Below, in pieces: positions 1-64,000 of a stretch of DNA of 64,000 nt. Position numbers and translations under genes: made by a program. Below the pieces are notes generated by a model. That model was not told where the DNA came from and searched no databases. It saw only the letters and a list, made by a program, of their open reading frames with translations. Origin of the DNA: a virus; IMG/VR virus record IMGVR_UViG_3300029319_000016, positions 24,051 through 88,050 of that record; one strand, 5' to 3'. Position 1 is the stretch's first letter; each line of letters starts with the position of its first letter.

Positions 1-305
1 ACTACTAGTTCTGTTGCAATGTCATATATTAAAGCCCCAAAACCAGTATCACGATATTCTCCATCAATTTCAGTCCAACCAATAACAAAACAAGGATTAT
101 AGTCCCTAGTTGCATGTAGCTCTCCTACTAAAGAATTATCCCATTTTCTTATAGCATAAATTTTTATTGTATCTCGCTCACTTTTAATTTCAAAAATAAG
201 ATCATTTTTTTCAACTACTTTTAATCCTTGATTTATCTTATCATTTGCTTCTTCACAATAAACTTCAAGAATGAGATTGTGTAACTTTTTTGATGTTAAT
301 TTCAT
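1..305 (-). CDS. Partial (runs off the left edge) GNAT-like acetyltransferase with MKLT..L..LI.E leader
   Basis: Not in the ORF track; translated by hand. ATG at 305-303 overlaps the TGA of the upstream gene (ATGA). Reads MKLTSKKLHNLILEVYCEE...GWTEIDGEYRDTGFGALIYDIATELV and stays open to base 1. YRDTGFG resembles GNAT acetyl-CoA motif A. Confidence 0.65.
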   Translation of the reverse strand, partial: MKLTSKKLHNLILEVYCEEANDKINQGLKVVEKNDLIFEIKSERDTIKIYAIRKWDNSLVGELHATRDYNPCFVIGWTEIDGEYRDTGFGALIYDIATELV

Positions 306-637
306 TTCTTCGTTATTCCTAGATCTTTAAAGACATCATCAGGATTAGATTGTTGTTTTTCTAATTTTTCTAATCTTTTTTCTTTTTCAGATTCAAGAGC
401 AATCTTTACAGCTTTAGCTTTTTGTTCTGCTCGTTTATCTCTAACTTTTTTTGCTTTCTGTAGACGCTCAAGTTCTTCGTTCTCTTTCTTGTATTGATCT
501 TTGGCTAAGTTAGCCATTTCCAAATAGTTTTGGTTTGAGCGTCTTCCAAGCACATAAGATAAAATAAATAAACCCATGAGAATTAACCAGTTCTTATGAG
601 CTACAATCCAATTCTTTGCTTTGTATAACCAGATCAT
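302..637 (-). CDS. Single-TM coiled-coil protein, i-spanin (Rz)-like
   Basis: ORF 302..658; likely start MIWLYK at 637. One hydrophobic helix (WLILMGLFILSYVLG) is followed by a K/E-rich coiled coil. Adjacent to a holin-like gene. Function inferred from topology only. Confidence 0.45.
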   Translation of the reverse strand: MIWLYKAKNWIVAHKNWLILMGLFILSYVLGRRSNQNYLEMANLAKDQYKKENEELERLQKAKKVRDKRAEQKAKAVKIALESEKEKRLEKLEKQQSNPDDVFKDLGITKK

Positions 638-639
638 GA

Positions 640-915
640 CTAACCACCGTGTCGCCACATTTTAGCAAAGTCAACAGCGGTTTGTCCACCGATGTACATC
701 ATAGCAATCATTCCCCAAGTTTCAGGGTCTAGTTGTGCATTCCACAATAAAGCTGTTGCTGATACAAACACAAGCAGCTTACGAGAGATCGCTTTCTCTT
801 GTAAAGCATCAAGAATACCTTTTTGTTTGTTATCGAGATATAATTGTTGTTTTAATTTTTCTTTTTTTTCTTGTTCCATTTTTTCTCCTGCCTGTAAAAA
901 CTCTTCTCTGGTCAT
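640..915 (-). CDS. Holin-like small membrane protein
   Basis: 91 aa. Charged N-terminus, then SRKLLVFVSATALLW and WGMIAMMYIGGQTAVD, a two-TM pattern typical of small phage holins. Confidence 0.5.
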   Translation of the reverse strand: MTREEFLQAGEKMEQEKKEKLKQQLYLDNKQKGILDALQEKAISRKLLVFVSATALLWNAQLDPETWGMIAMMYIGGQTAVDFAKMWRHGG

Positions 916-1235
916 TAACTTTCCTTTAAGATTTGCATAACTCTTTCTGTAATATAATCTGCATGCTCAGGACTTTCTTCGGCAACATAGTGATAGATAT
1001 CATTTTCAAACATATGTCCAAAGCCTTGCTTAATCATTGGTGCAAGGTGCATAAATTTGCTGACGGTCTGCATAATAATTCCACCAACATAGTCATAGTC
1101 AGGATGATCAGGTCCCATTCCTACTGTCATTCCACTGAAGGAGTCCATAGGAGGTTCCATGCCCATCATTTCATTCATGACTTTGTTAAGCTCTTCTTTG
1201 ATAATTTGTTTAATTTGTTTATTTGTTAATTTCAT
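915..1235 (-). CDS. Hypothetical protein with MKLTNKQIKQIIKEE leader (putative capsid-targeted protein)
   Basis: GGAG RBS and late motif upstream. Leader shared with 4499..4807. Met-rich linker. Confidence 0.75.
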   Translation of the reverse strand: MKLTNKQIKQIIKEELNKVMNEMMGMEPPMDSFSGMTVGMGPDHPDYDYVGGIIMQTVSKFMHLAPMIKQGFGHMFENDIYHYVAEESPEHADYITERVMQILKES

Positions 1236-1254
1236 TTTTAATCTCCATAAAATG

Positions 1255-1288
1255 AAAGCCTAAATAGCTTTTACACTAAATAGGCTTT
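1255..1288 (-). promoter_or_regulatory. Hairpin containing two tandem CTATTTAG late-promoter motifs (possible terminator/promoter overlap)
   Basis: Minus strand reads AAAGCCTA-TT-TAG-TGTAAAAG-CTA-TT-TAGGCTTT, just downstream of the SbcCD-like stop. Confidence 0.55.
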
Positions 1289-1298
1289 TGAAAGAGAT

Positions 1299-4200
1299 TT
1301 AGCAGTTTACTTTTGCATAACCACCAACTTTCTGTATGTCGATGGTTCTATCTACACAGTCTTTTAAAACATCGAGGTGAGAAATCAACAGAACGGTTTT
1401 AAACTTATCTTTTATCATGTCAATCAAACGAACAAAACCCTCCATGTGTTCCTGATCCAAAGCTGTGGCAGGTTCATCCATGATAAATAGAGTGGACTTA
1501 GGCAAGTTGGTTATCTCAATTAGAGCAAGACGTATAGCCATAGCTGCAATAGTTTTCTCAGCACCTGATCCCATAGATATAGGTCGAGAGTCATACTTCG
1601 GATGCTTAATATTGATATCTAAATTACGACCATCTTCTTCAAACATAACTTGAAAATCAACAATGTTTGCAAGGCATTTTTGAATTTCCTCGTTTATAAG
1701 AGATAATTTTTGTTTGATTATTTCGTAAGCAATTCCATTTGGATGCATACAACGCATGAATAACTCATAGGCTATAAAAGATTCTTCGAGTTCATCTTGC
1801 TCTCTCTTTTCAACATGAAGTCTCTTAATGGTACTCTTAACAGCACCAAGTTCAACAAGATAATCTTGGATCTTTTTATCACATTTTTCTTTTCTTTGTT
1901 TAGCTTCTGTCATTTTTGTTTTGACAGCGTTCTTGGATTTAATAAGAGACGACAGATTCTCAATTGCTTGACGATTTGCATTGTATTCATCTCTTTGTTG
2001 TTCAAGAGAACCTTTTTGATTAGTCATGAGAGAGATCTTTGATATGATTGATTCATTTGTTATTTCTAAATTATGATTTTTGGCTAAAAAACTTTTGCGC
2101 TTGTCAACATTCTTCTCCAGAACTTCTAGTTCTTTTTCAGCGACTTCTTTATCTAATCCATAAATCTTTAATTTATATCCATCAATTATCTTTTCAACCT
2201 CTTCTATTTCTTCTTCAAGAGTCGGAAGATAATCTTTAGCTTTTGTAGCATCTTTAACAAACTTATTATTAGAACAATATTCACAATCAGGATCATACTC
2301 ATGGTCATGAAGCATGTTAATCTTTTTAATAGATTGTTTTTCTATTGTTTTAAGCTTCTTGAGCTCCTGTTGTGAGTCTTTTAAAGACTCTTCAAACACC
2401 TTACACTGTTCTATGATTTGCGTGAGTCTATGCTTGTTTATGGAGCTTACAATGTCATCAGCTTGTTGGATGGCAAGTTCGTTTTGCTTTATCTGTTGTT
2501 TGTTTTCAGATACTTTTACACCAGCTTTGTGTATTTGTACGTCAAGCCGATCAATCTCATCTTCTAATTCATCGATGTCAATAATATTTTGAGGAATAGA
2601 ATTAATCTCTTCTTCTATCTTTAAAAACTCTTCAAGTAATTCTTCATAGCGATTGTTGTGTTTTTTGCACAAATCTGTTTGATGGTCTATATCATCGTTA
2701 ATTTCTTCTATCTCTTCTTGTTTGGCTACTAATAGTTCTGCTATCTTTTTACTTTTAAACCTTTTGATCAAAGTGGAGATTTCTGAGGAGTCTTTCTTTG
2801 CAAAGTTTAATTTTTGATCAAAGATGTCTAAGTCGAGAAACTTAGCTAGTTTATTCTTTCTTTTTGTTGAACCTTCTTTAATGAACGCAAGAGAATCTAA
2901 CTGCGAAGCCATTGATGTGATCATAAAGTCTTCTATGTTTCCGAAGATCTTTCTTATGTTGGCCTCAGTATCTTTTACAGAATCGCCGTTACAAGAACTA
3001 TTGGTAGTGAGATTGTGGAAATCAAGATCACCAGAGGCCACAGGGATGGACTTTCCTCGTTGGGTTTTATAAGATTTATTGAGATTCCGAGTAATTTGAT
3101 AGTCTTGACCGTCTGCTTCGACCACCATCTTGATAGAGGCTTTAGTTTTGTTTTGATTGACGAGGTGAACGTTTTTCTTCTCGGCTTTGCTGGTTCCGCC
3201 ATAAATGCCATAAAGAGCAGAATCAATAACAGAAGACTTCCCACTGTAGTTTTTGCCAAAAATGCCAACGATTCCAGAAAGATTTGCAAAATCCAAAGAA
3301 TTACTTTGTCCATAGTTAAATAAATTTGAGAACTGCATCTCTTTAATATTCCATTTGACGTTTCTTCGGACTTCTTCAACCTTCTCTACCTCTTTATTAT
3401 ACTTAGTATTGAGATCAAGCACTTGACTCATCAAGTCCTCATCTAGATCATAATCTTTTAAATAATCACGAATATATCTTTCTTGAACAGAAACATCACG
3501 CATGTTTTCCATTTTGTGTTCTTGTCCGTCTGAGGATGTGAAATTAGACGTTCCTTTATTTAAGAAGGACAAAGACACCGGATTGTATTTAGAACGTGCT
3601 AAATCGGTAATCTTGCGTATGGAAGAGCTATCCATGTTAACAGTCGAGATTAATCGAAGACGACAACCATGAGGAACATGATAATGTTGAGGTATCTTTC
3701 CTTTGTCATCTAAATTAATTGTAATAAAAGGTCGGGGATTGGTAAAGATAACATGTTGAACATCAAAATCATCTTTAGATCTAATTGTCCAAAGCTTATA
3801 GCCTTTTCTTCCGTCCTCCGAAAAATTCTGCTGAATTGTAGAGCCAGCATATTGAGCACGACCTTCTTCATCTAAAATCTGTGGTTTGTGAATGTCACCA
3901 AGCATAACAAAATCGTGACCTTTAAAAATCTCTATGTCATCATCGCCATGTTCCATAGCCCAACCTGATCCTGTTTTAGAACCCATAATTGCACCATGAT
4001 AAAGAGCAATGTTAATGTCACCAGTTTTTGGCCTCATCCAAGCTCCTCTATCAAAGATTGATAAGACATTTAATGATAATCCTACTTGAGGAGATACACG
4101 ACCAGAGTTTTTTAATAGATGCAAATCAGGATGGTTCAATGCGTTAACAATAGGAGACACAGCATCTTCCCTATCTGAGTTCTTTAGATTACCGTCATGG

Positions 4201-4439
4201 TTTCCAAGAATGATATAAGTTGGCGCAATGTCTGCTAGGTTTTTTAAGAACTCAGAAGCCAAAGCAAAATACTCTGGTGACAACTGAGTTTTTGTGTGAG
4301 CCAAATCACCACAATGAACAATATAGTCAGGTTTTTGGCTTAGTAATTTTTTATAAATCTGATTAAATACAAATCTGTATTCATCATGAAATTTAAGATT
4401 ACGAATATGTGTATCCGCAAAGTGTGCGATCTTAATCAT
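1299..4439 (-). CDS. Fused SbcD-SbcC (Mre11-Rad50; T4 gp47/gp46-like) nuclease-ATPase
   Basis: Phosphoesterase motifs ADTH, CGD, GNHD, YHG, GDIH. Then Walker A GKNYSGKS, coiled coil with CEYC zinc hook, signature-like MGSGAEK, Walker B FIMDEP and H-loop ISH. Confidence 0.93.
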   Translation of the reverse strand: MIKIAHFADTHIRNLKFHDEYRFVFNQIYKKLLSQKPDYIVHCGDLAHTKTQLSPEYFALASEFLKNLADIAPTYIILGNHDGNLKNSDREDAVSPIVNALNHPDLHLLKNSGRVSPQVGLSLNVLSIFDRGAWMRPKTGDINIALYHGAIMGSKTGSGWAMEHGDDDIEIFKGHDFVMLGDIHKPQILDEEGRAQYAGSTIQQNFSEDGRKGYKLWTIRSKDDFDVQHVIFTNPRPFITINLDDKGKIPQHYHVPHGCRLRLISTVNMDSSSIRKITDLARSKYNPVSLSFLNKGTSNFTSSDGQEHKMENMRDVSVQERYIRDYLKDYDLDEDLMSQVLDLNTKYNKEVEKVEEVRRNVKWNIKEMQFSNLFNYGQSNSLDFANLSGIVGIFGKNYSGKSSVIDSALYGIYGGTSKAEKKNVHLVNQNKTKASIKMVVEADGQDYQITRNLNKSYKTQRGKSIPVASGDLDFHNLTTNSSCNGDSVKDTEANIRKIFGNIEDFMITSMASQLDSLAFIKEGSTKRKNKLAKFLDLDIFDQKLNFAKKDSSEISTLIKRFKSKKIAELLVAKQEEIEEINDDIDHQTDLCKKHNNRYEELLEEFLKIEEEINSIPQNIIDIDELEDEIDRLDVQIHKAGVKVSENKQQIKQNELAIQQADDIVSSINKHRLTQIIEQCKVFEESLKDSQQELKKLKTIEKQSIKKINMLHDHEYDPDCEYCSNNKFVKDATKAKDYLPTLEEEIEEVEKIIDGYKLKIYGLDKEVAEKELEVLEKNVDKRKSFLAKNHNLEITNESIISKISLMTNQKGSLEQQRDEYNANRQAIENLSSLIKSKNAVKTKMTEAKQRKEKCDKKIQDYLVELGAVKSTIKRLHVEKREQDELEESFIAYELFMRCMHPNGIAYEIIKQKLSLINEEIQKCLANIVDFQVMFEEDGRNLDINIKHPKYDSRPISMGSGAEKTIAAMAIRLALIEITNLPKSTLFIMDEPATALDQEHMEGFVRLIDMIKDKFKTVLLISHLDVLKDCVDRTIDIQKVGGYAKVNC

Positions 4440-4468
4440 AAATCCTCCGTAATTAATTAAGTATTTTT

Positions 4469-4497
4469 ATTATAACACATTACGAAAGATTTGTCAA
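4469..4497 (-). promoter_or_regulatory. Sigma70-type early promoter
   Basis: TTGACA-17 bp-TATAAT with extended -10 TG. GGAGG RBS follows, before the SbcCD-like gene. Confidence 0.88.
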
Positions 4498-4498
4498 G

Positions 4499-4807
4499 TT
4501 ATTTTTTTGGTACGTGTCTCATATCTCCGGAAGATTGCGCTCTTCTCAAATAAGTTCTAACAAGATCAGCTTCTTGGTATCCATACTCTGTTTCAAACTT
4601 TTCAATGTTCTTGGGATTAAAAACATGTCTTCTCTGAAGTCTTCCAGTTTTTCCAAGATCAAGACCTGTTGAAGGAAATTGTAAAAAACCCATGTATTTT
4701 CTAAATGCTTGAAACATTCTTTCCTGATGATGAAGACCTTCTCTCATCTTGATTAAGCCCAACTCTTCTTTAATTATTCTTTTTAATTCTGTGTTTGTTA
4801 TTTTCAT
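4499..4807 (-). CDS. Hypothetical protein with MKITNTELKRIIKEE leader
   Basis: AAGGAG RBS and ACTATTTAT motif upstream. Leader homologous to 915..1235; the rest is unrelated. Confidence 0.75.
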   Translation of the reverse strand: MKITNTELKRIIKEELGLIKMREGLHHQERMFQAFRKYMGFLQFPSTGLDLGKTGRLQRRHVFNPKNIEKFETEYGYQEADLVRTYLRRAQSSGDMRHVPKK

Positions 4808-4826
4808 AGCAAAATCTCCTTTACAA

Positions 4827-4842
4827 ATAAATAGTTAAATAG
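4827..4842 (-). promoter_or_regulatory. Putative late promoter (two CTATTTA cores overlapping the primase stop)
   Basis: Minus strand CTATTTAACTATTTAT. The same core recurs upstream of other late genes. Confidence 0.6.
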
Positions 4843-5770
4843 CGTTTAATAATTTATCAAAGAAAAAATAATCGGGATCAATTGGTTGAGCCCTATCTTT
4901 TGCGTTCTCAAATTGTCGTGGGGTCATAGATCCAACATCTTCAACAGCAGAAGTGTCTATCTTATAGACCTCCATGTCGTATTCAATCATCTTCTTAATC
5001 ATCCACGATGCTTTCTTCTCGGCATCTTGGTCAAGCCCTATGTAGACTGGTGTATCGTTTATTGCAAGAGCTTGAAATAAGCGAGACTGTGGCCTAAGGG
5101 TTGAGCCAAGAATAGGAATGCCTTGTGTTCCTGCAACGATAGCGTCAAAGGCACCTTCAACAATTGTTACAGGTTCATCCCAATCAATCATCAGTTCATT
5201 AAATATAATGTCTTTGGTTGCCCTAGGGTTCAAATATTTCATTCGGTGTCCAACATAAGAACGAGCAATAAAGAAGTTTGGATCTCCATTTAAATTAAAT
5301 GACGGGATAATAATTCTACCTCCATATCTTCCCTCAGTACAATAACCAATCTTCCATAGTTTAATTTGTTCATCATCAATTCCTCTACTATAAAGATAAT
5401 CAAGTGCTTTTTGTGATGAGCGTGGGAGTCGTTTGTTGCAAAGAGAAATTAATTCTTTTGGCAACTCACAAGTTGGCTCCTCTTGAATTTCATTTATTTC
5501 TTTGTAGATTCTATCAAAGTCTGTTAAGTCAAGACGACCATCAAGTTCTAACCAGCGTTGTCTTTGTTTATAGTTACCAAACTTTCTTACAATCCTGTAA
5601 ATATTCTTTCCCCGAACATCACAAACCCAACATTTAAAGAATCCGTTTGCAAAATTTACAGACATTTTTTTCTTGTGGTGTTTACAGTAAGGACAATGAT
5701 ACAAGTGCTCATTGCCTTTACGATGATAAGAACCGAGAAGATCGGTTAGTATCTTTCTTTTTTCCTCCAT
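4835..5770 (-). CDS. DNA primase (Zn finger + TOPRIM)
   Basis: CPYC...CWVC zinc finger, YLYSRGI, GRIIIP, TOPRIM VEGAFD and LDQD. Confidence 0.9.
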   Translation of the reverse strand: MEEKRKILTDLLGSYHRKGNEHLYHCPYCKHHKKKMSVNFANGFFKCWVCDVRGKNIYRIVRKFGNYKQRQRWLELDGRLDLTDFDRIYKEINEIQEEPTCELPKELISLCNKRLPRSSQKALDYLYSRGIDDEQIKLWKIGYCTEGRYGGRIIIPSFNLNGDPNFFIARSYVGHRMKYLNPRATKDIIFNELMIDWDEPVTIVEGAFDAIVAGTQGIPILGSTLRPQSRLFQALAINDTPVYIGLDQDAEKKASWMIKKMIEYDMEVYKIDTSAVEDVGSMTPRQFENAKDRAQPIDPDYFFFDKLLNAI

Positions 5771-5788
5771 AATTTCCTCCGTGTTTTT

Positions 5789-5816
5789 ATTATAACACGT
5801 TTTAAAAATTTGTCAA
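5789..5816 (-). promoter_or_regulatory. Sigma70-type early promoter
   Basis: TTGACA-16 bp-TATAAT with extended TG; GGAGG RBS downstream. Confidence 0.85.
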
Positions 5817-5825
5817 GAAGTTTTT

Positions 5826-6725
5826 TTAAGAAAGATAATCATCAACGTTTGGAGTGCCTTTTACTCTCATTCCTGTACTTATCTTATTTCCATAAGTTAT
5901 TATAACAGTATTATTATCATCAACGAGAGCTTTTTTGTTACTATCTTTTTTACTTGTTTTAATCTTTTCTTTGTTATTGGCAATTGTTTTATTTATAATG
6001 TTGCTATATTGATCAATAAGTTGACCATCAAAAACATCTACAAGTTTATCTAATCCAAGGTCATGGTGAAAATCCAAAAAAGTAAAAAACTCTGTTTCTG
6101 CAACATTTGCTATTTTTTGTTTTAACTTTACAAACGTGTCTTTAAGATTTTTATAATTTACTTTGTTTGAATTACCAATCATTTCGTTAGCAATTTTAGG
6201 TAACTCTTTATTATAAAACTGATTTTCTCTTGCTTTGTATTTTTTTAGGGTTTGAAAATCTTTGTTAGCAGCTAAGGTTTTATAATCAACACCATCTTTT
6301 TTCATTATTTCTAACCATTCATTTTTTAAATTTTCTAAAGATTCACCATAAGATTTATTCATTTTATAAGTTTTTACTTTTCCCTTAATGGGTATTCTAA
6401 TATATATGTCTTTACCAGCATTATAAAGTTTTTCAATTTTTTGTTTAAAACTTTTTATGTGATTGTCAATAGGTATTTCTTTGAATTCTCTTGCATGCTT
6501 AATAGCATGAGAAACAAGTCCGTGATTTTGTCCATCTGGTTTTGGATAAGGTTTATCAACAAGTTCAGGGTTTAAGATAAACAAAGTAAAGCTACCCATG
6601 CCTCCTTTCTTATCAATACCAAAATCACTATCCTTACCTTTATTCCAGTTTACTTCATCTGAGAAATCTTCTTGTAAAACTTTCTTTCTCCAAGACTCCA
6701 TAATGAGCTTCATTTGATTAGACAT
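5826..6725 (-). CDS. Hypothetical protein with MSNQMKLIMESWRKKVLQE leader; possible BECR-like RNase toxin domain
   Basis: Intact 299-aa ORF with RBS and late motif. SHAIKHAREF and C-terminal ALVDDNNTVIITYGNKISTG resemble HxxKH-type polymorphic-toxin RNases (inference). Confidence 0.6.
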   Translation of the reverse strand: MSNQMKLIMESWRKKVLQEDFSDEVNWNKGKDSDFGIDKKGGMGSFTLFILNPELVDKPYPKPDGQNHGLVSHAIKHAREFKEIPIDNHIKSFKQKIEKLYNAGKDIYIRIPIKGKVKTYKMNKSYGESLENLKNEWLEIMKKDGVDYKTLAANKDFQTLKKYKARENQFYNKELPKIANEMIGNSNKVNYKNLKDTFVKLKQKIANVAETEFFTFLDFHHDLGLDKLVDVFDGQLIDQYSNIINKTIANNKEKIKTSKKDSNKKALVDDNNTVIITYGNKISTGMRVKGTPNVDDYLS

Positions 6726-6754
6726 TTGATTTCCTCTTTATGTCTAAATAGTTT
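6679..6754. repeat. 76-bp direct repeat, copy 1 (late motif + RBS + leader codons)
   Basis: Matches 7197..7272 with two mismatches by eye (offset 518 bp). Confidence 0.95.
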
Positions 6755-7243
6755 CTAATATAACATTTGAAAGAACAGATCTTCTCCTTCTCTTCCCACA
6801 TATCTATGTATAAATTCAGGTATTGTAAGTCTCTCCATCTTAACCTGAGGTTTCATAACGCCAAACAAAACATCATGAGTTTCTATATCTTGTGAAAGCC
6901 AAGTAGAATATTTTCTACACTTACTCCACATGTCGCACATTCCATTAAATTGTTGAAAAGTTAGTTCATCCCAAGAAGATGAACCAAAAAACAGTTCGTT
7001 CGCATTAGAAACTTTGATCCAACCATCGGGTATTGTATTGTCTTTATATTCCTCGTCATGGTAAAACCACATGTGGTTTCTCATCCACACATTGTGTATT
7101 GGCACATCATCCTCGGTTATGTCATGGAAGGTGCCCTCAGGATCAATCCAACCTAAAGAGTGTTTATTGCAACCCCAATCAGTAATTTCTTTTAATACTT
7201 TTTTTCTCCAAGACTCCATAATGAGCTTCATTTGATTAGACAT
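6755..7243 (-). CDS. Hypothetical protein with MSNQMKLIMESWRKKVLKE leader
   Basis: First 17 aa identical to 5826..6725. Body GWIDPEG...H..W...GWIKV is unrelated to the neighbour. Confidence 0.75.
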   Translation of the reverse strand: MSNQMKLIMESWRKKVLKEITDWGCNKHSLGWIDPEGTFHDITEDDVPIHNVWMRNHMWFYHDEEYKDNTIPDGWIKVSNANELFFGSSSWDELTFQQFNGMCDMWSKCRKYSTWLSQDIETHDVLFGVMKPQVKMERLTIPEFIHRYVGREGEDLFFQMLY

Positions 7244-7272
7244 TTAATTTCCTCTTTATGTCTAAATAGTTT
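7197..7272. repeat. 76-bp direct repeat, copy 2
   Basis: Matches 6679..6754. Its AACTATTTAG motif overlaps the last codons (K-T-I-stop) of the RuvC-like gene. Confidence 0.95.
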
Positions 7273-7786
7273 TTAATCCAGCATTTGCTATAACAACTGA
7301 GTCTGCTTTATCATCAGTTCCTGGTTTTGGATTTCCGTGTCTTGTATACTCTACGATGAATTCTTTTGGATACTTATTGCTAACCCACTCAATAACCTTG
7401 AGCTTCGTGTTATCACCCCTTTTGATTTTGAGATCAACGAGGCCCCTAGCTTTGTTTGCCTGAAGGAGTATCGCAGGGCTGCCAAATAAATTGTGAACCA
7501 CATAGCTACACATACCATTAAAACGTTGTAGCTTGGCCATTGTCGCTGCTGTTGTCTTTCCTCCCGAGAATGCCATGAATGGTTGTTCGATGAAAACATA
7601 ATCTACCTCCTGTTGTTGTAAAGACCTTTTTATACATTCCATTTCTTTTTTAAAAATGTCTGCTCGTTCTTCAAGAGATTGAGATGGTTTTAATTTTATC
7701 TCATCAACAAGAAGTAGGTCTTCGTTTTCGTTTATCAAGCAATAACCTATTCTGCTTGAGCTTATATCTAATCCTAAAATAATCAT
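7262..7786 (-). CDS. RuvC-like Holliday junction resolvase
   Basis: RNase H-fold acidic motifs ILGLDIS, FIEQP, DDKADSVVIA. Confidence 0.82.
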   Translation of the reverse strand: MIILGLDISSSRIGYCLINENEDLLLVDEIKLKPSQSLEERADIFKKEMECIKRSLQQQEVDYVFIEQPFMAFSGGKTTAATMAKLQRFNGMCSYVVHNLFGSPAILLQANKARGLVDLKIKRGDNTKLKVIEWVSNKYPKEFIVEYTRHGNPKPGTDDKADSVVIANAGLKTI

Positions 7787-7794
7787 AATAATCT

Positions 7795-7823
7795 ATTATA
7801 ACATATTGTTTTTGATTTGTCAA
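7795..7823 (-). promoter_or_regulatory. Sigma70-type early promoter (near-leaderless transcript)
   Basis: TTGACA-17 bp-TATAAT, ending 8 nt before the ATG; no SD. Confidence 0.82.
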
Positions 7824-9230
7824 CTATAAATCTAATTTTAATTTAAAAGTATATTGACGATCTTCTGTTTTTCGAACAGGGTTGGCTAAAGAAGCAACTC
7901 CAATTAAGTTTCTTTTATCATCATAGATTGCAACTTTTGAAATGTACGTTTCTCTTTTAAACTCAGGTTCGTATTGTTTTAATTCTGTGTGTGCTGTATT
8001 GTGTATGGTTTGTTGGTGTTGTTTGAAAGAACCAGGCGAAATAGAATAGTTATTAACATCAGAGGAACTGCTTAAATAAGTTGGATTGTTAGACCAATTT
8101 AATTTTCCATAATCTGCATTACACATCATCATTAAAGTTTGTTTTTGTGTTATTCCTTGATACTTTATTTCAAAAGCAACATTTTTTATTGCTGGAAAGG
8201 CAACAACATTCTTATGGAGTCCAGCACCAAAATGCATCCATTTGTTGATTCCTCCACCTGAGCCTGGTAGTGAATAGGAATCGTCTACTCCAAGTTGATA
8301 AGAACCAGTAAGTATAAAAATTCCTTCATTATATAAAACAATACCAGCTGTTGATCCACTATAATCAACAGGAGAAGATGACGTTGAATAAGTTTGCACC
8401 AATTCTCCATTGCCTTTTATGTCTTTAAGGGTGGCTATAAGCGAACCAGTAACATAATAGTTTAACTCAACAGTTCTTTTCTTAATCTTTTGCCCATAAA
8501 AAATAGACGGCACAACTATAACATTTGTCTCGGCAGTGTAAAAATCTCTTTCTGGAATTGGTGCTTGAGATGAGAAAACCATGTGTGGTGATTTGTATCG
8601 ATACCTTTCCATAGCATTTTTTAACGAATAGGCAACTTCGTATGTTATTTCATCTGTTAGAGCTAAATCTTTTCTACCAACAGTGATCCTAGAAGGTCTA
8701 TCATTAGCAATATTGTATGGATAATGATAGCGAGTGATAGAAGCACTTAGATTATAATCACCTTCTACTATGTCTCCAAAATCAAATAACGTATTATATT
8801 GTGATTTTAAATTTACTTTTAAATTATTTCTAACACCATCTTTTACAACAAAAGGTCTTATCATCGAGCCTGTAGGATCTGTTTCTGATATTCTTGTAGA
8901 ATTTATTTGAGGATGAGCATGTGGATCGTTGAGAGTGTCAGAATGTGAAGACGATGTCTCGTTAATACCGTATATAACAGAACCAGATGGTCTGTTAATA
9001 TTATATTCATACAAACTTATCCAACCAGTATTACCTCTTTGTGGGTGGTATGTATGGTAAATAGGCCAGTTACCCACCTCTCCTTGTTGGTATATACCAT
9101 GAGCAGAACCAGATAGATTAGGTCGTTGATCAATGAAAACAGTTCCACTTGTTATTAAAAAGTTGAACTCAGGATAAGATTCCAAAGTGTTTATAAAAAC
9201 ATTTTCATCTTCTAATTTAAAAATAGCCAT
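7824..9230 (-). CDS. Putative tail/baseplate structural protein (tail-collar-like C-terminus)
   Basis: C-terminus YISKVAIYDDKRNLIGVASLANPVRKT is paralogous to 9256..10356. Late motif upstream; lies in the tail block. Confidence 0.6.
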   Translation of the reverse strand: MAIFKLEDENVFINTLESYPEFNFLITSGTVFIDQRPNLSGSAHGIYQQGEVGNWPIYHTYHPQRGNTGWISLYEYNINRPSGSVIYGINETSSSHSDTLNDPHAHPQINSTRISETDPTGSMIRPFVVKDGVRNNLKVNLKSQYNTLFDFGDIVEGDYNLSASITRYHYPYNIANDRPSRITVGRKDLALTDEITYEVAYSLKNAMERYRYKSPHMVFSSQAPIPERDFYTAETNVIVVPSIFYGQKIKKRTVELNYYVTGSLIATLKDIKGNGELVQTYSTSSSPVDYSGSTAGIVLYNEGIFILTGSYQLGVDDSYSLPGSGGGINKWMHFGAGLHKNVVAFPAIKNVAFEIKYQGITQKQTLMMMCNADYGKLNWSNNPTYLSSSSDVNNYSISPGSFKQHQQTIHNTAHTELKQYEPEFKRETYISKVAIYDDKRNLIGVASLANPVRKTEDRQYTFKLKLDL

Positions 9231-9245
9231 CTTAATACCTCTAGA

Positions 9246-9255
9246 ATAAATAGTA
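9246..9255 (-). promoter_or_regulatory. Putative late promoter
   Basis: TACTATTTAT in a 25-bp intergenic gap before a GAGG RBS. Confidence 0.6.
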
Positions 9256-10356
9256 TTAGTAGTCTAATCTAACTCTCAAGGTAAATTCTTGTGATGGGGT
9301 TTTTTTCAAAGGTTCTGACAATTTTGCAACAGCCATCAACTCATTCGCAGCTGAATAAAGTCCTATTGTTGTTATGTAAGAAATAGGATCTTCTGAGGCT
9401 TTTGTTTTAATTCTTATCTTTGAGTTATTTAAATAAGTTGGATTTGCTGAATAATTAAATTCATCATGGTTAACACGACAAAAGTAAATAGAAGAGTTGA
9501 GTTCTGTTGTGTTATTGAATGAAAGATTGTACAATCTTGTTCTAAAGTTATCAACAGCTCCTGTGATTAGGGAACCTGTTAAAACAGCGTCTACATCTTC
9601 TGCTGTGCTTGAAGGCCCTTTCATTAAAACATGTCCAAAGCCATTATTGAGTAATCCACCCAAGGCAGCATCTCTAAAAATAGAAGCTGTGAGAACAGCT
9701 ATTCCTGCTTGGTAATATAGCAATCCAGCTGGGTATCTTCTATTGGCTTTTAGAATGTTGTTATGTGTAGAAGCGGTTACATACAAGACACCATACTCTC
9801 CGGCTGGGGAATTGACAAAATATCCATCAGATCCACTAAAGTCTGTAATTAAAATTCTATTTGCAAATACGGTACCGTCTTCTGCATAAGCAGGCTTAAC
9901 ACCAAGTTCTAAATTAAAAGAACCTTTCTTTATTTCATCTTTCACTAGTAACCTAGACAAAGGCATAATAAAAACGTCTTTAAGTTTACTACCACCAGCA
10001 AGTATGTTTCCATCTTCGTCAAAATCTAATACAGATCCTGTGACATCATATCCAACAAGAACTTGTGCCATTTGTCCGTAAATGTTTTTCTTCTTTTTAT
10101 ATTGTGTATAAGTTGTGTTATATAATCCAGATGAAGCAGCAATACCAACAGTTAAATCAAAAATGTGGTTTGCTGAAGAAGATAGGTATGGATAGTCGTA
10201 AACAGTTTCAAACATACCATGAGAATGAAACTTGACGTTATTATCTGAATAAGTACCAGATACTATAGTCCCTGTTAAAGGAATTGCTTCGTGTAAAAGC
10301 GTTCGTGTCGACACTATGTCGTTACCACCTAAATTTTTATATGAGCCATTTGCCAT
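9256..10356 (-). CDS. Putative tail/baseplate structural protein (tail-collar-like C-terminus)
   Basis: FNYSANPTY...YITTIGLYSAANELMAVAKLSEPLKK resembles the C-half of tail-collar fibre (P2 gpH N-domain-like) motifs. Confidence 0.6.
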   Translation of the reverse strand: MANGSYKNLGGNDIVSTRTLLHEAIPLTGTIVSGTYSDNNVKFHSHGMFETVYDYPYLSSSANHIFDLTVGIAASSGLYNTTYTQYKKKKNIYGQMAQVLVGYDVTGSVLDFDEDGNILAGGSKLKDVFIMPLSRLLVKDEIKKGSFNLELGVKPAYAEDGTVFANRILITDFSGSDGYFVNSPAGEYGVLYVTASTHNNILKANRRYPAGLLYYQAGIAVLTASIFRDAALGGLLNNGFGHVLMKGPSSTAEDVDAVLTGSLITGAVDNFRTRLYNLSFNNTTELNSSIYFCRVNHDEFNYSANPTYLNNSKIRIKTKASEDPISYITTIGLYSAANELMAVAKLSEPLKKTPSQEFTLRVRLDY

Positions 10357-10372
10357 TTTTTATCTCTCTTTT

Positions 10373-11329
10373 TTATGATTTATATTTAACAAAACGAACA
10401 GGCAAGTCTACTGTATAACCTGTTGTTATTCCTGTAACCCTTACAATACTATCAATGTGATATACCTCAGATGAACCATTACCCCTATTGTCTAGTCTTG
10501 AAGTGCTTCCAAGTTCTGTAAATAAGTAGTTACTGGTATTTAAATCCAAAGATGCTCTAATTTTAAACTCTAAAATAGTTCCTCTAGGTCCGGCAATTAC
10601 TTGACCAGATCCACTAGAACTAGCTGCATCAGTAGTATTAGAGTTGAGACTAAACATTGTGCTTTGTACATCAGTAATAGTATAGAAAGCAATGTCGTCA
10701 TCATCAACATAGTCAAAGGAAATGGCTGATCCGTTTTTATCAGCAATAGATCCAAATCTGTTGTCAATTTGTATTGTATAACCGCTTTCAAACATGTCTT
10801 CAGGCAATCTAGTCGCATAACTTAGAGCAGTAGTATCTAAGCCCTGATCAAGTCTTATCATTCCACCATCAGATAATGATGCTCCAAAAAGAATACCATT
10901 AACTAAATTACCATTGGTAAAACCAATACCTACTTGTGTAGCATCTAAAGAATTATCATCTTCTGTTATTCTATCAACAGCAACAATAAAAGAGCCACTA
11001 GAGTGCATCTTTGTTGAATTGGAGCTTTCGTTTAACTTAATAACAGGTAGGTACAATAACCCCAAGTCATCATATGTCACTAGCTTAGATTTCATAGAAA
11101 TAGCATTGTCTGTGAAGGCTTCTAAAATTGGTGTTTGTAAAATCTCCAAATCATAATAAGCAGATCCATTTGCATTTGAGCTATCATATAAAGAGTAGTC
11201 TATTTCTTCATCTCCAAGTGCGAATTTTACTATCCTAAAAGTTCCATCACCTCTAGATAAAACTTTTCTGCCGTGGTCAGTTAAAACAGCGTCTAAGATT
11301 ATATCACCCGAATTATCTAAAAAACCCAT
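10373..11329 (-). CDS. Putative tail/baseplate structural protein
   Basis: N-terminus VLTDHGRKVLSRG...IVKFALGD is similar to the N-terminus of 16543..17649 and to the tail-collar fibre N-half. Confidence 0.6.
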   Translation of the reverse strand: MGFLDNSGDIILDAVLTDHGRKVLSRGDGTFRIVKFALGDEEIDYSLYDSSNANGSAYYDLEILQTPILEAFTDNAISMKSKLVTYDDLGLLYLPVIKLNESSNSTKMHSSGSFIVAVDRITEDDNSLDATQVGIGFTNGNLVNGILFGASLSDGGMIRLDQGLDTTALSYATRLPEDMFESGYTIQIDNRFGSIADKNGSAISFDYVDDDDIAFYTITDVQSTMFSLNSNTTDAASSSGSGQVIAGPRGTILEFKIRASLDLNTSNYLFTELGSTSRLDNRGNGSSEVYHIDSIVRVTGITTGYTVDLPVRFVKYKS

Positions 11330-11350
11330 TTTTTATCTCCTAATTTGTAA

Positions 11351-11360
11351 ATAACTAGTT
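11351..11360 (-). promoter_or_regulatory. Putative late promoter variant
   Basis: AACTAGTTAT upstream of an AGGAG RBS; one change from CTATTTAT. Confidence 0.45.
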
Positions 11361-11367
11361 AATTACA

Positions 11368-13461
11368 TTAATTTTTCTTTAAAAGAAATCTTACATTTAA
11401 ATCTAATTTCCTGCCTGTATCGTTAGATACAATTCTTATTTTAAATTTTTCACCTGTTTCTTTTATGGTTCCGTTCTCATTGATAACTGTCCAAATTTTA
11501 TTTCCAACAGTATCTAGACCAAGAGTCGGTAATTCTTGATTTAAATAAGGAAACAATCCAGCAACATCAGAAACATCTCCAGTAAAAAGAGGTTGTGACA
11601 AATTTGGATTTTTATATTCCTCGGGTGTGTCATCAAAAAATATTACCTCGTCTTGATTGTATTCATCCTTATAGAAGCCAGTTGTGACATAAACACCATT
11701 ATCATCTTTAAAACCAACAGTTGAGTACATTTTATCTTCAATAATCACGGTGATAGGTTCTTTTGTGTTAATTGTTGTTTCTAGCAAATTACTTGAATCG
11801 AAAGTAGTTTGATTACTTGAAGGTATTATTTGTAACATTCTCATCATTGATTTGAAAGGTTTATATTTATCTTTAGCCAAGTTTGCAAAATTAACAATCT
11901 TCATGTTTAAAAAAACTTCATCAGCATCTTCAAACAACTCTACCTCATAAATGTCTGTTGGGTTGGATGGGTACTCATAAAAATTAATCGCCCTAAAGAC
12001 ATAGTAATATTTTTTAAAAGGAATTAGCTCATCTATATGAACCAATTGAGTTCCAACAAATGAAGTTTTAACAACAGGAGAAACATTGATATCTTGATAG
12101 TTTCCTTGAGGTTGTGAAGACATTTTATAAATTTCAAATTTTCCTTTTTGACTTTCATAAACAAAAGAAGGTTTGCTTTTCATAATGTCAAAACTGTTTT
12201 TTCTACTTAGCCACTCATCTTTTGTTTCATTATTAGTAGAACCATCTGCATTCATTTGAACAAAATCTTGAAATCCATTGTAATAGTACTTTCCATTTTC
12301 TGAATTTTTGTTTAAATTTAATAAAATTTTTATTTTATATTTGTTTAAATCATCCTTATAGGTTTCAAAACTAACATCTGGAACTGGTAAACTAGGTTGT
12401 GTAATTTTTAGCGTTTGTATAAAGATAGGCTCAGTGCTCTTAGAAATAAAAACTGAAAAGTTTTTACTAATGATTCTCCAACTGTAAATTTTATAAGTAT
12501 ATTGTTTTTCTACTTTTACTTGTGTATCATAAAAAGACCAGCTTGATGCCTCATCTGTTAAAAAAGAAGTATAAAATGTTTGTATTACATTATCATTCTG
12601 ATCGCATTTTAAAATTTCAAAAAACAAATCTTCGTCTTTTTCTGTATTGAATAGTGGGCTATTATTAGCATCAGCAATTATTGTATAAAGATCGTCTCCA
12701 TCCCATAAGTCATCACCATTCACACCTTCAGGTCTATCTTGTATTGATAAAGGACAACAAGAGTTTATGGGATTATCATAAGCATCATCAAAAGTTTCAT
12801 AAAACAAATCATCACTTGTTATTCTATTAAATGCAATGCTTTCTGATTCTACACCACTTGGCAAACCATCGAATTTTTGGTTAATTTTATCGTATTTTTC
12901 AATAATACTTTTTACAAAAAAAGGAAACACACCCCTATTCTCAGGTCTTCCAAAATTATTTATTAGTTTTTTTAAATAACCTTGACTAAGAGGTTTAACA
13001 GTACTATTGAGTGTTATTTTAACTGCTTGAGGGTGATAACCAGAAATTTCATCTGTTCCTTTCCCACCCCTAAAATACTTTTCTTGGGACATAACCGAAT
13101 CATCAAAGTAAAAAATTGATTGCATTCTTGATTGTCCATCTTCGGGTCGACTCACATAAGAGTTGTTTATAAAACTTGGTCTTTTTGATTTATCATCAGA
13201 CTCTGGTGCGAACTCTTGTGTAAAGTTTTCAATTGTATCTGGAAACGCCTCTGCGCTTGATTCTGTGGAATCAGGATCTTCTCGTGATGCTCTGTCATAT
13301 TCAACATAACCATTGACCATGTTTAATTCATTTCTTTGATTATATTCATCAGCTATGTAGTTAAAAAATGGATTTATTGAAACTGTGTATTTATATTCAT
13401 CTGAGCCCTCAGTTCCCACTAGAACTGCTTTATCCCAAATGTTATGAAGTTTGGTTGACAT
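11368..13461 (-). CDS. Hypothetical structural protein (possible Fn3-like segments)
   Basis: 697 aa. FYDTQVKVEKQYTYKI and KKYYYVFRAINFYEYPSNP resemble Fn3 strand motifs. Translationally coupled to the upstream gene (TAATG). Confidence 0.55.
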   Translation of the reverse strand: MSTKLHNIWDKAVLVGTEGSDEYKYTVSINPFFNYIADEYNQRNELNMVNGYVEYDRASREDPDSTESSAEAFPDTIENFTQEFAPESDDKSKRPSFINNSYVSRPEDGQSRMQSIFYFDDSVMSQEKYFRGGKGTDEISGYHPQAVKITLNSTVKPLSQGYLKKLINNFGRPENRGVFPFFVKSIIEKYDKINQKFDGLPSGVESESIAFNRITSDDLFYETFDDAYDNPINSCCPLSIQDRPEGVNGDDLWDGDDLYTIIADANNSPLFNTEKDEDLFFEILKCDQNDNVIQTFYTSFLTDEASSWSFYDTQVKVEKQYTYKIYSWRIISKNFSVFISKSTEPIFIQTLKITQPSLPVPDVSFETYKDDLNKYKIKILLNLNKNSENGKYYYNGFQDFVQMNADGSTNNETKDEWLSRKNSFDIMKSKPSFVYESQKGKFEIYKMSSQPQGNYQDINVSPVVKTSFVGTQLVHIDELIPFKKYYYVFRAINFYEYPSNPTDIYEVELFEDADEVFLNMKIVNFANLAKDKYKPFKSMMRMLQIIPSSNQTTFDSSNLLETTINTKEPITVIIEDKMYSTVGFKDDNGVYVTTGFYKDEYNQDEVIFFDDTPEEYKNPNLSQPLFTGDVSDVAGLFPYLNQELPTLGLDTVGNKIWTVINENGTIKETGEKFKIRIVSNDTGRKLDLNVRFLLKKN

Positions 13462-16400
13462 TAATATCCTCCCCCTCTGCTAGGCCCTCGACCTCTTGAA
13501 GGACCTCTTGAGGGTCCTCTTCTAGGTCCTTGACCTCTTGAAGGTCCTCTTCTACCCCTGTTTCTAGAGGATCTTTCTCTATTATCAGAAGGTCTATTTG
13601 TACTTCTAGCATTACTAGGAGGTGGTCTTGATGGTGGTGGAACAGATGTTGTAGTAGCTTGTTCAATCTCATTATCTTGTTTCTTGTTTTGTATTTTTGA
13701 AAAGAATGTTGATTTAATGCTGCTAACTTTTTTTGGTTTTAGTTTAGAAATATAAGCATTTTTATCTTTAATTGATTTTGGTGGCTTTGTTTTATTTAAC
13801 ATAACTTCTAAATTATTTTCAATTCTTCTATTTCTTCTATTTCTAGGATTCTTTCGTCTTCTTCTGTTTATTCTTCTGGCTCGCTTTTTTGCTACAGATG
13901 ATCTACGACTCGTTGGTCTTTTTGATAATGCTTTTAAAACCATAGGTTGTCTATAACTATTTTCTACAAAAAACAAATTTTTAGCAAATTCGTATTCATA
14001 AAAATCTTGTATGTTATAGAGACGATAAAAAGAATTAAATGCTTGCATGTTCATAGGATTCGAATCAACTCTGTTACTAGAAGTTCGGTTATAATTATTA
14101 GGATAAATTACAAAATAAGAGTTGACAACGCCATAATCTTCAAATTGATTAGATGGCGAGTTGAAACTTGGATCATAATGTTCAAACATTCTACACACTA
14201 TAGGGCTAGTTAGTTCTGCTAAAACATCAGTTGTTAAATCTTGATATTGTACATTACCAATGCCTTGCTCTGTGTCTATTGTATAATATTTTACTCGTTG
14301 TAAATTAAAAAACATTGCATCTTTAGTATATTGTTTTTCATAAAAAAACTCTTGGAGTTCTCCAACAATAGGCAATGCAACATCAGGGTTTAATAGAAAA
14401 ACATGTTGAATTGGTAACTCACTAAACTCTGATTCTGTTTTACTTTGTAAAACTGCACTGTTTCTATTTAGAATAGAAAATCTGTTGGAACCTCTAGATG
14501 CCACTAGTGCTTTTCTCATTGCCTTGGCGATAGGTACTGGTCTACTATCTTTATCTAAAGCTTTTTCTTCAGGTTCATCAAATATGTTTGTGTTCTCACC
14601 TAGCAAGTTATCTTCAAAATTATATTCTTCCCTAAATCTTTCAGCCCTAATGTTTTCTCCAAATAACGCACTAAGTTCACTTTCTCCTAGCAAAAGAGAA
14701 TCAGCAAATTTTCCTAGAGCTTCTTCGTTAATTTGTGATAAATTTTTTAAAATAAACTTGTCTCTTCCTTTTGTTATTTCGCTTGGGCTTAATGTTGCAT
14801 GTTCTACAAACCTAGTATCATCATTCGTGTTTAAAAAGTTTTCATTAGAAAATCTTCTTTTTTCATTTTCTAAAATTCTAACAAACTGTGAAACGTTAAA
14901 AAAATTAGTATACATTTCGGCGCGATTGTTACTTTTTAAATAATTTTTAAATTTTTTATTAATTTTTAAATTAACTCTATATCTTTTTCTAGATGATGGA
15001 AAACTAATTCTTGTTCTGTTTGTGTTTCTTCCATAAGAATAACTTCCTCTACCTGTAGAAAGACCATACATTCTTGACATTTTTTTAATTATTTTCATAC
15101 ATAAAAACAATAAACCGTTTAAAGATTCAAACGTACAAGTCTTGGGAGATCCCATCGCACTAAGGTTTCTTATTATTTCAACCTCATTGGCTGAGTCTTT
15201 TCCACAAACTACATGAATTCCTTCTATTAAAGTTTTAATACAAGTTGACCATGGTGCTATTTTTGTTCGCTTGTCAAAACTAGATACTATTTTATCTCTA
15301 TTATAGGTTCTTGTAGTTCTATCAAAATACTGATCGCTTAAAATAATAGAACTTATTTTTTTTAAATAAGCGGCGGTTTGAGCTTTCATTCTAGTAACCA
15401 AATCATTTAAATATCTTTTTATGGGGTTATCTGTTTGCACTCTAATTTCCAAATCTCTCATTCTTCTATTTTCAAAAACACAATCAGCAGAATAAATAAA
15501 TCTTTCGTTTGACATTTTTATGTTTTTAATTTTTGCAAATGCTGTTCTGTTGAAGTTAATTTTGTCTCCACTAGACCTAGTATAAATTATTGGTCTTCCG
15601 TTTGAAAAGACTTCTAATTTTTTTATTTGTACATCTTGGAATTTATCTAAAATTTCAGGATATATGGAATTTAGTATCAAAGCTTCTTTAGAATTTTGAA
15701 TTAAAATTTCTCTAGCATTTATTGAAAAAATAGCTCCTATTTTTCCATTTTCTAATTGAGTTGTTTCTAAAGGTGAAAAGATCTTTCTATTATCTTTTGG
15801 AATTTGTTTTATTTGTTTTTGATTAAAGAGAAACTTAAACCTATAATCTTTTGTTTTTAAGTTGTAAACATTGGTAGTATCTAAAGCACCATGGCTAATG
15901 TTATTAAAATGAAAAGAATTTTCCATGTAACCTCTACGATGCTGATGGACAGCACTTGGCCAAACTTCCTTAGTGTTTTTTTTCAAAAACAATGATGTGT
16001 TTAGAGGTATTTCATTATCTTTAAAGACCATTTCAACTATTGTTGGTCCAAATTTTTCTTTTGTATTAGATTGTTTTTTAGAAAGACAAGCAAATACAGC
16101 TAAGTGACCTTTTGTTGAAATTTTTTCAATTTTAATAAATTTATTAATTTTTTGCAAAGTGTTTAATTTCAAATATTTACCATGGTCTTCATCATTCAAT
16201 GTTATTTCTATAAACTGATTATTGGAGTTTTGTAGTAATCTTTGTAGTCTAGGTTTGGTAAAAATTATATTATTTTGTCTCAAATTCTCAGTTGTTGCAT
16301 GGTCAGTTGAAACAAAAATTTTTATTTGATTAACAGAATTTTTGTTATTAAAATAAGGTCTTCCTGAAAAATTTAAAGAATTAAAGATAGAAAAATTTAT

Positions 16401-16529
16401 TAAAAGATTAACAGTTTCTTTATCTTGTAATCTAAGTGTTTGTGTTCTTGAAGCAGGAAAGACACCTATAGAAGTAATATAGAGGTTTGGTACATTTTCT
16501 CTTCCTATAATGTTTAAATCAAAAGCCAT
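13461..16529 (-). CDS. Large hypothetical protein with Arg-rich, RGPS-repeat C-terminus
   Basis: 1022-aa ORF ending ...RGPSRGQGPRRGPSRGPSRGRGPSRGGGY. Confidence 0.7.
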   Translation of the reverse strand: MAFDLNIIGRENVPNLYITSIGVFPASRTQTLRLQDKETVNLLINFSIFNSLNFSGRPYFNNKNSVNQIKIFVSTDHATTENLRQNNIIFTKPRLQRLLQNSNNQFIEITLNDEDHGKYLKLNTLQKINKFIKIEKISTKGHLAVFACLSKKQSNTKEKFGPTIVEMVFKDNEIPLNTSLFLKKNTKEVWPSAVHQHRRGYMENSFHFNNISHGALDTTNVYNLKTKDYRFKFLFNQKQIKQIPKDNRKIFSPLETTQLENGKIGAIFSINAREILIQNSKEALILNSIYPEILDKFQDVQIKKLEVFSNGRPIIYTRSSGDKINFNRTAFAKIKNIKMSNERFIYSADCVFENRRMRDLEIRVQTDNPIKRYLNDLVTRMKAQTAAYLKKISSIILSDQYFDRTTRTYNRDKIVSSFDKRTKIAPWSTCIKTLIEGIHVVCGKDSANEVEIIRNLSAMGSPKTCTFESLNGLLFLCMKIIKKMSRMYGLSTGRGSYSYGRNTNRTRISFPSSRKRYRVNLKINKKFKNYLKSNNRAEMYTNFFNVSQFVRILENEKRRFSNENFLNTNDDTRFVEHATLSPSEITKGRDKFILKNLSQINEEALGKFADSLLLGESELSALFGENIRAERFREEYNFEDNLLGENTNIFDEPEEKALDKDSRPVPIAKAMRKALVASRGSNRFSILNRNSAVLQSKTESEFSELPIQHVFLLNPDVALPIVGELQEFFYEKQYTKDAMFFNLQRVKYYTIDTEQGIGNVQYQDLTTDVLAELTSPIVCRMFEHYDPSFNSPSNQFEDYGVVNSYFVIYPNNYNRTSSNRVDSNPMNMQAFNSFYRLYNIQDFYEYEFAKNLFFVENSYRQPMVLKALSKRPTSRRSSVAKKRARRINRRRRKNPRNRRNRRIENNLEVMLNKTKPPKSIKDKNAYISKLKPKKVSSIKSTFFSKIQNKKQDNEIEQATTTSVPPPSRPPPSNARSTNRPSDNRERSSRNRGRRGPSRGQGPRRGPSRGPSRGRGPSRGGGY
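13464..13565. repeat. Degenerate ~12-bp coding tandem repeat (RGPS units)
   Basis: Repeated ggacctcttgaa/ggtcctcttcta-like units, locally GC-richer than the flanks. Confidence 0.8.
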
Positions 16530-16542
16530 TTTTTAGTCCTTA

Positions 16543-17649
16543 TTAACATTGTTCATCTGGGTCTTCACAAGCTTCACCACTTGGTAAAATTGTCTGTACT
16601 GCTGATTCTAGATCAACATCAGGACACTTAATTTTTAAATCATCTATCAGTTTGTTTGTTGAATCTAGTTTGCTCAATACTTTACAAATATCTTTTTCTG
16701 GTATTTCTTTATCAACTCTTAAGTCAAAATAATATTCCACTGTTGATGCGTCTGGTTCTAGAGTTGTAGAAAAAGGGTTTTCAAATAAAATGTCTTTTTC
16801 AATTTTATAAGCTGATACTTCTTCTACCACTTTGTTTAAAAACTTTAATGGTTTATAAGTATTTGTAAACCCACTTTCATTTTTATCATATTTAAAAACT
16901 TGTATTTGAAATGAATCTTTTTTTATAAACCCATTTTCTTCTAAAATTAAAGATAAAATTTGATCTTCGGTTATGTTTAGATAAGTATCATCTCCATAAA
17001 CTATTATAGGTTCTAAGTTTGGACTGTAATTAGCAGTTTCAACATCTTGGTCGTAAGACTCTCCAACAATTTTTACTTGAGTTTCCCATTCTATATCAAT
17101 TTCTAATTGCGGAATGTGTATAACAGATGCTGATGGTGATGGAGCATACAAATTATTAGATGGAATAGATGAAGTATAGTTTGTAGAAATTTCTGGTTTT
17201 ATTTCAGCAGCAAACATTTTCAAGTCCCAACTTGGTGAATGCGATGATCCCACTTTTGATGACCCTAGAGTGTTTTGCAAAAACTTAGTATTCATGTCAG
17301 AAACAGGTCTATATTGGGTATCATAAACATTTTTGTAGGTTTCAGTAGTTTCAGCAGTTTCTTCTGTATTGTTTACCAATAAGATTGAAGAGTCGGCTAA
17401 TTCGGTCTCAACTGATAACATTGTATACTGAGGTTTTAAAGAGGGAGTGTTGTTTATTATTCTATCTTTTATTTCAGAATTATACTCATCGTCTAAGTCT
17501 CCGACAGTTTGCTGTTTTATGTTGTAGACAACATCATCATCTAAAAAAGAATAAAATTTAGGCATTAACTTGCCTCTGGACAGTAAATGTCTTCCATAGG
17601 GTGTAAGTTTTATATCTAAAACATCTTCTTTTTTATCAAAATAGCTCAT
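16543..17649 (-). CDS. Putative tail/baseplate structural protein
   Basis: N-terminus IKLTPYGRHLLSRG...FYSFLDDDVVY is paralogous to 10373..11329. Acidic, Cys-containing C-terminus. Confidence 0.6.
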   Translation of the reverse strand: MSYFDKKEDVLDIKLTPYGRHLLSRGKLMPKFYSFLDDDVVYNIKQQTVGDLDDEYNSEIKDRIINNTPSLKPQYTMLSVETELADSSILLVNNTEETAETTETYKNVYDTQYRPVSDMNTKFLQNTLGSSKVGSSHSPSWDLKMFAAEIKPEISTNYTSSIPSNNLYAPSPSASVIHIPQLEIDIEWETQVKIVGESYDQDVETANYSPNLEPIIVYGDDTYLNITEDQILSLILEENGFIKKDSFQIQVFKYDKNESGFTNTYKPLKFLNKVVEEVSAYKIEKDILFENPFSTTLEPDASTVEYYFDLRVDKEIPEKDICKVLSKLDSTNKLIDDLKIKCPDVDLESAVQTILPSGEACEDPDEQC

Positions 17650-20600
17650 TACGATTTAACAATTGGTGGTGTAGGAAACAGGATAGTGTCATTTAGTCGT
17701 TGACTTTCGCCACTGTCTACGTTTCCAAATTCCACTTCTGCGTCTATTTTAATTAGTTCTATAAGAGAAAAGAAATCATAAGGCCAATTGTAAGCTAATT
17801 TTTGTTTTCGACCCGTGGCAGTAGCAACAATCTCATCACTAGAAACGTCCGCACCAGACTCATTTCTTTCAAACATTTTTTCAAAATAATTGTTTCTAGC
17901 TCTCTTTTTAACCTTAAATACCATCCATTGTAAATCTGTATTAATGTCAGATAGTCTTGTTATTTTTTGTAAATCACCTTGATTATTCAAGATAGCTCCT
18001 CTTCCAAAAAATTCTTGAGAGAACAAATCGTGTGAAAATGTAGATGTAACGACCTCTTGCTTGTTACCAATTGAAGGTGGTAAGTTTTGCCAGATATCTG
18101 CAAGGTCTTGTTTTGACAATTTATGAGAAAACTCAAATACATACATAACAACAGGATCTACATCTTTAAAAGAGACAAAATCAAATTGTGGAGGGAAAAC
18201 ATATTTTCTTAATTGTTTAACTAAGTCTGAAATTGTATCGCCTACTTTACTTTCTTGATTATTTAAAGCTGCTTCTACATCTTTTTTGTTAATTTTAAAA
18301 AATCTATTTTTACTACGGTCGGCTACAAAAGGAATCGCAACAACAGCTTCTTCAATTATTTTAGATTCTTTTATCTCTCCAACTCTAACTGGATCAGTAG
18401 AAAAACCACATAGATTCAATAATGATCCTGTTGCATCAAAATCTCTATTAAGAGCACCTTCAGTCCAATTTCTTGGTACTTCTTCTACTTGTATGAAGAT
18501 ACCTTCATCTGTACTTTGAGGAAGTCTACCGTATTGATGCCACATACCAATTGGAACAGAACTTGTTGCAATGTTTGGCATGGTTATTGTATCATGTGAA
18601 TGATGATTAAAATTCAATGTTGGGCATTCAAATTTTGACTGCATTATCCATCTATATTTGTTTTCAAATTGGGTGTCAACTGTAACATTGCGAGCATTCG
18701 TTATGTCTTGTCTTAGAACACCTTTTGAGAATATATTCATAGATGAAGCAATTTGCATAGCCATGTCATTATTTACAACAGTAGAGACATCAAACGGCTC
18801 AACACCGCTTATAATTCCTCCGACAGTTCTAGTACTATTTGCTCCGTCAACACCTGTTGCTGCGTCTACTAGAGGACCAAAATCGTGAGTAAATCTAGCT
18901 GACTCGTCAGCTTCCATTACAACAAGAAAGTCTGGTGATACAGTTGTACTATCAACAGTGGCAGAATATCCATCAACACTATTTAAAAGAGTTGCTAAGT
19001 TAGTTGCAAATAGTTCTTTAGTCAAGGTAGATGTCAAGCCAACATAAGCTTGCCCTGAAGTGAAAGTGGCTTGAGAAGTTATGGTATTAGAGCCGGTAAC
19101 TCCTAGGAACAAAGATCCATTAGATGCCGTTATTCCTATTGTTTGTCCATTAGTTATGACACCATCAATTTTAATTTTTAATTGCGCTTTGGTACTACTT
19201 GAAACAACAAACTGACTTGATCCTGAATTATAATATCTACAAAATTCAACAGAAGAATTGTTTATAATTTCTGGTAGTGTATATTTTTTGGTTCCCTCGG
19301 GTGGAACAAAGGTGATGTCAGCCCATGCTTCTCCATGATAATAGGGAGGAGTAAATGGGTAATTGAACCCATTATTAGCACCAGAAGATGTAACATCAGT
19401 ATAGGTTGAGCCGGTTTTATAAGAAAAATCCACAGAATTTTCTTTTTTAAAGACATTCCAGTTTTTAGTTTTAAAAAATGAACTGGAAAAGTGTGTAGGC
19501 GGTCCGAACGCAGAGGGTCTGGAATACATGGTAAATCCTTCACCCATGTTTCCTGTATCTTGTGGTACACCAAACTTTATACCATTATTAGCTTCTTGTG
19601 GTGATTTACTACCTGTAATTGTTCTATACATTTTTAGTCGTAACGAATATACTTTATCACCTTCAGCGTTTCCAAAGTTTGGATCACCTTGTGGTAGGGA
19701 AGTTATTGTAGTGTAGTTTTCATTTTCTAAAAAGAAATCTCCAACCTCAGCTAGAAAATTATTCATCTGTAATTTATAGTTATTATCACCTTGTCCATTC
19801 CATAAAACTTCTGTTTGTGTATTGCCTAAGGAATCTGGTTCATTTGAAAATAATGAAATATTTGCCAAGTGTTTTTCTGGTTCTACTAAAGCCTCAAATG
19901 GTATTCTTTGGTCAAATCGATCGTTTATATAAAATTCAATGTTATCATCTGTAGCGGTTGTCATGGAAGAAGTAATTACTGGATAGTCACAAGCTATACC
20001 TGATTTTATTGTATTAAACAGAACGCCTGGTCCAAATAAAGGATTTAGTAAATACTGTGTTGGATAGTTGTTGCCTATAACGTATTGTCCCAAATAATCA
20101 CCAGAACTCGTTATAGTTAGGTTAGAACCATAAGATGAATAAAATTGTTTAGCTATTTGAACTGTTCTTTGAGCAGGATAAAAACCGTCATAAGGTAAAA
20201 ACTTTTTTATCGCTTTGCAGCTTAAAGTTATTCTATAAGGATCAAAAAGTTTACTATGGTCTCTTTTCACTACATCAAACATTTTTAAAAACTCAGTATT
20301 AGAATAAGTTTTATAAAAATTATCCTGAGAGCTGTTCTTAAGAGTCTCTAACCCTCCAGATAACTCAATAAAATTGTTCTTAGCATCTAACGGACCGTGA
20401 GACAAAAAGAAATCTAAGTGGTCGTTAATCCTAAATTCTGGAACGATGGAATAGTCTTTACCTACTCCTCTAACTTCTTCCATAAATTCACCATAAGTGT
20501 CATAGAAAGGTTTTTTAGAACTACTAACAAAGTTTCCATTTTCATCAAAAAACCCAGCTTGATCGCCTGCTTCCCATTTAGCTGTTCCAAGAAACTTGTG

Positions 20601-23600
20601 TCTACTTATTAAAGGATAAATTGTTCCACCAGACAAATTAGTAAAAAATGGATTAACTACAGTTGCAGCACCAGTTAAAGAATGTCTTCTAGAATAGAAA
20701 CAAGATGCAGAAAACTGAGCATCGACAATTGTTGTTTTTGAAAAAGATCTTGCAAATTGAGAATATGAGTTTTGTAATATACCAGCTCCCTTGAAAGAAT
20801 TAAAACCAGTTGATCCTCCAATAGGAGAAGCTGCCGCGTCTGGAGACGTAAAATTTTCTATTGTCTTAGGGGCAGCATCTACACTTTTACTTAAAGTTAC
20901 CACATAAGTATTGAAATTTGAACCAGGTAAAATACTAAAATTTGCATACGAACCATTATCTAATCTTAAGCTTTCAGGTACACTATCTACATAGCCATAA
21001 ATGTTGGCAAAACCTGTTGTATAGTCACCAGAAGAAGAGTAATCGTAATGAGTTCCATATTGCATGTTAGAAGAAGAAACACCAAATTTCACCGCGTTCT
21101 CGCCAAAATCTTCATTTAAGTGTGTTTTTTCAAAATCATACCACAAAATTGGTCCACTTAACTCAGTTAAGCTTTCGCAAACATTAGAATAGTTTTCAAA
21201 TCTTAGACCAGTATTTCCATCAGTTTTAGATTCAGTTCCAGTTACGCCTCCACAAAATCTTTTAACTTTATTATTCATTTGCGTTGTTGACAAACTATTG
21301 TGATCAAAACATCCACTTACCACAGCAATGTCTGATATATAAAACTCATTTAAATATTGTTGAGTTAAATTATTACCAGAACTAAACCAAAAAACATCAG
21401 TTGGTATAGAGCCTGTGTCTGCTGCTGTCCATGATGATGCTGTGTATGCTTGATGTGCTCCGGGGGCAACGTGTCCAGGGCCATTAAAAAATCCCCACTG
21501 ATCGTTTACAGCACTAGCGGACATAAATTCTCCATTTATAGCTAATTGAACTGCTCCAGATGGATTTAAAGTAGCTGCTATCATAGATTGACTTAAAGAT
21601 AAATAGAAATGCTGTTGTCTTCCCAAAATTGGTTGTAAATAATAAGTACCACTACTTTGAGCCCCCACTGGATTATTATCCGTAAAAACATCATCAAAAA
21701 AGAATTCAACTGCTCCACTTCTAGGAACATTTCCATAGTGTACTGTTCCGTCGTTTTTAAACCATTTGGTACCAAGTCTAACCACTAATCTGGGTCTTCC
21801 AATGGTAGTGTAGCCAGAGTCAGAAAGCTTAACAGATGATGTGGTATAATATACCTGCCTCCTCAATGCCTTAATGGTGGACAGATTCCCAGAGTAACTA
21901 ATAGTATCTTCAGATCTTATCCCTGAAAAATCCACGGACGAAGAAATGTCAAAAAATAGTGTGTGATAAGCATCTGTAGGATAGTTGGCTAAAGAATTCC
22001 AGTAGGTTAATCCACAATCCACAGAACATGAAAACCAATGTTGTCTGTATGTTTCAGTTAGTCCTGTTGGGGCTGCTGTGTCTCTCCAAATGTTTTGAAT
22101 TGTTGTAAATCTTCTTGCGTAGTTTGGTGATGGAAGATCTCCGAGATCGCTAAGATACAAGCCTTTCCTAGTTATTTTGGTTTCAGTAACTTCAACAGAG
22201 TCATATGAATATGTCTCTAGAAATGCTCCTTTTATCGCATCCCAATAGGCCTGAGCTCCTACTAATAAATGACTACCATGGGAACTGAGGATAATGTTAC
22301 CAATGCTACCTCTCTCAGCAAAATCTACAAAGTTTGTGTCATAGCCTAAGTCTCCTATTTCTGTAACATTTCCTGCGCCATCTCTATAAGATAAGTAAAT
22401 ACCAGAAGCAGGATAAAAAGGAAAATGAAAACCAAAAGCATCAGCTTTCGTAGTAGATGCTGTTGCAAATGATGGTCCATAAATTTTAAAAGAACCAGGA
22501 TTTCCTTGCAAACCTTGATTTTGGAAATCTTTATCTGTATCTAAAACCCACATAGACTGTGATGGAATCAAATGTCCAAATCCATTGTTTTGATTTAACT
22601 CTACTCTTTCATTTCTATCATCTTTCCAATAACCAGAAATAAAATTTGGTCTTTGTCTAACATAATTTTTTGTGGCATATAAAGAAGTTGGAAAAATTGT
22701 TTGACATAATTTAACACTATCAATACTTTCTATAATTGAATTAGTTGGGTCTATAGCAGTGTAGAACCTTTTAATATCACTATAATTTTTGTGATTATTT
22801 CTCTCTATACCTAATTCTCTATTTAAAAAGTTATTGTGGAAATACTGTATTTGACTTTGAAAAGGAGTGGATAAAACAATTTTATCGTCATATTCTTCTT
22901 CTCCATCTTTAATCAATATGTTAACAACAGCTTCGAAAGGTTTGTTTTTAAATGTTATTGGAACTTCATTATAATTTGTTAACTTTCCATATTTGTCAAA
23001 ATGTGTTGATAAAATTCTTTCATTTCTAATCGTTCTTCTTGCTTGTCCAGTTTCTGAAACGTGAGAGAAAATACTGTTTTTATTATGAAATCTTGTAATT
23101 GGATTTTGATGTGTTCTTATTTGCTTAAATGTTGAATAGCCATAAAGACCGTTTCTGTGTATGTTTAAAGCTGAAAAATAATCATTGCTCGATATGGTTG
23201 CAATTTTTTTGTTTCTTTTTTCAACTAATTTATTTGTTTTTATTATAGATGGTGGAAGTCGTGTACCTTCAGTTACTACAGAAACATTTCCAACGATTGC
23301 TTTTATTTCTGTCTGCTCTGGCAAATCTTCTCCATCTGATATAAAAGACAACTCTTTTTCTGTTCCTAAAAGAAAATATAAAAAAATGTTTGAAGAAACT
23401 GAAGTATTTCTAACATCATTAATAAATCCATTTGAATAAATCTCTTGAACCTCTTCGTATGAAAGTTTTTTACTAATAAAACACAAGTTTGATAACAATC
23501 CATGAAAGCCATTATATCCAGTAGGAATTGTTCCTATATTGATACTATCTTGTATTTGTCTAACATTTCCAGTATTTGGATCACTATCTGTTGAAAAGGT

Positions 23601-24077
23601 TGTTACTCTTTCTACTCCGTTTATATACAACAGAGCAGTATTTCCTTCAAAATTTCCATCCCAAGTAAAAAGAAAGTGCGAGAACTCTCTAATTTCTGCC
23701 TGTGAGAATTGAAATTTATAGTCTTTGGTGTTTCCACTATGGTCAGTAACATTGACAGTAAACCTAGGAGTACTCAACGATGGGTATAAACTAACACGTA
23801 TTGATAGCGATCCTGATGATGAGCACTGAAAAACGTTATTGAGTCCTACCGCGGAAGGATCGGTTAATTTTGCCCAAAACGAGAAACTTATACCACCAGT
23901 TGTTGGAAATAAATCGGTTGGGATTGTACCTTTCAAAGTAGTTCCACTTGATCCACCAGAGTCTATGAACGGAAATTGTATCATTCTAGTACTATTTTCG
24001 CCAATCGTATTGGTATCTGTATCTATCTTTTCATTTACCAGTGTGTTGAGACCTACAAGGTCTAAGTATATTGACAT
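17649..24077 (-). CDS. Giant structural protein with N-terminal LamG/concanavalin A-like domain
   Basis: 2142 aa. ISFSFWAK...FSHFLFTWDG...LLYINGV...FHGLLSNLCFISKKLSYEEVQEIY is a LamG-like pattern. Confidence 0.75.
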   Translation of the reverse strand: MSIYLDLVGLNTLVNEKIDTDTNTIGENSTRMIQFPFIDSGGSSGTTLKGTIPTDLFPTTGGISFSFWAKLTDPSAVGLNNVFQCSSSGSLSIRVSLYPSLSTPRFTVNVTDHSGNTKDYKFQFSQAEIREFSHFLFTWDGNFEGNTALLYINGVERVTTFSTDSDPNTGNVRQIQDSINIGTIPTGYNGFHGLLSNLCFISKKLSYEEVQEIYSNGFINDVRNTSVSSNIFLYFLLGTEKELSFISDGEDLPEQTEIKAIVGNVSVVTEGTRLPPSIIKTNKLVEKRNKKIATISSNDYFSALNIHRNGLYGYSTFKQIRTHQNPITRFHNKNSIFSHVSETGQARRTIRNERILSTHFDKYGKLTNYNEVPITFKNKPFEAVVNILIKDGEEEYDDKIVLSTPFQSQIQYFHNNFLNRELGIERNNHKNYSDIKRFYTAIDPTNSIIESIDSVKLCQTIFPTSLYATKNYVRQRPNFISGYWKDDRNERVELNQNNGFGHLIPSQSMWVLDTDKDFQNQGLQGNPGSFKIYGPSFATASTTKADAFGFHFPFYPASGIYLSYRDGAGNVTEIGDLGYDTNFVDFAERGSIGNIILSSHGSHLLVGAQAYWDAIKGAFLETYSYDSVEVTETKITRKGLYLSDLGDLPSPNYARRFTTIQNIWRDTAAPTGLTETYRQHWFSCSVDCGLTYWNSLANYPTDAYHTLFFDISSSVDFSGIRSEDTISYSGNLSTIKALRRQVYYTTSSVKLSDSGYTTIGRPRLVVRLGTKWFKNDGTVHYGNVPRSGAVEFFFDDVFTDNNPVGAQSSGTYYLQPILGRQQHFYLSLSQSMIAATLNPSGAVQLAINGEFMSASAVNDQWGFFNGPGHVAPGAHQAYTASSWTAADTGSIPTDVFWFSSGNNLTQQYLNEFYISDIAVVSGCFDHNSLSTTQMNNKVKRFCGGVTGTESKTDGNTGLRFENYSNVCESLTELSGPILWYDFEKTHLNEDFGENAVKFGVSSSNMQYGTHYDYSSSGDYTTGFANIYGYVDSVPESLRLDNGSYANFSILPGSNFNTYVVTLSKSVDAAPKTIENFTSPDAAASPIGGSTGFNSFKGAGILQNSYSQFARSFSKTTIVDAQFSASCFYSRRHSLTGAATVVNPFFTNLSGGTIYPLISRHKFLGTAKWEAGDQAGFFDENGNFVSSSKKPFYDTYGEFMEEVRGVGKDYSIVPEFRINDHLDFFLSHGPLDAKNNFIELSGGLETLKNSSQDNFYKTYSNTEFLKMFDVVKRDHSKLFDPYRITLSCKAIKKFLPYDGFYPAQRTVQIAKQFYSSYGSNLTITSSGDYLGQYVIGNNYPTQYLLNPLFGPGVLFNTIKSGIACDYPVITSSMTTATDDNIEFYINDRFDQRIPFEALVEPEKHLANISLFSNEPDSLGNTQTEVLWNGQGDNNYKLQMNNFLAEVGDFFLENENYTTITSLPQGDPNFGNAEGDKVYSLRLKMYRTITGSKSPQEANNGIKFGVPQDTGNMGEGFTMYSRPSAFGPPTHFSSSFFKTKNWNVFKKENSVDFSYKTGSTYTDVTSSGANNGFNYPFTPPYYHGEAWADITFVPPEGTKKYTLPEIINNSSVEFCRYYNSGSSQFVVSSSTKAQLKIKIDGVITNGQTIGITASNGSLFLGVTGSNTITSQATFTSGQAYVGLTSTLTKELFATNLATLLNSVDGYSATVDSTTVSPDFLVVMEADESARFTHDFGPLVDAATGVDGANSTRTVGGIISGVEPFDVSTVVNNDMAMQIASSMNIFSKGVLRQDITNARNVTVDTQFENKYRWIMQSKFECPTLNFNHHSHDTITMPNIATSSVPIGMWHQYGRLPQSTDEGIFIQVEEVPRNWTEGALNRDFDATGSLLNLCGFSTDPVRVGEIKESKIIEEAVVAIPFVADRSKNRFFKINKKDVEAALNNQESKVGDTISDLVKQLRKYVFPPQFDFVSFKDVDPVVMYVFEFSHKLSKQDLADIWQNLPPSIGNKQEVVTSTFSHDLFSQEFFGRGAILNNQGDLQKITRLSDINTDLQWMVFKVKKRARNNYFEKMFERNESGADVSSDEIVATATGRKQKLAYNWPYDFFSLIELIKIDAEVEFGNVDSGESQRLNDTILFPTPPIVKS

Positions 24078-24078
24078 T

Positions 24079-27000
24079 TTATTCTCCGTATGTAGCGTAT
24101 ATTTCTGATGATGAAGGGAAGGTAATTGCTGATTCTATTTTATCATTGATTTTATTTAGCCCATCTTTTGGCCAATAACCAAACATCTTTTGTACCCCAC
24201 TTCTTACACTATAATTATTTCCAAGCGAAGAAGTTACCCAACTATAATTGTAATCAGAAGCAGGCAAAACAGAATTGTAATTATAATTATTGTTCTTTTC
24301 TCCTATTATAGAACCCGGTTGGTGTCTTGGTAGCTCAGCTGTCACCAACTGAAGTCTTTGAGGTTGAGTAGATCCTGTTATGTCATAGATGCTGTCTCGA
24401 GCAGAAATCCGAGCTCTGTTGGCATAATCTGCATCAACATTCCATACTTTTGCATATTCTACTTCTTTTCCTGCTCCGAAACTATAACCCTGTATAGACC
24501 CAGTTTTATAAAAATTACCGGGACTATCAAAATTACTCACAAATGTTCCTGGGTTTAATGGGTTTGGTTCTTTATATATGTTTTCACCCAATGTAAAATA
24601 CGCTTGAATTTTATAGGACTCATTAATTGAAAGTACATCAGCATTTGGATTTTTATATAAATACTCTATTGTTGAAGGTTCAGGCAAGTCCCACCAAATA
24701 AGAGTATCCGCTATCATGCCTGAAAATTCAGACTCAGTTGTATCAGCGTCTGCATCTGAAATACCAGATAAATTTCCTCCCCAAGTGGCGTAACTAATAT
24801 TAGGATAGCTTCCACCCCCAGTATAGCCACCATTATCTGTAAATTTTCCATTTTCAGTGCTCGAATCGTATCGCCAAGTGTATGGCTTTACTACATCTTT
24901 ACTACTTACTCCATTTATGTAAATTATCGGCTCAGCATTAAGTTCTTTTCTGTAAAAGAATGCAATGTGATACCATTTGTTAAACTGTATTGGGGCATCT
25001 CCTTGTGGTATCGCATCTGGATCATTTGCACCTAAAAAGTTTTTTAAATTTATGTTCATTACATCGATGTCTCTTCTATTGACTTGTATACCCATCGAAT
25101 AACCAACCTTCGGGTAAGTTGTTCTTTGAATATAAAGACCTGTGGTGACCATCGAGTTATTAACACCGAAATAAAATGGATAAATTTCGTGTGTGCTGGT
25201 AGTATAGCTTTGTAATTTATCAAAGTTAACCCAATACGAAAATCCAACCCAACCTTCATTTCTTGCTTTCGTGGTTTTCCTCACAGCATCTATGTTTCCC
25301 CAATAATCATTGTAGGTCGAGACTTGTATAGCTGAATAAGTCTCAGCTGGATCTGTGGGATGAAATCTAAAAACTTTTCTTTGAAAAGTATCATTATCTG
25401 TTGTAGCTATTGGGCGAACTAAAGTGTTTCTTGGAATTTTATGAAAAGAGGCACTATAAGCGTAATCTGATTGATCTGGTAATCCATAAACGCCATCAGT
25501 ACCAGAACGACCCATAGGACGTTGATAAAGAGCTCTCAGACCATCTCTAGTGTTAATCTGGCTGTTCGCTCTTATCGTTCCAGATTCACCGCTTCCTGAG
25601 CCTCTAATAGATAAGTTTCTATAGTTTAAAGAGTTGTGAACAGAATATTCTCTTGCATATGCATCTAAGTATCCGTAAGATTGAACTTCAGGACCACCAG
25701 GTGCGGAAAATCTTGAAGCTATTACTGTTTTGTTTCTTTGAGATCCTGTTAAGAAGTCTGACTCTCTTTGAACTAAATTTAAAGGCCCTTCGATAGCAGT
25801 GGTATTAGACAATACCGTAAACGATGGATTAACATGATTACTGGCTGAAATTGAAATTCTGGCTGTTGTTGAGTGATAATCTTTTCTGGGTTTTATTGTA
25901 AAAATTGCTCTTTCAGATCCAGAAACATAAGGAAATTCAAAATCTTTAAATTGATGTTCTAATTTTCTTTGGGCTTGGTCCCAAATTTCTGTGTTTGTTA
26001 GATAGCCTAAGCCTTTCGTAAAGTAGAACCTATGGTCTTGGTCGTAAGGAATGCGTAATGTATTGTTGTGTGTTCCAAAACTAGAGGAAAGAAATTTATC
26101 TCTATTATTATGGTGATTATGAAGTCCTCCTGATACCTCATAACCATAATGATAAGTATCCCAATATGATTCGTCTCCATACTTCCACCAACTAAGAATG
26201 GTTGATGCCTTAGAATGTGTGGAAGGATCTTTCCAATTACCATTATTATATAATTCAGCTATTTCACCAGAACCAGTTAACAAAGTTTTCCAAATTACAA
26301 TGTCTTGGAGTGTTATTTTATCGTCATTGCGTATAATGAACTCATTGATTTGAGGAGTAGTCCCACCTACAGGACTGTAGGTAGTACCAGATGATGTCAC
26401 AGGGTGTCCATTTTGATATAATCTAGGTACCTTAGTGGCACTAGATAGGTCATCTACTTCAAAAACGGCTACATAGTGTACCCATTGACTACCAGATACA
26501 GATCCATTATTTGTATCAAAAATTGTTTCATCTTTTGCATTTGCACTATTTTCAAAATAGATTTGTATGTCATTATCCAAGAAAATTTGATGCCTCCATG
26601 TATCTCCATCATCTTTAAATCCTATGTGAGCAGTGTTGGATAATTCATTCACGGGAGTTTTCATCCACCAAGAAATTGAAAAGTTGTCTGTATTTAGGCC
26701 AGAAAGAGAACCTGTTGCGTCAGCTGTGAACGTGTTAGGACTTCTGAAAGTTTTTCTATATGTATAAAGGTTGAACAACTTGTTGAAATCTTGAGTTTTT
26801 GGATTTCCATCGGTATCAAGCCAAAGTGTTTTCTGGTATCCTCCTACTTGATCAGCCAAAGGATGTACCACTTGACCAAAAACATTTCCAACTGATAATG
26901 TTAGATTTAAATAATGATTATCTGTTAGGGAAGAGGCAGTTGCAATCGTAAAGCGAGGATAGCTTATTCTTTTAGGCATTGCTCTACTAGTTATACCGCT

Positions 27001-30000
27001 ACCAAAATAATTTCCAAAATCAGAGGTATTTGATCCTATAAGAGTTAAAGGATGGGTTGTCACCGGTAACGTTGTAGAAATATCTGTTGGTAAAAAGTTA
27101 CCGCTTATCTGATAATTTGCATCTGAAGCGGCTTTTTTCAATCTATTGTTATTCTCTAGTCTACCAACTGTATTGAAATATTCATACTTCTCTTTGTAGT
27201 TACCTTGAACTCTTTCTGAACCACTTATGTTTTGTATGTTATATGGGCGCTTAGCTCTAAATCCTCTATAATAGATTGCCCATTGTCTTGAAGGATCAGG
27301 ATAGGGTCCACCATAGTCAGGACCAACAAGACCTAAAGCACCATCTTTTACTGATTCGTCAGGGTGCTCACCAAACAAAATTCTATAAGCTTCAGGTCTA
27401 GAATATTGGTCATCTAAATTATTTAAAGTCGCTGCTCCACCTTCTGTTTTCAAATTAGTGTCATGTCTATTAACTGGTACGTGTCTAGACTGATGTCCAC
27501 CAACCCAAGTTTCAGCAAAGGGTCCTTGCAATGGAATGTCATTTTGCAAATAAGTTGTGTCTGAATGCAAGTTGGTTAAGACAACGGAAGCTGAGTAGTT
27601 ATCAAAAACTTTCTTGTTGGCTCCTCTCGGTTCAGAACCAGAGATTAAATTAAACGGAGCTGCGTAGTGGCCCTTAACTTTGTAAATGTAATCCAAAGAA
27701 GCTGTGGATGGAGCATTACCATCATTTGAAGAGTCTTTACCAACTGTTATAACAAAATTATACTCATCAACTTGATTAGGATCTAAGACATCGTTTGAGA
27801 TGTTTGTGTTAACTATGCCCTGTCCTGGACCAACACCAACAACAGCGACATTGACTGGTACGCCTAAATTTGTTTTAGACCCATGAGGTCTAAGAACATC
27901 ATAAACAAAATCTCTATTTTTATTTTGATTGTAGTTTATACCTGAATGTATTGTACTTTGTACATCAAAAGACAGTTTATAAGGTCTAGAAAATCTTCTT
28001 AAAGTGTAAGTAGGTTTAAGATAAATTCCACCATCATTGTTTAGTAGATATTTGTTGTAAGTTACGGTTTCAGTGGTAACGACTTCTTGAACTGTTTGGA
28101 TTTCACTAGCCAAAGGACCAAGTCTCTCCGACCTTTCTTTTTGCCATAAAGAGTGATCGTTTTCTGATCCGTTTTTATATTCCGGAGAGTGACCAACTTT
28201 CCAGTTGTAAGTTAAGGGACCAATGCTTTGAATTGTACCAACAGTGGCTTGAACCTTATTAACAGTAGGAAATTTTCTATCATACTTTGGTCTTTCAAAA
28301 ATGTGACTCTCAACAACATTAGAGACATTTTTTGTAAAAGTTACTGATGCTGGTTTCAGTTGTTCAATAAAGAAAGACAAAGACGAGTCTATCCACTTAA
28401 AGTAATCTGTGTATCTGTCTAAATCTGGATTGCCTGTAACTCTTTCAAAAAATAAACCTCGAGCAGTTCTTAATTTTTTGTATTCCATTCTATAATAGTC
28501 AACAGGTTTGGCAAACAGATTAGCTAACTCTTTCATCGAAGAAAAGGTTCTTAACATTTCATCTGAAATTGATTGGTACATACTTTTTTCTAGAGCAAAG
28601 ATGTTGTCTGTTGTGTCCTCATCTTCTAGAAAATATTCCATCTCATTATCAAAGATAGAAATCCTATCGTTTGTAAAGGAAATTTCGGGTAGTTCTTTTC
28701 TTCTAGAGTAAATAAAATCTAGCTTTACAGGATTTGTGTCATTGCTTGGAAAACCCAAGGCTCTACCTAGATTCTCTCTTTCTATTATGTTTGAAACCCA
28801 TCCATATTTATTACCAACAACTTTAACTGTTTTTCTACCACCTGTTAAACCAGAAAAAACAATAGTATCGCTTGGTAAAGAACCAGGTGTAATTGCAATA
28901 TTTCCCTGTGAGCCTTTTTTAATATGAATTAAATCTATAAAATTTTTATTAGGTGGATTTCTTTGTAAAACTTTTATTGTATTTGTACCATTAGTTCCAT
29001 GCCCATTAGAGCTTTCTATAGCAATGGCGATTTGTGAAGCAATTAGAACAGCTTGAGTTATACCATTAATTTGTACAACTACACCATCAGAGGTGACTGT
29101 CCCGCTTGCTCCTTTTGTTCCAGTATTATCAAAAAAGTATTCTATTGCATTCCCATCTGAATCAGTTATTGTAAACCCATCGGTAGTTGGGAGACTAGCG
29201 TGTTTTGCTAATCCACCACCAACATCTACTACTTCTATTATACCTGTTGCTTTTGAAATTATTTCCACTCCCGCAGAACCACTTGAAAAGTCTTGAACTG
29301 TAAACTCTCCCAGAGAGTTAGCTGATGAATTTTTATCAAAATTCCAATGTAGTATTAGTGAATCGTAGCCTGGAATCTCAACGCTACTAGAAATACCATA
29401 ATTGAAGTTTGTTGTATTTGAATAAATTTTATCATGACCATAATTAAATGCGTCCAAATTGTGTGCTTTAATTGATTCGTTATTAAGCTCATCCATCCAA
29501 ACTCTTAAAGAATCAACAATCACATCTGTTTCATCAATAACTGAACCTGTGTTGTTTTGTGCGTGTGCACCAAGATAAAAACGCTTTGAATTGCATAAAA
29601 TTGCTGAGCCTGTTGTAAAGTTTGCACTAGCTGTTATTTCAAACTCGTGCTTTACATTTCCAAATGCATGTGTGACACCATAAAGTCTAGCAGTATATTT
29701 TGGTTGTGAACTTTGTAATACTCCAATAGTCGGATAACCTTGAGGTTTAATAGACATTTGAAGGTTCCATCTTTCATCATTATATACATCTTCATAAAGA
29801 CCAGTCTCAGCGTAAATACTATTGTCATAATTTTTTATAACAAACTTTACATTTGGTGATTCTACATGATCTTTTACAGCAAAAACTTGCAAGTTTGCAA
29901 CATCGTTTGAATGCCAAGAGTAATCAGAAGAATCATCAGAATTGGCTTGGTGAAAACCAAATAAGGAAGCTGATACGGATTGCAATGTATAAAAACCAGA

Positions 30001-32088
30001 TTTCCCAAATTCTAATTTTCTAGGAAAAATGAAACCACCTTCCATAGAGAAAGCAGAAAATCTTTCATTTTTTATTGTCTCGCCTGAACCGGAAATAAAT
30101 GTAAAAGAATTGGCACTTGAAGAAGTTTGGATTACTCTTCCATAAGTTCTATTTTTTTTGTTAAAGTTCAAAACTTTTGTTTTTACTGATGAGTCTTTGT
30201 ATCTATCTTTTAGATAATGAGTACCATAGTCAGTATAAACATTTAATTTTATTAGTTCGTCATCAACCCCATAACATCTTAAAAGGTTTCTAAAAGACTT
30301 TTCCGTTCCTTTTGTTTTGTAAATGTATTCTAAATTATTATAAATGTTATTATAAATTAATCTCTTTGTTTTTTCTATGTTTTGTTCAAAATGTTCACCA
30401 GTTTTAGATCTATCCCAAAAATATTCTAAAACATCTCCCTCTATAAACGAATTGGGTGTTATCAAACCTTGGTCATTTAACAAGCGATCAACAAAAAAGT
30501 AAGGTTCAGCAGAAGCTGTGTAATAATTTTTGTCCTTTAATTTTGGTAGCTCTCCTATTTGCACATAAAGAGTATCAAGATAGGATGAAAGTATTTGATG
30601 CAAATATTTTATGTTACTATTTTGCTCATCTTCTTCTCTCAACCATGATGGCACTGCATTATATAAGTTAGAACTATTGCTTTTATCATAAATAGAACCA
30701 CTTCTAGCCATTTCGGTGACCAAGGACTTTACAGATGGATGATCAGACCTAATGATTGGGTCACCAGGCTCTTTCTGTGTAAATGCTGTGCCTGTCGATC
30801 TAGAATAAGTATCATAACCAACCCATCTACCATTCGATACTCTTCCTGAGTAATCTAAAACTACTGAATCGTAGGAAGAAGATCCGACGATACCTTCGTT
30901 AAATTTATAATATACACCTAGGTCTGTTCTGAAATCATCAGAATTTGATCCACCACCCACTGGATAATACCAAGTGTTGTAGATATATTCATCTGTTAAG
31001 TCTTTTTTCCAATACCTAAAATCATCTAAAGAAGCAGAAAGTTTTCCAGCTCCAAGCATGTTAGCAGCCGCATAAGTACTACCAGACGGACTTGTAGATA
31101 AAGCGCCGATGTAGCCGTCTATTTTTCCTGGTATCTCCTCTATGTTGGTTGCTGTGTCAAAAACAGAAGCACTGTTCAACAATCCATTTTGGAAATATCT
31201 AACAAAAAGTTTTTGTTGTTTGGATTTAATCGTAACTGTATGGTGTGTCCAAGTATTGTTTGCTAGTGAAGCAGCATTATAGGTAGACAAGCAAATTGGT
31301 TGATTAACTATACCTTTTGATCCAGATTGTAGGGTTAAGTACATGACTGAATTTGGTGTTGAATTACTTAATCCACCAGATAGTTCTAAGGTTAATCTTC
31401 CATAATTATGGACTATAGCAGTAGAATCAACACCTGCTGGAACCGTATTGCCATTCCACAGATCTAGAATTACTTCTTTGTCTGTTTCAGTGGTACCGAA
31501 AGATTGTTTTTTCATCCAAAACTGTATTGTGATACCATTTAAAGGATTTATTCTATAATTTATAGTTCTATTTTTATTTGGATCATAAACAGTACCTTTA
31601 TCAAAAGCTTTTGATAAGGCAAGTGTGCCAATTCCTTGAGAAGATGTGTGTTGTTCTACAGAAGCTGTGTGTAGTCCACCAGCTGTATAAATGTATTCTT
31701 TGGATGAAGGAATACCATATTGGCCGACTGTAGTGCCAGATCCCCATCCATTAGCTGAAAATAAAGCATAACCTGTTGATTTTGGATATTTGTTATCCAA
31801 TAACCATTGATCTAAGTAGGTTGAGTTGTTTTTAAATTGTAGTTTCTCAGCTTCGGAACCATCGTATGGGTAAGAAGAATAGATTCTTTCTATAGAAGAT
31901 CTATAATATTCCTCAGCTGAACCGAAGTGGACAAACGATTCTGGGTCGGAAAAATCTAAATTTGGATAAAAAGTTTTGTTTCTTTTTACAACTTCTTTTA
32001 CCAACTCAGGTGATTCTACACTTTTGGTTAATTCTGTTACTGAGTTTTGTAATACATTTTTTTTATTAAAATAATCTCTAATAGACAT
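24079..32088 (-). CDS. Giant multi-LamG structural (baseplate wedge/fibre-like) protein
   Basis: 2669 aa with at least three LamG-like repeats (ITIQFWMKK/LDDFRYW; FSISWWMK/WVHYVAVF; FSYWVNF/WYHIAFFY/IYING). YIYKTKGTEKSFRNLLRCYG resembles baseplate-wedge KGT motifs. Confidence 0.75.
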   Translation of the reverse strand: MSIRDYFNKKNVLQNSVTELTKSVESPELVKEVVKRNKTFYPNLDFSDPESFVHFGSAEEYYRSSIERIYSSYPYDGSEAEKLQFKNNSTYLDQWLLDNKYPKSTGYALFSANGWGSGTTVGQYGIPSSKEYIYTAGGLHTASVEQHTSSQGIGTLALSKAFDKGTVYDPNKNRTINYRINPLNGITIQFWMKKQSFGTTETDKEVILDLWNGNTVPAGVDSTAIVHNYGRLTLELSGGLSNSTPNSVMYLTLQSGSKGIVNQPICLSTYNAASLANNTWTHHTVTIKSKQQKLFVRYFQNGLLNSASVFDTATNIEEIPGKIDGYIGALSTSPSGSTYAAANMLGAGKLSASLDDFRYWKKDLTDEYIYNTWYYPVGGGSNSDDFRTDLGVYYKFNEGIVGSSSYDSVVLDYSGRVSNGRWVGYDTYSRSTGTAFTQKEPGDPIIRSDHPSVKSLVTEMARSGSIYDKSNSSNLYNAVPSWLREEDEQNSNIKYLHQILSSYLDTLYVQIGELPKLKDKNYYTASAEPYFFVDRLLNDQGLITPNSFIEGDVLEYFWDRSKTGEHFEQNIEKTKRLIYNNIYNNLEYIYKTKGTEKSFRNLLRCYGVDDELIKLNVYTDYGTHYLKDRYKDSSVKTKVLNFNKKNRTYGRVIQTSSSANSFTFISGSGETIKNERFSAFSMEGGFIFPRKLEFGKSGFYTLQSVSASLFGFHQANSDDSSDYSWHSNDVANLQVFAVKDHVESPNVKFVIKNYDNSIYAETGLYEDVYNDERWNLQMSIKPQGYPTIGVLQSSQPKYTARLYGVTHAFGNVKHEFEITASANFTTGSAILCNSKRFYLGAHAQNNTGSVIDETDVIVDSLRVWMDELNNESIKAHNLDAFNYGHDKIYSNTTNFNYGISSSVEIPGYDSLILHWNFDKNSSANSLGEFTVQDFSSGSAGVEIISKATGIIEVVDVGGGLAKHASLPTTDGFTITDSDGNAIEYFFDNTGTKGASGTVTSDGVVVQINGITQAVLIASQIAIAIESSNGHGTNGTNTIKVLQRNPPNKNFIDLIHIKKGSQGNIAITPGSLPSDTIVFSGLTGGRKTVKVVGNKYGWVSNIIERENLGRALGFPSNDTNPVKLDFIYSRRKELPEISFTNDRISIFDNEMEYFLEDEDTTDNIFALEKSMYQSISDEMLRTFSSMKELANLFAKPVDYYRMEYKKLRTARGLFFERVTGNPDLDRYTDYFKWIDSSLSFFIEQLKPASVTFTKNVSNVVESHIFERPKYDRKFPTVNKVQATVGTIQSIGPLTYNWKVGHSPEYKNGSENDHSLWQKERSERLGPLASEIQTVQEVVTTETVTYNKYLLNNDGGIYLKPTYTLRRFSRPYKLSFDVQSTIHSGINYNQNKNRDFVYDVLRPHGSKTNLGVPVNVAVVGVGPGQGIVNTNISNDVLDPNQVDEYNFVITVGKDSSNDGNAPSTASLDYIYKVKGHYAAPFNLISGSEPRGANKKVFDNYSASVVLTNLHSDTTYLQNDIPLQGPFAETWVGGHQSRHVPVNRHDTNLKTEGGAATLNNLDDQYSRPEAYRILFGEHPDESVKDGALGLVGPDYGGPYPDPSRQWAIYYRGFRAKRPYNIQNISGSERVQGNYKEKYEYFNTVGRLENNNRLKKAASDANYQISGNFLPTDISTTLPVTTHPLTLIGSNTSDFGNYFGSGITSRAMPKRISYPRFTIATASSLTDNHYLNLTLSVGNVFGQVVHPLADQVGGYQKTLWLDTDGNPKTQDFNKLFNLYTYRKTFRSPNTFTADATGSLSGLNTDNFSISWWMKTPVNELSNTAHIGFKDDGDTWRHQIFLDNDIQIYFENSANAKDETIFDTNNGSVSGSQWVHYVAVFEVDDLSSATKVPRLYQNGHPVTSSGTTYSPVGGTTPQINEFIIRNDDKITLQDIVIWKTLLTGSGEIAELYNNGNWKDPSTHSKASTILSWWKYGDESYWDTYHYGYEVSGGLHNHHNNRDKFLSSSFGTHNNTLRIPYDQDHRFYFTKGLGYLTNTEIWDQAQRKLEHQFKDFEFPYVSGSERAIFTIKPRKDYHSTTARISISASNHVNPSFTVLSNTTAIEGPLNLVQRESDFLTGSQRNKTVIASRFSAPGGPEVQSYGYLDAYAREYSVHNSLNYRNLSIRGSGSGESGTIRANSQINTRDGLRALYQRPMGRSGTDGVYGLPDQSDYAYSASFHKIPRNTLVRPIATTDNDTFQRKVFRFHPTDPAETYSAIQVSTYNDYWGNIDAVRKTTKARNEGWVGFSYWVNFDKLQSYTTSTHEIYPFYFGVNNSMVTTGLYIQRTTYPKVGYSMGIQVNRRDIDVMNINLKNFLGANDPDAIPQGDAPIQFNKWYHIAFFYRKELNAEPIIYINGVSSKDVVKPYTWRYDSSTENGKFTDNGGYTGGGSYPNISYATWGGNLSGISDADADTTESEFSGMIADTLIWWDLPEPSTIEYLYKNPNADVLSINESYKIQAYFTLGENIYKEPNPLNPGTFVSNFDSPGNFYKTGSIQGYSFGAGKEVEYAKVWNVDADYANRARISARDSIYDITGSTQPQRLQLVTAELPRHQPGSIIGEKNNNYNYNSVLPASDYNYSWVTSSLGNNYSVRSGVQKMFGYWPKDGLNKINDKIESAITFPSSSEIYATYGE

Positions 32089-33508
32089 CGCTTCTCACTT
32101 TAAAGTTGAATTTATAAGATTGCTCGTTCCATGATCCAACCCCATCGTCATAAAATGCAAATTTTATGGTATACATTTGATCTGCTTCAAATAGCGACAT
32201 GTCTAGATCAAAGTAGTTACCAGAAACGTTATAAGATAACATAGTGTGGTTATCAGATCCGGTTCCAAAAGGTATTACTGGGAAATTATCAGATGCTCTG
32301 CATACTTCGTATGAAGCACTAGAAATAGTAGTTGTTTCTGGTGTATTTTTAGCTACTGTATAAATATTTGGTGACCAATTTCTAGGACGAGCATATAGTT
32401 TAAATCTAGCAGTTTCGTTTGTTCCATAATACTCTCTTAAATTAGAAATGTTGAGAACATAACGGTCTGATGGGTTGTAAATTCCAGTAGAAAAGGTGTT
32501 AACTGTTATCGAACCTGTTCGATATTCAACTCCTCCGGAGTGCCAAACGTCTACAAGCGATGTACTTGTTGTTGATGCGGTAACTTGACATTTATAAATT
32601 CCTGTTTTTACATGAGAACCAGTAAAATTGTGACCAACTTTTGAACCACCGGCAGAATCGTATAGAGTAACAAGAATAGGGTTTGTGCCAACAGCAGGTA
32701 TGTCTCTTAAGCGCCCTCTAATGCTATTGTACAGGTATAAAGTGTTATAGTTATCAGGACCAGGGGCAAGAGAAGAAGACGCGAAAAAATAGGCTCTATC
32801 GTCCTTTATTGAGTTGTCCCATCTAGCTTCCAAAACTGGTCTCTTTAATTTGAATTCTGAGCTTCTTGCGAAGAATTTTTTTGTATAATAAGATTTTTTC
32901 TCTGCTTCAAAAGCATCTGTTAATCTTATTCCAAAACCATAATTTTCTTTTGTACCAGCTAGCCACTCTTCTACTAAAGGTGTGACATCGACTTCCAGAT
33001 CTTCGTAACCCTCAACAAAGTTGTAATTAAACTTTGGACCAGAATGGTAAACACCACCAGTAACATTCCATTCACCCATAGAACCTCTACGAACCCAATT
33101 AGATCCAGTTAAGCCATAAGTTTTATCTGTATAGTTGACCATGTCTAAGCCATTTCCTTCTTCCCATGATTGAGACACAGCTGAAATGGTCATTGAGTAA
33201 TTTTCTGGTAATGTGGTTGCATGTCTGGCGTTGTATAACTTAAGATAAAACGAAACAGAACCAGATGCTGGTATAGTTCCAGCTGATCTTTGAGTAGAGA
33301 TCTCAGTAGTATTAAATTGTATGAGGACTCTGGCCAGTTCTGAAGACAGTCCTGCCGAAGATGAGTTTTGACCATATAGTTGAAAAACTTCAAGTATATC
33401 AGCCTCTCCCATGTTTGATCCTGTTGCTCTGTTGGAAGACAATAGAGATTGATCAAAAGCGTTGGAAATTGTATTATCTGCTGTTGCAAAGTATCTTTTT
33501 ATAGTCAT
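32078..33508 (-). CDS. DNRLRE-like domain structural protein
   Basis: ADNTIS...RVLIQFN...LKLYN...SQSWEEG...NYGFGI...RPVLEARW pattern. Confidence 0.6.
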   Translation of the reverse strand: MTIKRYFATADNTISNAFDQSLLSSNRATGSNMGEADILEVFQLYGQNSSSAGLSSELARVLIQFNTTEISTQRSAGTIPASGSVSFYLKLYNARHATTLPENYSMTISAVSQSWEEGNGLDMVNYTDKTYGLTGSNWVRRGSMGEWNVTGGVYHSGPKFNYNFVEGYEDLEVDVTPLVEEWLAGTKENYGFGIRLTDAFEAEKKSYYTKKFFARSSEFKLKRPVLEARWDNSIKDDRAYFFASSSLAPGPDNYNTLYLYNSIRGRLRDIPAVGTNPILVTLYDSAGGSKVGHNFTGSHVKTGIYKCQVTASTTSTSLVDVWHSGGVEYRTGSITVNTFSTGIYNPSDRYVLNISNLREYYGTNETARFKLYARPRNWSPNIYTVAKNTPETTTISSASYEVCRASDNFPVIPFGTGSDNHTMLSYNVSGNYFDLDMSLFEADQMYTIKFAFYDDGVGSWNEQSYKFNFKVRSDVY

Positions 33509-35313
33509 TATGTAGCTCTTCCTGTAATATCGTCATCTGGGTATTTTAATTCAAAAACAACATTTTTTGGTGCTTTATAGTAAGTTGCATCATTGCTTAA
33601 AATTTCTGCCATTACAAAAGGTATTGAAGAATAACCAGAGCCATCATTAGATGATTTGTTGTTAACCTTTACCTCAATTACATCTATCACACCTTCTGTT
33701 TTTGATAATATGTTATAAATGTCATTTATGTAAAGAGGTTCTCCAATATAAAATATTTCGGTATAATTATCCTTTAGTCTTTGAATTGCATCTGCTAGTA
33801 CCATAGTTGTATCATATCTATTGTCTGTTTTTACTGCAAAGTCAATAGAAAAATTAATTATTTTAGCATGTTTAATTTTAATTATGTCGTTTATAGAACT
33901 GTATTGTTCTAGCCATGTTTTTAGATTACTGGCTGTTATTGAGTTTGTAGGCACAAGATGTCCTAACTCGTTTTGAGAAATAACATACATTACTAACTCT
34001 TTGTTTGTTGCAAATGGGTTATTTATTATGTTAACTCTCTTCAAGGAGCCAAATTTATTTGGCATGTTATATGCAATAGCTTCGTAGTCTTGCTTTGTAA
34101 CTGCTCTGTTTTGAGTTGCGAAAAAGTTTTTAGACCTTACTTTCAACTCATCTGTTGTTACGGTAAAACTAGGAGAAGTAAAAGACTTTTCGTTACTACA
34201 TTCTAAAGATGTCTCAACTGCTTCAACTTTTGAATCAACCAAGCTTTGCCTGTTCATAAACTTAAAAATTGAATTATCAATGTTTCTTATTGTATTAACA
34301 GCAGCAGCTGGGTTAGCAGATACATTTTTCTTATATGTAACAGTTAGTATTGTTCCTTGGGGAGAAATACCAAGCTTATCAGTAGCTAGTAATTTTGTTG
34401 GATCTATTGCTCTGTGGGTAATGTGATCTTTTGCATGCAAACTTATTGCAACTTTTGAAGGATCAACAAGACCAGCATCGTCATCATCATCAGAACCAAA
34501 ACCAAATTGTAAAAAAGTACCGGAATTATCTTGAAAAACTGTAAACCTTCGAGCCGTAACAAATGGTTTCATTATGGACCTAACGCCATCTGACATTGCA
34601 CTTTGATTTGTTGTTTCGATAAATACAGTTTCTTGACTTAAATAATCTACCTCGTAAAAAATGTTTCCCTCTGAATCTTCAACTTTTATTATTTCACTTA
34701 CATTTCCATTATCAACTCTTACTTTTTTAAATTTTTCAAATGTATCACCGGTTAAATCAATTGTTGCAACATAAACCTTACCGGAACTTACCATACCAAA
34801 AGCTCGAACAGCAAAGAATGTTGTTCCACCATTTACATCAAACTCTATTGCTACTCTATCAAACTGGGGATCTGAGAAGTTAACATCTTCCAATAAGGTG
34901 TATACAGTGCCATTACTAGAAGAAAATTCTGATCCTTTTTTCAATATGGGAAAATAAAGAGAATCTGGTGTATTAACTTCAGCTGATGCTGGTATTCTTA
35001 GGTAAAAAGCCAAAATTCCTTCAGCAACTGGAATTCCTGCGAACTTATATCCTAAATTCTTAGCATGTTTTTTTACATTATTAAATTCAATAGCTGTGTC
35101 TAGAAAACTTTCATTTACAGAATAATCTAGATAGTAAGATAGGACATCCCCAACGTATGCCACAGTATCAAACATAAGAGACCCAAAGGAGGATTCTGAG
35201 AAATCATTATAATCGTCTGGATAGTATCTCTTTGCATGTTCTATTAAATCTTTTTTTATTGATTCAAAATCTCTACTAGTGTATTTTATTGGTATGTTTT
35301 TTGATTTCGGCAT
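33508..35313 (-). CDS. Baseplate wedge subunit (T4 gp6 / baseplate J-like)
   Basis: YTSRDFESIK..L, AYVGDVLSYYLD, NESFLDTA, LQFG and QNRAVTKQDYE are characteristic motifs. Confidence 0.88.
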   Translation of the reverse strand: MPKSKNIPIKYTSRDFESIKKDLIEHAKRYYPDDYNDFSESSFGSLMFDTVAYVGDVLSYYLDYSVNESFLDTAIEFNNVKKHAKNLGYKFAGIPVAEGILAFYLRIPASAEVNTPDSLYFPILKKGSEFSSSNGTVYTLLEDVNFSDPQFDRVAIEFDVNGGTTFFAVRAFGMVSSGKVYVATIDLTGDTFEKFKKVRVDNGNVSEIIKVEDSEGNIFYEVDYLSQETVFIETTNQSAMSDGVRSIMKPFVTARRFTVFQDNSGTFLQFGFGSDDDDDAGLVDPSKVAISLHAKDHITHRAIDPTKLLATDKLGISPQGTILTVTYKKNVSANPAAAVNTIRNIDNSIFKFMNRQSLVDSKVEAVETSLECSNEKSFTSPSFTVTTDELKVRSKNFFATQNRAVTKQDYEAIAYNMPNKFGSLKRVNIINNPFATNKELVMYVISQNELGHLVPTNSITASNLKTWLEQYSSINDIIKIKHAKIINFSIDFAVKTDNRYDTTMVLADAIQRLKDNYTEIFYIGEPLYINDIYNILSKTEGVIDVIEVKVNNKSSNDGSGYSSIPFVMAEILSNDATYYKAPKNVVFELKYPDDDITGRAT

Positions 35314-35332
35314 CGCATGTCCCTCTTACTAA

Positions 35333-35342
35333 ATAAATAGCA
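35333..35342 (-). promoter_or_regulatory. Putative late promoter
   Basis: TGCTATTTAT in the intergenic gap upstream of the gp6-like gene. Confidence 0.55.
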
Positions 35343-35356
35343 AAACACAAATTATT

Positions 35357-35776
35357 TTATAACTCATCAGCAGAAATGGACAATGAAAAGGTGTCTACTA
35401 TTAATGGGTTGTTAATTTTGTATTTTATTTCTACATGCAAAGAGTCTCTGGCATTGTTTATGGTTACTTTTACATTGAACTTATTTAACCAAGGCAAATA
35501 TCTACTTATTTGTTTTTTTATAACCTCTCTTAATAAAGAAACTTTTTTTGAATTAGACAATTCAAACAAATAAGTCTTTAAACCAACGCCAAAATTTTTA
35601 TCGAACCTTTCCCCAGGTATAGTTAGCAAAACAGACTTTAAATTATGATTTATAACTTTTGTCATCTCTTTTTCATTTAAAGTTTTAAATCCTGGATTAT
35701 CGCTATCTAGACTTAGTGGAATTTCAACAGTTATATCTTTTGTTATTGAATTATTAAAAAATTTATCACTTGACAT
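35357..35776 (-). CDS. Baseplate protein, gp25/GPW-like (sheath initiator)
   Basis: NLKSVLLTIPGER...FGVGLKTYLFE...I.RYLPW signature. Confidence 0.88.
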   Translation of the reverse strand: MSSDKFFNNSITKDITVEIPLSLDSDNPGFKTLNEKEMTKVINHNLKSVLLTIPGERFDKNFGVGLKTYLFELSNSKKVSLLREVIKKQISRYLPWLNKFNVKVTINNARDSLHVEIKYKINNPLIVDTFSLSISADEL

Positions 35777-35790
35777 TATTTATCTCCTTG

Positions 35791-38700
35791 TTAGAAAAAT
35801 CTTTTGAGGGGAGCTGAAGCGGCTCCAGAAATCATTTCTTCAACCACACTTTCAGAAATTTCTTCATTTATAGGAGCAGTTGCAGTGCCACCTTGATTAC
35901 TACTTTCTGATCCGCTGGATGGATCTGGGATTACTTCACACAGGTCAGGTAAAACATAAGTTGTATAAGGAGTTTGAGATCCATCTACTATATTGTAGGA
36001 AGATCTTGAAAAACCTTCTTGTTCGGGATTGTTACTATTTAAAGTATTATCAGGTGTTGATTGGTTTAAAGTTCCTAACGCACCATCGGTACAATACTGA
36101 TCGTATTTATTGAAAGGTCTTTCTCCAAATTTTATTTTTCTTCTTTGCCACCAACTTAAAGATCCAAAATCTAAATTAATATTAATGTCAGGTATGTTAA
36201 GTTTTAACCATTCCCATGAATGCTTTCTTCTATTTCCTTTTAATCTATCTAATTCTCGAGATCTATAGAAAGTACTAAAAGTATTTCTTAGTTCTTTTCG
36301 GGTATGACTCATTACTTTTTCTTTCCACTCTTCATCTTCGTCATCAACCCCCTCATACCTTTCGCCATCACCTTTTCCAACAGATCTCAAATAGCCATCA
36401 AATGCTGAAATGGAGCTTGCAGCTGTCACTCTTTTTATAGGCAAGCAAAAATCTGTTAAGAATTTGAACTCTGGTTGTTCACACATTCTATCTATGTAAC
36501 ATTTTAAATCTTCACCTACATTTTCCCACATGCTTCTGTTCATTAAGAATTCATACATCGTGTAATCAGGAAGATCTTGTTCGTAGTGAACTATTGGAAT
36601 TGGATAAAAAGCCTTCTCAGGTACAATGTTGTTTCCTGGATTTGGAATCATAATTCTATCAATTCGTTGTCTTTCTATTTCACTATATTGTTCTCTGTGT
36701 AGTACAAAATTTGAGTTAACAACATTAGAAATTATAGAGAGCCTAACTCCAAACTTTATACCTATTGTCCCAGAATAACCTCTTGGATCAGTATCATCTA
36801 ATTCTGCATTTCCAAAAAAATCTGAGATACTAGTTGTATTATTTGCAGAATAGTTTATTCCAGAGTTTCTCACTTCTTGTAGTCTTTCTTGAAACTCTTC
36901 TATAGAAATCATTTTATTGTTAATTGAGCCAAATTGAGTATTAAATGCATCACCCGTAGCAGTATCACCCATTATGCTACCTTCCAATACAACACCATCT
37001 ACCATTGTATAATTAACGTCTTTTACATCAGTAATGACATACTTTTCAACAAAAAATGCAAAAGCAGGGTTTTCATATGAGACAAGATTATTTATTATTT
37101 CACGAGACTCTGGGGTATAAAAATTTAGGTCTTGTTGGGGTTTTCCAAAGTCATTAACATCTCCATATAGTTCAGCTGGTACTCCGCTTGTAAACCTCTC
37201 CACCTCAGTATCTCCAATTTTGTTTTTAGGTCCAATTGAAATATTAGAACTTGAATTAAGAGCAAACTTATTTAGATTTGCAATCCTTGGAGCTCTTTTT
37301 GACCCAGATTCTATATCTTTCTTTTGTTGTTTTTTATGTTCTTTTAAATAAATTTCAACCTCATTCTTTATAAAATACATACTAATTTGTCTAGCTAAGG
37401 CATTGTTTCTATAAATTCTATAAACTTTATACAAAAGTTTTAATTTTGACAAACCAATAATTGACGCATTAAATTTTTTAAAATTACCATTACATGCCAC
37501 TTCTAGTGCTGATAGATAGTGCGGCCCTAAAGCAGAGAATAATACACTTTTAATTAAATTATGTAGATAAGTAACATAACTTTCTGGTAGCGATGACTCT
37601 ACATCAACATCATCCTTATACCTAACTTCTAGATTAAATGCTTTATTGCTGCCATATCTATTTCCTTCTTCATCAAATTCTAAATTGTCATACTTTGATA
37701 CATAAGTTCCCGATGTAATTCTGATTTCGGAAACTTTTCTTAACATTTGTAAGTCTGCAAAACTGGGTTGTCTAAAATTTTTTCTAACTTCAATTAATTG
37801 AGTAAAAAGTGCATCCAAATCATTATCTTTAATTATGTTTCCAAGTAAAACTTCTCTTTCTGTTGATTGAACCATTTGTTCTAATACTAAATACCAATAT
37901 TGTTCTCTATTGAACTTCATAAAAGTTAATTCATCAGGCTCTTCTTTTATAGCTTTTAGCATTAAATTGTAAACCATCCCCGGTATAAAATTATCTACAT
38001 TATCTTTAGATAGGAAAACTTTTTCAAAAACTGGTAAGCATTTTAAAAATAGTTCAATTATGTAGGTTCTTACTATTAGTTTAGTTGAAACATGTAAATA
38101 AGCAAGGTCTGATTTACTAGCAATCAAATCAAAGGGTGGTTCCACAACACAAGAAGGATCAGTATTATATCTTTTGTCTTGTTTTAGTTTGTTTTCTACT
38201 TTTCCAACTAATTCTGCCGCTTCGGACAAAAATAACATGTTTTGGTTTCTTGGTGAACAAGCGTCAATTTCTGGTACATATTTTTGAAAAACACCTAAAA
38301 TACCACCATAATTAGCTGGTTTTATGTAAATTTTTGGATCTTCAGGATCACCTCCATAGATTGTTGGATTTAAAAACACAACTCTTTCATTTTCTGTTGC
38401 TGATTTTCCCATTTGTCCAGGTGGTGGTTTTTGCCAAGTAGATCTCTTGTTTGGATTTGCATCTTCTTTAACATATAGAAGATCATCATAAGTTATAATT
38501 TCTTTTGGATCGTATCCGAAACTTCCAATACTACTGTAAGCGTCTTCAACAACGTTCTTATCATAACCAAGTGAACTTGGGTCTCCCATTTTTTCTAATG
38601 TGTCAAGTATGTTTCTATTGATTATAGGGCTTCTATAGGAAGTTATTCCTTTTGGAAAGTTCTGCATTATAAGTTGACTAAAAGCCTCATGAAAATACCC

Positions 38701-41700
38701 TTGTATAACAGAAGTTGAAAAGTTGTCATTATCATTTATTCTAGTATTTGTTGGATTATAAATCGATAAAAAGTGTTCATCGTTTCCTGGTCTATATTCA
38801 TTAATTCTATCTCTCAAAAACTTTCTTCCTGCATAAGCTTGAAGAGGTTCTGGTTTTGTTGTTGTAGTGTATCCATTTATACCACTATTTCCTAAATGTT
38901 CTGAGGCCCAGTTCTCTGTATATTTATCGTATAGTTCTTGATATTTGGACACATCTATTGGAACAGAAACTTTTATTACTTCTTTTTCATAAGTAATATT
39001 TCCAAACTGACCAGTGGGACCACTAGGGTTATAGCTCTCAGGTGGAGATTCGATTTGATTATAATAGTTCCCATCTTCATCAAACTCTTTTCCGTTATTT
39101 TCAACATATCCATCACTTTGCCAAATTGGTGTTGTTACTCTGTTTTCAACAGACAAAGAAAGATAATAGTGAGGTCTTGTTATTGTTTCTGGTGCATCTT
39201 CATTGAGGTAATAATAATCAGAATAACCTAAAATTGATGTATAATTTATTTTTTCAATAAACATTTGAGTTTTAAAATCAGGTCGTTTAACAAAAGTTCT
39301 AGGAAAATCAAATGTAACCCGGCCCAAGTCTACTGCATCGAGATCCATTATTGTTGTAGATGTTCCACCTGGATTATAATTAAAAGTTTTAAATTTTGAC
39401 CTTACTGAGCTTTGGTTGCCAAAAAAAGCAGAACCAACAGTTACAGGAAACAAGTTTGTTGGAGAGGGAAATTTTATTCTAAAAATTTGTAAAAATGATA
39501 CTATAGGTCCAGAAATTAATAAATCAATTTTTCTTTTAATAAAGTTTCCTATTTTTTTAAAAACTCTATTAATAACTCCAGAGCCTTCTCCCTCTATTGC
39601 ATCGGCTTCATTATCATAAACTTCATTAACAGTGCTTCTAGTATCTACATAAGATTGTGTTGCATGTGAAATTCTCATTAAAAGCTTCAAAGGAAACATA
39701 GCTCTTCGCCACTTGTTCTTATGTTCCTTCATACTGTTGTTGGCGTTTGGCCAAATGTATTTCATCTTAACTCGAGTTTGATGTGAGGGGTCAAAAATCC
39801 AACCCTTAATAAGTTTTTTACCATCCTTATCAGCCAAAAGATTATTGAAAAAACCCAATTGAGAAGTAGACATGTCGTTCAAATATGCTATTTCTAGGTT
39901 TTCAAAAATTGCACCTGATACGACATCATCCAAGTCTTTTAAGACTTGTGGTTTTTGAGTAAATGGCTGTCTACCAGATAAGCCATCTGTGTCACCGTTC
40001 AAAAACAAGTCCCTCATGTCTTCACAATAAGGGTCAGTGCTAAATGCACTTTCTTGTAAATCTTTAAATACTTCTTCAAGAGCATCATCAGGACTTTGAA
40101 AATAAGAGCTTAACAAACCATCAAATGTACTAACAAGTAAATCAGAGTCTGGAGTTCCGGGTGTATAGCCATCGTCTTTATCTGTTCCAAAAACAAAATC
40201 TTCGCAAAAGATTTCACTACAAGTTCTACCAGAATCAGAATTAACTAAAGCGTTTAAATCATTTCCAATTCTTACTGCTAAGTCTGGGTAATTTGTATTT
40301 AGAGTTGTTGTTAAAACTCCCCAAAATGCTTCCCAATTTGCATAATCGTTTCCAAAAGCTTCGGCAATTTCTTCATGTTGTTCTTGTGTTAATTCCCATG
40401 TGAGCTCTTTAAGATTTATACTACTTTCTCCTGATACGAACAATTCATACCATGCGTCAATTGGAACACTTTCACTACATGTTTTTCCCCAATCTAATAT
40501 AACTTGTCTTGGCAATTTTACTGATGTTGTTTGTTGCATTGCAGCACCTACAGTGTCAGCTCCTGTTTCCATGGAAGTACTGTTTCCAGAATTACCCAGC
40601 CCGTTAGAAAAATTATTAGCATCAGCTAGTGGCTTACAATAAGCAGAAGAAATAGCATCAAAGATAGATTCATCATCATCCATGGAAGTTAAATAATTTC
40701 CAAGTCCAGATAATAGGTTACAAATATCATCAAGAACTGCTCTTAAAGCTTTCATTAAAAAAGCTAATAAAACTGCTATTATTCTTTTCTTCAATTCTTT
40801 CAAAAATTGTTCAACCATAACTTTTAAAACTCTTAAAAATTCTGGGCCCGGCAAGTCAGGTATTGGTGGTAATTTCCAGTTAGGTTTTTTACATGGATTT
40901 ACATCTAACGCAGCCCAAGAAGCTTTTGTCCAAGTATCAAATAATTCCTTATGAGGACAAAGTGCTGCTTTTAAGAAATTAAAAAAGATGTCAGATCCAG
41001 GTAAAGAATCGACCAAATCTTTTAATTCTGTTATGCTTAACCTATCTACAATTACGTCTATGTAAGCTTCACCAATTATTGTTAAAATTTCTCTAGCTGC
41101 TTTCTCATATTGATTAGGGTCATAATTTGTTGTCAACTCTTCTAGTATGCTGTATTTTGCATTATTTCTTTGATTTCTTAATTCTAATAAATCTTGCTCC
41201 ATAAATACAGATTTAAAATCTTCTTGTTCGTCACGAACTTCAAAGATTGCATCTGTAACTGTTCCATTATTGGTTCGTAAGTTATTTTTTTGTTCAATAT
41301 AAATGTCTTTTAATTCAGCATCATCTGTTGCTTCTATTAATTCTTCTGCGGCAGTGAATTTTTCTTCTAGTTCCTTTTGCGCATCTAATTGGTCTGACAA
41401 ATCATTAAACATTTCAGTAAGATTCTCTAGATCTTCTCTAGCTTGCAAGGACTCATCGGCTTCAGGTTCATTTTCTTCTTCTGGGTTTTCTGCTGGGTTC
41501 ATCTTATCTTCATAAGCATTTGTGTTTTTTGTTTTACTTTGTGATAATTTAACATAATCATCAATGTTAAAATTTGTAAAATTATCATTAAACCACGGAA
41601 TTTGTTCTAAAGAAGATCTTATTTCTTCCTCTACTTCTGCTTGTAAATCAACCGGTAATCCGATAAAAACTTTTCTAAATGTTGCTGCATCTAAGTTGCC

Positions 41701-44370
41701 CATTAATGCTTTTGCTATTCTTTTTAAACTTGTATTAAGGTTCATTCCTTGCATCATACATCTTAAAATGTCTAATAGGATTTTAGCCCAATTACAAGGG
41801 TTGACTTTATCTAAAAAATCGCCAATTTTTTCTCCAGGATCTTGAACCATTTCAGCAATGTAATCTTTTAAAGATTTACCCAATAAGCGTTCTAAAAATC
41901 TTTTTTCTGTTTCTTGTTTTTCTTTTCTCATTCTTTTAAAAGCTAATTTTGACTTTCCAACTATATCTGGTCTGGCTTCATTAATTGAAGCTTTAACTCC
42001 TTGTCCAAAATCTTTATAAATTGCAATTTGTTCTTTAATTTGTGGATTTTGACCAATTTCAAAACTTAATAATTCTTGATACCCTGTTAAGTTATACTCT
42101 TTTATAGTTCTACAATTTAAAGAATTTAGAGAATAGGCTAGAGCTTGTGTAAAACTACCCACTAAACCCAAAAGTAAATCTTCTAAAACGTCATCTATGT
42201 TGATGTTAATATCTGAATCGTCGGTACTGTTAGCTGCATTGTCCAAACAACTGTTATAATCATCAGAGACAATTTCTTCAGTATATTTTATAATCAATTC
42301 AGGATACGTAAATTTTACCATAAAATCTATCCATGGTGGTAACGTGTTTCCAATTTGTGAAACCATTTGCTTATGTTTTAAAACATAGTTCATTAAAGTT
42401 TTTTCACTATTATATTTGTCTTTAAATTGATCAAGACCTTTAGAGCATTTTTTAAAAGGACAGTTATAAAATTTTGCAAAAACATTTGTAATATTTTTAT
42501 CTTCATCAAATTTTATTTTTATTTCTTGAGGATGTTTAAAACCGTCTTCTTTGTTTCTTAATCTGAATCCGTTATTAGATAGTAATTTTTTTAAATCAGC
42601 ATAAAAATTTTCAAACTTTTGTTCGTATTGAAAAATATAAAAGGGTCTGTTAATTGTAGAATCATCATGGTCTTTTATTCTAATTCTTCCATTATTCATG
42701 TATAAGAAATAAGCTTGATACTCACCATAGGTTTTAAACAAATTTGTAAATGTTGATTTAAAAACTTTTTTTAAGTCCAAACCTTTTATTGTAACTTCAT
42801 TTTCGCTATTATCTGTATTAGGAGAAGCACTATTATTTTCACTTTCTTCATCAGCAATGTTGGATTGTACGTTTTCTTCTTGTATTTCAACCAAAGCAGC
42901 TGGAACAGATACTATAAATTTTGGATTTTGATACTGAAAGTATTGTGTAGTTGTTCTGCTACACCACACCTCTACACCAGAATAAAGCTCAATAGCTTTT
43001 GGATTCTGTATTAAATATTCATTAATTGCTTCACCAGTTAATGAATATTTTGTCATAGTAAGCCCATCACCTTGTCCAGACGGTACTGATTCAACTAATG
43101 GTGTAAATCCATCAAAAGAACCTATCAGTTGATAAACATTACCAGGAGCAAAATTTAATTTTAAATTAACACATCTATCGGAATCTACTGTAGAGCCGGG
43201 TGGAATCGCACAAATTAATTCTTCAGATGGTATTTTATTTCTAAATTTTAAAATTTCACTAATACCGAACTTTTTAATATCACTGAATAGATTTGAAAAA
43301 GTTATTGGGTTTCCGTAAGCCGAAGATATGGTTGGTTCTCCCTGTTCAGGTGTATTATCAAAATCATCTTTGAGATCCAACCATGTTTTTGTAGTGTTAA
43401 ATCCAAATTGTTCAACAACTTTAACAACTATTTTATATTTACATTCTGCTTCATCAAGCCACACATCAGATTTTTTTACTGATATTGGATTATCAGATAA
43501 AGTGTGATCAGTTCTGTTAATTGTTTTGGTATCTGAGTTTGTTTGTTTTTGCCACCATTCTTGATCAGGTTCCCAGTTAGTATTTGGTATGCAAGTAGGA
43601 CACAAGATAAAAGCGTTTGGATTTAATTCAACTACCTCATCTTCTGGTGGTTCTAATGGACTACACACCTCAACTGCTAAATCTCTAAATTGTGAAGGCT
43701 GACCATCTGGGTCTGTTCCTTCGACTATTTCTGGTTCTTCACAATCATCTACTTCTTCTATAACAATGCTTGGTATAATTACTCCCGGGATGAAAAAGTC
43801 TTCCTCGGCTTCTTCTGTTTCTGGTGGAGGAATGTCTTCATAAGTATAAGATGAGCGGTAATGTCTCATTTTCTCACCATAACTAACACCAGCGCTGTTT
43901 CTGCTTAAAACTTGGTCGCCAGATTTGCTATACACAGCAACAACACCATGAAATGTTGTTAATTCATCTTCTCCATAATCATGTCTACGATCATTATAAT
44001 ATTTTAAAATTCTATTTTGTAAACTATAATTTTCAACTAATTCTGTCATTCTATCGGTTAAATAACTATTTGTTAAAATACCAACTAATTTGTTGTTTGT
44101 TTCGTTCTTTTTTGCTTTTTTTGAATCATTACCATTGTACCATATGTTAATCCTAAAAGCATCTTTATTAGAAGACCAAGCTAATTTAGACAAACCAGCT
44201 GGTGAGGTATCTAATTTAATTGATCTAGTATTTCTTTTCCACACAAGAAGATGAACATCTAAAGGTAATGCATAATTTCTAGCACTTCCTCCAGCGGTTG
44301 ATAACCTAACCGAGAAGCTGTAAGATAATTTACTGTTTACAGTTATTCTATTGTTTTCATAACGTGCCAT
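35791..44370 (-). CDS. Giant hypothetical virion-associated protein (2859 aa)
   Basis: Uninterrupted ORF between the spike-like and gp25-like genes. Acidic, with a central helical/coiled-coil region and many scattered Cys. No domain recognised. Confidence 0.7.
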   Translation of the reverse strand: MARYENNRITVNSKLSYSFSVRLSTAGGSARNYALPLDVHLLVWKRNTRSIKLDTSPAGLSKLAWSSNKDAFRINIWYNGNDSKKAKKNETNNKLVGILTNSYLTDRMTELVENYSLQNRILKYYNDRRHDYGEDELTTFHGVVAVYSKSGDQVLSRNSAGVSYGEKMRHYRSSYTYEDIPPPETEEAEEDFFIPGVIIPSIVIEEVDDCEEPEIVEGTDPDGQPSQFRDLAVEVCSPLEPPEDEVVELNPNAFILCPTCIPNTNWEPDQEWWQKQTNSDTKTINRTDHTLSDNPISVKKSDVWLDEAECKYKIVVKVVEQFGFNTTKTWLDLKDDFDNTPEQGEPTISSAYGNPITFSNLFSDIKKFGISEILKFRNKIPSEELICAIPPGSTVDSDRCVNLKLNFAPGNVYQLIGSFDGFTPLVESVPSGQGDGLTMTKYSLTGEAINEYLIQNPKAIELYSGVEVWCSRTTTQYFQYQNPKFIVSVPAALVEIQEENVQSNIADEESENNSASPNTDNSENEVTIKGLDLKKVFKSTFTNLFKTYGEYQAYFLYMNNGRIRIKDHDDSTINRPFYIFQYEQKFENFYADLKKLLSNNGFRLRNKEDGFKHPQEIKIKFDEDKNITNVFAKFYNCPFKKCSKGLDQFKDKYNSEKTLMNYVLKHKQMVSQIGNTLPPWIDFMVKFTYPELIIKYTEEIVSDDYNSCLDNAANSTDDSDININIDDVLEDLLLGLVGSFTQALAYSLNSLNCRTIKEYNLTGYQELLSFEIGQNPQIKEQIAIYKDFGQGVKASINEARPDIVGKSKLAFKRMRKEKQETEKRFLERLLGKSLKDYIAEMVQDPGEKIGDFLDKVNPCNWAKILLDILRCMMQGMNLNTSLKRIAKALMGNLDAATFRKVFIGLPVDLQAEVEEEIRSSLEQIPWFNDNFTNFNIDDYVKLSQSKTKNTNAYEDKMNPAENPEEENEPEADESLQAREDLENLTEMFNDLSDQLDAQKELEEKFTAAEELIEATDDAELKDIYIEQKNNLRTNNGTVTDAIFEVRDEQEDFKSVFMEQDLLELRNQRNNAKYSILEELTTNYDPNQYEKAAREILTIIGEAYIDVIVDRLSITELKDLVDSLPGSDIFFNFLKAALCPHKELFDTWTKASWAALDVNPCKKPNWKLPPIPDLPGPEFLRVLKVMVEQFLKELKKRIIAVLLAFLMKALRAVLDDICNLLSGLGNYLTSMDDDESIFDAISSAYCKPLADANNFSNGLGNSGNSTSMETGADTVGAAMQQTTSVKLPRQVILDWGKTCSESVPIDAWYELFVSGESSINLKELTWELTQEQHEEIAEAFGNDYANWEAFWGVLTTTLNTNYPDLAVRIGNDLNALVNSDSGRTCSEIFCEDFVFGTDKDDGYTPGTPDSDLLVSTFDGLLSSYFQSPDDALEEVFKDLQESAFSTDPYCEDMRDLFLNGDTDGLSGRQPFTQKPQVLKDLDDVVSGAIFENLEIAYLNDMSTSQLGFFNNLLADKDGKKLIKGWIFDPSHQTRVKMKYIWPNANNSMKEHKNKWRRAMFPLKLLMRISHATQSYVDTRSTVNEVYDNEADAIEGEGSGVINRVFKKIGNFIKRKIDLLISGPIVSFLQIFRIKFPSPTNLFPVTVGSAFFGNQSSVRSKFKTFNYNPGGTSTTIMDLDAVDLGRVTFDFPRTFVKRPDFKTQMFIEKINYTSILGYSDYYYLNEDAPETITRPHYYLSLSVENRVTTPIWQSDGYVENNGKEFDEDGNYYNQIESPPESYNPSGPTGQFGNITYEKEVIKVSVPIDVSKYQELYDKYTENWASEHLGNSGINGYTTTTKPEPLQAYAGRKFLRDRINEYRPGNDEHFLSIYNPTNTRINDNDNFSTSVIQGYFHEAFSQLIMQNFPKGITSYRSPIINRNILDTLEKMGDPSSLGYDKNVVEDAYSSIGSFGYDPKEIITYDDLLYVKEDANPNKRSTWQKPPPGQMGKSATENERVVFLNPTIYGGDPEDPKIYIKPANYGGILGVFQKYVPEIDACSPRNQNMLFLSEAAELVGKVENKLKQDKRYNTDPSCVVEPPFDLIASKSDLAYLHVSTKLIVRTYIIELFLKCLPVFEKVFLSKDNVDNFIPGMVYNLMLKAIKEEPDELTFMKFNREQYWYLVLEQMVQSTEREVLLGNIIKDNDLDALFTQLIEVRKNFRQPSFADLQMLRKVSEIRITSGTYVSKYDNLEFDEEGNRYGSNKAFNLEVRYKDDVDVESSLPESYVTYLHNLIKSVLFSALGPHYLSALEVACNGNFKKFNASIIGLSKLKLLYKVYRIYRNNALARQISMYFIKNEVEIYLKEHKKQQKKDIESGSKRAPRIANLNKFALNSSSNISIGPKNKIGDTEVERFTSGVPAELYGDVNDFGKPQQDLNFYTPESREIINNLVSYENPAFAFFVEKYVITDVKDVNYTMVDGVVLEGSIMGDTATGDAFNTQFGSINNKMISIEEFQERLQEVRNSGINYSANNTTSISDFFGNAELDDTDPRGYSGTIGIKFGVRLSIISNVVNSNFVLHREQYSEIERQRIDRIMIPNPGNNIVPEKAFYPIPIVHYEQDLPDYTMYEFLMNRSMWENVGEDLKCYIDRMCEQPEFKFLTDFCLPIKRVTAASSISAFDGYLRSVGKGDGERYEGVDDEDEEWKEKVMSHTRKELRNTFSTFYRSRELDRLKGNRRKHSWEWLKLNIPDININLDFGSLSWWQRRKIKFGERPFNKYDQYCTDGALGTLNQSTPDNTLNSNNPEQEGFSRSSYNIVDGSQTPYTTYVLPDLCEVIPDPSSGSESSNQGGTATAPINEEISESVVEEMISGAASAPLKRFF

Positions 44371-44378
44371 TTTTTTTC

Positions 44379-45425
44379 CTATGTTGAGAATACATTTGTA
44401 CTTAGGACATAAGTATCAAATTTTATCTGTCCTTCGTCTAATCTTTCTACCCCAGTTTTTCCAGTTAAACCAGATTTTTCACCTAAACCTAAATAATTTT
44501 GTCTAAAAATTTCAGTATTGATTGTTTCTGTTAACTGTGTACTTATTTCTCTGACTTCATTTGCAATAACGCCTATTGATTCTGTTATTAAGATAGGGTC
44601 TGGTCCAACTGTAATATAGCCAACTCCACCACCAATGTGAAAATGTTTTGCAACTGCTGAGCTTAATTTTATAATTTCAGTATTTTGTCTGACAAAAGCT
44701 TCAGAGATAGCCTGTAGTTTGTCTACTATGTCGTTCAAGCAAATAATTAATTTGTTTCCTTTTACCAAAGGTTCTGGATCGTCTGAAAGGTTTGTAATAA
44801 ATTCTATTTTTGAGCCTACCAACATCTCACCATTTGAGTTCAATTCACCTGTCCATCCTAGGTTCTGTGCTCTGGCACTACCAGCAAAAATTTTAACTGA
44901 ATCTCTTCCAATTATTCTGACGTGGTCTGACTTTATTCCTATGGCAGCTTCTCCTTTAGGTCGACCAAACCTTCCAGGTGGTAATCCAAAATAGTGATCA
45001 ATGTCAGCTTTTTGTGAAATGTAAATTCTACTAGCATCTGAAAAAAAATTATTACCTACCAACTTATCTCTAGTTGGTGGCTCTAGGTCTTTTCTGAATA
45101 GTCCTTTTTTTTGTTTGTTTTCGGAAGACATTCTTCCTGCTACTATGTCTATGGATGCACATGGACTACCACCAATTTTTCCATAACCTGATAGCAAATG
45201 AGAATCTCTATCTCTTCCAAACACTATTTGACAGTTCAGTTTTTCATCACCACCCAATGGGTCACTTGAATTAGAATAGTTTATATCAGGATATACAAAC
45301 TCACTTTCTGCTTTTTCAAAAGTAGGCATTTCCTCATAATATCTTGTGTGTAGTAAACCAGGTCTCTTTAAGCCTTGTACAACTTCTTTTTGTAAAAAGT
45401 CTTTTGTTACATTTGAATTTTTCAT
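44379..45425 (-). CDS. Putative baseplate central spike (gpV/gp138-like C-terminal part)
   Basis: IGIKSDHVRIIGRDSVKI beta-repeat-like segment, EPLVKG motif and HFH (HxH metal-binding tip). Confidence 0.6.
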   Translation of the reverse strand: MKNSNVTKDFLQKEVVQGLKRPGLLHTRYYEEMPTFEKAESEFVYPDINYSNSSDPLGGDEKLNCQIVFGRDRDSHLLSGYGKIGGSPCASIDIVAGRMSSENKQKKGLFRKDLEPPTRDKLVGNNFFSDASRIYISQKADIDHYFGLPPGRFGRPKGEAAIGIKSDHVRIIGRDSVKIFAGSARAQNLGWTGELNSNGEMLVGSKIEFITNLSDDPEPLVKGNKLIICLNDIVDKLQAISEAFVRQNTEIIKLSSAVAKHFHIGGGVGYITVGPDPILITESIGVIANEVREISTQLTETINTEIFRQNYLGLGEKSGLTGKTGVERLDEGQIKFDTYVLSTNVFST

Positions 45426-45434
45426 TTTTTCTCC

Positions 45435-46748
45435 TTAACCGCCCCATTTCCAAGTTGGAAACGCAGCTTTTCTAGATGCCATTGTGTAAGACATGTGCCA
45501 AGGTTCATTGATTTTCTTTCCTTCGGCAATGCTGTACCCTGTCATGTTATTGTGTATCCAAATTGAGTGCTTGTCAGCAGTTGAAAAACTAAGAATTCCT
45601 GCTTTTCTGCCTCTATAATAACCGGTCAATCTATTTAAACCAACTCTTAAATCAAAAGCCATGGCCCAGCCATGATTAGATCTGCCGGGATAAGCAGCTG
45701 CGGCAGTATTTACTGGGTCTGCATTGTGAGCATCGTAAAGCCTAACCTGTTCACTCAAGTCTCTATGAGGATAAGTTACAATTATTTTTGTTCCCCAATT
45801 TTTAAAATGTTCAACTAAGAAGTTTAAAAATTGTTTAGCCAAGCTTTGCTGAAGGGCTTGTGGTACGAACAAGGAACCAAATCTACTTTCATCCCAACTC
45901 ATAATTGTGTAAGTTGTATCTTTTTCATAACTAGCATCCGGACCTTCTATACCATCTATTTCTGAATATAATCCTTTTGTGCTGTTAAAATATGTTTTTT
46001 GTAGAAAATCACCTGCTTCGCTGGGTGTCCAAGTAATCTCTCCTGTTGTAAAGGAAACCTCACCACCTTTTATATCACTAAGGCCATTAACATCAGACAA
46101 AAATTCTTTAGTTGCTTCTGGCCATTCTTCAAAAACACCATTTTTCAAAATAACTCCACTCCAATGTTTTGCTTCTCTCGGTTTATAATCAGCTGTACTG
46201 GTTGTGTTGGAGGCTTCAAAGCTTTTAGATAGTTTTGATAGTTTTGATCTATTTTTTCCTAAATTTTTTATTAACCTTTGAAAGTAACTATTATCATGAT
46301 TTATAATACGACTAATTACTGGTGGGTTTATGTTGTTTTTAACTTCACCATTAACAAGAGGAGCTTGAGAAAAATCCACCTCAATAATGTCTCCAGCTTT
46401 TAAAGCAGTCAATTGAAAAGGAACAAAAGCATCCCTATGTGCATTTATTGCAACAATTGTTGTGTTTTCATCTAAATTAGGTTGACTTGGATCAGGGATA
46501 GAACTGTCCAATTGTTCCACACGAATTTTTACTAGTCTATCATATTGTTCACCCTTCTCATCTGTTATTAGTGAAATAGCACTTTCTTCTCTTGGAAGAG
46601 CTAAGACTCTCGCAATGTATCTTGTCTTTCCATTTAGCTGTGATCTTTGCTTGTCTAGCATTTTTTGGTTTTCAATAATTCTGTGTCTGTTTCTAGCTTT
46701 AGCATTATTTAGAAAAGCCTTCTTTTTATCATTATTACAAGACGACAT
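45435..46748 (-). CDS. Tail-associated M15 (VanY-like) Zn peptidoglycan peptidase with spike-like N-terminus
   Basis: R...EQ..LY, AAYPGRSNHGWAMAFD (SxHxxxxAxD) and EPWH. N-terminal VKIRV...GDIIEVDF is OB-fold-like. Confidence 0.78.
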   Translation of the reverse strand: MSSCNNDKKKAFLNNAKARNRHRIIENQKMLDKQRSQLNGKTRYIARVLALPREESAISLITDEKGEQYDRLVKIRVEQLDSSIPDPSQPNLDENTTIVAINAHRDAFVPFQLTALKAGDIIEVDFSQAPLVNGEVKNNINPPVISRIINHDNSYFQRLIKNLGKNRSKLSKLSKSFEASNTTSTADYKPREAKHWSGVILKNGVFEEWPEATKEFLSDVNGLSDIKGGEVSFTTGEITWTPSEAGDFLQKTYFNSTKGLYSEIDGIEGPDASYEKDTTYTIMSWDESRFGSLFVPQALQQSLAKQFLNFLVEHFKNWGTKIIVTYPHRDLSEQVRLYDAHNADPVNTAAAAYPGRSNHGWAMAFDLRVGLNRLTGYYRGRKAGILSFSTADKHSIWIHNNMTGYSIAEGKKINEPWHMSYTMASRKAAFPTWKWGG

Positions 46749-47035
46749 TATTTCTCCTCCGCTATTGCAGAGAAAAGATTCTCCATTTCCTCTTTAGAGA
46801 TTCCATCTTCTTTCTTTTCTTCTTTTTGTATTAGTGTAGCTACTTTAACCATTTGTTCGTTTGAACGTTGTAAAGTTTCTACATATTTTGCTAAAGTAAG
46901 ACCAATGTCTCTGTGTCTTGATTCATCTTTTGCTAAATATTGTATTGCATCATTTAGAAGATCTCTTGTTACCAACCTATCTTCTTCAATGTTGTCTAAT
47001 GCTTTTTTTATAATTTTATCTAATTTTTTTGACAT
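46748..47035 (-). CDS. Hypothetical helical protein, first gene of the late tail block
   Basis: The ORF track starts at TTG 47053. ATG at 47035 (MSKKLDK) sits directly after the late motif. Confidence 0.65.
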   Translation of the reverse strand: MSKKLDKIIKKALDNIEEDRLVTRDLLNDAIQYLAKDESRHRDIGLTLAKYVETLQRSNEQMVKVATLIQKEEKKEDGISKEEMENLFSAIAEEK

Positions 47036-47038
47036 ACA

Positions 47039-47048
47039 ATAATTAGTT
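47039..47048 (-). promoter_or_regulatory. Putative late promoter heading the tail block
   Basis: AACTAATTAT-TGT-ATG, overlapping the sigma-factor stop; no SD (leaderless-like). Confidence 0.5.
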
Positions 47049-47751
47049 AACAATCAATTTTATCGTTATTCCATTTGTATTTGAAGGTTCTATATTTCTT
47101 TCTCATCTTGTTAAGTTGAGAAACTATTTGCTTTGTATTAAGGTCAGTTATCTCTCTCAAATAGAAATAAATTGCTTTTTTATTAAAAATGTCAATCTCT
47201 TCTTTTGAATTTAATAAGATTTTTACAGCATTGTAAACTTTCTTTTCATTCTCATTCATGTTGGTCGATTCCCAGCTGTTTATTTCAACCCACAAGTGTT
47301 CCCAAAATTCTTTTTCAATTTCATCTTCAACAAAAGTGTTTTCAGAAATCATTCTAGATTTTTGTAGTTCAGCTGTAGCTGAGTTAAAATCAACCTCTCG
47401 CTTAGCTCTTTTTGAGTTTTTCTTTACTTGTGCTATAAACCAATTTTTTGTTATAACAGAAAAATAAGAAAATGCTTTTGAACCTCTGTTTGGGTCATAT
47501 TTGGCTAAAATTGTTGTAAGCCAAACTTTACAATCATCTCTCAACTCTTCTATGTTGGGAAGTGTAGTGAACCTATAAGTAAAAACTATTTTATCAACCA
47601 TTTCTGAAAAAGCTGGTTGTATTAGATTTTCATAAAGTTCACACTTTTCCAGATAAGTTGTAGCCGGATCGCAGTACTTCAGAATCGCGTCCTCGTGTAT
47701 CTGAGTAAAATACATCCTCTTGGTTCTCTTCTTTCTCTTTCGTTGTGTCAT
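47047..47751 (-). CDS. Phage sigma factor (T4 gp55-like late sigma)
   Basis: Sigma region-2-like KYDPNRGSKAFSYFSVITKNWF and a C-terminal HTH-like segment (YLREITDLNTKQI). Confidence 0.78.
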   Translation of the reverse strand: MTQRKRKKRTKRMYFTQIHEDAILKYCDPATTYLEKCELYENLIQPAFSEMVDKIVFTYRFTTLPNIEELRDDCKVWLTTILAKYDPNRGSKAFSYFSVITKNWFIAQVKKNSKRAKREVDFNSATAELQKSRMISENTFVEDEIEKEFWEHLWVEINSWESTNMNENEKKVYNAVKILLNSKEEIDIFNKKAIYFYLREITDLNTKQIVSQLNKMRKKYRTFKYKWNNDKIDC

Positions 47752-48064
47752 TTGTTTCGTCCTCGGTTAAATCTTCCTCGATTAATTCAGAATCCAATCC
47801 AACCTCTAAATAATCATCCATGACCTCTATCAAATCACTTGTATGTTGCACAAGTAATTTTAAATCTTTATCTCCATAAAACTTCTCAAGCTCATGGACA
47901 CCTCTAATGTGGTTTTGAAAACCCCTTATTAATTGCGTTAAATTAGTCAAATTTTGCGTTAACCAGCCAAGCCTACCTAGTATGTCTCTAATGTAAACAG
48001 CAGCCAATAGATTGCATCCTAGGCTTATTAAAAGCACAATTGTAAGAGCAGCATCAATCGTCAT
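47639..48064 (-). CDS. Hypothetical membrane-anchored protein
   Basis: N-terminal TM helix, then a coiled coil. The 3' end overlaps the sigma gene by 113 bp. Confidence 0.6.
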   Translation of the reverse strand: MTIDAALTIVLLISLGCNLLAAVYIRDILGRLGWLTQNLTNLTQLIRGFQNHIRGVHELEKFYGDKDLKLLVQHTSDLIEVMDDYLEVGLDSELIEEDLTEDETNDTTKEKEENQEDVFYSDTRGRDSEVLRSGYNLSGKV

Positions 48065-48302
48065 AAGTTTGTGTCCTCGCTTCGTTATATAGTTCTTTAA
48101 AGACTTTCTTATTATCCTCGATGGCTTCCTTAACTCTCTTTGACTCTTCCGACGGAGGTTTAGAGATAGAAGTCAATTGAGGTATACGTTGAAGAGTTCC
48201 TGTTGCTTCACATAGTTCACAGGTTTTTTGAGTTTCACTCATACCATGACGAACTTGAAACTCTCCTTCGCATTCAGAACATCTGTAGACGTATCTAGGC
48301 AT
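48054..48302 (-). CDS. FmdB-family zinc-ribbon protein
   Basis: MPRYVYRCSEC...F...TCELC; likely start MPRY at 48302. Confidence 0.8.
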   Translation of the reverse strand: MPRYVYRCSECEGEFQVRHGMSETQKTCELCEATGTLQRIPQLTSISKPPSEESKRVKEAIEDNKKVFKELYNEARTQTYDD

Positions 48303-48480
48303 CTTTAACGCCAACGTTCACATTTGTTTTAACAATTGGAGGGTTTTTAATAAGAAGCTCTCCATTGTCCATCAGGTCAAACTCCATACCTTTTAAGACA
48401 GGTGTGATGTCGGACTGTTCCATTAGGGATTTTTGCAGAGCCATCATAATAGCTCCAAGTGCTTGATCAGATAATTTCAT
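48295..48480 (-). CDS. Small hypothetical protein
   Basis: 61 aa with an AAGGAG RBS. Confidence 0.65.
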   Translation of the reverse strand: MKLSDQALGAIMMALQKSLMEQSDITPVLKGMEFDLMDNGELLIKNPPIVKTNVNVGVKDA

Positions 48481-48493
48481 TTGTTTTCTCCTT

Positions 48494-49447
48494 TTACCAT
48501 TTAAAATTATTTTTGTAATATTCTACTATTTTGGGAAGCTCTTCTTCAAACTTTTTTTGAGGCTTCCATCCTAAGTTTCTTAGTTTTCTATCGTTTAGGG
48601 CATACCTAACATCTTGTCCTTGCCTTTTATATCTTAAATCTAGATAAGACTCAATGTTGCCATGCTCATTTCCATAAAATGCTTTTATGATTTGAATTGT
48701 AGTTTCTATGTTTTTTTGTTCAAAACCGCCTGCTACATTAAAAACTTCATTTGTTATACCAGATTCTATTATTGTTATAACTGCATTAGCTGTATCGTCT
48801 GAATGTAGCCAATTTCTAATTGGCAACCCTTTATCATGTAATCTAATTTTCTTGCGTCTTTTAAGAAGTTTTACACAAATAGGTATTAATTTTTCAGGAT
48901 ACTGTCCTATACCGTAATTGTTTGTTGGTCGTAGTATTATGTATTGAAGATCATAAGTTCTTGCCCATGCGTAAATTAGCATGTCAGCAGCAGCTTTGGA
49001 AGCAGAGTACGGATTGGAAGGTTTTAAAGTATCTGTTTCGACATGTTCTCCTTCAGTTATATCTCCATATACTTCATCTGTGCTAAAGTGAAAAAAGATA
49101 GGTCTTTCTTCTACGTTAGAAGGTTTTTTTCTTATTAAATCTAAAAGATTTTTTACGCCCTCAACATTTGTTTTAATAAAATCTTGAGATTCTATGATAC
49201 TATTTCCTACATGCGATTCGGCTGCTATGTTTATAACGTAGTCACAGTGTGGAAGGTATTTTAGATCTGCTATGTCTTCTTGAATAAAAGTAAAGTTTTC
49301 AAATTTATAAAAATCAGACAAAAACTCTGGATTAGCTGCATAGGTGAATTTGTCAATGCCATACACTTGCCAACCTTTTTCTAGGCATTGTCTTGTAACG
49401 TGTGACCCTATGAGTCCCAAACATCCTGTTATCACTACTAATTTCAT
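48494..49447 (-). CDS. rfbB: dTDP-glucose 4,6-dehydratase-like NAD-dependent epimerase/dehydratase
   Basis: TGCLGLIG, DKFTYAAN, AAESHV, STDEVYG, PYSASKA, NNYG..QYPEKLIP. Confidence 0.88.
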   Translation of the reverse strand: MKLVVITGCLGLIGSHVTRQCLEKGWQVYGIDKFTYAANPEFLSDFYKFENFTFIQEDIADLKYLPHCDYVINIAAESHVGNSIIESQDFIKTNVEGVKNLLDLIRKKPSNVEERPIFFHFSTDEVYGDITEGEHVETDTLKPSNPYSASKAAADMLIYAWARTYDLQYIILRPTNNYGIGQYPEKLIPICVKLLKRRKKIRLHDKGLPIRNWLHSDDTANAVITIIESGITNEVFNVAGGFEQKNIETTIQIIKAFYGNEHGNIESYLDLRYKRQGQDVRYALNDRKLRNLGWKPQKKFEEELPKIVEYYKNNFKW

Positions 49448-49875
49448 TTTGTTTCTCCTATATAATCGCTACAAATACCAAAAATGTCAAGGTCTTTGTA
49501 ATATTCTGTTTCTTGTAGTGTTTTGCAAACAATAACACTTTTTTTAGAAACTAATCTATTTGGGTAAGTCCAAATAATTCCTTTGCTAGTCAGAGTATAG
49601 TCGTCATTTTGATGCCAAAAACAATGAATGTTATTTTCTAGCATAAACTCTAAAGCTAACAGATTTTTGGCATGACACCAAAATAGATCATTTTTAAGAT
49701 ATTCTGTCTCGACTTTAAACTCTGGTTTATCATGTCCTAAGAATAACTGTTCTCCGTCATACCAGACATCAATTTCTACATTATATTCTTTTTCTATTAA
49801 TTTGTTCAATAGAGATGGATTGTTCTCTTCTAAAGTTTTTCCTGTTGTGTTGCCTCTATGTGAAATCAGGATCAT
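49444..49875 (-). CDS. Small PLC-like/GDPD-type phosphodiesterase
   Basis: ISHRGN, EN, VEIDVW, LGHD, GICSD. Confidence 0.65.
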   Translation of the reverse strand: MILISHRGNTTGKTLEENNPSLLNKLIEKEYNVEIDVWYDGEQLFLGHDKPEFKVETEYLKNDLFWCHAKNLLALEFMLENNIHCFWHQNDDYTLTSKGIIWTYPNRLVSKKSVIVCKTLQETEYYKDLDIFGICSDYIGETK

Positions 49876-50555
49876 TGTAAAACTCCATAGTTCAATTTAG
49901 ACATAATTTCTAGATCTAAGTTTTCTTTAAAGTATTTTCTTAATTCTTTGTTTGGAAAGTCTCTTTCATCAAACCTAGAATAAAAAAATTTATTTCCTGT
50001 TATTTTCAATCTTGGGTTTACTGTGTTTGTAATTTCGATGTATTCTTCATTTTTTGTTTCTAAGTTAAACTTATTTTTTAAATTTGTAAACACTTCTTCT
50101 CTATTATCAGCAAAATCTTCAAACCTAAAATAATGAACGTTATCATTGTTTTCTATAAAGCTTAAATAATTTTTATTTTTTTCATTCCAATTTTTTACAA
50201 AAGTAACGTGAAAGACATTTTTGTTTTTTGCATGTTTTCGCATAGACAAATAATTATCGTAAGGATTTCTAAAACAAAATAAAAAATTAACTTGATTATT
50301 TTTAAAGGCATTTCTTAATTTTATCTCTAATCCGTTACTTTCTTTTAGATTTTCTTTAAAAAAACGATAAGAGCCTTGTTCTGTTTCTTCCCAGTTAGAT
50401 CCTGACCAATCTACTTCTGTTTGTACCAATCCGTGTTTCCAACCACCTAGATTAGACAAAACTAGAACATTTTTATAGTTTATTTGCATAAACTTCTGTA
50501 AGTAATTGGTCCTTGTTCTTTGAATACCGTAGATTTTAAATATTTTAATTGACAT
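49872..50555 (-). CDS. Sulfotransferase-like protein
   Basis: YGIQRTRTNYL (5'-PSB-like, deviant), FRNPYD (3'-PB-like) and RFED. Likely start MSIKIF. Confidence 0.55.
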   Translation of the reverse strand: MSIKIFKIYGIQRTRTNYLQKFMQINYKNVLVLSNLGGWKHGLVQTEVDWSGSNWEETEQGSYRFFKENLKESNGLEIKLRNAFKNNQVNFLFCFRNPYDNYLSMRKHAKNKNVFHVTFVKNWNEKNKNYLSFIENNDNVHYFRFEDFADNREEVFTNLKNKFNLETKNEEYIEITNTVNPRLKITGNKFFYSRFDERDFPNKELRKYFKENLDLEIMSKLNYGVLQ

Positions 50556-51393
50556 AATTCTTTTCTTCCCTGTTTGGTATATCTTTTTCAAAATACGGGT
50601 ACAGCATAGATGTTTTAATTTTACCCGAATAGATTGTTCTGTTTTGTTTTGCTAATTGTTTAGGAGAGAGTAAGTCAGACACAGAACATGCACTAAATTT
50701 TAAATCAAAAATTGTTTTTGATGGACTGTGTGCCATATTTGCAGATTCTTTATGAAACTCATTTTGCCCTTGCTCCCAATTAGACATGTGACAAATTTTT
50801 ATTTTTTCGTATGCATCAAAACCTCTAGGGTTTGACATCTTAGGGACAAGATTGTTGTGCATTCTGTTGTGTCCGTAATCATTTATACATGTCTTGTTTG
50901 GATTATGAAACACAGATCTAACAAAGTAGTCAGCCTCTTGAAACCCAATACCACAATAGCGTTCATCCCAAATACCTACTTTTCTTATCGCATCAGGGGT
51001 GTAACTACAGAAACAATCACCCGCTCCCGTTGCAAAAAAATCAAATGTTTTATGAAGCTTTATGATCTTCTCTAACCATCCTTTGTAAAACTTTACATCA
51101 TTTTGAGAATGTATCAAAATGTCACAATCTGGATTTTGTAAGTTTTTAAAACCATGTATAATAGCTTGGTTCCAATTTCTAGATAAATGACCTGTTGAAA
51201 AGTCAGGTCTACATTGATTATGTAAAACTTTTACCATGTCTTTAAATTTATCATCTAATCTAAAGTTACTATGATTATTGATTATAACTATCTCACTAAA
51301 TTTAGAAACATCACATGTGTTATAAAAACTGTGTAATGTTTCATTAAGAGTTTCTGTTTCTTGATAAGTTACGAAAAAAATCTTTATTCTCAT
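50545..51393 (-). CDS. Glycosyltransferase, GT-A (GT2-like)
   Basis: IVIINN, SRNWN, SQND, KVGIWDERY..GFQEADY. Confidence 0.75.
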   Translation of the reverse strand: MRIKIFFVTYQETETLNETLHSFYNTCDVSKFSEIVIINNHSNFRLDDKFKDMVKVLHNQCRPDFSTGHLSRNWNQAIIHGFKNLQNPDCDILIHSQNDVKFYKGWLEKIIKLHKTFDFFATGAGDCFCSYTPDAIRKVGIWDERYCGIGFQEADYFVRSVFHNPNKTCINDYGHNRMHNNLVPKMSNPRGFDAYEKIKICHMSNWEQGQNEFHKESANMAHSPSKTIFDLKFSACSVSDLLSPKQLAKQNRTIYSGKIKTSMLYPYFEKDIPNREEKNYVN

Positions 51394-52103
51394 TTATTCT
51401 CCAAAAAGTATCTTAAATCTTCAGGTGTTCCAAGTCCCCACATTTTATGTACATAAAAAGGAACTAAAGATTTATTGTCTTGTATTAATTCATTATATAC
51501 TGGTGCTATGTAAAACTCGTTGTTAACTCTTATGTCTTTTTCTATCATTTGATGAGCGTATTTAACAAAATCAGAGCCTTTTCTATACCAGTAGATACCA
51601 CAGGTAGCAATGTCAGAAATAGGCTTTTTTTCAGCAACCTCGGTTATGTATCCACGAGAGTTTGTTTTTACAAAAGACCATTTAGGATGAACAGCATTGA
51701 AGGTCCACACAATTGCATCGACATCAGTCATATTTCTTAATGAAACAAAGTTTTGTCTTTGGTACTCTATGAATTGATCGGAATTTGCTATTAACAAATC
51801 TTCGTCACAATCAATGTGTTTTTCAGCTAAAAGTGCAGTACAAGCTGCTCCTTCTGTTAGGCCATCAACTTCCACTATTTGACAGCTATTATTTGTTATT
51901 CTTTTTAGTGTATCAGCTAGTCCTTGGTATTGGTCTAAATGTTTTTTTCTAACCAAAAATACGTACTCAGAAACAAAATCTAAGTTTTCAACCACATGTT
52001 GTATCATAGGTTTTCCTCGAACATCTATCAATGGTTTAGGAAAAGTGTAACCTTCTTTTGCGAACCTACTGCCTTCTCCTGCCATTGGGATTAAAATTTT
52101 CAT
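51390..52103 (-). CDS. Sugar-phosphate nucleotidyltransferase
   Basis: IPMAGEGSRF...PKPLI, EGAACT, NSDQ, EKKPIS, GLGTPEDL. Confidence 0.85.
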   Translation of the reverse strand: MKILIPMAGEGSRFAKEGYTFPKPLIDVRGKPMIQHVVENLDFVSEYVFLVRKKHLDQYQGLADTLKRITNNSCQIVEVDGLTEGAACTALLAEKHIDCDEDLLIANSDQFIEYQRQNFVSLRNMTDVDAIVWTFNAVHPKWSFVKTNSRGYITEVAEKKPISDIATCGIYWYRKGSDFVKYAHQMIEKDIRVNNEFYIAPVYNELIQDNKSLVPFYVHKMWGLGTPEDLRYFLENK

Positions 52104-52711
52104 GTATATCTCCTTAATAATTTTAAATCAACATCCTCCGCATTTCTAACCATAATAACATTTGCACCACTTCTCTTAGCAGCTTCAACTCCTTTAGGAG
52201 AATCTTCTATAATAAAAGTATTGAAGTGTTCAAAACCATGAAAATTCATTAAATGAATGTAGCCTTCAGGGTTTGGTTTAGGGTTATTAACGTCTTGATT
52301 TGTAAGAATTGTATCAAACAAATGTTTTATTCCTGTTTTTTCTAACATCAGTTCAGCTGTTTTTCTAATACTATTGGTGTAGCAACAGACGACATGACCT
52401 TTATTTTTTATCTCTTTTATCATTTCAATCTTTTCTTGTCTGTTTTTAGCTTCTCTCTTTATTATTTGAATTGTTTTCTTTTGCTTGAGATCGTTTATTT
52501 TTTTGTGCATTTTTCTTGGAATAAGACCTTTATCTGATAATATGCTTAACTTTTTGCTTGTTGGTATTCCATTAAATGTTGAAATGTGATCTTCTTGAGA
52601 TATTTCAAAACCACAAGTATCTCTTAGTGCTTCGTTTAAAGCATCTCGATGCCAATCACAAGCCTCAACTAAGACACCGTCCAGATCGAAAATAAATAAT
52701 TTATTATGCAT
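52100..52711 (-). CDS. HAD-family phosphatase
   Basis: FDLDGVL, TNS, KPNPEGY, IEDSPKG. Confidence 0.9.
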   Translation of the reverse strand: MHNKLFIFDLDGVLVEACDWHRDALNEALRDTCGFEISQEDHISTFNGIPTSKKLSILSDKGLIPRKMHKKINDLKQKKTIQIIKREAKNRQEKIEMIKEIKNKGHVVCCYTNSIRKTAELMLEKTGIKHLFDTILTNQDVNNPKPNPEGYIHLMNFHGFEHFNTFIIEDSPKGVEAAKRSGANVIMVRNAEDVDLKLLRRYT

Positions 52712-53417
52712 TTTTACCTCTTATTGTTGGATCTATTTTATATTCATTATGTAATTGTCTTAGAACATTGGGATAAGATTCATAATCCCACTTTCCTTTC
52801 ACAACAGCTGTTGCAATGTATGGATATACAACACTATCCCAATGAAACATACCTCTTTTATTCTCTGTTCCTTCATGATAATAACAACTAGAATAGTTAA
52901 GGTATTGCATCAGGGAGTTTGAATTGTTTTCAAATTCCCAAATGTTCTGACCTTTTGTGTATTTGTAAATTTTTATAAGTTTATCTTTTTTTATCACTGT
53001 TGGTTGGATTGAAAATAATAAATTATGAGGATTGTGAAACAAGTTCTTTTGTTTTGCTATGTGCGTGTTTTCATTATAAGAAGCTTTTATCAATTTAATT
53101 AAATCAACCTTATCTTCGTTTACTGAATTAATCAATCTTTTCATCACGTTCCAGTTTGGTTCGTTTAGCAAAAACATGTCTTCATGATGAAAAATTATTA
53201 TTTCTTCATTTATTCTCTTTAAGCTATTATAGACCCTTTCTTGATAAGACATGTTCTCATCGTAATAAATAACATTCCAATCATCACTTAGTTTGTCATT
53301 AATCTTGTTTGTTATAAAATACTTTTTCTTATCATTCAAATACTTCTTACTTTGCCCAAACATAAGTGGCCAAATATCAGAATAGTCATAATGAGAATAA
53401 AAAACATAAGCTTCCAT
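52704..53417 (-). CDS. Putative glycosyltransferase-like protein
   Basis: IIFHHED (DxD-like), SIQPT, IWEFE, VKGKW; cluster context. Confidence 0.5.
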   Translation of the reverse strand: MEAYVFYSHYDYSDIWPLMFGQSKKYLNDKKKYFITNKINDKLSDDWNVIYYDENMSYQERVYNSLKRINEEIIIFHHEDMFLLNEPNWNVMKRLINSVNEDKVDLIKLIKASYNENTHIAKQKNLFHNPHNLLFSIQPTVIKKDKLIKIYKYTKGQNIWEFENNSNSLMQYLNYSSCYYHEGTENKRGMFHWDSVVYPYIATAVVKGKWDYESYPNVLRQLHNEYKIDPTIRGKNA

Positions 53418-54226
53418 TACACCCACCTCGTTTTTTCATATAATCCATTTTGCATGCAAAACCACTTATGATGCAAATGACTGTCTGTCATTCTCCATTT
53501 AGGAAACTTCATTAAGTTTTGACTTTTGTCTTTCTTTTCTATTTCGTTTGTAAATTGTCTAGGATCTTCAAAGTTGTTTAAGTCATAAAAATTAGAATCA
53601 GGCCAAGCAGTTGTCAGGATTTTTTCGTAATTTGAAAGTGGTTTAAAATCTTTAATTGCTTCATCGTAAATTTTAGAATACGATTTCATTATATTGTTTG
53701 AACCATAAAACCACATGTCTCCATAACCAACATTTTTTTGATTCCAATCAGTAGTGTAAAGATGATCTCTTTCTTCATTAAATAAAAATCTTATTCTATT
53801 CACTTCGTTACCACCTCTAGCAGAAATGTCAAACCTTGTTGTTATTATCCAATCATAATCTTTATCAATAGCCATTTTCAATGACTTACATCTGGAATAA
53901 TAAAAACTAAGAATTCTTTCTGCTGTTGCATTTTTATACATAGTTCTATTTCTTTGAAAATGAGAATCTATGTAGTTTTGATAAATTCTATTGTTTTCAC
54001 AGACTTTTGAAAAATCAACTTGCTCTTCAAAAATACTTCCTTTTGGAGAGTAATTATCTAACACTTTTTCTTTCATTTCGGGCTGCCAACAGTGAACAAA
54101 AAAATCAACTTGTTTTGTTTTGGACAAGATTTCTTCTTCAATGTGTTTTCTGCCGTCATTAGATGTAGAAAAATCATTTGTACTTAAGGTACCGTAATAA
54201 CCATGTAGACATACAGCTGTTTTCAC
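53417..54226 (-). CDS. Hypothetical glycan-biosynthesis protein
   Basis: AVCLHG, DFFVHCW, YDWIITTRFD and DMWFYG, a pattern seen in polysaccharide loci; cluster context. Confidence 0.5.
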   Translation of the reverse strand: MKTAVCLHGYYGTLSTNDFSTSNDGRKHIEEEILSKTKQVDFFVHCWQPEMKEKVLDNYSPKGSIFEEQVDFSKVCENNRIYQNYIDSHFQRNRTMYKNATAERILSFYYSRCKSLKMAIDKDYDWIITTRFDISARGGNEVNRIRFLFNEERDHLYTTDWNQKNVGYGDMWFYGSNNIMKSYSKIYDEAIKDFKPLSNYEKILTTAWPDSNFYDLNNFEDPRQFTNEIEKKDKSQNLMKFPKWRMTDSHLHHKWFCMQNGLYEKTRWV

Positions 54227-54837
54227 TCTATCACCTCTATGTCTTTAAACAAATCAAATTCTCTAAGATCTCTGTAGAACGGTTCTTCTGGAAGATCTTC
54301 TACATGTTCTGGGTAGTTTTGCATCAACATTAAGCCTCTAGCAGCTTGCTCAGGTGTCATATAAGCGTTCCAGCCATTTATCTGTATGTTATCTTGGTGG
54401 TACATAACTTCGCCTCTTCCTTCGTACCTTCCTTTTCTAAACCACTTAGCAGCCTCTTCATCATCAGTCAAGATCAAACCACCTTTACCAATTTTAAGAT
54501 GTTTTTTAATATGAAACGAAAGACACATAAAGGAGCCAGGAATATACATGTTAGATGTTAGTCTTTTTGCCGCATCCCAAATAGGATAAGGTTCTAGTTG
54601 ATAGACTCCTTTCCACCTATAATCTTTGAATTTGACGGTTCCACCTGCATGCATAATAGATTGTGGCACTGATAAATAAGTTCTTGCTGGTATTGTTACT
54701 TCATCAACATTAAGATATTCACAACACAACAATAAAGCATCAGTACAGTTATCTGTTGAAATAGCATATTTAGAGCCGCAATAATCAGCCATTGTTTCTT
54801 CAAACATTTTTACAATTTTATAAGGATTGTGTCTCAC
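54223..54837 (-). CDS. Compact DegT/DnrJ/EryC1-type PLP sugar aminotransferase
   Basis: FEE..ADYCG..YAISTDNCTDAL, DAA, SFHIKKHL..GKGG. Only 204 aa. Confidence 0.75.
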   Translation of the reverse strand: MRHNPYKIVKMFEETMADYCGSKYAISTDNCTDALLLCCEYLNVDEVTIPARTYLSVPQSIMHAGGTVKFKDYRWKGVYQLEPYPIWDAAKRLTSNMYIPGSFMCLSFHIKKHLKIGKGGLILTDDEEAAKWFRKGRYEGRGEVMYHQDNIQINGWNAYMTPEQAARGLMLMQNYPEHVEDLPEEPFYRDLREFDLFKDIEVIE

Positions 54838-55217
54838 TTTTTCTCCAATAAATAATACTTTTTTTCAAACCCACAAGACTCAAAAAGTCTCAAGCTAGCT
54901 TCGTTTTCTATTTTTACTTTTGCAAAGGCATCGGGGTGTATTTTCATAATTTCATTTATCATGAATGAAGCAACACCTTTTTTTTGGTGCTTAGGATGGG
55001 TAGCAACACGTATGTCTTGCTTTATAACTCCAGTATACCCTAAGAACTCTCCTTTGTCAATACAAATGTAAAAAAATTTATTATTTTTTTTCATGTATTG
55101 GTAATGTTGTTCGGGTGTTATCTCATCTTGTTTGATGAAACCTTCCCTAACTCCATCCATGTTTCTAAGATTCCTTACATCTTCCCAATACTTTTCTGTG
55201 CATTTAACTAACTCCAT
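54834..55217 (-). CDS. GNAT N-acetyltransferase (PseH-like)
   Basis: HQKKGVAS motif A, NEASLRLFESCGF. Confidence 0.8.
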   Translation of the reverse strand: MELVKCTEKYWEDVRNLRNMDGVREGFIKQDEITPEQHYQYMKKNNKFFYICIDKGEFLGYTGVIKQDIRVATHPKHQKKGVASFMINEIMKIHPDAFAKVKIENEASLRLFESCGFEKKYYLLEKK

Positions 55218-56002
55218 GTATCAATTTGCCTCCCGAAGTGACTACCTGAATTGAACCAATAACTGGTTAAGTAACCTCTTGTATATTTCCATCCTTCTAA
55301 GTTAAGTAAAGGGTTTAAGCATGACCCAATGTCTAAGAAAGTGTTATCTTGGTTCTCTTTAAAGCACTTATAAATTATAAAGTTAGATAAAGAAGCAGCA
55401 GAGCAAAGTATTATGTGATCTTTTATGTTATTATCTTTTATGTATTTAGCTACCAAATCTGCTGTTTCAAAGTTATCAATCATGCAGTTTGATCCAATTT
55501 CAAACTTCTTGATTAAATCAAAAGGCAAATTACCTGTGTTTGCTAGACTGTTAACAACATAAATAATTTTTCTATTATTAAATAAGGGCACCATTTCTTC
55601 AACAAACCTACTATAATTGGCATTTATTAAAAGATTAGAAAATGTAAGTGTTTCATGATCTCCACCATGTAAGTGTATCATCCAATCAAAATTATCTTTG
55701 CCAACATGACCGTCTGTTGTTGTACAAATACCTTTAAAGTAATTCTTTTGCTTGTGTTTGTAGCTTTTAATTAATAGTTCTCTGTATTTTTGATGCTTTT
55801 CAGGATAAAATTCTTTGTGTTCTTCTTTGGTATATCTATTGCTTCCTTTTATGTCACCAGTGATATAATGATTGTCAGCTAGAACAACTGTTTTGTTTTG
55901 CATTATAAATAATTCGCCATCTGAGAATCTGGTGAATGCAAAGTTTTCTTTTTTCTGTATTTTTTCTAACAGAGAGTCAAATGCTTTTGTAAAATTCTTC
56001 AT
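55208..56002 (-). CDS. GT-D fold (DUF1792-like) glycosyltransferase
   Basis: FTRFSDGE and LDIGS motifs. Likely start MKNFTK with an ATGA overlap. Confidence 0.65.
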   Translation of the reverse strand: MKNFTKAFDSLLEKIQKKENFAFTRFSDGELFIMQNKTVVLADNHYITGDIKGSNRYTKEEHKEFYPEKHQKYRELLIKSYKHKQKNYFKGICTTTDGHVGKDNFDWMIHLHGGDHETLTFSNLLINANYSRFVEEMVPLFNNRKIIYVVNSLANTGNLPFDLIKKFEIGSNCMIDNFETADLVAKYIKDNNIKDHIILCSAASLSNFIIYKCFKENQDNTFLDIGSCLNPLLNLEGWKYTRGYLTSYWFNSGSHFGRQIDTWS

Positions 56003-57609
56003 AATTTTATTCCTCGAACAGTTTTCCAACCTTTTTTAAGCCCTTCTTGTACACACTCATCTCTTTCAGAAAAAAACTGTTGGTGAGAAACAGCTTTGTT
56101 GTTAGATGTAGCTTTATCATCTATTCCTAATTCATTACCAAGGATTGATCCATGCATTGATTTATCATTAGCAGGATGTGGAGGACAATAAGTTTGTATG
56201 TTACCATAAATTTTAGCCATGAAACCAAATTGTATATCTTCACCATTATCCCAAGTAACAGGTTTCTCTTGCCAAAGGTATCTTAGCCACTCTCTTTTAA
56301 AAAACCAAGAGTGACCAACAAGGTCAACAGGAACCACTTCTTCATTCTTTGTAGGCCAGCCACATCTATCGTGTTGAAGGTATCTAGAACCGTTGAGAAT
56401 GACTCCGGCAGAACCAAGTATACCCTCATGGGTCTTCATTGTTTGAAGGCAATTCTCGTGCCATTTTGAGCCGGGAATCGTATCATCATCATACATGGCA
56501 ACAAATTCAGTATCAGCCAATAATGCTGCTGCAAATCTTCCGTAGAACTTCCAGTTATAATTGTTTTTAAAAACTTTATCAACATCCAGAGTTGAGAAAT
56601 CAAAGCCGTCATTATCTTCGTGATAATTAACCCAAAGCCATATTTGAACTGGTTTGATAGATTGTTGCCTAATTGCTTCAATTTGCATTTTGAGGTTATA
56701 AGGTCTTCTATAACAATTTAGTATTACTGTTATATCTCCATCTTTACTTTCTTCGTGATCAAATAAAAAAGACAAGATTCTCATTATGACTTCTTGTCTC
56801 ATTGCCTCAGCAAAATTAATTAATTCTTTTCCCTTATACTTTTTAAACCACTCTTCGTGAGTACAGCTGTTTAAATTGTTTGTTATTAGTTTACAGCCTA
56901 GCATCCTAGCTTCTAAAATAACTCTGCTAAAAGATTCTAGACTAGTGGGAAAGAAGACAAATTTATCGTATTGTGCTAATTTATTTATAAAATCTTCATA
57001 AGGCAACTTATCAACTAAATCATAATCTAAATTATTTTTTTTACAATGTTGTTCTGCTTTATGGTATCCCTTGATTGGATTAGGGTCTTTCATTATAAAA
57101 CATTTGTTGTTTTTTTCAGTATTGGCATTTCTTAAAATCTCTAATTGTTCATCAGACCAAAGTGACATCCCTAAAGATTCAACATTGTTAATATTTAAAT
57201 TTTTAGCTAAAACCTCTTTGTGTTTGTCTGATTGACACAACACTCTTTTTGCTGATTTGTAAAAAGATATGTTCATTAGTTTTTGTTTAGGAGCAAGAAA
57301 ATCTTTAAACTCAGCTGGATTTTTATTAATCAAATATTTGTGATCATGTTCTAAAATAACATAACGATGCCCAACAGCTTCAAGTCTTCTTTTTACTTGT
57401 TCTGATAGCATCATAAAATTAGAGACAATGAAATTGTATCCATTGTCCATGTATAATTGTAAATGTTTTAAGCCAAATTCATTAGAATTAAATGTTGCAA
57501 CACTATAGTTCATTTCTTTTAATTTTTTTATTAAAACAGCGTCACAGATTTCAGCTCCTCCTTTAACTTGATGATCAAAGAAGTCAGCTATAAATACTAT
57601 TTTTTTCAT
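55999..57609 (-). CDS. Bifunctional glycosyltransferase (GT-B + GT2-like)
   Basis: N-terminal GGAE...ESFSRVILEA..LG (GT4-like). C-terminal ITVILNCYRR...YDDDTIPG...GEDI (GT-A). Confidence 0.82.
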   Translation of the reverse strand: MKKIVFIADFFDHQVKGGAEICDAVLIKKLKEMNYSVATFNSNEFGLKHLQLYMDNGYNFIVSNFMMLSEQVKRRLEAVGHRYVILEHDHKYLINKNPAEFKDFLAPKQKLMNISFYKSAKRVLCQSDKHKEVLAKNLNINNVESLGMSLWSDEQLEILRNANTEKNNKCFIMKDPNPIKGYHKAEQHCKKNNLDYDLVDKLPYEDFINKLAQYDKFVFFPTSLESFSRVILEARMLGCKLITNNLNSCTHEEWFKKYKGKELINFAEAMRQEVIMRILSFLFDHEESKDGDITVILNCYRRPYNLKMQIEAIRQQSIKPVQIWLWVNYHEDNDGFDFSTLDVDKVFKNNYNWKFYGRFAAALLADTEFVAMYDDDTIPGSKWHENCLQTMKTHEGILGSAGVILNGSRYLQHDRCGWPTKNEEVVPVDLVGHSWFFKREWLRYLWQEKPVTWDNGEDIQFGFMAKIYGNIQTYCPPHPANDKSMHGSILGNELGIDDKATSNNKAVSHQQFFSERDECVQEGLKKGWKTVRGIKL

Positions 57610-58841
57610 TCAAACTCCATAACCACTTCTTCTTCAGGTTCCAAAATAGATGAATCAAATCCCAATACTTCGTCAACAAATAATTTATGTAATTTTTCAT
57701 CAGAAAACTTATCAAGTACTAAGGTTTGTAATTCTTTAGCTTGTTTTTTAGCTTTATCTAGATCTTTCATTACCTTTCTAAGTGTCATTTTGTATGAACC
57801 TTGATCAGCAAATGCCCACATTGAATTAGGTTCTATAACACCTTTCCATACAGCTTGTTCTTGTACAGGTCTAAGTGAAAACTCTACTGAATTGAAATAG
57901 TTCTTGCCATTGTGTTGTAAAATGTCTAATTGTCCTGACCATCCACAAGTTATGACGGGTAATCCTTCTCGGGCTGCTTCATAAATTGGCAATCCAAAAC
58001 CTTCTCCATGAGCAATGTTCACAAAAGCACTAATTTTTGGATTTGAATATAAAGAAGTCATTTGTCCAGCTGATAAATCTCCATGAAGTAAATAAACTTT
58101 ACATTTGCGGTTTTCATAACGACCAAGAATGGACTTGAGGTGCTTTTCAACATGAGTAAAATCACCAATAGAATTGCCTTTAAAATTAGTTTTAACTACT
58201 AAGCCAATTTCTTGATCTATAAATTCTTCGACAAACCAGCAAATAGTATTTTCAAAGTTTTTTCGAGGACCAAGTTGAGAAACTATAAGGAGGTTTTTAT
58301 CAAATTCTAGTTCTAAGCCAGGAATTGTCTCTGGTTCTTCTCGAATTGTATTTTCCCATACGACACTAATAGGAGAGGTACATTTATAAGGAACTACTTC
58401 TCCTGTTTGGTTATTCTTAGCTTGAGCTATTGTATCTACAATTGATGTTTTAGCATGATTAGACACAACCAATACTTTGTCCATTTCATTACACTTTTGT
58501 AACCACTGAGGTGCACATCTTGTTGTTTCAATTCCTGCTGTGTAACCTATATTTATGGGGCACATTTTTTCAAATTCATTTGGTATCGTTATCTGTATTG
58601 ACATGTCGGGTTGCATTTGCTTCTGCTGAAGTAAAATTTGTGTTTGCAAAATTCTTTCATCCATCCATTGTCTAAATTCATCGTCCTTCCATGTCCATCC
58701 AGTCTTACCCCATGGAATTGCAAGAATGTAGATTTCAAACAAGTCCTCTCTGGAACGTAAAGCTCTTAAGGCAAAACGAGATTGCTCTCCATAACCTGAT
58801 TGTGATAAAACAGGTCCTTTGACAAATATCTTTTTTTTCAT
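57606..58841 (-). CDS. Glycosyltransferase family 4-like (GT-B)
   Basis: SGYG, RKN, GEGFGLPIYEAAREGLPVI. Confidence 0.88.
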   Translation of the reverse strand: MKKKIFVKGPVLSQSGYGEQSRFALRALRSREDLFEIYILAIPWGKTGWTWKDDEFRQWMDERILQTQILLQQKQMQPDMSIQITIPNEFEKMCPINIGYTAGIETTRCAPQWLQKCNEMDKVLVVSNHAKTSIVDTIAQAKNNQTGEVVPYKCTSPISVVWENTIREEPETIPGLELEFDKNLLIVSQLGPRKNFENTICWFVEEFIDQEIGLVVKTNFKGNSIGDFTHVEKHLKSILGRYENRKCKVYLLHGDLSAGQMTSLYSNPKISAFVNIAHGEGFGLPIYEAAREGLPVITCGWSGQLDILQHNGKNYFNSVEFSLRPVQEQAVWKGVIEPNSMWAFADQGSYKMTLRKVMKDLDKAKKQAKELQTLVLDKFSDEKLHKLFVDEVLGFDSSILEPEEEVVMEFE

Positions 58842-60085
58842 TATGCTACCTCCTTGAATCTAATTCCATTGTAGTTACCTCTCTCTCCAATAACTTTATC
58901 AATAATTTCAACCCATTTTTCTTGCAAATTATTAAAGTTATAGTTTTCTTCTATATGTTCTCTTCCAAGAATTCCTATTCTTTTTCTTTCTTTTTTACCC
59001 ATTTTATAAATTTTTGTTAAAGCCGAATGAAATTGTGCTTTATCTATTCTATCTTCATAAATGTAGGGAACTTGTTGCGAACCAATAACCGATTTTGATC
59101 TTGGAAAAAGAGGAATTCCAAATTCTTCATCTCCATTTGTTACTTGTTCTTGTAAACCACCAGTCATGGTTACAATTATAGGGGTTCCACAAGAAAGAGA
59201 CTCTAAAGTTGCAAGACCAAAACCTTCTGCATCGCTTATGTTAATTGTACAATCAACCATGTTATAAAGTTGAGCTAAGTTTTCTGTTGGCATTTTTTGC
59301 GTTGATAACATTATTTGTCTATTATGCAATCCTAAGTGATTAATAATATGCTCTAAGTCTTGTCCATGAGGATCTCTAGGTTCTGTGTGCATTATTAAAC
59401 AAGCCTTATCATGAAGGTCATTGTTATCTAGCCATTCCTTGAACCACCAAACAAGAGTACCAGATTGTTTTCTTCTTGCATTTCTATTATTCCAGAAGAA
59501 AATGACCTTTGACCTGTCTTCTTCTTGAAGAGAGGTATTTCTTATCTCTTCAATTTGAGTATCGGTCAAAGGTCTAAAGATCATGGGATCAACTGAGTGT
59601 GGCAAATATGTACATGCCACTTCTGGTGCTACTTCTTTAACAATCTCGTGAGTAACTTTAGAGATAGTGACAACGTGATCATTAGACAAATAAAAGTCAC
59701 GATTAAAATAAGGTGCAGGGAAGTTATCCCAAACGTGATGGTACACCATCGGACAAAGTGGTCTAATTTCATTTTCTATATCCCATAGCCAACCCCAAAA
59801 TCTAGGATCAGTCATAAACCAAAGAAGGTCTATTTTTTCTGTTCTTATTATTGAACGGATCATTTCTTGTGTTCCGTATCCATCTACTGGTATAACTTTC
59901 CAATCTTCTCCGTAAGGATCTACTTGAACTTGGTTATAACTGTTATGTTTTATTGCACCACCCAATGATATAATAGAATACCTTCCGGTTTTAAGAAGAG
60001 ACTCGCAGAAATACTTCGTTTGAGTTCCAACGCCGGAAGGTGATAGAGGGTGGTCGGAAAGTGTTAAAATTTTTATTTTTGACAA
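58841..60085 (-). CDS. Glycosyltransferase family 4-like (GT-B)
   Basis: SGVG, NRNARRK, AEGFGLATLESLSCGTPII..TGGLQEQV. TTG start with a GAGGTG RBS. Confidence 0.9.
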   Translation of the reverse strand: MSKIKILTLSDHPLSPSGVGTQTKYFCESLLKTGRYSIISLGGAIKHNSYNQVQVDPYGEDWKVIPVDGYGTQEMIRSIIRTEKIDLLWFMTDPRFWGWLWDIENEIRPLCPMVYHHVWDNFPAPYFNRDFYLSNDHVVTISKVTHEIVKEVAPEVACTYLPHSVDPMIFRPLTDTQIEEIRNTSLQEEDRSKVIFFWNNRNARRKQSGTLVWWFKEWLDNNDLHDKACLIMHTEPRDPHGQDLEHIINHLGLHNRQIMLSTQKMPTENLAQLYNMVDCTINISDAEGFGLATLESLSCGTPIIVTMTGGLQEQVTNGDEEFGIPLFPRSKSVIGSQQVPYIYEDRIDKAQFHSALTKIYKMGKKERKRIGILGREHIEENYNFNNLQEKWVEIIDKVIGERGNYNGIRFKEVA

Positions 60086-60107
60086 AGGTCACCTCTTTTT
60101 TATTACT

Positions 60108-60136
60108 ATTATAACACGTTAGTTTTACTTTGTCAA
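60108..60136 (-). promoter_or_regulatory. Sigma70-type promoter of the glycosylation/sigma operon, with A-tract UP element
   Basis: TTGACA-17 bp-TATAAT with extended TG. A-rich tract at 60138..60161 upstream. Confidence 0.88.
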
Positions 60137-60161
60137 GTTTTTTTTTATTTTTTTTTATTTT

Positions 60162-60935
60162 TTATCTTGGACAGTGTTCTGTATTGTTGAATTCACAATA
60201 AGAACAAGACCCTCTATTTTTAAAATGAGCTTTGTTAAAGATTGACTTTATTGCTTTTACTAAAAGATCAGTTGCATTTTGAACTTTGCGAGGTCCTGAA
60301 GTAACACGAAAGATTTCAACGTTGTCTTTCTTTGCTGTTCTTTTTAAAAGAGCAAAGTGTGTTTCTACCATCTTTGGGTCTATATTATGCTTAAGACAAA
60401 AGAATTTTTTATAAAGAGTTAATTGATATGTTACATACTTGTCAGAACGTTTTTTTGCATCCCAACCCCAAGAACATGTTTTCCAATCAATAACATGATA
60501 CTTCCCGTCATCTGTTTTAAGAACCAAATCAATAAAACCTTTGAATTTGCATCCTTCGAGTTCAGGAATGTCAAGATATAGCTTTTCTTCAACAGAAAAA
60601 ACTTCATAATTATCAAACTTTTTTATTACCTGTGGGATGATTTGTGGAGCAATTTTTTTTGCTTGATTGGACATAATGTCTACAATGTTTTGCTCTAGAT
60701 CAACATTCTTTTTTAACAGATCCATGATTTCTTTTTCAAAGGCTAAATCCCAAAAATCATCATAATCTTCTTCTTGAATTTTATCTTCTATGGCGTGTTC
60801 ACACAAGAGATGTAAGGCTCTTCCAAAAGCTGTATATTCGTTACCAACAAATTTATTAACTTTGTCGATGTAAATAAGTTTGTGTTTCCACGCGCACTCA
60901 GCCCATGTTTTAAGTTCAGAATAAGAAATATGCAT
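60162..60935 (-). CDS. PD-(D/E)XK nuclease, Cas4/AddB-like with Fe-S staple
   Basis: ISYS...C, FG..LH, VE, GFIDL, IDWKT, QL.LY, CSYCEF....C. Confidence 0.85.
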   Translation of the reverse strand: MHISYSELKTWAECAWKHKLIYIDKVNKFVGNEYTAFGRALHLLCEHAIEDKIQEEDYDDFWDLAFEKEIMDLLKKNVDLEQNIVDIMSNQAKKIAPQIIPQVIKKFDNYEVFSVEEKLYLDIPELEGCKFKGFIDLVLKTDDGKYHVIDWKTCSWGWDAKKRSDKYVTYQLTLYKKFFCLKHNIDPKMVETHFALLKRTAKKDNVEIFRVTSGPRKVQNATDLLVKAIKSIFNKAHFKNRGSCSYCEFNNTEHCPR

Positions 60936-61606
60936 TAGTCCTCCAAGTCATTTAATTGCATTAACTTGGAGAATAAAATAGGTGATGTTGATTTAAGATC
61001 TTCTTTTTTACCCATGTAAAATTGTTCAAACCCTTTTGCCCAATATTCTCTTAAAGAAGTAATAGCATAGGGAGAGGGAAAAATTCCAGGAACTAATTGC
61101 CAAAGAACATTGTAAGTAACTTTTTCATAAAGATAATCATCAATGTTTTTATCATAATCTGGATTATAGACAAACCCTGTTGGAATTCCGTAACCTTTGT
61201 CTTTTAAAATAAAAGCTATTTTCTTTCTTCTCTCTAAAAACTCTTGTTCTAGTTTTCCATCTTCATAGATTATCTGTTCATATTGTTTTTCGTTTGAATG
61301 AGCAACTTCATGAATCAAATCGTCAATCATATCCATCTCAGAATCTTGATCATTTGTAATGTAAATTGCTCCATTTTGCCACAAAGCGTTTACATCGCGA
61401 TCAACAAGATCTTGAAAATGTCCAACATAAATTATATCAATGTTGGACAAAACATGGTTAGGTAGTCTTTTTGCTGCGTATCTAATAACGAAATCAACAT
61501 CAATGTGATCAGGTAAACGATCTTTAATAAAAATGTTAACGTCACGTAGCATGTAATGATCCTTTAATTTTTTTGATTTCTTAATGGATTCTTCTAACCA
61601 GTTCAT
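60935..61606 (-). CDS. Putative zincin metallopeptidase (HExxH)
   Basis: LIHEVAHS and downstream SPYA..SLREYWA.GFE (third ligand; lethal-factor-like spacing). Confidence 0.65.
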   Translation of the reverse strand: MNWLEESIKKSKKLKDHYMLRDVNIFIKDRLPDHIDVDFVIRYAAKRLPNHVLSNIDIIYVGHFQDLVDRDVNALWQNGAIYITNDQDSEMDMIDDLIHEVAHSNEKQYEQIIYEDGKLEQEFLERRKKIAFILKDKGYGIPTGFVYNPDYDKNIDDYLYEKVTYNVLWQLVPGIFPSPYAITSLREYWAKGFEQFYMGKKEDLKSTSPILFSKLMQLNDLED

Positions 61607-61629
61607 TTATTCTCCAAAGTAGTATTATA

Positions 61630-61658
61630 ATTATAACACGGTAGAAGAATTTTGTCAA
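61630..61658 (-). promoter_or_regulatory. Sigma70-type early promoter
   Basis: TTGACA-17 bp-TATAAT with extended TG; GGAG RBS downstream. Confidence 0.87.
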
Positions 61659-61685
61659 GGTTTAAATAGAATCTTTTTTATCAAA

Positions 61686-63023
61686 CTAAAGAATTTTTGA
61701 AGAAATTGTTGCTAGTCTCGAACGTTCGCCTTTTAAGAAAGTTATATGTCCTGAAATATCATGAGATTTGAATTTTTCAACAGCATAAGTAAGTCCGTTT
61801 GATGTTTCATTCGTGTAAATGTTATCAATTTGTTCTATGTCTCCTGTGAGTACAATTTTAGTGTTTTCTCCAACACGCGTAAGTATTGTTTTTACCTCAT
61901 GAGCTGTTAAATTTTGAGCTTCATCAATAACAATAAAGGCGTTATTTATTGAACGACCTCGAATGTAAGTAAGAGCTTCAATTTGTATCTTGCCTCTTTC
62001 GACATATTCAGCTAAATACACGTTATCTTTGCCTAAGATGGTTTCCATGTTATCTTGAATTGGCATTAACCAAGGCATCATCTTGTCATGCATTGTTCCC
62101 GGCAGAAACCCAATGTCTTTTCCAAGAGGTTGAACTGGGCGAGACACAACAATCTTTCGATACTTATTATTTTTAGGACTTAGGGAAAGAGTTTGTTCCA
62201 TTCCAGCAGCAATTGCCATAAGTGTTTTTCCAGACCCAGCTTTACCTATGAGGGAAACAAACTTAATTGATTCATCAAACAAAAGATCATACGAGAATTT
62301 TTGCTCTTTATTTCTTGGATAAATACCCATTGTTAGATTTTTATAATCATCTCGTATTTTCTCAATTGGCTTTTCATTAAGTACAAAACGAGCCAATGCA
62401 GATTTTTTTGGATTTGATGAGGAAATAAGAATTATAAATTGATTTGGATATAATTTTATCTTTCTTTCTTTTTGAAACAATTCATCAAAATATACTTCTT
62501 CTTCATTGTAAAACTGTTCTATCAATTCATCATCAACAACAATCTCAATAAACCCTGTATAGATTTTTTCAACATCTTCAATAACTTTTTCGGTTTCATA
62601 ATCTTCAGATAAGAGACCGCATGCATTTGCAACAACTCTCATGTTTATGTCTCTTGACAAAACAATCGTTTTTCTTCGTTGATTTGATTCATGAACAGCA
62701 AGAGCAACACCAAGGATTTGATGGTCAGGAACACGCATTGATAAAGAGCCAGGAAGGGCCTTAGAAGCCTCTTCAACCTTGAGGATACCCATTCCCTTGC
62801 CTAATCGAACTCCTTTGCTTAAAGAGCCTTTTTCGCGCAATTCATCGAGAAGTTTTATTGTATGCCTTGCATGAAATCCAACGGAGTCTTGACGTTTTTT
62901 GTGTTTATCAATTTCTTCTAAAACTTTATGGGCAATAAATAAATCATTGTTGCCGAACTTGAACAAACAGGAGCTGTCTGTTAGGAAGACCGATGTATCG
63001 ATCACATAGTTCTTTTTCGCCAT
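61686..63023 (-). CDS. phoH: PhoH-family ATPase with N-terminal PIN domain (PhoH2/YlaK-like)
   Basis: PIN: VIDTSV, LEEID, DHQIL, SRDINMR. PhoH: GKAGSGKT, GFLPG, RGRS, DEAQN, GD..QID. Confidence 0.93.
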   Translation of the reverse strand: MAKKNYVIDTSVFLTDSSCLFKFGNNDLFIAHKVLEEIDKHKKRQDSVGFHARHTIKLLDELREKGSLSKGVRLGKGMGILKVEEASKALPGSLSMRVPDHQILGVALAVHESNQRRKTIVLSRDINMRVVANACGLLSEDYETEKVIEDVEKIYTGFIEIVVDDELIEQFYNEEEVYFDELFQKERKIKLYPNQFIILISSSNPKKSALARFVLNEKPIEKIRDDYKNLTMGIYPRNKEQKFSYDLLFDESIKFVSLIGKAGSGKTLMAIAAGMEQTLSLSPKNNKYRKIVVSRPVQPLGKDIGFLPGTMHDKMMPWLMPIQDNMETILGKDNVYLAEYVERGKIQIEALTYIRGRSINNAFIVIDEAQNLTAHEVKTILTRVGENTKIVLTGDIEQIDNIYTNETSNGLTYAVEKFKSHDISGHITFLKGERSRLATISSKIL

Positions 63024-64000
63024 TGTTGCTTCCTTTGGTTTATAAACCGTTCAATTATGACTTCTAATTTTGTTTCAACTTGCTCTTCTAATCTCGTTCT
63101 ACGGGTAAATAATTCTTTGGCTTTATCCCAAAGTCCTTCAGGGGCTACTCTTAATTTAGTTTCAAGACTGTTCAAAACTTTAGAGTAATCCTCTTCCTTT
63201 TTAGAGCGTTTAAATTTATAATAATCACCTTTTTTTGTTGTTGCTGAAAGTGTAATTTTATTATTCTGTTTTTTTACTTGCAAAGTTAGTTGTTTTGTCG
63301 TTGTCTGGCCATCCCAAAGAGATTTGCCATCTGTGAATGAGAAGAAAACCTTATTTTCATCTTCTTCCTCAGAAAAATAAATTTCATACAAAAGAGATTT
63401 GTTATGAGTAATCATGACCTTAGATTCCTCTGGAAATCGAATGCGTCTATAACTGGCATTAGGTAGACCTTCTAGATCTGGTTGTATTTCGTTTAATTCT
63501 GTTGAGAGGGTATTCCAAGCTTTGGCTAGTTTTTCTTTTTGGTTGTTTGATTTTTGATCAAAGCTTATAGCCCTCAGAAATTTCTTTATTGAAGATAGGA
63601 TCTTTGCTGAATTAGACATTAGTTCTTGGTTTCCTTGATCTTCTTCATTGGAACTTTCATCAACGTATTCAAAATATTCACTAAATGCATCCCCTTCATA
63701 CCTCATCATAATATTTTTTAAGCTTTCATATTCTTTAAACCTGAATCTTCTTGCTTCATCACTATCTATAATTTTCGATACAGTTACTATTTCTCCTTTT
63801 TTTATCGATGATTGTTCTTCAGCTCCTCTTTTTTGAATAGGAAGATCTTTTATAATTTTAAGTTTATCGCCTACTTCTAAATCTGAAAGTTGTTTTTTGG
63901 GTGTTTTTAATGGAAAATGTTCATTAAATTTGTTTGCGTCTTTTTCATAAAGTTTTTTTAGAATTTCTAGTATTTTTTGTTCTTGTTCATCAAGTGATAA
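63002..64000 (-). CDS. Partial hypothetical protein (start lies beyond the window)
   Basis: By hand translation, the frame of ORF 63002..63709 stays open from 63709 to 64000. Confidence 0.7.
   Translation of the reverse strand, partial: LSLDEQEQKILEILKKLYEKDANKFNEHFPLKTPKKQLSDLEVGDKLKIIKDLPIQKRGAEEQSSIKKGEIVTVSKIIDSDEARRFRFKEYESLKNIMMRYEGDAFSEYFEYVDESSNEEDQGNQELMSNSAKILSSIKKFLRAISFDQKSNNQKEKLAKAWNTLSTELNEIQPDLEGLPNASYRRIRFPEESKVMITHNKSLLYEIYFSEEEDENKVFFSFTDGKSLWDGQTTTKQLTLQVKKQNNKITLSATTKKGDYYKFKRSKKEEDYSKVLNSLETKLRVAPEGLWDKAKELFTRRTRLEEQVETKLEVIIERFINQRKQQWRKRTM

What the first reader, a model, noticed from the sequence alone, without database searches (positions are those of the whole stretch)
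7824..33508. [S/T]-[G/A]-S tripeptide strongly enriched in a subset of tail proteins: candidate glycosylation sequon
Seen, counted by eye: SGS/TGS/SAS/TAS occurs about 28 times in the 2669-aa LamG protein, about 11 in the 2142-aa protein, 8 in the 476-aa, 7 in the 468-aa and 5 in the 366-aa protein (e.g. ISGSE twice, VSGSE, LTGSQ, LSASL, ITASA). It occurs only about 3 times in the 2859-aa protein and about once each in the gp6-like and SbcCD proteins. The motifs are dispersed, usually follow a hydrophobic residue, and are not DNA repeats, so they look selected at the protein level. Established: some phages (e.g. mycobacteriophage Che8) O-glycosylate virion proteins with their own glycosyltransferases. 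Inference: this tripeptide is the acceptor sequon for the neighbouring glycosylation operon and marks surface-exposed tail proteins for a glycan coat.
Basis: partly seen in the sequence, partly recalled or inferred. Interest (0 to 1): 0.88.

Follow-up and report, generated by a model that had tools for sequence, protein, structure and literature searches.

The report
Serine tag on phage tail proteins
The outer baseplate and fibre proteins of this uncultured marine T4-like phage carry the short motif Ser/Thr-Gly/Ala-Ser about four times too often, and relatives that lack the phage's sugar-making genes lack the motif, so it is probably where the phage attaches its own sugars, though no sugar has been seen.

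Summary
[ST][GA]S occurs 60 times in five tail proteins, against 15 expected from local shuffles. TGS is the most over-represented tripeptide with real counts. Codons vary. [ST][GA]T is not enriched.

The excess is confined to the same proteins in relatives:
- 26 loci: 848 vs 209 downstream of the gp6-like gene, but 78 vs 103 upstream.
- It recurs in Flavobacterium phage immuto, Microcystis phage Mel-JY01 and Rhodothermus phage RM378.
- It is absent from T4, 121Q, S-CAM3, PA5oct and TJE1.

The decisive result is a natural experiment. Two groups of relatives lack the sugar-gene island next to a conserved GT4 pair. They also lack the excess from all orthologous proteins (4 vs 7.4 and 17 vs 13.5). 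At the best-conserved sites the motif is replaced, often by charged residues. The fold therefore does not need it.

The motif tracks the variable sugar island, not the GT4 pair, which the motif-poor relatives keep.

I read it as a sequon-like tag for phage-encoded O-glycosylation (confidence 0.6). No chemistry shows this.

This scan has noted the same motif repeatedly on related phage DNA. I found no paper describing it.

The parts
32078..33508 (-). 476-aa motif-rich protein directly after the gp6-like gene. It is built of tandem beta-sandwich (Ig/FN3/CBM-like) domains.
   Evidence: 8 sites vs 1.5 expected. 120 homologues average 8.14 vs 1.75. AlphaFold model pLDDT 79.9. Foldseek gives Ig/FN3/CBM-like hits only.
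24079..32088 (-). 2669-aa giant motif-rich protein with a LamG-like domain at residues 1796-1914.
   Evidence: 28 sites vs 5.9. Pfam Laminin_G_3 E=3.9e-14. The orthologue in G001 has 60 vs 13.3.
17649..24077 (-). 2142-aa motif-rich protein with a LamG-like domain at residues 50-211.
   Evidence: 12 sites vs 5.0, p=0.002. Pfam Laminin_G_3 E=3.7e-11.
11368..17649 (-). Three fast-evolving tail-block proteins (368, 1022 and 697 aa) that lack the motif, here and in relatives.
   Evidence: 1, 0 and 0 sites. Orthologues in G001 and G002 have 1/0/0 and 0/0/0, at only 24-52% identity.
10373..11329 (-). 318-aa tail-block protein with no significant excess.
   Evidence: 2 sites vs 1.1, p=0.30.
9256..10356 (-). 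366-aa motif-rich protein. Its C-terminal domain is shared with the 468-aa protein and with proteins of immuto, Mel-JY01 and RM378.
   Evidence: 5 sites vs 0.8. BLAST similarities.
7824..9230 (-). 468-aa motif-rich protein, the last gene of the tail block.
   Evidence: 7 sites vs 0.8. 120 homologues average 6.57 vs 0.94. AlphaFold model pLDDT 68. No fold match.
33508..35776 (-). gp6-like (601 aa) and gp25-like (139 aa) baseplate wedge proteins. They are motif-free and mark the start of the tagged block.
   Evidence: phrog_6 E=5.4e-24. phrog_261 E=1e-13. 1 and 0 sites.
35791..44370 (-). 2859-aa giant protein upstream of gp25. No family found and no motif excess.
   Evidence: 3 sites vs 2.8. No significant Pfam or PHROG family. 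Upstream ORFs of 26 relatives total 78 vs 103.
48494..57609 (-). Variable sugar island of 12 ORFs: NDP-sugar epimerase/dehydratase, GT2-like, nucleotidyltransferase, HAD phosphatase, a short DegT/PseC-like aminotransferase, GNAT, GT-D-like, a GT2-like 536-aa protein and unassigned ORFs. All are predicted soluble.
   Evidence: Pfam. NCBIfam. No TM-like segment in any of the 14 proteins counting the GT4 pair. The block is missing or shrunken in motif-poor relatives.
57606..60085 (-). Conserved pair of adjacent GT4-type glycosyltransferases (414 and 411 aa).
   Evidence: Glycos_transf_1 at 51.9 bits (cut-off 26.4) and 24.8 bits. The pair is found in 2 of 3, 17 of 21, 3 of 5 and 15 of 15 relatives' contigs, and in immuto, Mel-JY01 and RM378.
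47047..47751 (-). Late sigma factor-like gene between the sugar island and the tail block.
   Evidence: phrog_234 E=3e-4, a weak hit.

Best explanation
The motif hydrophobic-[Ser/Thr]-[Gly/Ala]-Ser-hydrophobic is a short linear tag placed in exposed loops and strand ends of the peripheral baseplate and fibre proteins. Its maintenance depends on the phage's own sugar-gene island.

The most likely mechanism runs as follows. The island's soluble enzymes make an activated, probably N-acetylated amino-deoxy sugar in the infected cell's cytoplasm. Soluble phage glycosyltransferases transfer it, or a short glycan, onto a hydroxyl of the tag, most likely the invariant third-position Ser. Assembly then gives the outer tail a glycan coat.

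Shown here:
- the enrichment and its residue specificity;
- its restriction to a fixed set of virion proteins;
- its presence across four deep phage lineages;
- its joint absence, with the island, from two groups of relatives.

Inferred:
- that the tag is modified at all;
- that the modification is a sugar;
- which residue is the acceptor;
- which enzyme reads the tag. The GT4 pair alone is not sufficient to keep the motif.
For: 1. The signal is specific. 60 vs 15.3 +/- 3.8 under local shuffles. TGS is the top tripeptide. The third-position Thr variant is not enriched, here or in 26 relatives, where [ST][GA]T is 1.06-1.31x against [ST][GA]S at 4.1-5.0x.

2. The same proteins are tagged and untagged in relatives. 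In 26 loci: upstream ORFs 78 vs 103, p476 homologues 234 vs 47, downstream ORFs 848 vs 209. The protein-by-protein pattern repeats in G001 and G002. In the complete 191-kb relative G006 only 4 of 185 ORFs pass Bonferroni, all in the two tail/fibre blocks. The other 181 total 89 vs 76.7.

3. Unbiased replication in distant cultured phages. In Mel-JY01, SGS and TGS rank 1 and 2 of 1927 tripeptides (54 vs 9.5). In immuto, SGS, TGS, SAS and TAS rank 2, 5, 7 and 9 of 1704 (97 vs 24). An RM378 gene cluster has 30 vs 6.4. The hydrophobic flanks at -1 and +3 recur in all three. Only 10 of the window's 62 sites, and 0 of 39 in RM378, lie in stretches with BLAST similarity to the other lineages.

4. Negative controls show no excess: T4 11 vs 13.7, 121Q 5 vs 5.3, S-CAM3 16 vs 14.7, PA5oct 11 vs 7.8.

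5. Natural experiment.
- Of 144 related loci with at least 1000 aa downstream, 125 have a ratio >= 2 and 19 have < 2.
- The 12 distinct motif-poor sequences form two groups on a tree of 120, with 2 Fitch changes.
- All 9 motif-poor contigs tested have 0 epimerase/dehydratase genes. Their GT4-pair-to-p476 distance is 12.1-15.4 kb, against 19.8-37.8 kb in 27 motif-rich contigs (my arithmetic).
- In G025 the whole 12-gene block is missing.
- 8 of 9 motif-rich contigs have epimerases in the island. The ninth, G039, has NeuB plus a cytidylyltransferase instead.
- In two island-less relatives all orthologues of the tagged proteins lack the excess together: G025 4 vs 7.4, G030 17 vs 13.5.

6. The fold does not need the tag. 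At the 10 columns where at least 30% of motif-rich p476 homologues carry it, the 12 motif-poor sequences keep it in 8 of 108 cells. Replacements include TDA, EDE, KAV, KMY and IGT. Charged replacements fit exposed positions.

7. 13 of 15 sites in two models have their first two residues in coil (background 0.46, p=0.0013).

8. Motif sites are kept more often than average tripeptides: 27 of 46 (0.59) vs 0.39 against G001, and 13 of 34 (0.38) vs 0.20 against G002.

9. The pathway is all-soluble. Thymidylate-synthase-type enzymes, which supply the hydroxyl for known DNA glycosylation (abstract of PMC13326640), are over the cut-off in 0 of 5 near-complete relatives.
Against: - No modification of any kind has been observed.
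- No enzyme here belongs to a family known to read such a tag. The GT4s score far below every NCBIfam cut-off.
- The GT4 pair persists in all 9 motif-poor contigs.
- The island-loss correlation rests on only about two independent events. All motif-poor contigs are fragments (13-80% complete), so sugar genes could lie elsewhere in those genomes.
- The excess sits at about 14-18 recurrent alignment columns per family. Sporadic sites occur at chance rate, 0.92x and 0.69x.
- At several sites the alternatives keep the Gly but leave the motif class (TGS/TGG, TGS/TGT, [IVFL]GS), as ordinary turn positions would.
- Solvent exposure was not computed from coordinates. Four of the 15 mapped sites lie in low-confidence loops.
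- RM378 is motif-rich, yet ribonucleotide reductase, not sugar genes, follows its GT4 pair. Its motif-rich cluster is unannotated.
- LR756508 has a GT4 homologue but only about a 2x excess (8 vs 4.0 by my sum).
- TJE1, with a 22%-identical single GT4 and sugar-nucleotide genes, shows none.
Confidence: 0.6

Rival explanations
1. The motif is a purely structural element, for example a Thr/Ser-Gly turn followed by a Ser that starts the next strand. It would be favoured by the particular beta-rich folds of this clade's outer tail proteins, and nothing is attached to it.
For: - Sites sit at strand boundaries. Four of 15 show the pattern coil-coil-strand, and one is a tight hairpin at pLDDT above 90.
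- Flanks are hydrophobic.
- The excess is confined to recurrent columns.
- Gly is often kept when the flanks change (middle G/A kept in 49 of 108 cells).
- Motif-free tail proteins may simply have other folds. This was not tested.
Against: - Orthologous proteins of island-less relatives do without it even at the column where 104 of 108 others have TGS.
- The excess is lost from all tagged, largely unrelated proteins together.
- Thr, the better strand former, is not accepted at position 3.
- Ala replaces Gly in 21 of 60 sites, which a positive-phi turn would not tolerate. That last point rests on general knowledge, not on a test here.
- The beta-rich tail proteins of T4, 121Q, S-CAM3 and PA5oct show no such preference.
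Confidence: 0.15
2. The tag is read by something other than a glycosyltransferase. It could take another island-dependent modification (sulfation, methylation, phosphorylation, acylation). It could also be a contact site for a glycan or a partner protein made only when the island is present.
For: - The islands also hold non-GT enzymes: a GNAT here, a sulfotransferase-like protein in G027, and methyltransferases, a PhyH-like dioxygenase and a glutamine-synthetase-like protein in G039.
Against: - The one feature common to the islands inspected is sugar activation and transfer. This window has a dehydratase, aminotransferase, nucleotidyltransferase and GT2/GT-D-like proteins. G039 has NeuB and a cytidylyltransferase. 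8 of 9 other motif-rich contigs have epimerases.
- G027 keeps a sulfotransferase-like gene and is motif-poor.
Confidence: 0.15
3. The association between island and motif is a lineage accident. Two sub-clades happen to differ in both characters for unrelated reasons, such as a shift in composition or in host. The motif excess would then be an inherited quirk of an ancestral protein set.
For: - Only about two independent changes support the correlation.
- Motif-poor proteins have somewhat less Ser.
- All positive lineages may be one deep clade. The best gp6 and GT4 hits are the same phages.
Against: - Ratios are corrected for each protein's composition.
- Most sites lie in sequence with no detectable similarity between lineages.
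- Motif sites are conserved above background.
- The split is bimodal and complete in every contig tested: 9 of 9 poor without epimerase, 9 of 9 rich with a sugar island.
Confidence: 0.1

Closest known systems
Virion O-glycosylation of mycobacteriophages by phage-encoded glycosyltransferases (Che8; Freeman et al. 2023, Cell Host Microbe). The paper is not held. I saw only a one-sentence description and the reference in PMC13445384.
   Same: A phage encodes its own glycosyltransferases and, on this reading, uses them on its own virion proteins in the host cytoplasm.
   Different: - Those are siphoviruses of Actinobacteria, with the capsid protein as the target according to the passage I saw.
- No tripeptide address is known to me (recalled, not checked).
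- The enzymes were not compared with those here.
- The one actinophage I tested, TJE1, which has a distant GT4, has no [ST][GA]S excess.
GT4 enzymes that O-glycosylate Ser in adhesins of Gram-positive bacteria: GtfA/GtfB on serine-rich repeats and SdgA/SdgB on Ser-Asp repeats. The family names come from NCBIfam; their biology is recalled.
   Same: Soluble cytoplasmic GT4-type enzymes, in one case an adjacent pair, that act on Ser next to small residues.
   Different: - Their substrates are long low-complexity repeats. The sites here are dispersed in folded beta-rich proteins with hydrophobic flanks.
- Similarity is only generic: 17.6-20.4 bits against cut-offs of 574-800.
- The GT4 pair here does not track the motif.
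Virus-encoded glycosylation machinery of giant viruses (chloroviruses, Mimivirus). The review PMC9614988 was seen in a search listing only.
   Same: The virus carries both nucleotide-sugar synthesis genes and soluble glycosyltransferases and decorates its own structural proteins. The PBCV-1 glycosyltransferase B736L (PDB 3oy2) is among the best solved matches of the 414-aa GT4, E=7.9e-8.
   Different: Those are eukaryotic viruses with different target proteins. Their atypical sequons are recalled, not checked. No homology beyond the generic GT4 fold is shown.
Flagellin O-glycosylation with pseudaminic or legionaminic acids (Campylobacter, Helicobacter, Aeromonas). The biology is recalled; PMC4975691 was searched for passages and gave nothing on sequons.
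   Same: - Cytoplasmic O-glycosylation of exposed Ser/Thr of a self-assembling extracellular structure.
- The island's aminotransferase is PseC/LegC-like, E about 6e-13 and far below cut-off.
- The relative G039 carries NeuB and a cytidylyltransferase.
   Different: - No Maf-type transferase was looked for.
- This window has no NeuB-family hit in the proteins scanned.
- Flagellin has no strict tripeptide address (recalled).

Membership tests
Phage virion glycosylation systems (Che8 type) | Phage-encoded glycosyltransferases present in the genome | tested here: met
   The 414-aa GT4 scores 51.9 bits against a cut-off of 26.4. GT2-like and GT-D-like proteins fall below their cut-offs.
Phage virion glycosylation systems (Che8 type) | Glycan covalently attached to virion proteins | not testable with these tools
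   This needs mass spectrometry or glycan staining of virions. Cultured relatives exist: immuto, Mel-JY01 and RM378.
Phage virion glycosylation systems (Che8 type) | Homology of the transferases to the Che8 enzymes | not tested
   No Che8 sequences were fetched. No mycobacteriophage was among the 20 phage records matching the 414-aa GT4.
GtfA/GtfB (accessory Sec) and SdgA/SdgB adhesin glycosyltransferases | Score over the curated family cut-off | tested here: not met
   GtfA 17.6 bits vs 574.6. SdgA 20.4 vs 800. SdgB 17.6 vs 800.
GtfA/GtfB (accessory Sec) and SdgA/SdgB adhesin glycosyltransferases | Substrate is a long serine-rich or Ser-Asp repeat region | tested here: not met
   The sites are dispersed and non-periodic, with 45 distinct 9-mers of 60.
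Glycosyltransferase family 4 (Pfam Glycos_transf_1) | Pfam gathering score reached | tested here: met
   The 414-aa protein scores 51.9 bits against 26.4. The 411-aa partner scores 24.8, just under the cut-off, but keeps an E-x7-E-like stretch. Naming that stretch an EX7E motif is recalled.
T4-type baseplate (gp6/gp25 wedge) | gp6-like and gp25-like proteins adjacent, followed by peripheral baseplate and fibre genes | tested here: met
   phrog_6 E=5.4e-24. phrog_261 E=1e-13. Pfam Gp6-like_1st scores only 18.3 bits against 27.
DNA base glycosylation (T4/RB69 type) | Thymidylate-synthase homologue or TET-type enzyme that supplies the hydroxyl on the base | tested here: not met
   PF00303 is over the cut-off in 0 of 5 relatives that are at least 91% complete. 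PF12851 is found in 0 of 5, but that search's control rang nowhere, so it is uninformative. The window's own contig is a fragment and was not searched for these.
Lipid-linked surface polysaccharide pathways (Wzx/Wzy or ABC type) | Membrane-embedded initiating transferase, flippase or polymerase | tested here: not met
   None of the 14 proteins between 48494 and 60085 has a 19-residue window with Kyte-Doolittle mean >= 1.6. This is a crude test.

The most novel reading that the evidence does not exclude
A widespread group of aquatic T4-like phages carries a sequon-directed virion glycosylation system with two separable parts. The first is a constant five-residue address (hydrophobic-[ST]-[GA]-S-hydrophobic) written into exposed loops of the outer baseplate and fibre proteins. 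The second is an exchangeable sugar cassette: dehydratase/aminotransferase/acetyltransferase type in this window, NeuB/cytidylyltransferase type in G039. Different phages would then display different glycans on the same sites, a phage counterpart of serotype switching. Lineages that drop the cassette erase the address.
Probability: 0.4. Interest if true: 0.9.

Novelty: new variant of a known kind. Interest (0 to 1): 0.8.

Why it matters
If the tag is a glycosylation site, it would be the first defined acceptor motif for phage-encoded protein glycosylation.

It would also apply to a very abundant group of ocean phages. The 476-aa protein has more than 4200 homologues in metagenomes.

A glycan coat on the outer tail could affect host recognition, stickiness to marine particles, resistance to proteases and grazing, and recognition by host defences.

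The motif makes the idea directly testable:
- Candidate sites can be read from sequence.
- Cultured relatives exist.
- Nature supplies island-less controls.

It would also give a way to predict glycosylated virion proteins from metagenomes alone.

Tried and rejected
Explanations tested and set aside:
- DNA repeats or codon artefact: 45 distinct 9-mers of 60, with ordinary codon use.
- Local low-complexity composition: block shuffles.
- Post-hoc choice of motif: unbiased tripeptide scans here and in two cultured phages.
- A general property of beta-rich tail proteins: T4, 121Q, S-CAM3 and PA5oct show none.
- A few conserved homologous sites or repeated domains: most sites lie outside stretches similar between lineages. 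However, 32 of immuto's 97 sites do lie in internal paralogous repeats.
- The GT4 pair as the enzyme tied to the motif: the pair is present in all 9 motif-poor contigs tested.
- A graded link between island size and excess among motif-rich contigs: by eye, none. Only the rich/poor split is clear.
- DNA glycosylation as the island's purpose: weakened, not excluded.
- Lipid-linked polysaccharide synthesis: no TM segments.

Searches that gave nothing useful:
- PHROGs for the tagged proteins.
- PDB sequence searches for the 468-, 366- and 476-aa proteins and for the 411-aa GT4.
- Foldseek for the 468-aa model.
- PHROGs for RM378's motif-rich cluster and for G006's second block.
- PF00483, which hit 0 of 5 contigs, motif-rich ones included, so it is uninformative.

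Weak or negative comparisons:
- TJE1, with a distant single GT4, has no excess.
- LR756508 has only a weak excess.

Literature. Searches found no paper describing this motif or glycosylation of immuto, Mel-JY01 or RM378. That is my basis for saying it is not in print, within that library. Supplementary files were not consulted.

Not done:
- Solvent accessibility could not be computed, because model coordinates are not returned.

Full report
**What is in the region.** All genes of the window lie on the minus strand. The finding's coordinates cover the tail block that follows a gp25-like (35357-35776) and a gp6-like (33508-35313) baseplate wedge gene. The block encodes proteins of 476, 2669, 2142, 368, 1022, 697, 318, 366 and 468 aa. 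It ends before a RuvC-like resolvase and a primase. The two giants each carry one LamG-like domain. None of the others has a Pfam or PHROG family.

Upstream lies a 2859-aa protein without a family, then a late-sigma-like gene. Beyond that, from 48494 to 60085, are 14 abutting genes: NDP-sugar epimerase/dehydratase, nucleotidyltransferase, HAD phosphatase, a short PseC/LegC-like aminotransferase, GNAT, GT2-like, GT-D-like proteins and two adjacent GT4s. None has a membrane-like segment.

The window is the last 64 kb of an 88-kb virus contig. The nearest cultured phages share only about 31% identity in gp6: Microcystis phage Mel-JY01, Flavobacterium phage immuto and the uncultured LR756508.

| Protein | Observed | Expected |
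|---|---|---|
| 2669 aa | 28 | 5.9 |
| 2142 aa | 12 | 5.0 |
| 476 aa | 8 | 1.5 |
| 468 aa | 7 | 0.8 |
| 366 aa | 5 | 0.8 |
| 2859 aa | 3 | 2.8 |
| gp6-like | 1 | 1.0 |
| SbcC-like | 1 | 0.8 |

- Shuffling within blocks of 15-60 residues leaves 15.1-15.4 +/- 3.8-3.9 for the five proteins together (maximum 30 in 2000), against 60 observed.
- An unbiased scan of all tripeptides puts TGS first among those with real counts (22 vs 3.7), followed by SGS, TAS and SAS.
- Neighbours such as TGT, SAT, TGD, AGS and LGS are at or below expectation. The unit is the ordered tripeptide with Ser in third place.
- The sites use 45 different 9-mers.
- They prefer L/I/V just before and just after the motif.

**It is a property of a large phage family and of a fixed set of proteins.**
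- The 476-aa protein has more than 4200 metagenomic homologues. The best 120 average 8.1 sites against 1.75 expected.
- The best 120 homologues of the 468-aa protein average 6.6 against 0.94.
- In 26 related IMG/VR loci the genes upstream of the 476-aa homologue (gp6 and the giant before it) have 78 sites against 103 expected. The homologues themselves have 234 against 47. The genes downstream have 848 against 209, with every locus between 2.8x and 5.2x. The control [ST][GA]T stays at 1.06-1.31x.
- Two relatives with the whole tail block repeat the pattern gene by gene. This includes the three motif-free, fast-evolving proteins in the middle.
- In a complete 191-kb relative only 4 of 185 ORFs are significant after Bonferroni correction. 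All lie in the post-gp6 block or in a second block that matches ORFs upstream of the window on its own contig. The other 181 ORFs have 89 against 76.7.

**It recurs in distant lineages and is absent from other myoviruses.**
- Mel-JY01: in the run of proteins after gp6, SGS and TGS rank first and second of 1927 tripeptides (54 vs 9.5).
- Immuto: the four motif tripeptides rank 2, 5, 7 and 9 of 1704 (97 vs 24), while TGT is depleted (1 vs 5.2).
- Rhodothermus phage RM378: a cluster of unannotated genes at 64.8-78.5 kb has 30 against 6.4.
- The hydrophobic flanks recur in all three.
- Only 10 of the window's 62 sites, and none of 39 in RM378, lie in stretches with BLAST similarity to the other lineages.
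- Peripheral baseplate and fibre proteins of other myoviruses show no excess: T4 (11 vs 13.7), 121Q (5 vs 5.3), S-CAM3 (16 vs 14.7) and PA5oct (11 vs 7.8).
- The same holds for the virion module of the siphovirus TJE1, which has a distant single GT4 (11 vs 10.3).
- LR756508 is intermediate.

**Where the sites sit.** AlphaFold models of the 476-aa (pLDDT 79.9) and 468-aa (pLDDT 68.1) proteins are all-beta.
- Of 15 sites, 13 have their first two residues in coil (background 0.46, p=0.0013).
- Eleven lie within three residues of a strand.
- Four show coil-coil-strand, and one is the two-residue turn of a confident hairpin.
- Four lie in low-confidence loops.

Coordinates are not returned, so exposure was not computed.

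**How the sites evolve.** Motif sites are kept more often than average tripeptides: 27 of 46 against a 0.39 background at about 65% identity, and 13 of 34 against 0.20 at about 50%. Forty to sixty percent of sites still turn over. The excess is concentrated in about 14-18 alignment columns per family, each occupied in 10-99% of members. Once columns with the motif in more than 10% of sequences are removed, the rest is at chance, 0.92x and 0.69x. At some columns the alternatives keep the Gly but leave the class. Taken alone, these facts fit either a structural or a functional site.

**The natural experiment.** Notes from earlier agents of this scan claimed that relatives without the sugar island lack the motif. 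I tested this on my own data.
- A profile search with the 476-aa family returned 149 representatives with 1382 sites against 308 expected, plus a few with none.
- I fetched their IMG/VR loci. This gave 144 loci with at least 1000 aa downstream: 125 with a ratio >= 2 and 19 below 2.
- The 12 distinct motif-poor sequences form two groups on a tree of 120: a clade of nine (support 0.89) and a group of three, with two Fitch changes.
- All nine motif-poor contigs tested keep the GT4 pair. They have no epimerase/dehydratase gene.
- Their GT4 pair lies 12.1-15.4 kb from the 476-aa gene, against 19.8-37.8 kb in 27 motif-rich contigs, by my arithmetic.
- In G025 the pair is followed by two small ORFs and then the sigma-like gene. 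The 12-gene block is gone.
- In G027 only a GT4-GT2 fusion, a 194-aa ORF and a sulfotransferase-like gene remain.
- Of nine motif-rich contigs from the same searches, eight have epimerases inside the island. The ninth, a complete genome with terminal repeats, has NeuB, a cytidylyltransferase and sugar methyltransferases there instead.
- In two island-less relatives with the whole tail block, the orthologues of all tagged proteins lack the excess together: 4 vs 7.4 and 17 vs 13.5.
- At the ten columns where at least 30% of motif-rich 476-aa homologues carry the motif, the motif-poor ones keep it in 8 of 108 cells. They often put charged residues there. At the column where 104 of 108 others have TGS, they have IGT or [ML]TD.

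**Reading.** The proteins fold without the tag, and its positions accept charge. Its presence is tied to a cassette whose common denominator is sugar activation and transfer. That makes a sequon-like role for phage-encoded O-glycosylation the best explanation (0.6).

The conserved GT4 pair is not sufficient to keep the motif, so its role is open. The GT4s are only generically GT4: best NCBIfam hit BshA at 52 bits against a cut-off of 274, with GtfA and SdgA/B near 18-20 bits.

Competing uses of the island are weakened but not excluded. Known DNA glycosylation needs a thymidylate-synthase homologue (abstract of PMC13326640). None is over the cut-off in five near-complete relatives. Lipid-linked polysaccharide synthesis needs membrane proteins, and none is predicted.

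**Limits.**
- The correlation rests on about two evolutionary events.
- The motif-poor contigs are fragments.
- RM378 and LR756508 do not fit neatly.
- Nothing chemical has been observed.

**Novelty.** Phage virion glycosylation is known for mycobacteriophages; I saw that work only second-hand. I found no paper on this motif or on glycosylation in immuto, Mel-JY01 or RM378. This scan has reported the same motif many times on related DNA. I treat those notes as leads, not as evidence.

Noticed in passing
window 54223-54837 (-): The DegT/PseC-like aminotransferase is only 204 aa, where the profile has 360 positions. It matches in two separate stretches (profile 23-94 and about 191-264). It is either a much shortened enzyme or a remnant.
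   Followed up: no
window 35791-44370 (-): A 2859-aa protein just upstream of gp25/gp6 has no Pfam or PHROG family and no motif excess. Its homologues in relatives are only 28-35% identical, while gp6 is 57-76% identical.
   Followed up: partly
L226 (G039:C1:139500-152100): A complete relative carries a different sugar island: NeuB, a cytidylyltransferase, CmcI/TylF-like and FkbM-like methyltransferases, a PhyH-like dioxygenase and a glutamine-synthetase-like protein. An S-adenosylmethionine lyase family gene lies next to it.
   Followed up: partly
L224 (G027:C1:70200-79471), 5359-7290 (-) and 4131-4778 (-): In one motif-poor lineage the second GT4 is fused to a GT2 domain (643 aa). A sulfotransferase-like gene follows it.
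   Followed up: no
L100 14825-28503 (RM378 64.8-78.5 kb): RM378's strongest motif excess lies in a cluster of unannotated proteins. This cluster is far from the genes that resemble the window's 366/468-aa and 318-aa proteins, which lie at RM378 116.3-118.1 kb.
   Followed up: partly
L093 35287-38448 (immuto 'tail spike protein', 1053 aa): This protein has 53 motif sites against 12 expected. Immuto also has 32 motif sites that lie in about 500 aa similar only to other proteins of the same phage, which points to internal repeats rich in the motif.
   Followed up: no
window 61686-63023 (-): A single 445-aa protein joins a PIN domain to a PhoH-like ATPase.
   Followed up: no
contig G000:C1:2855-10566, upstream of the window: Four Ser/Thr/Gly-rich ORFs (165, 453, 372 and 1540 aa) carry a weaker, roughly 2x motif excess. 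They match a second tagged block at 151-159 kb of the complete relative G006.
   Followed up: partly
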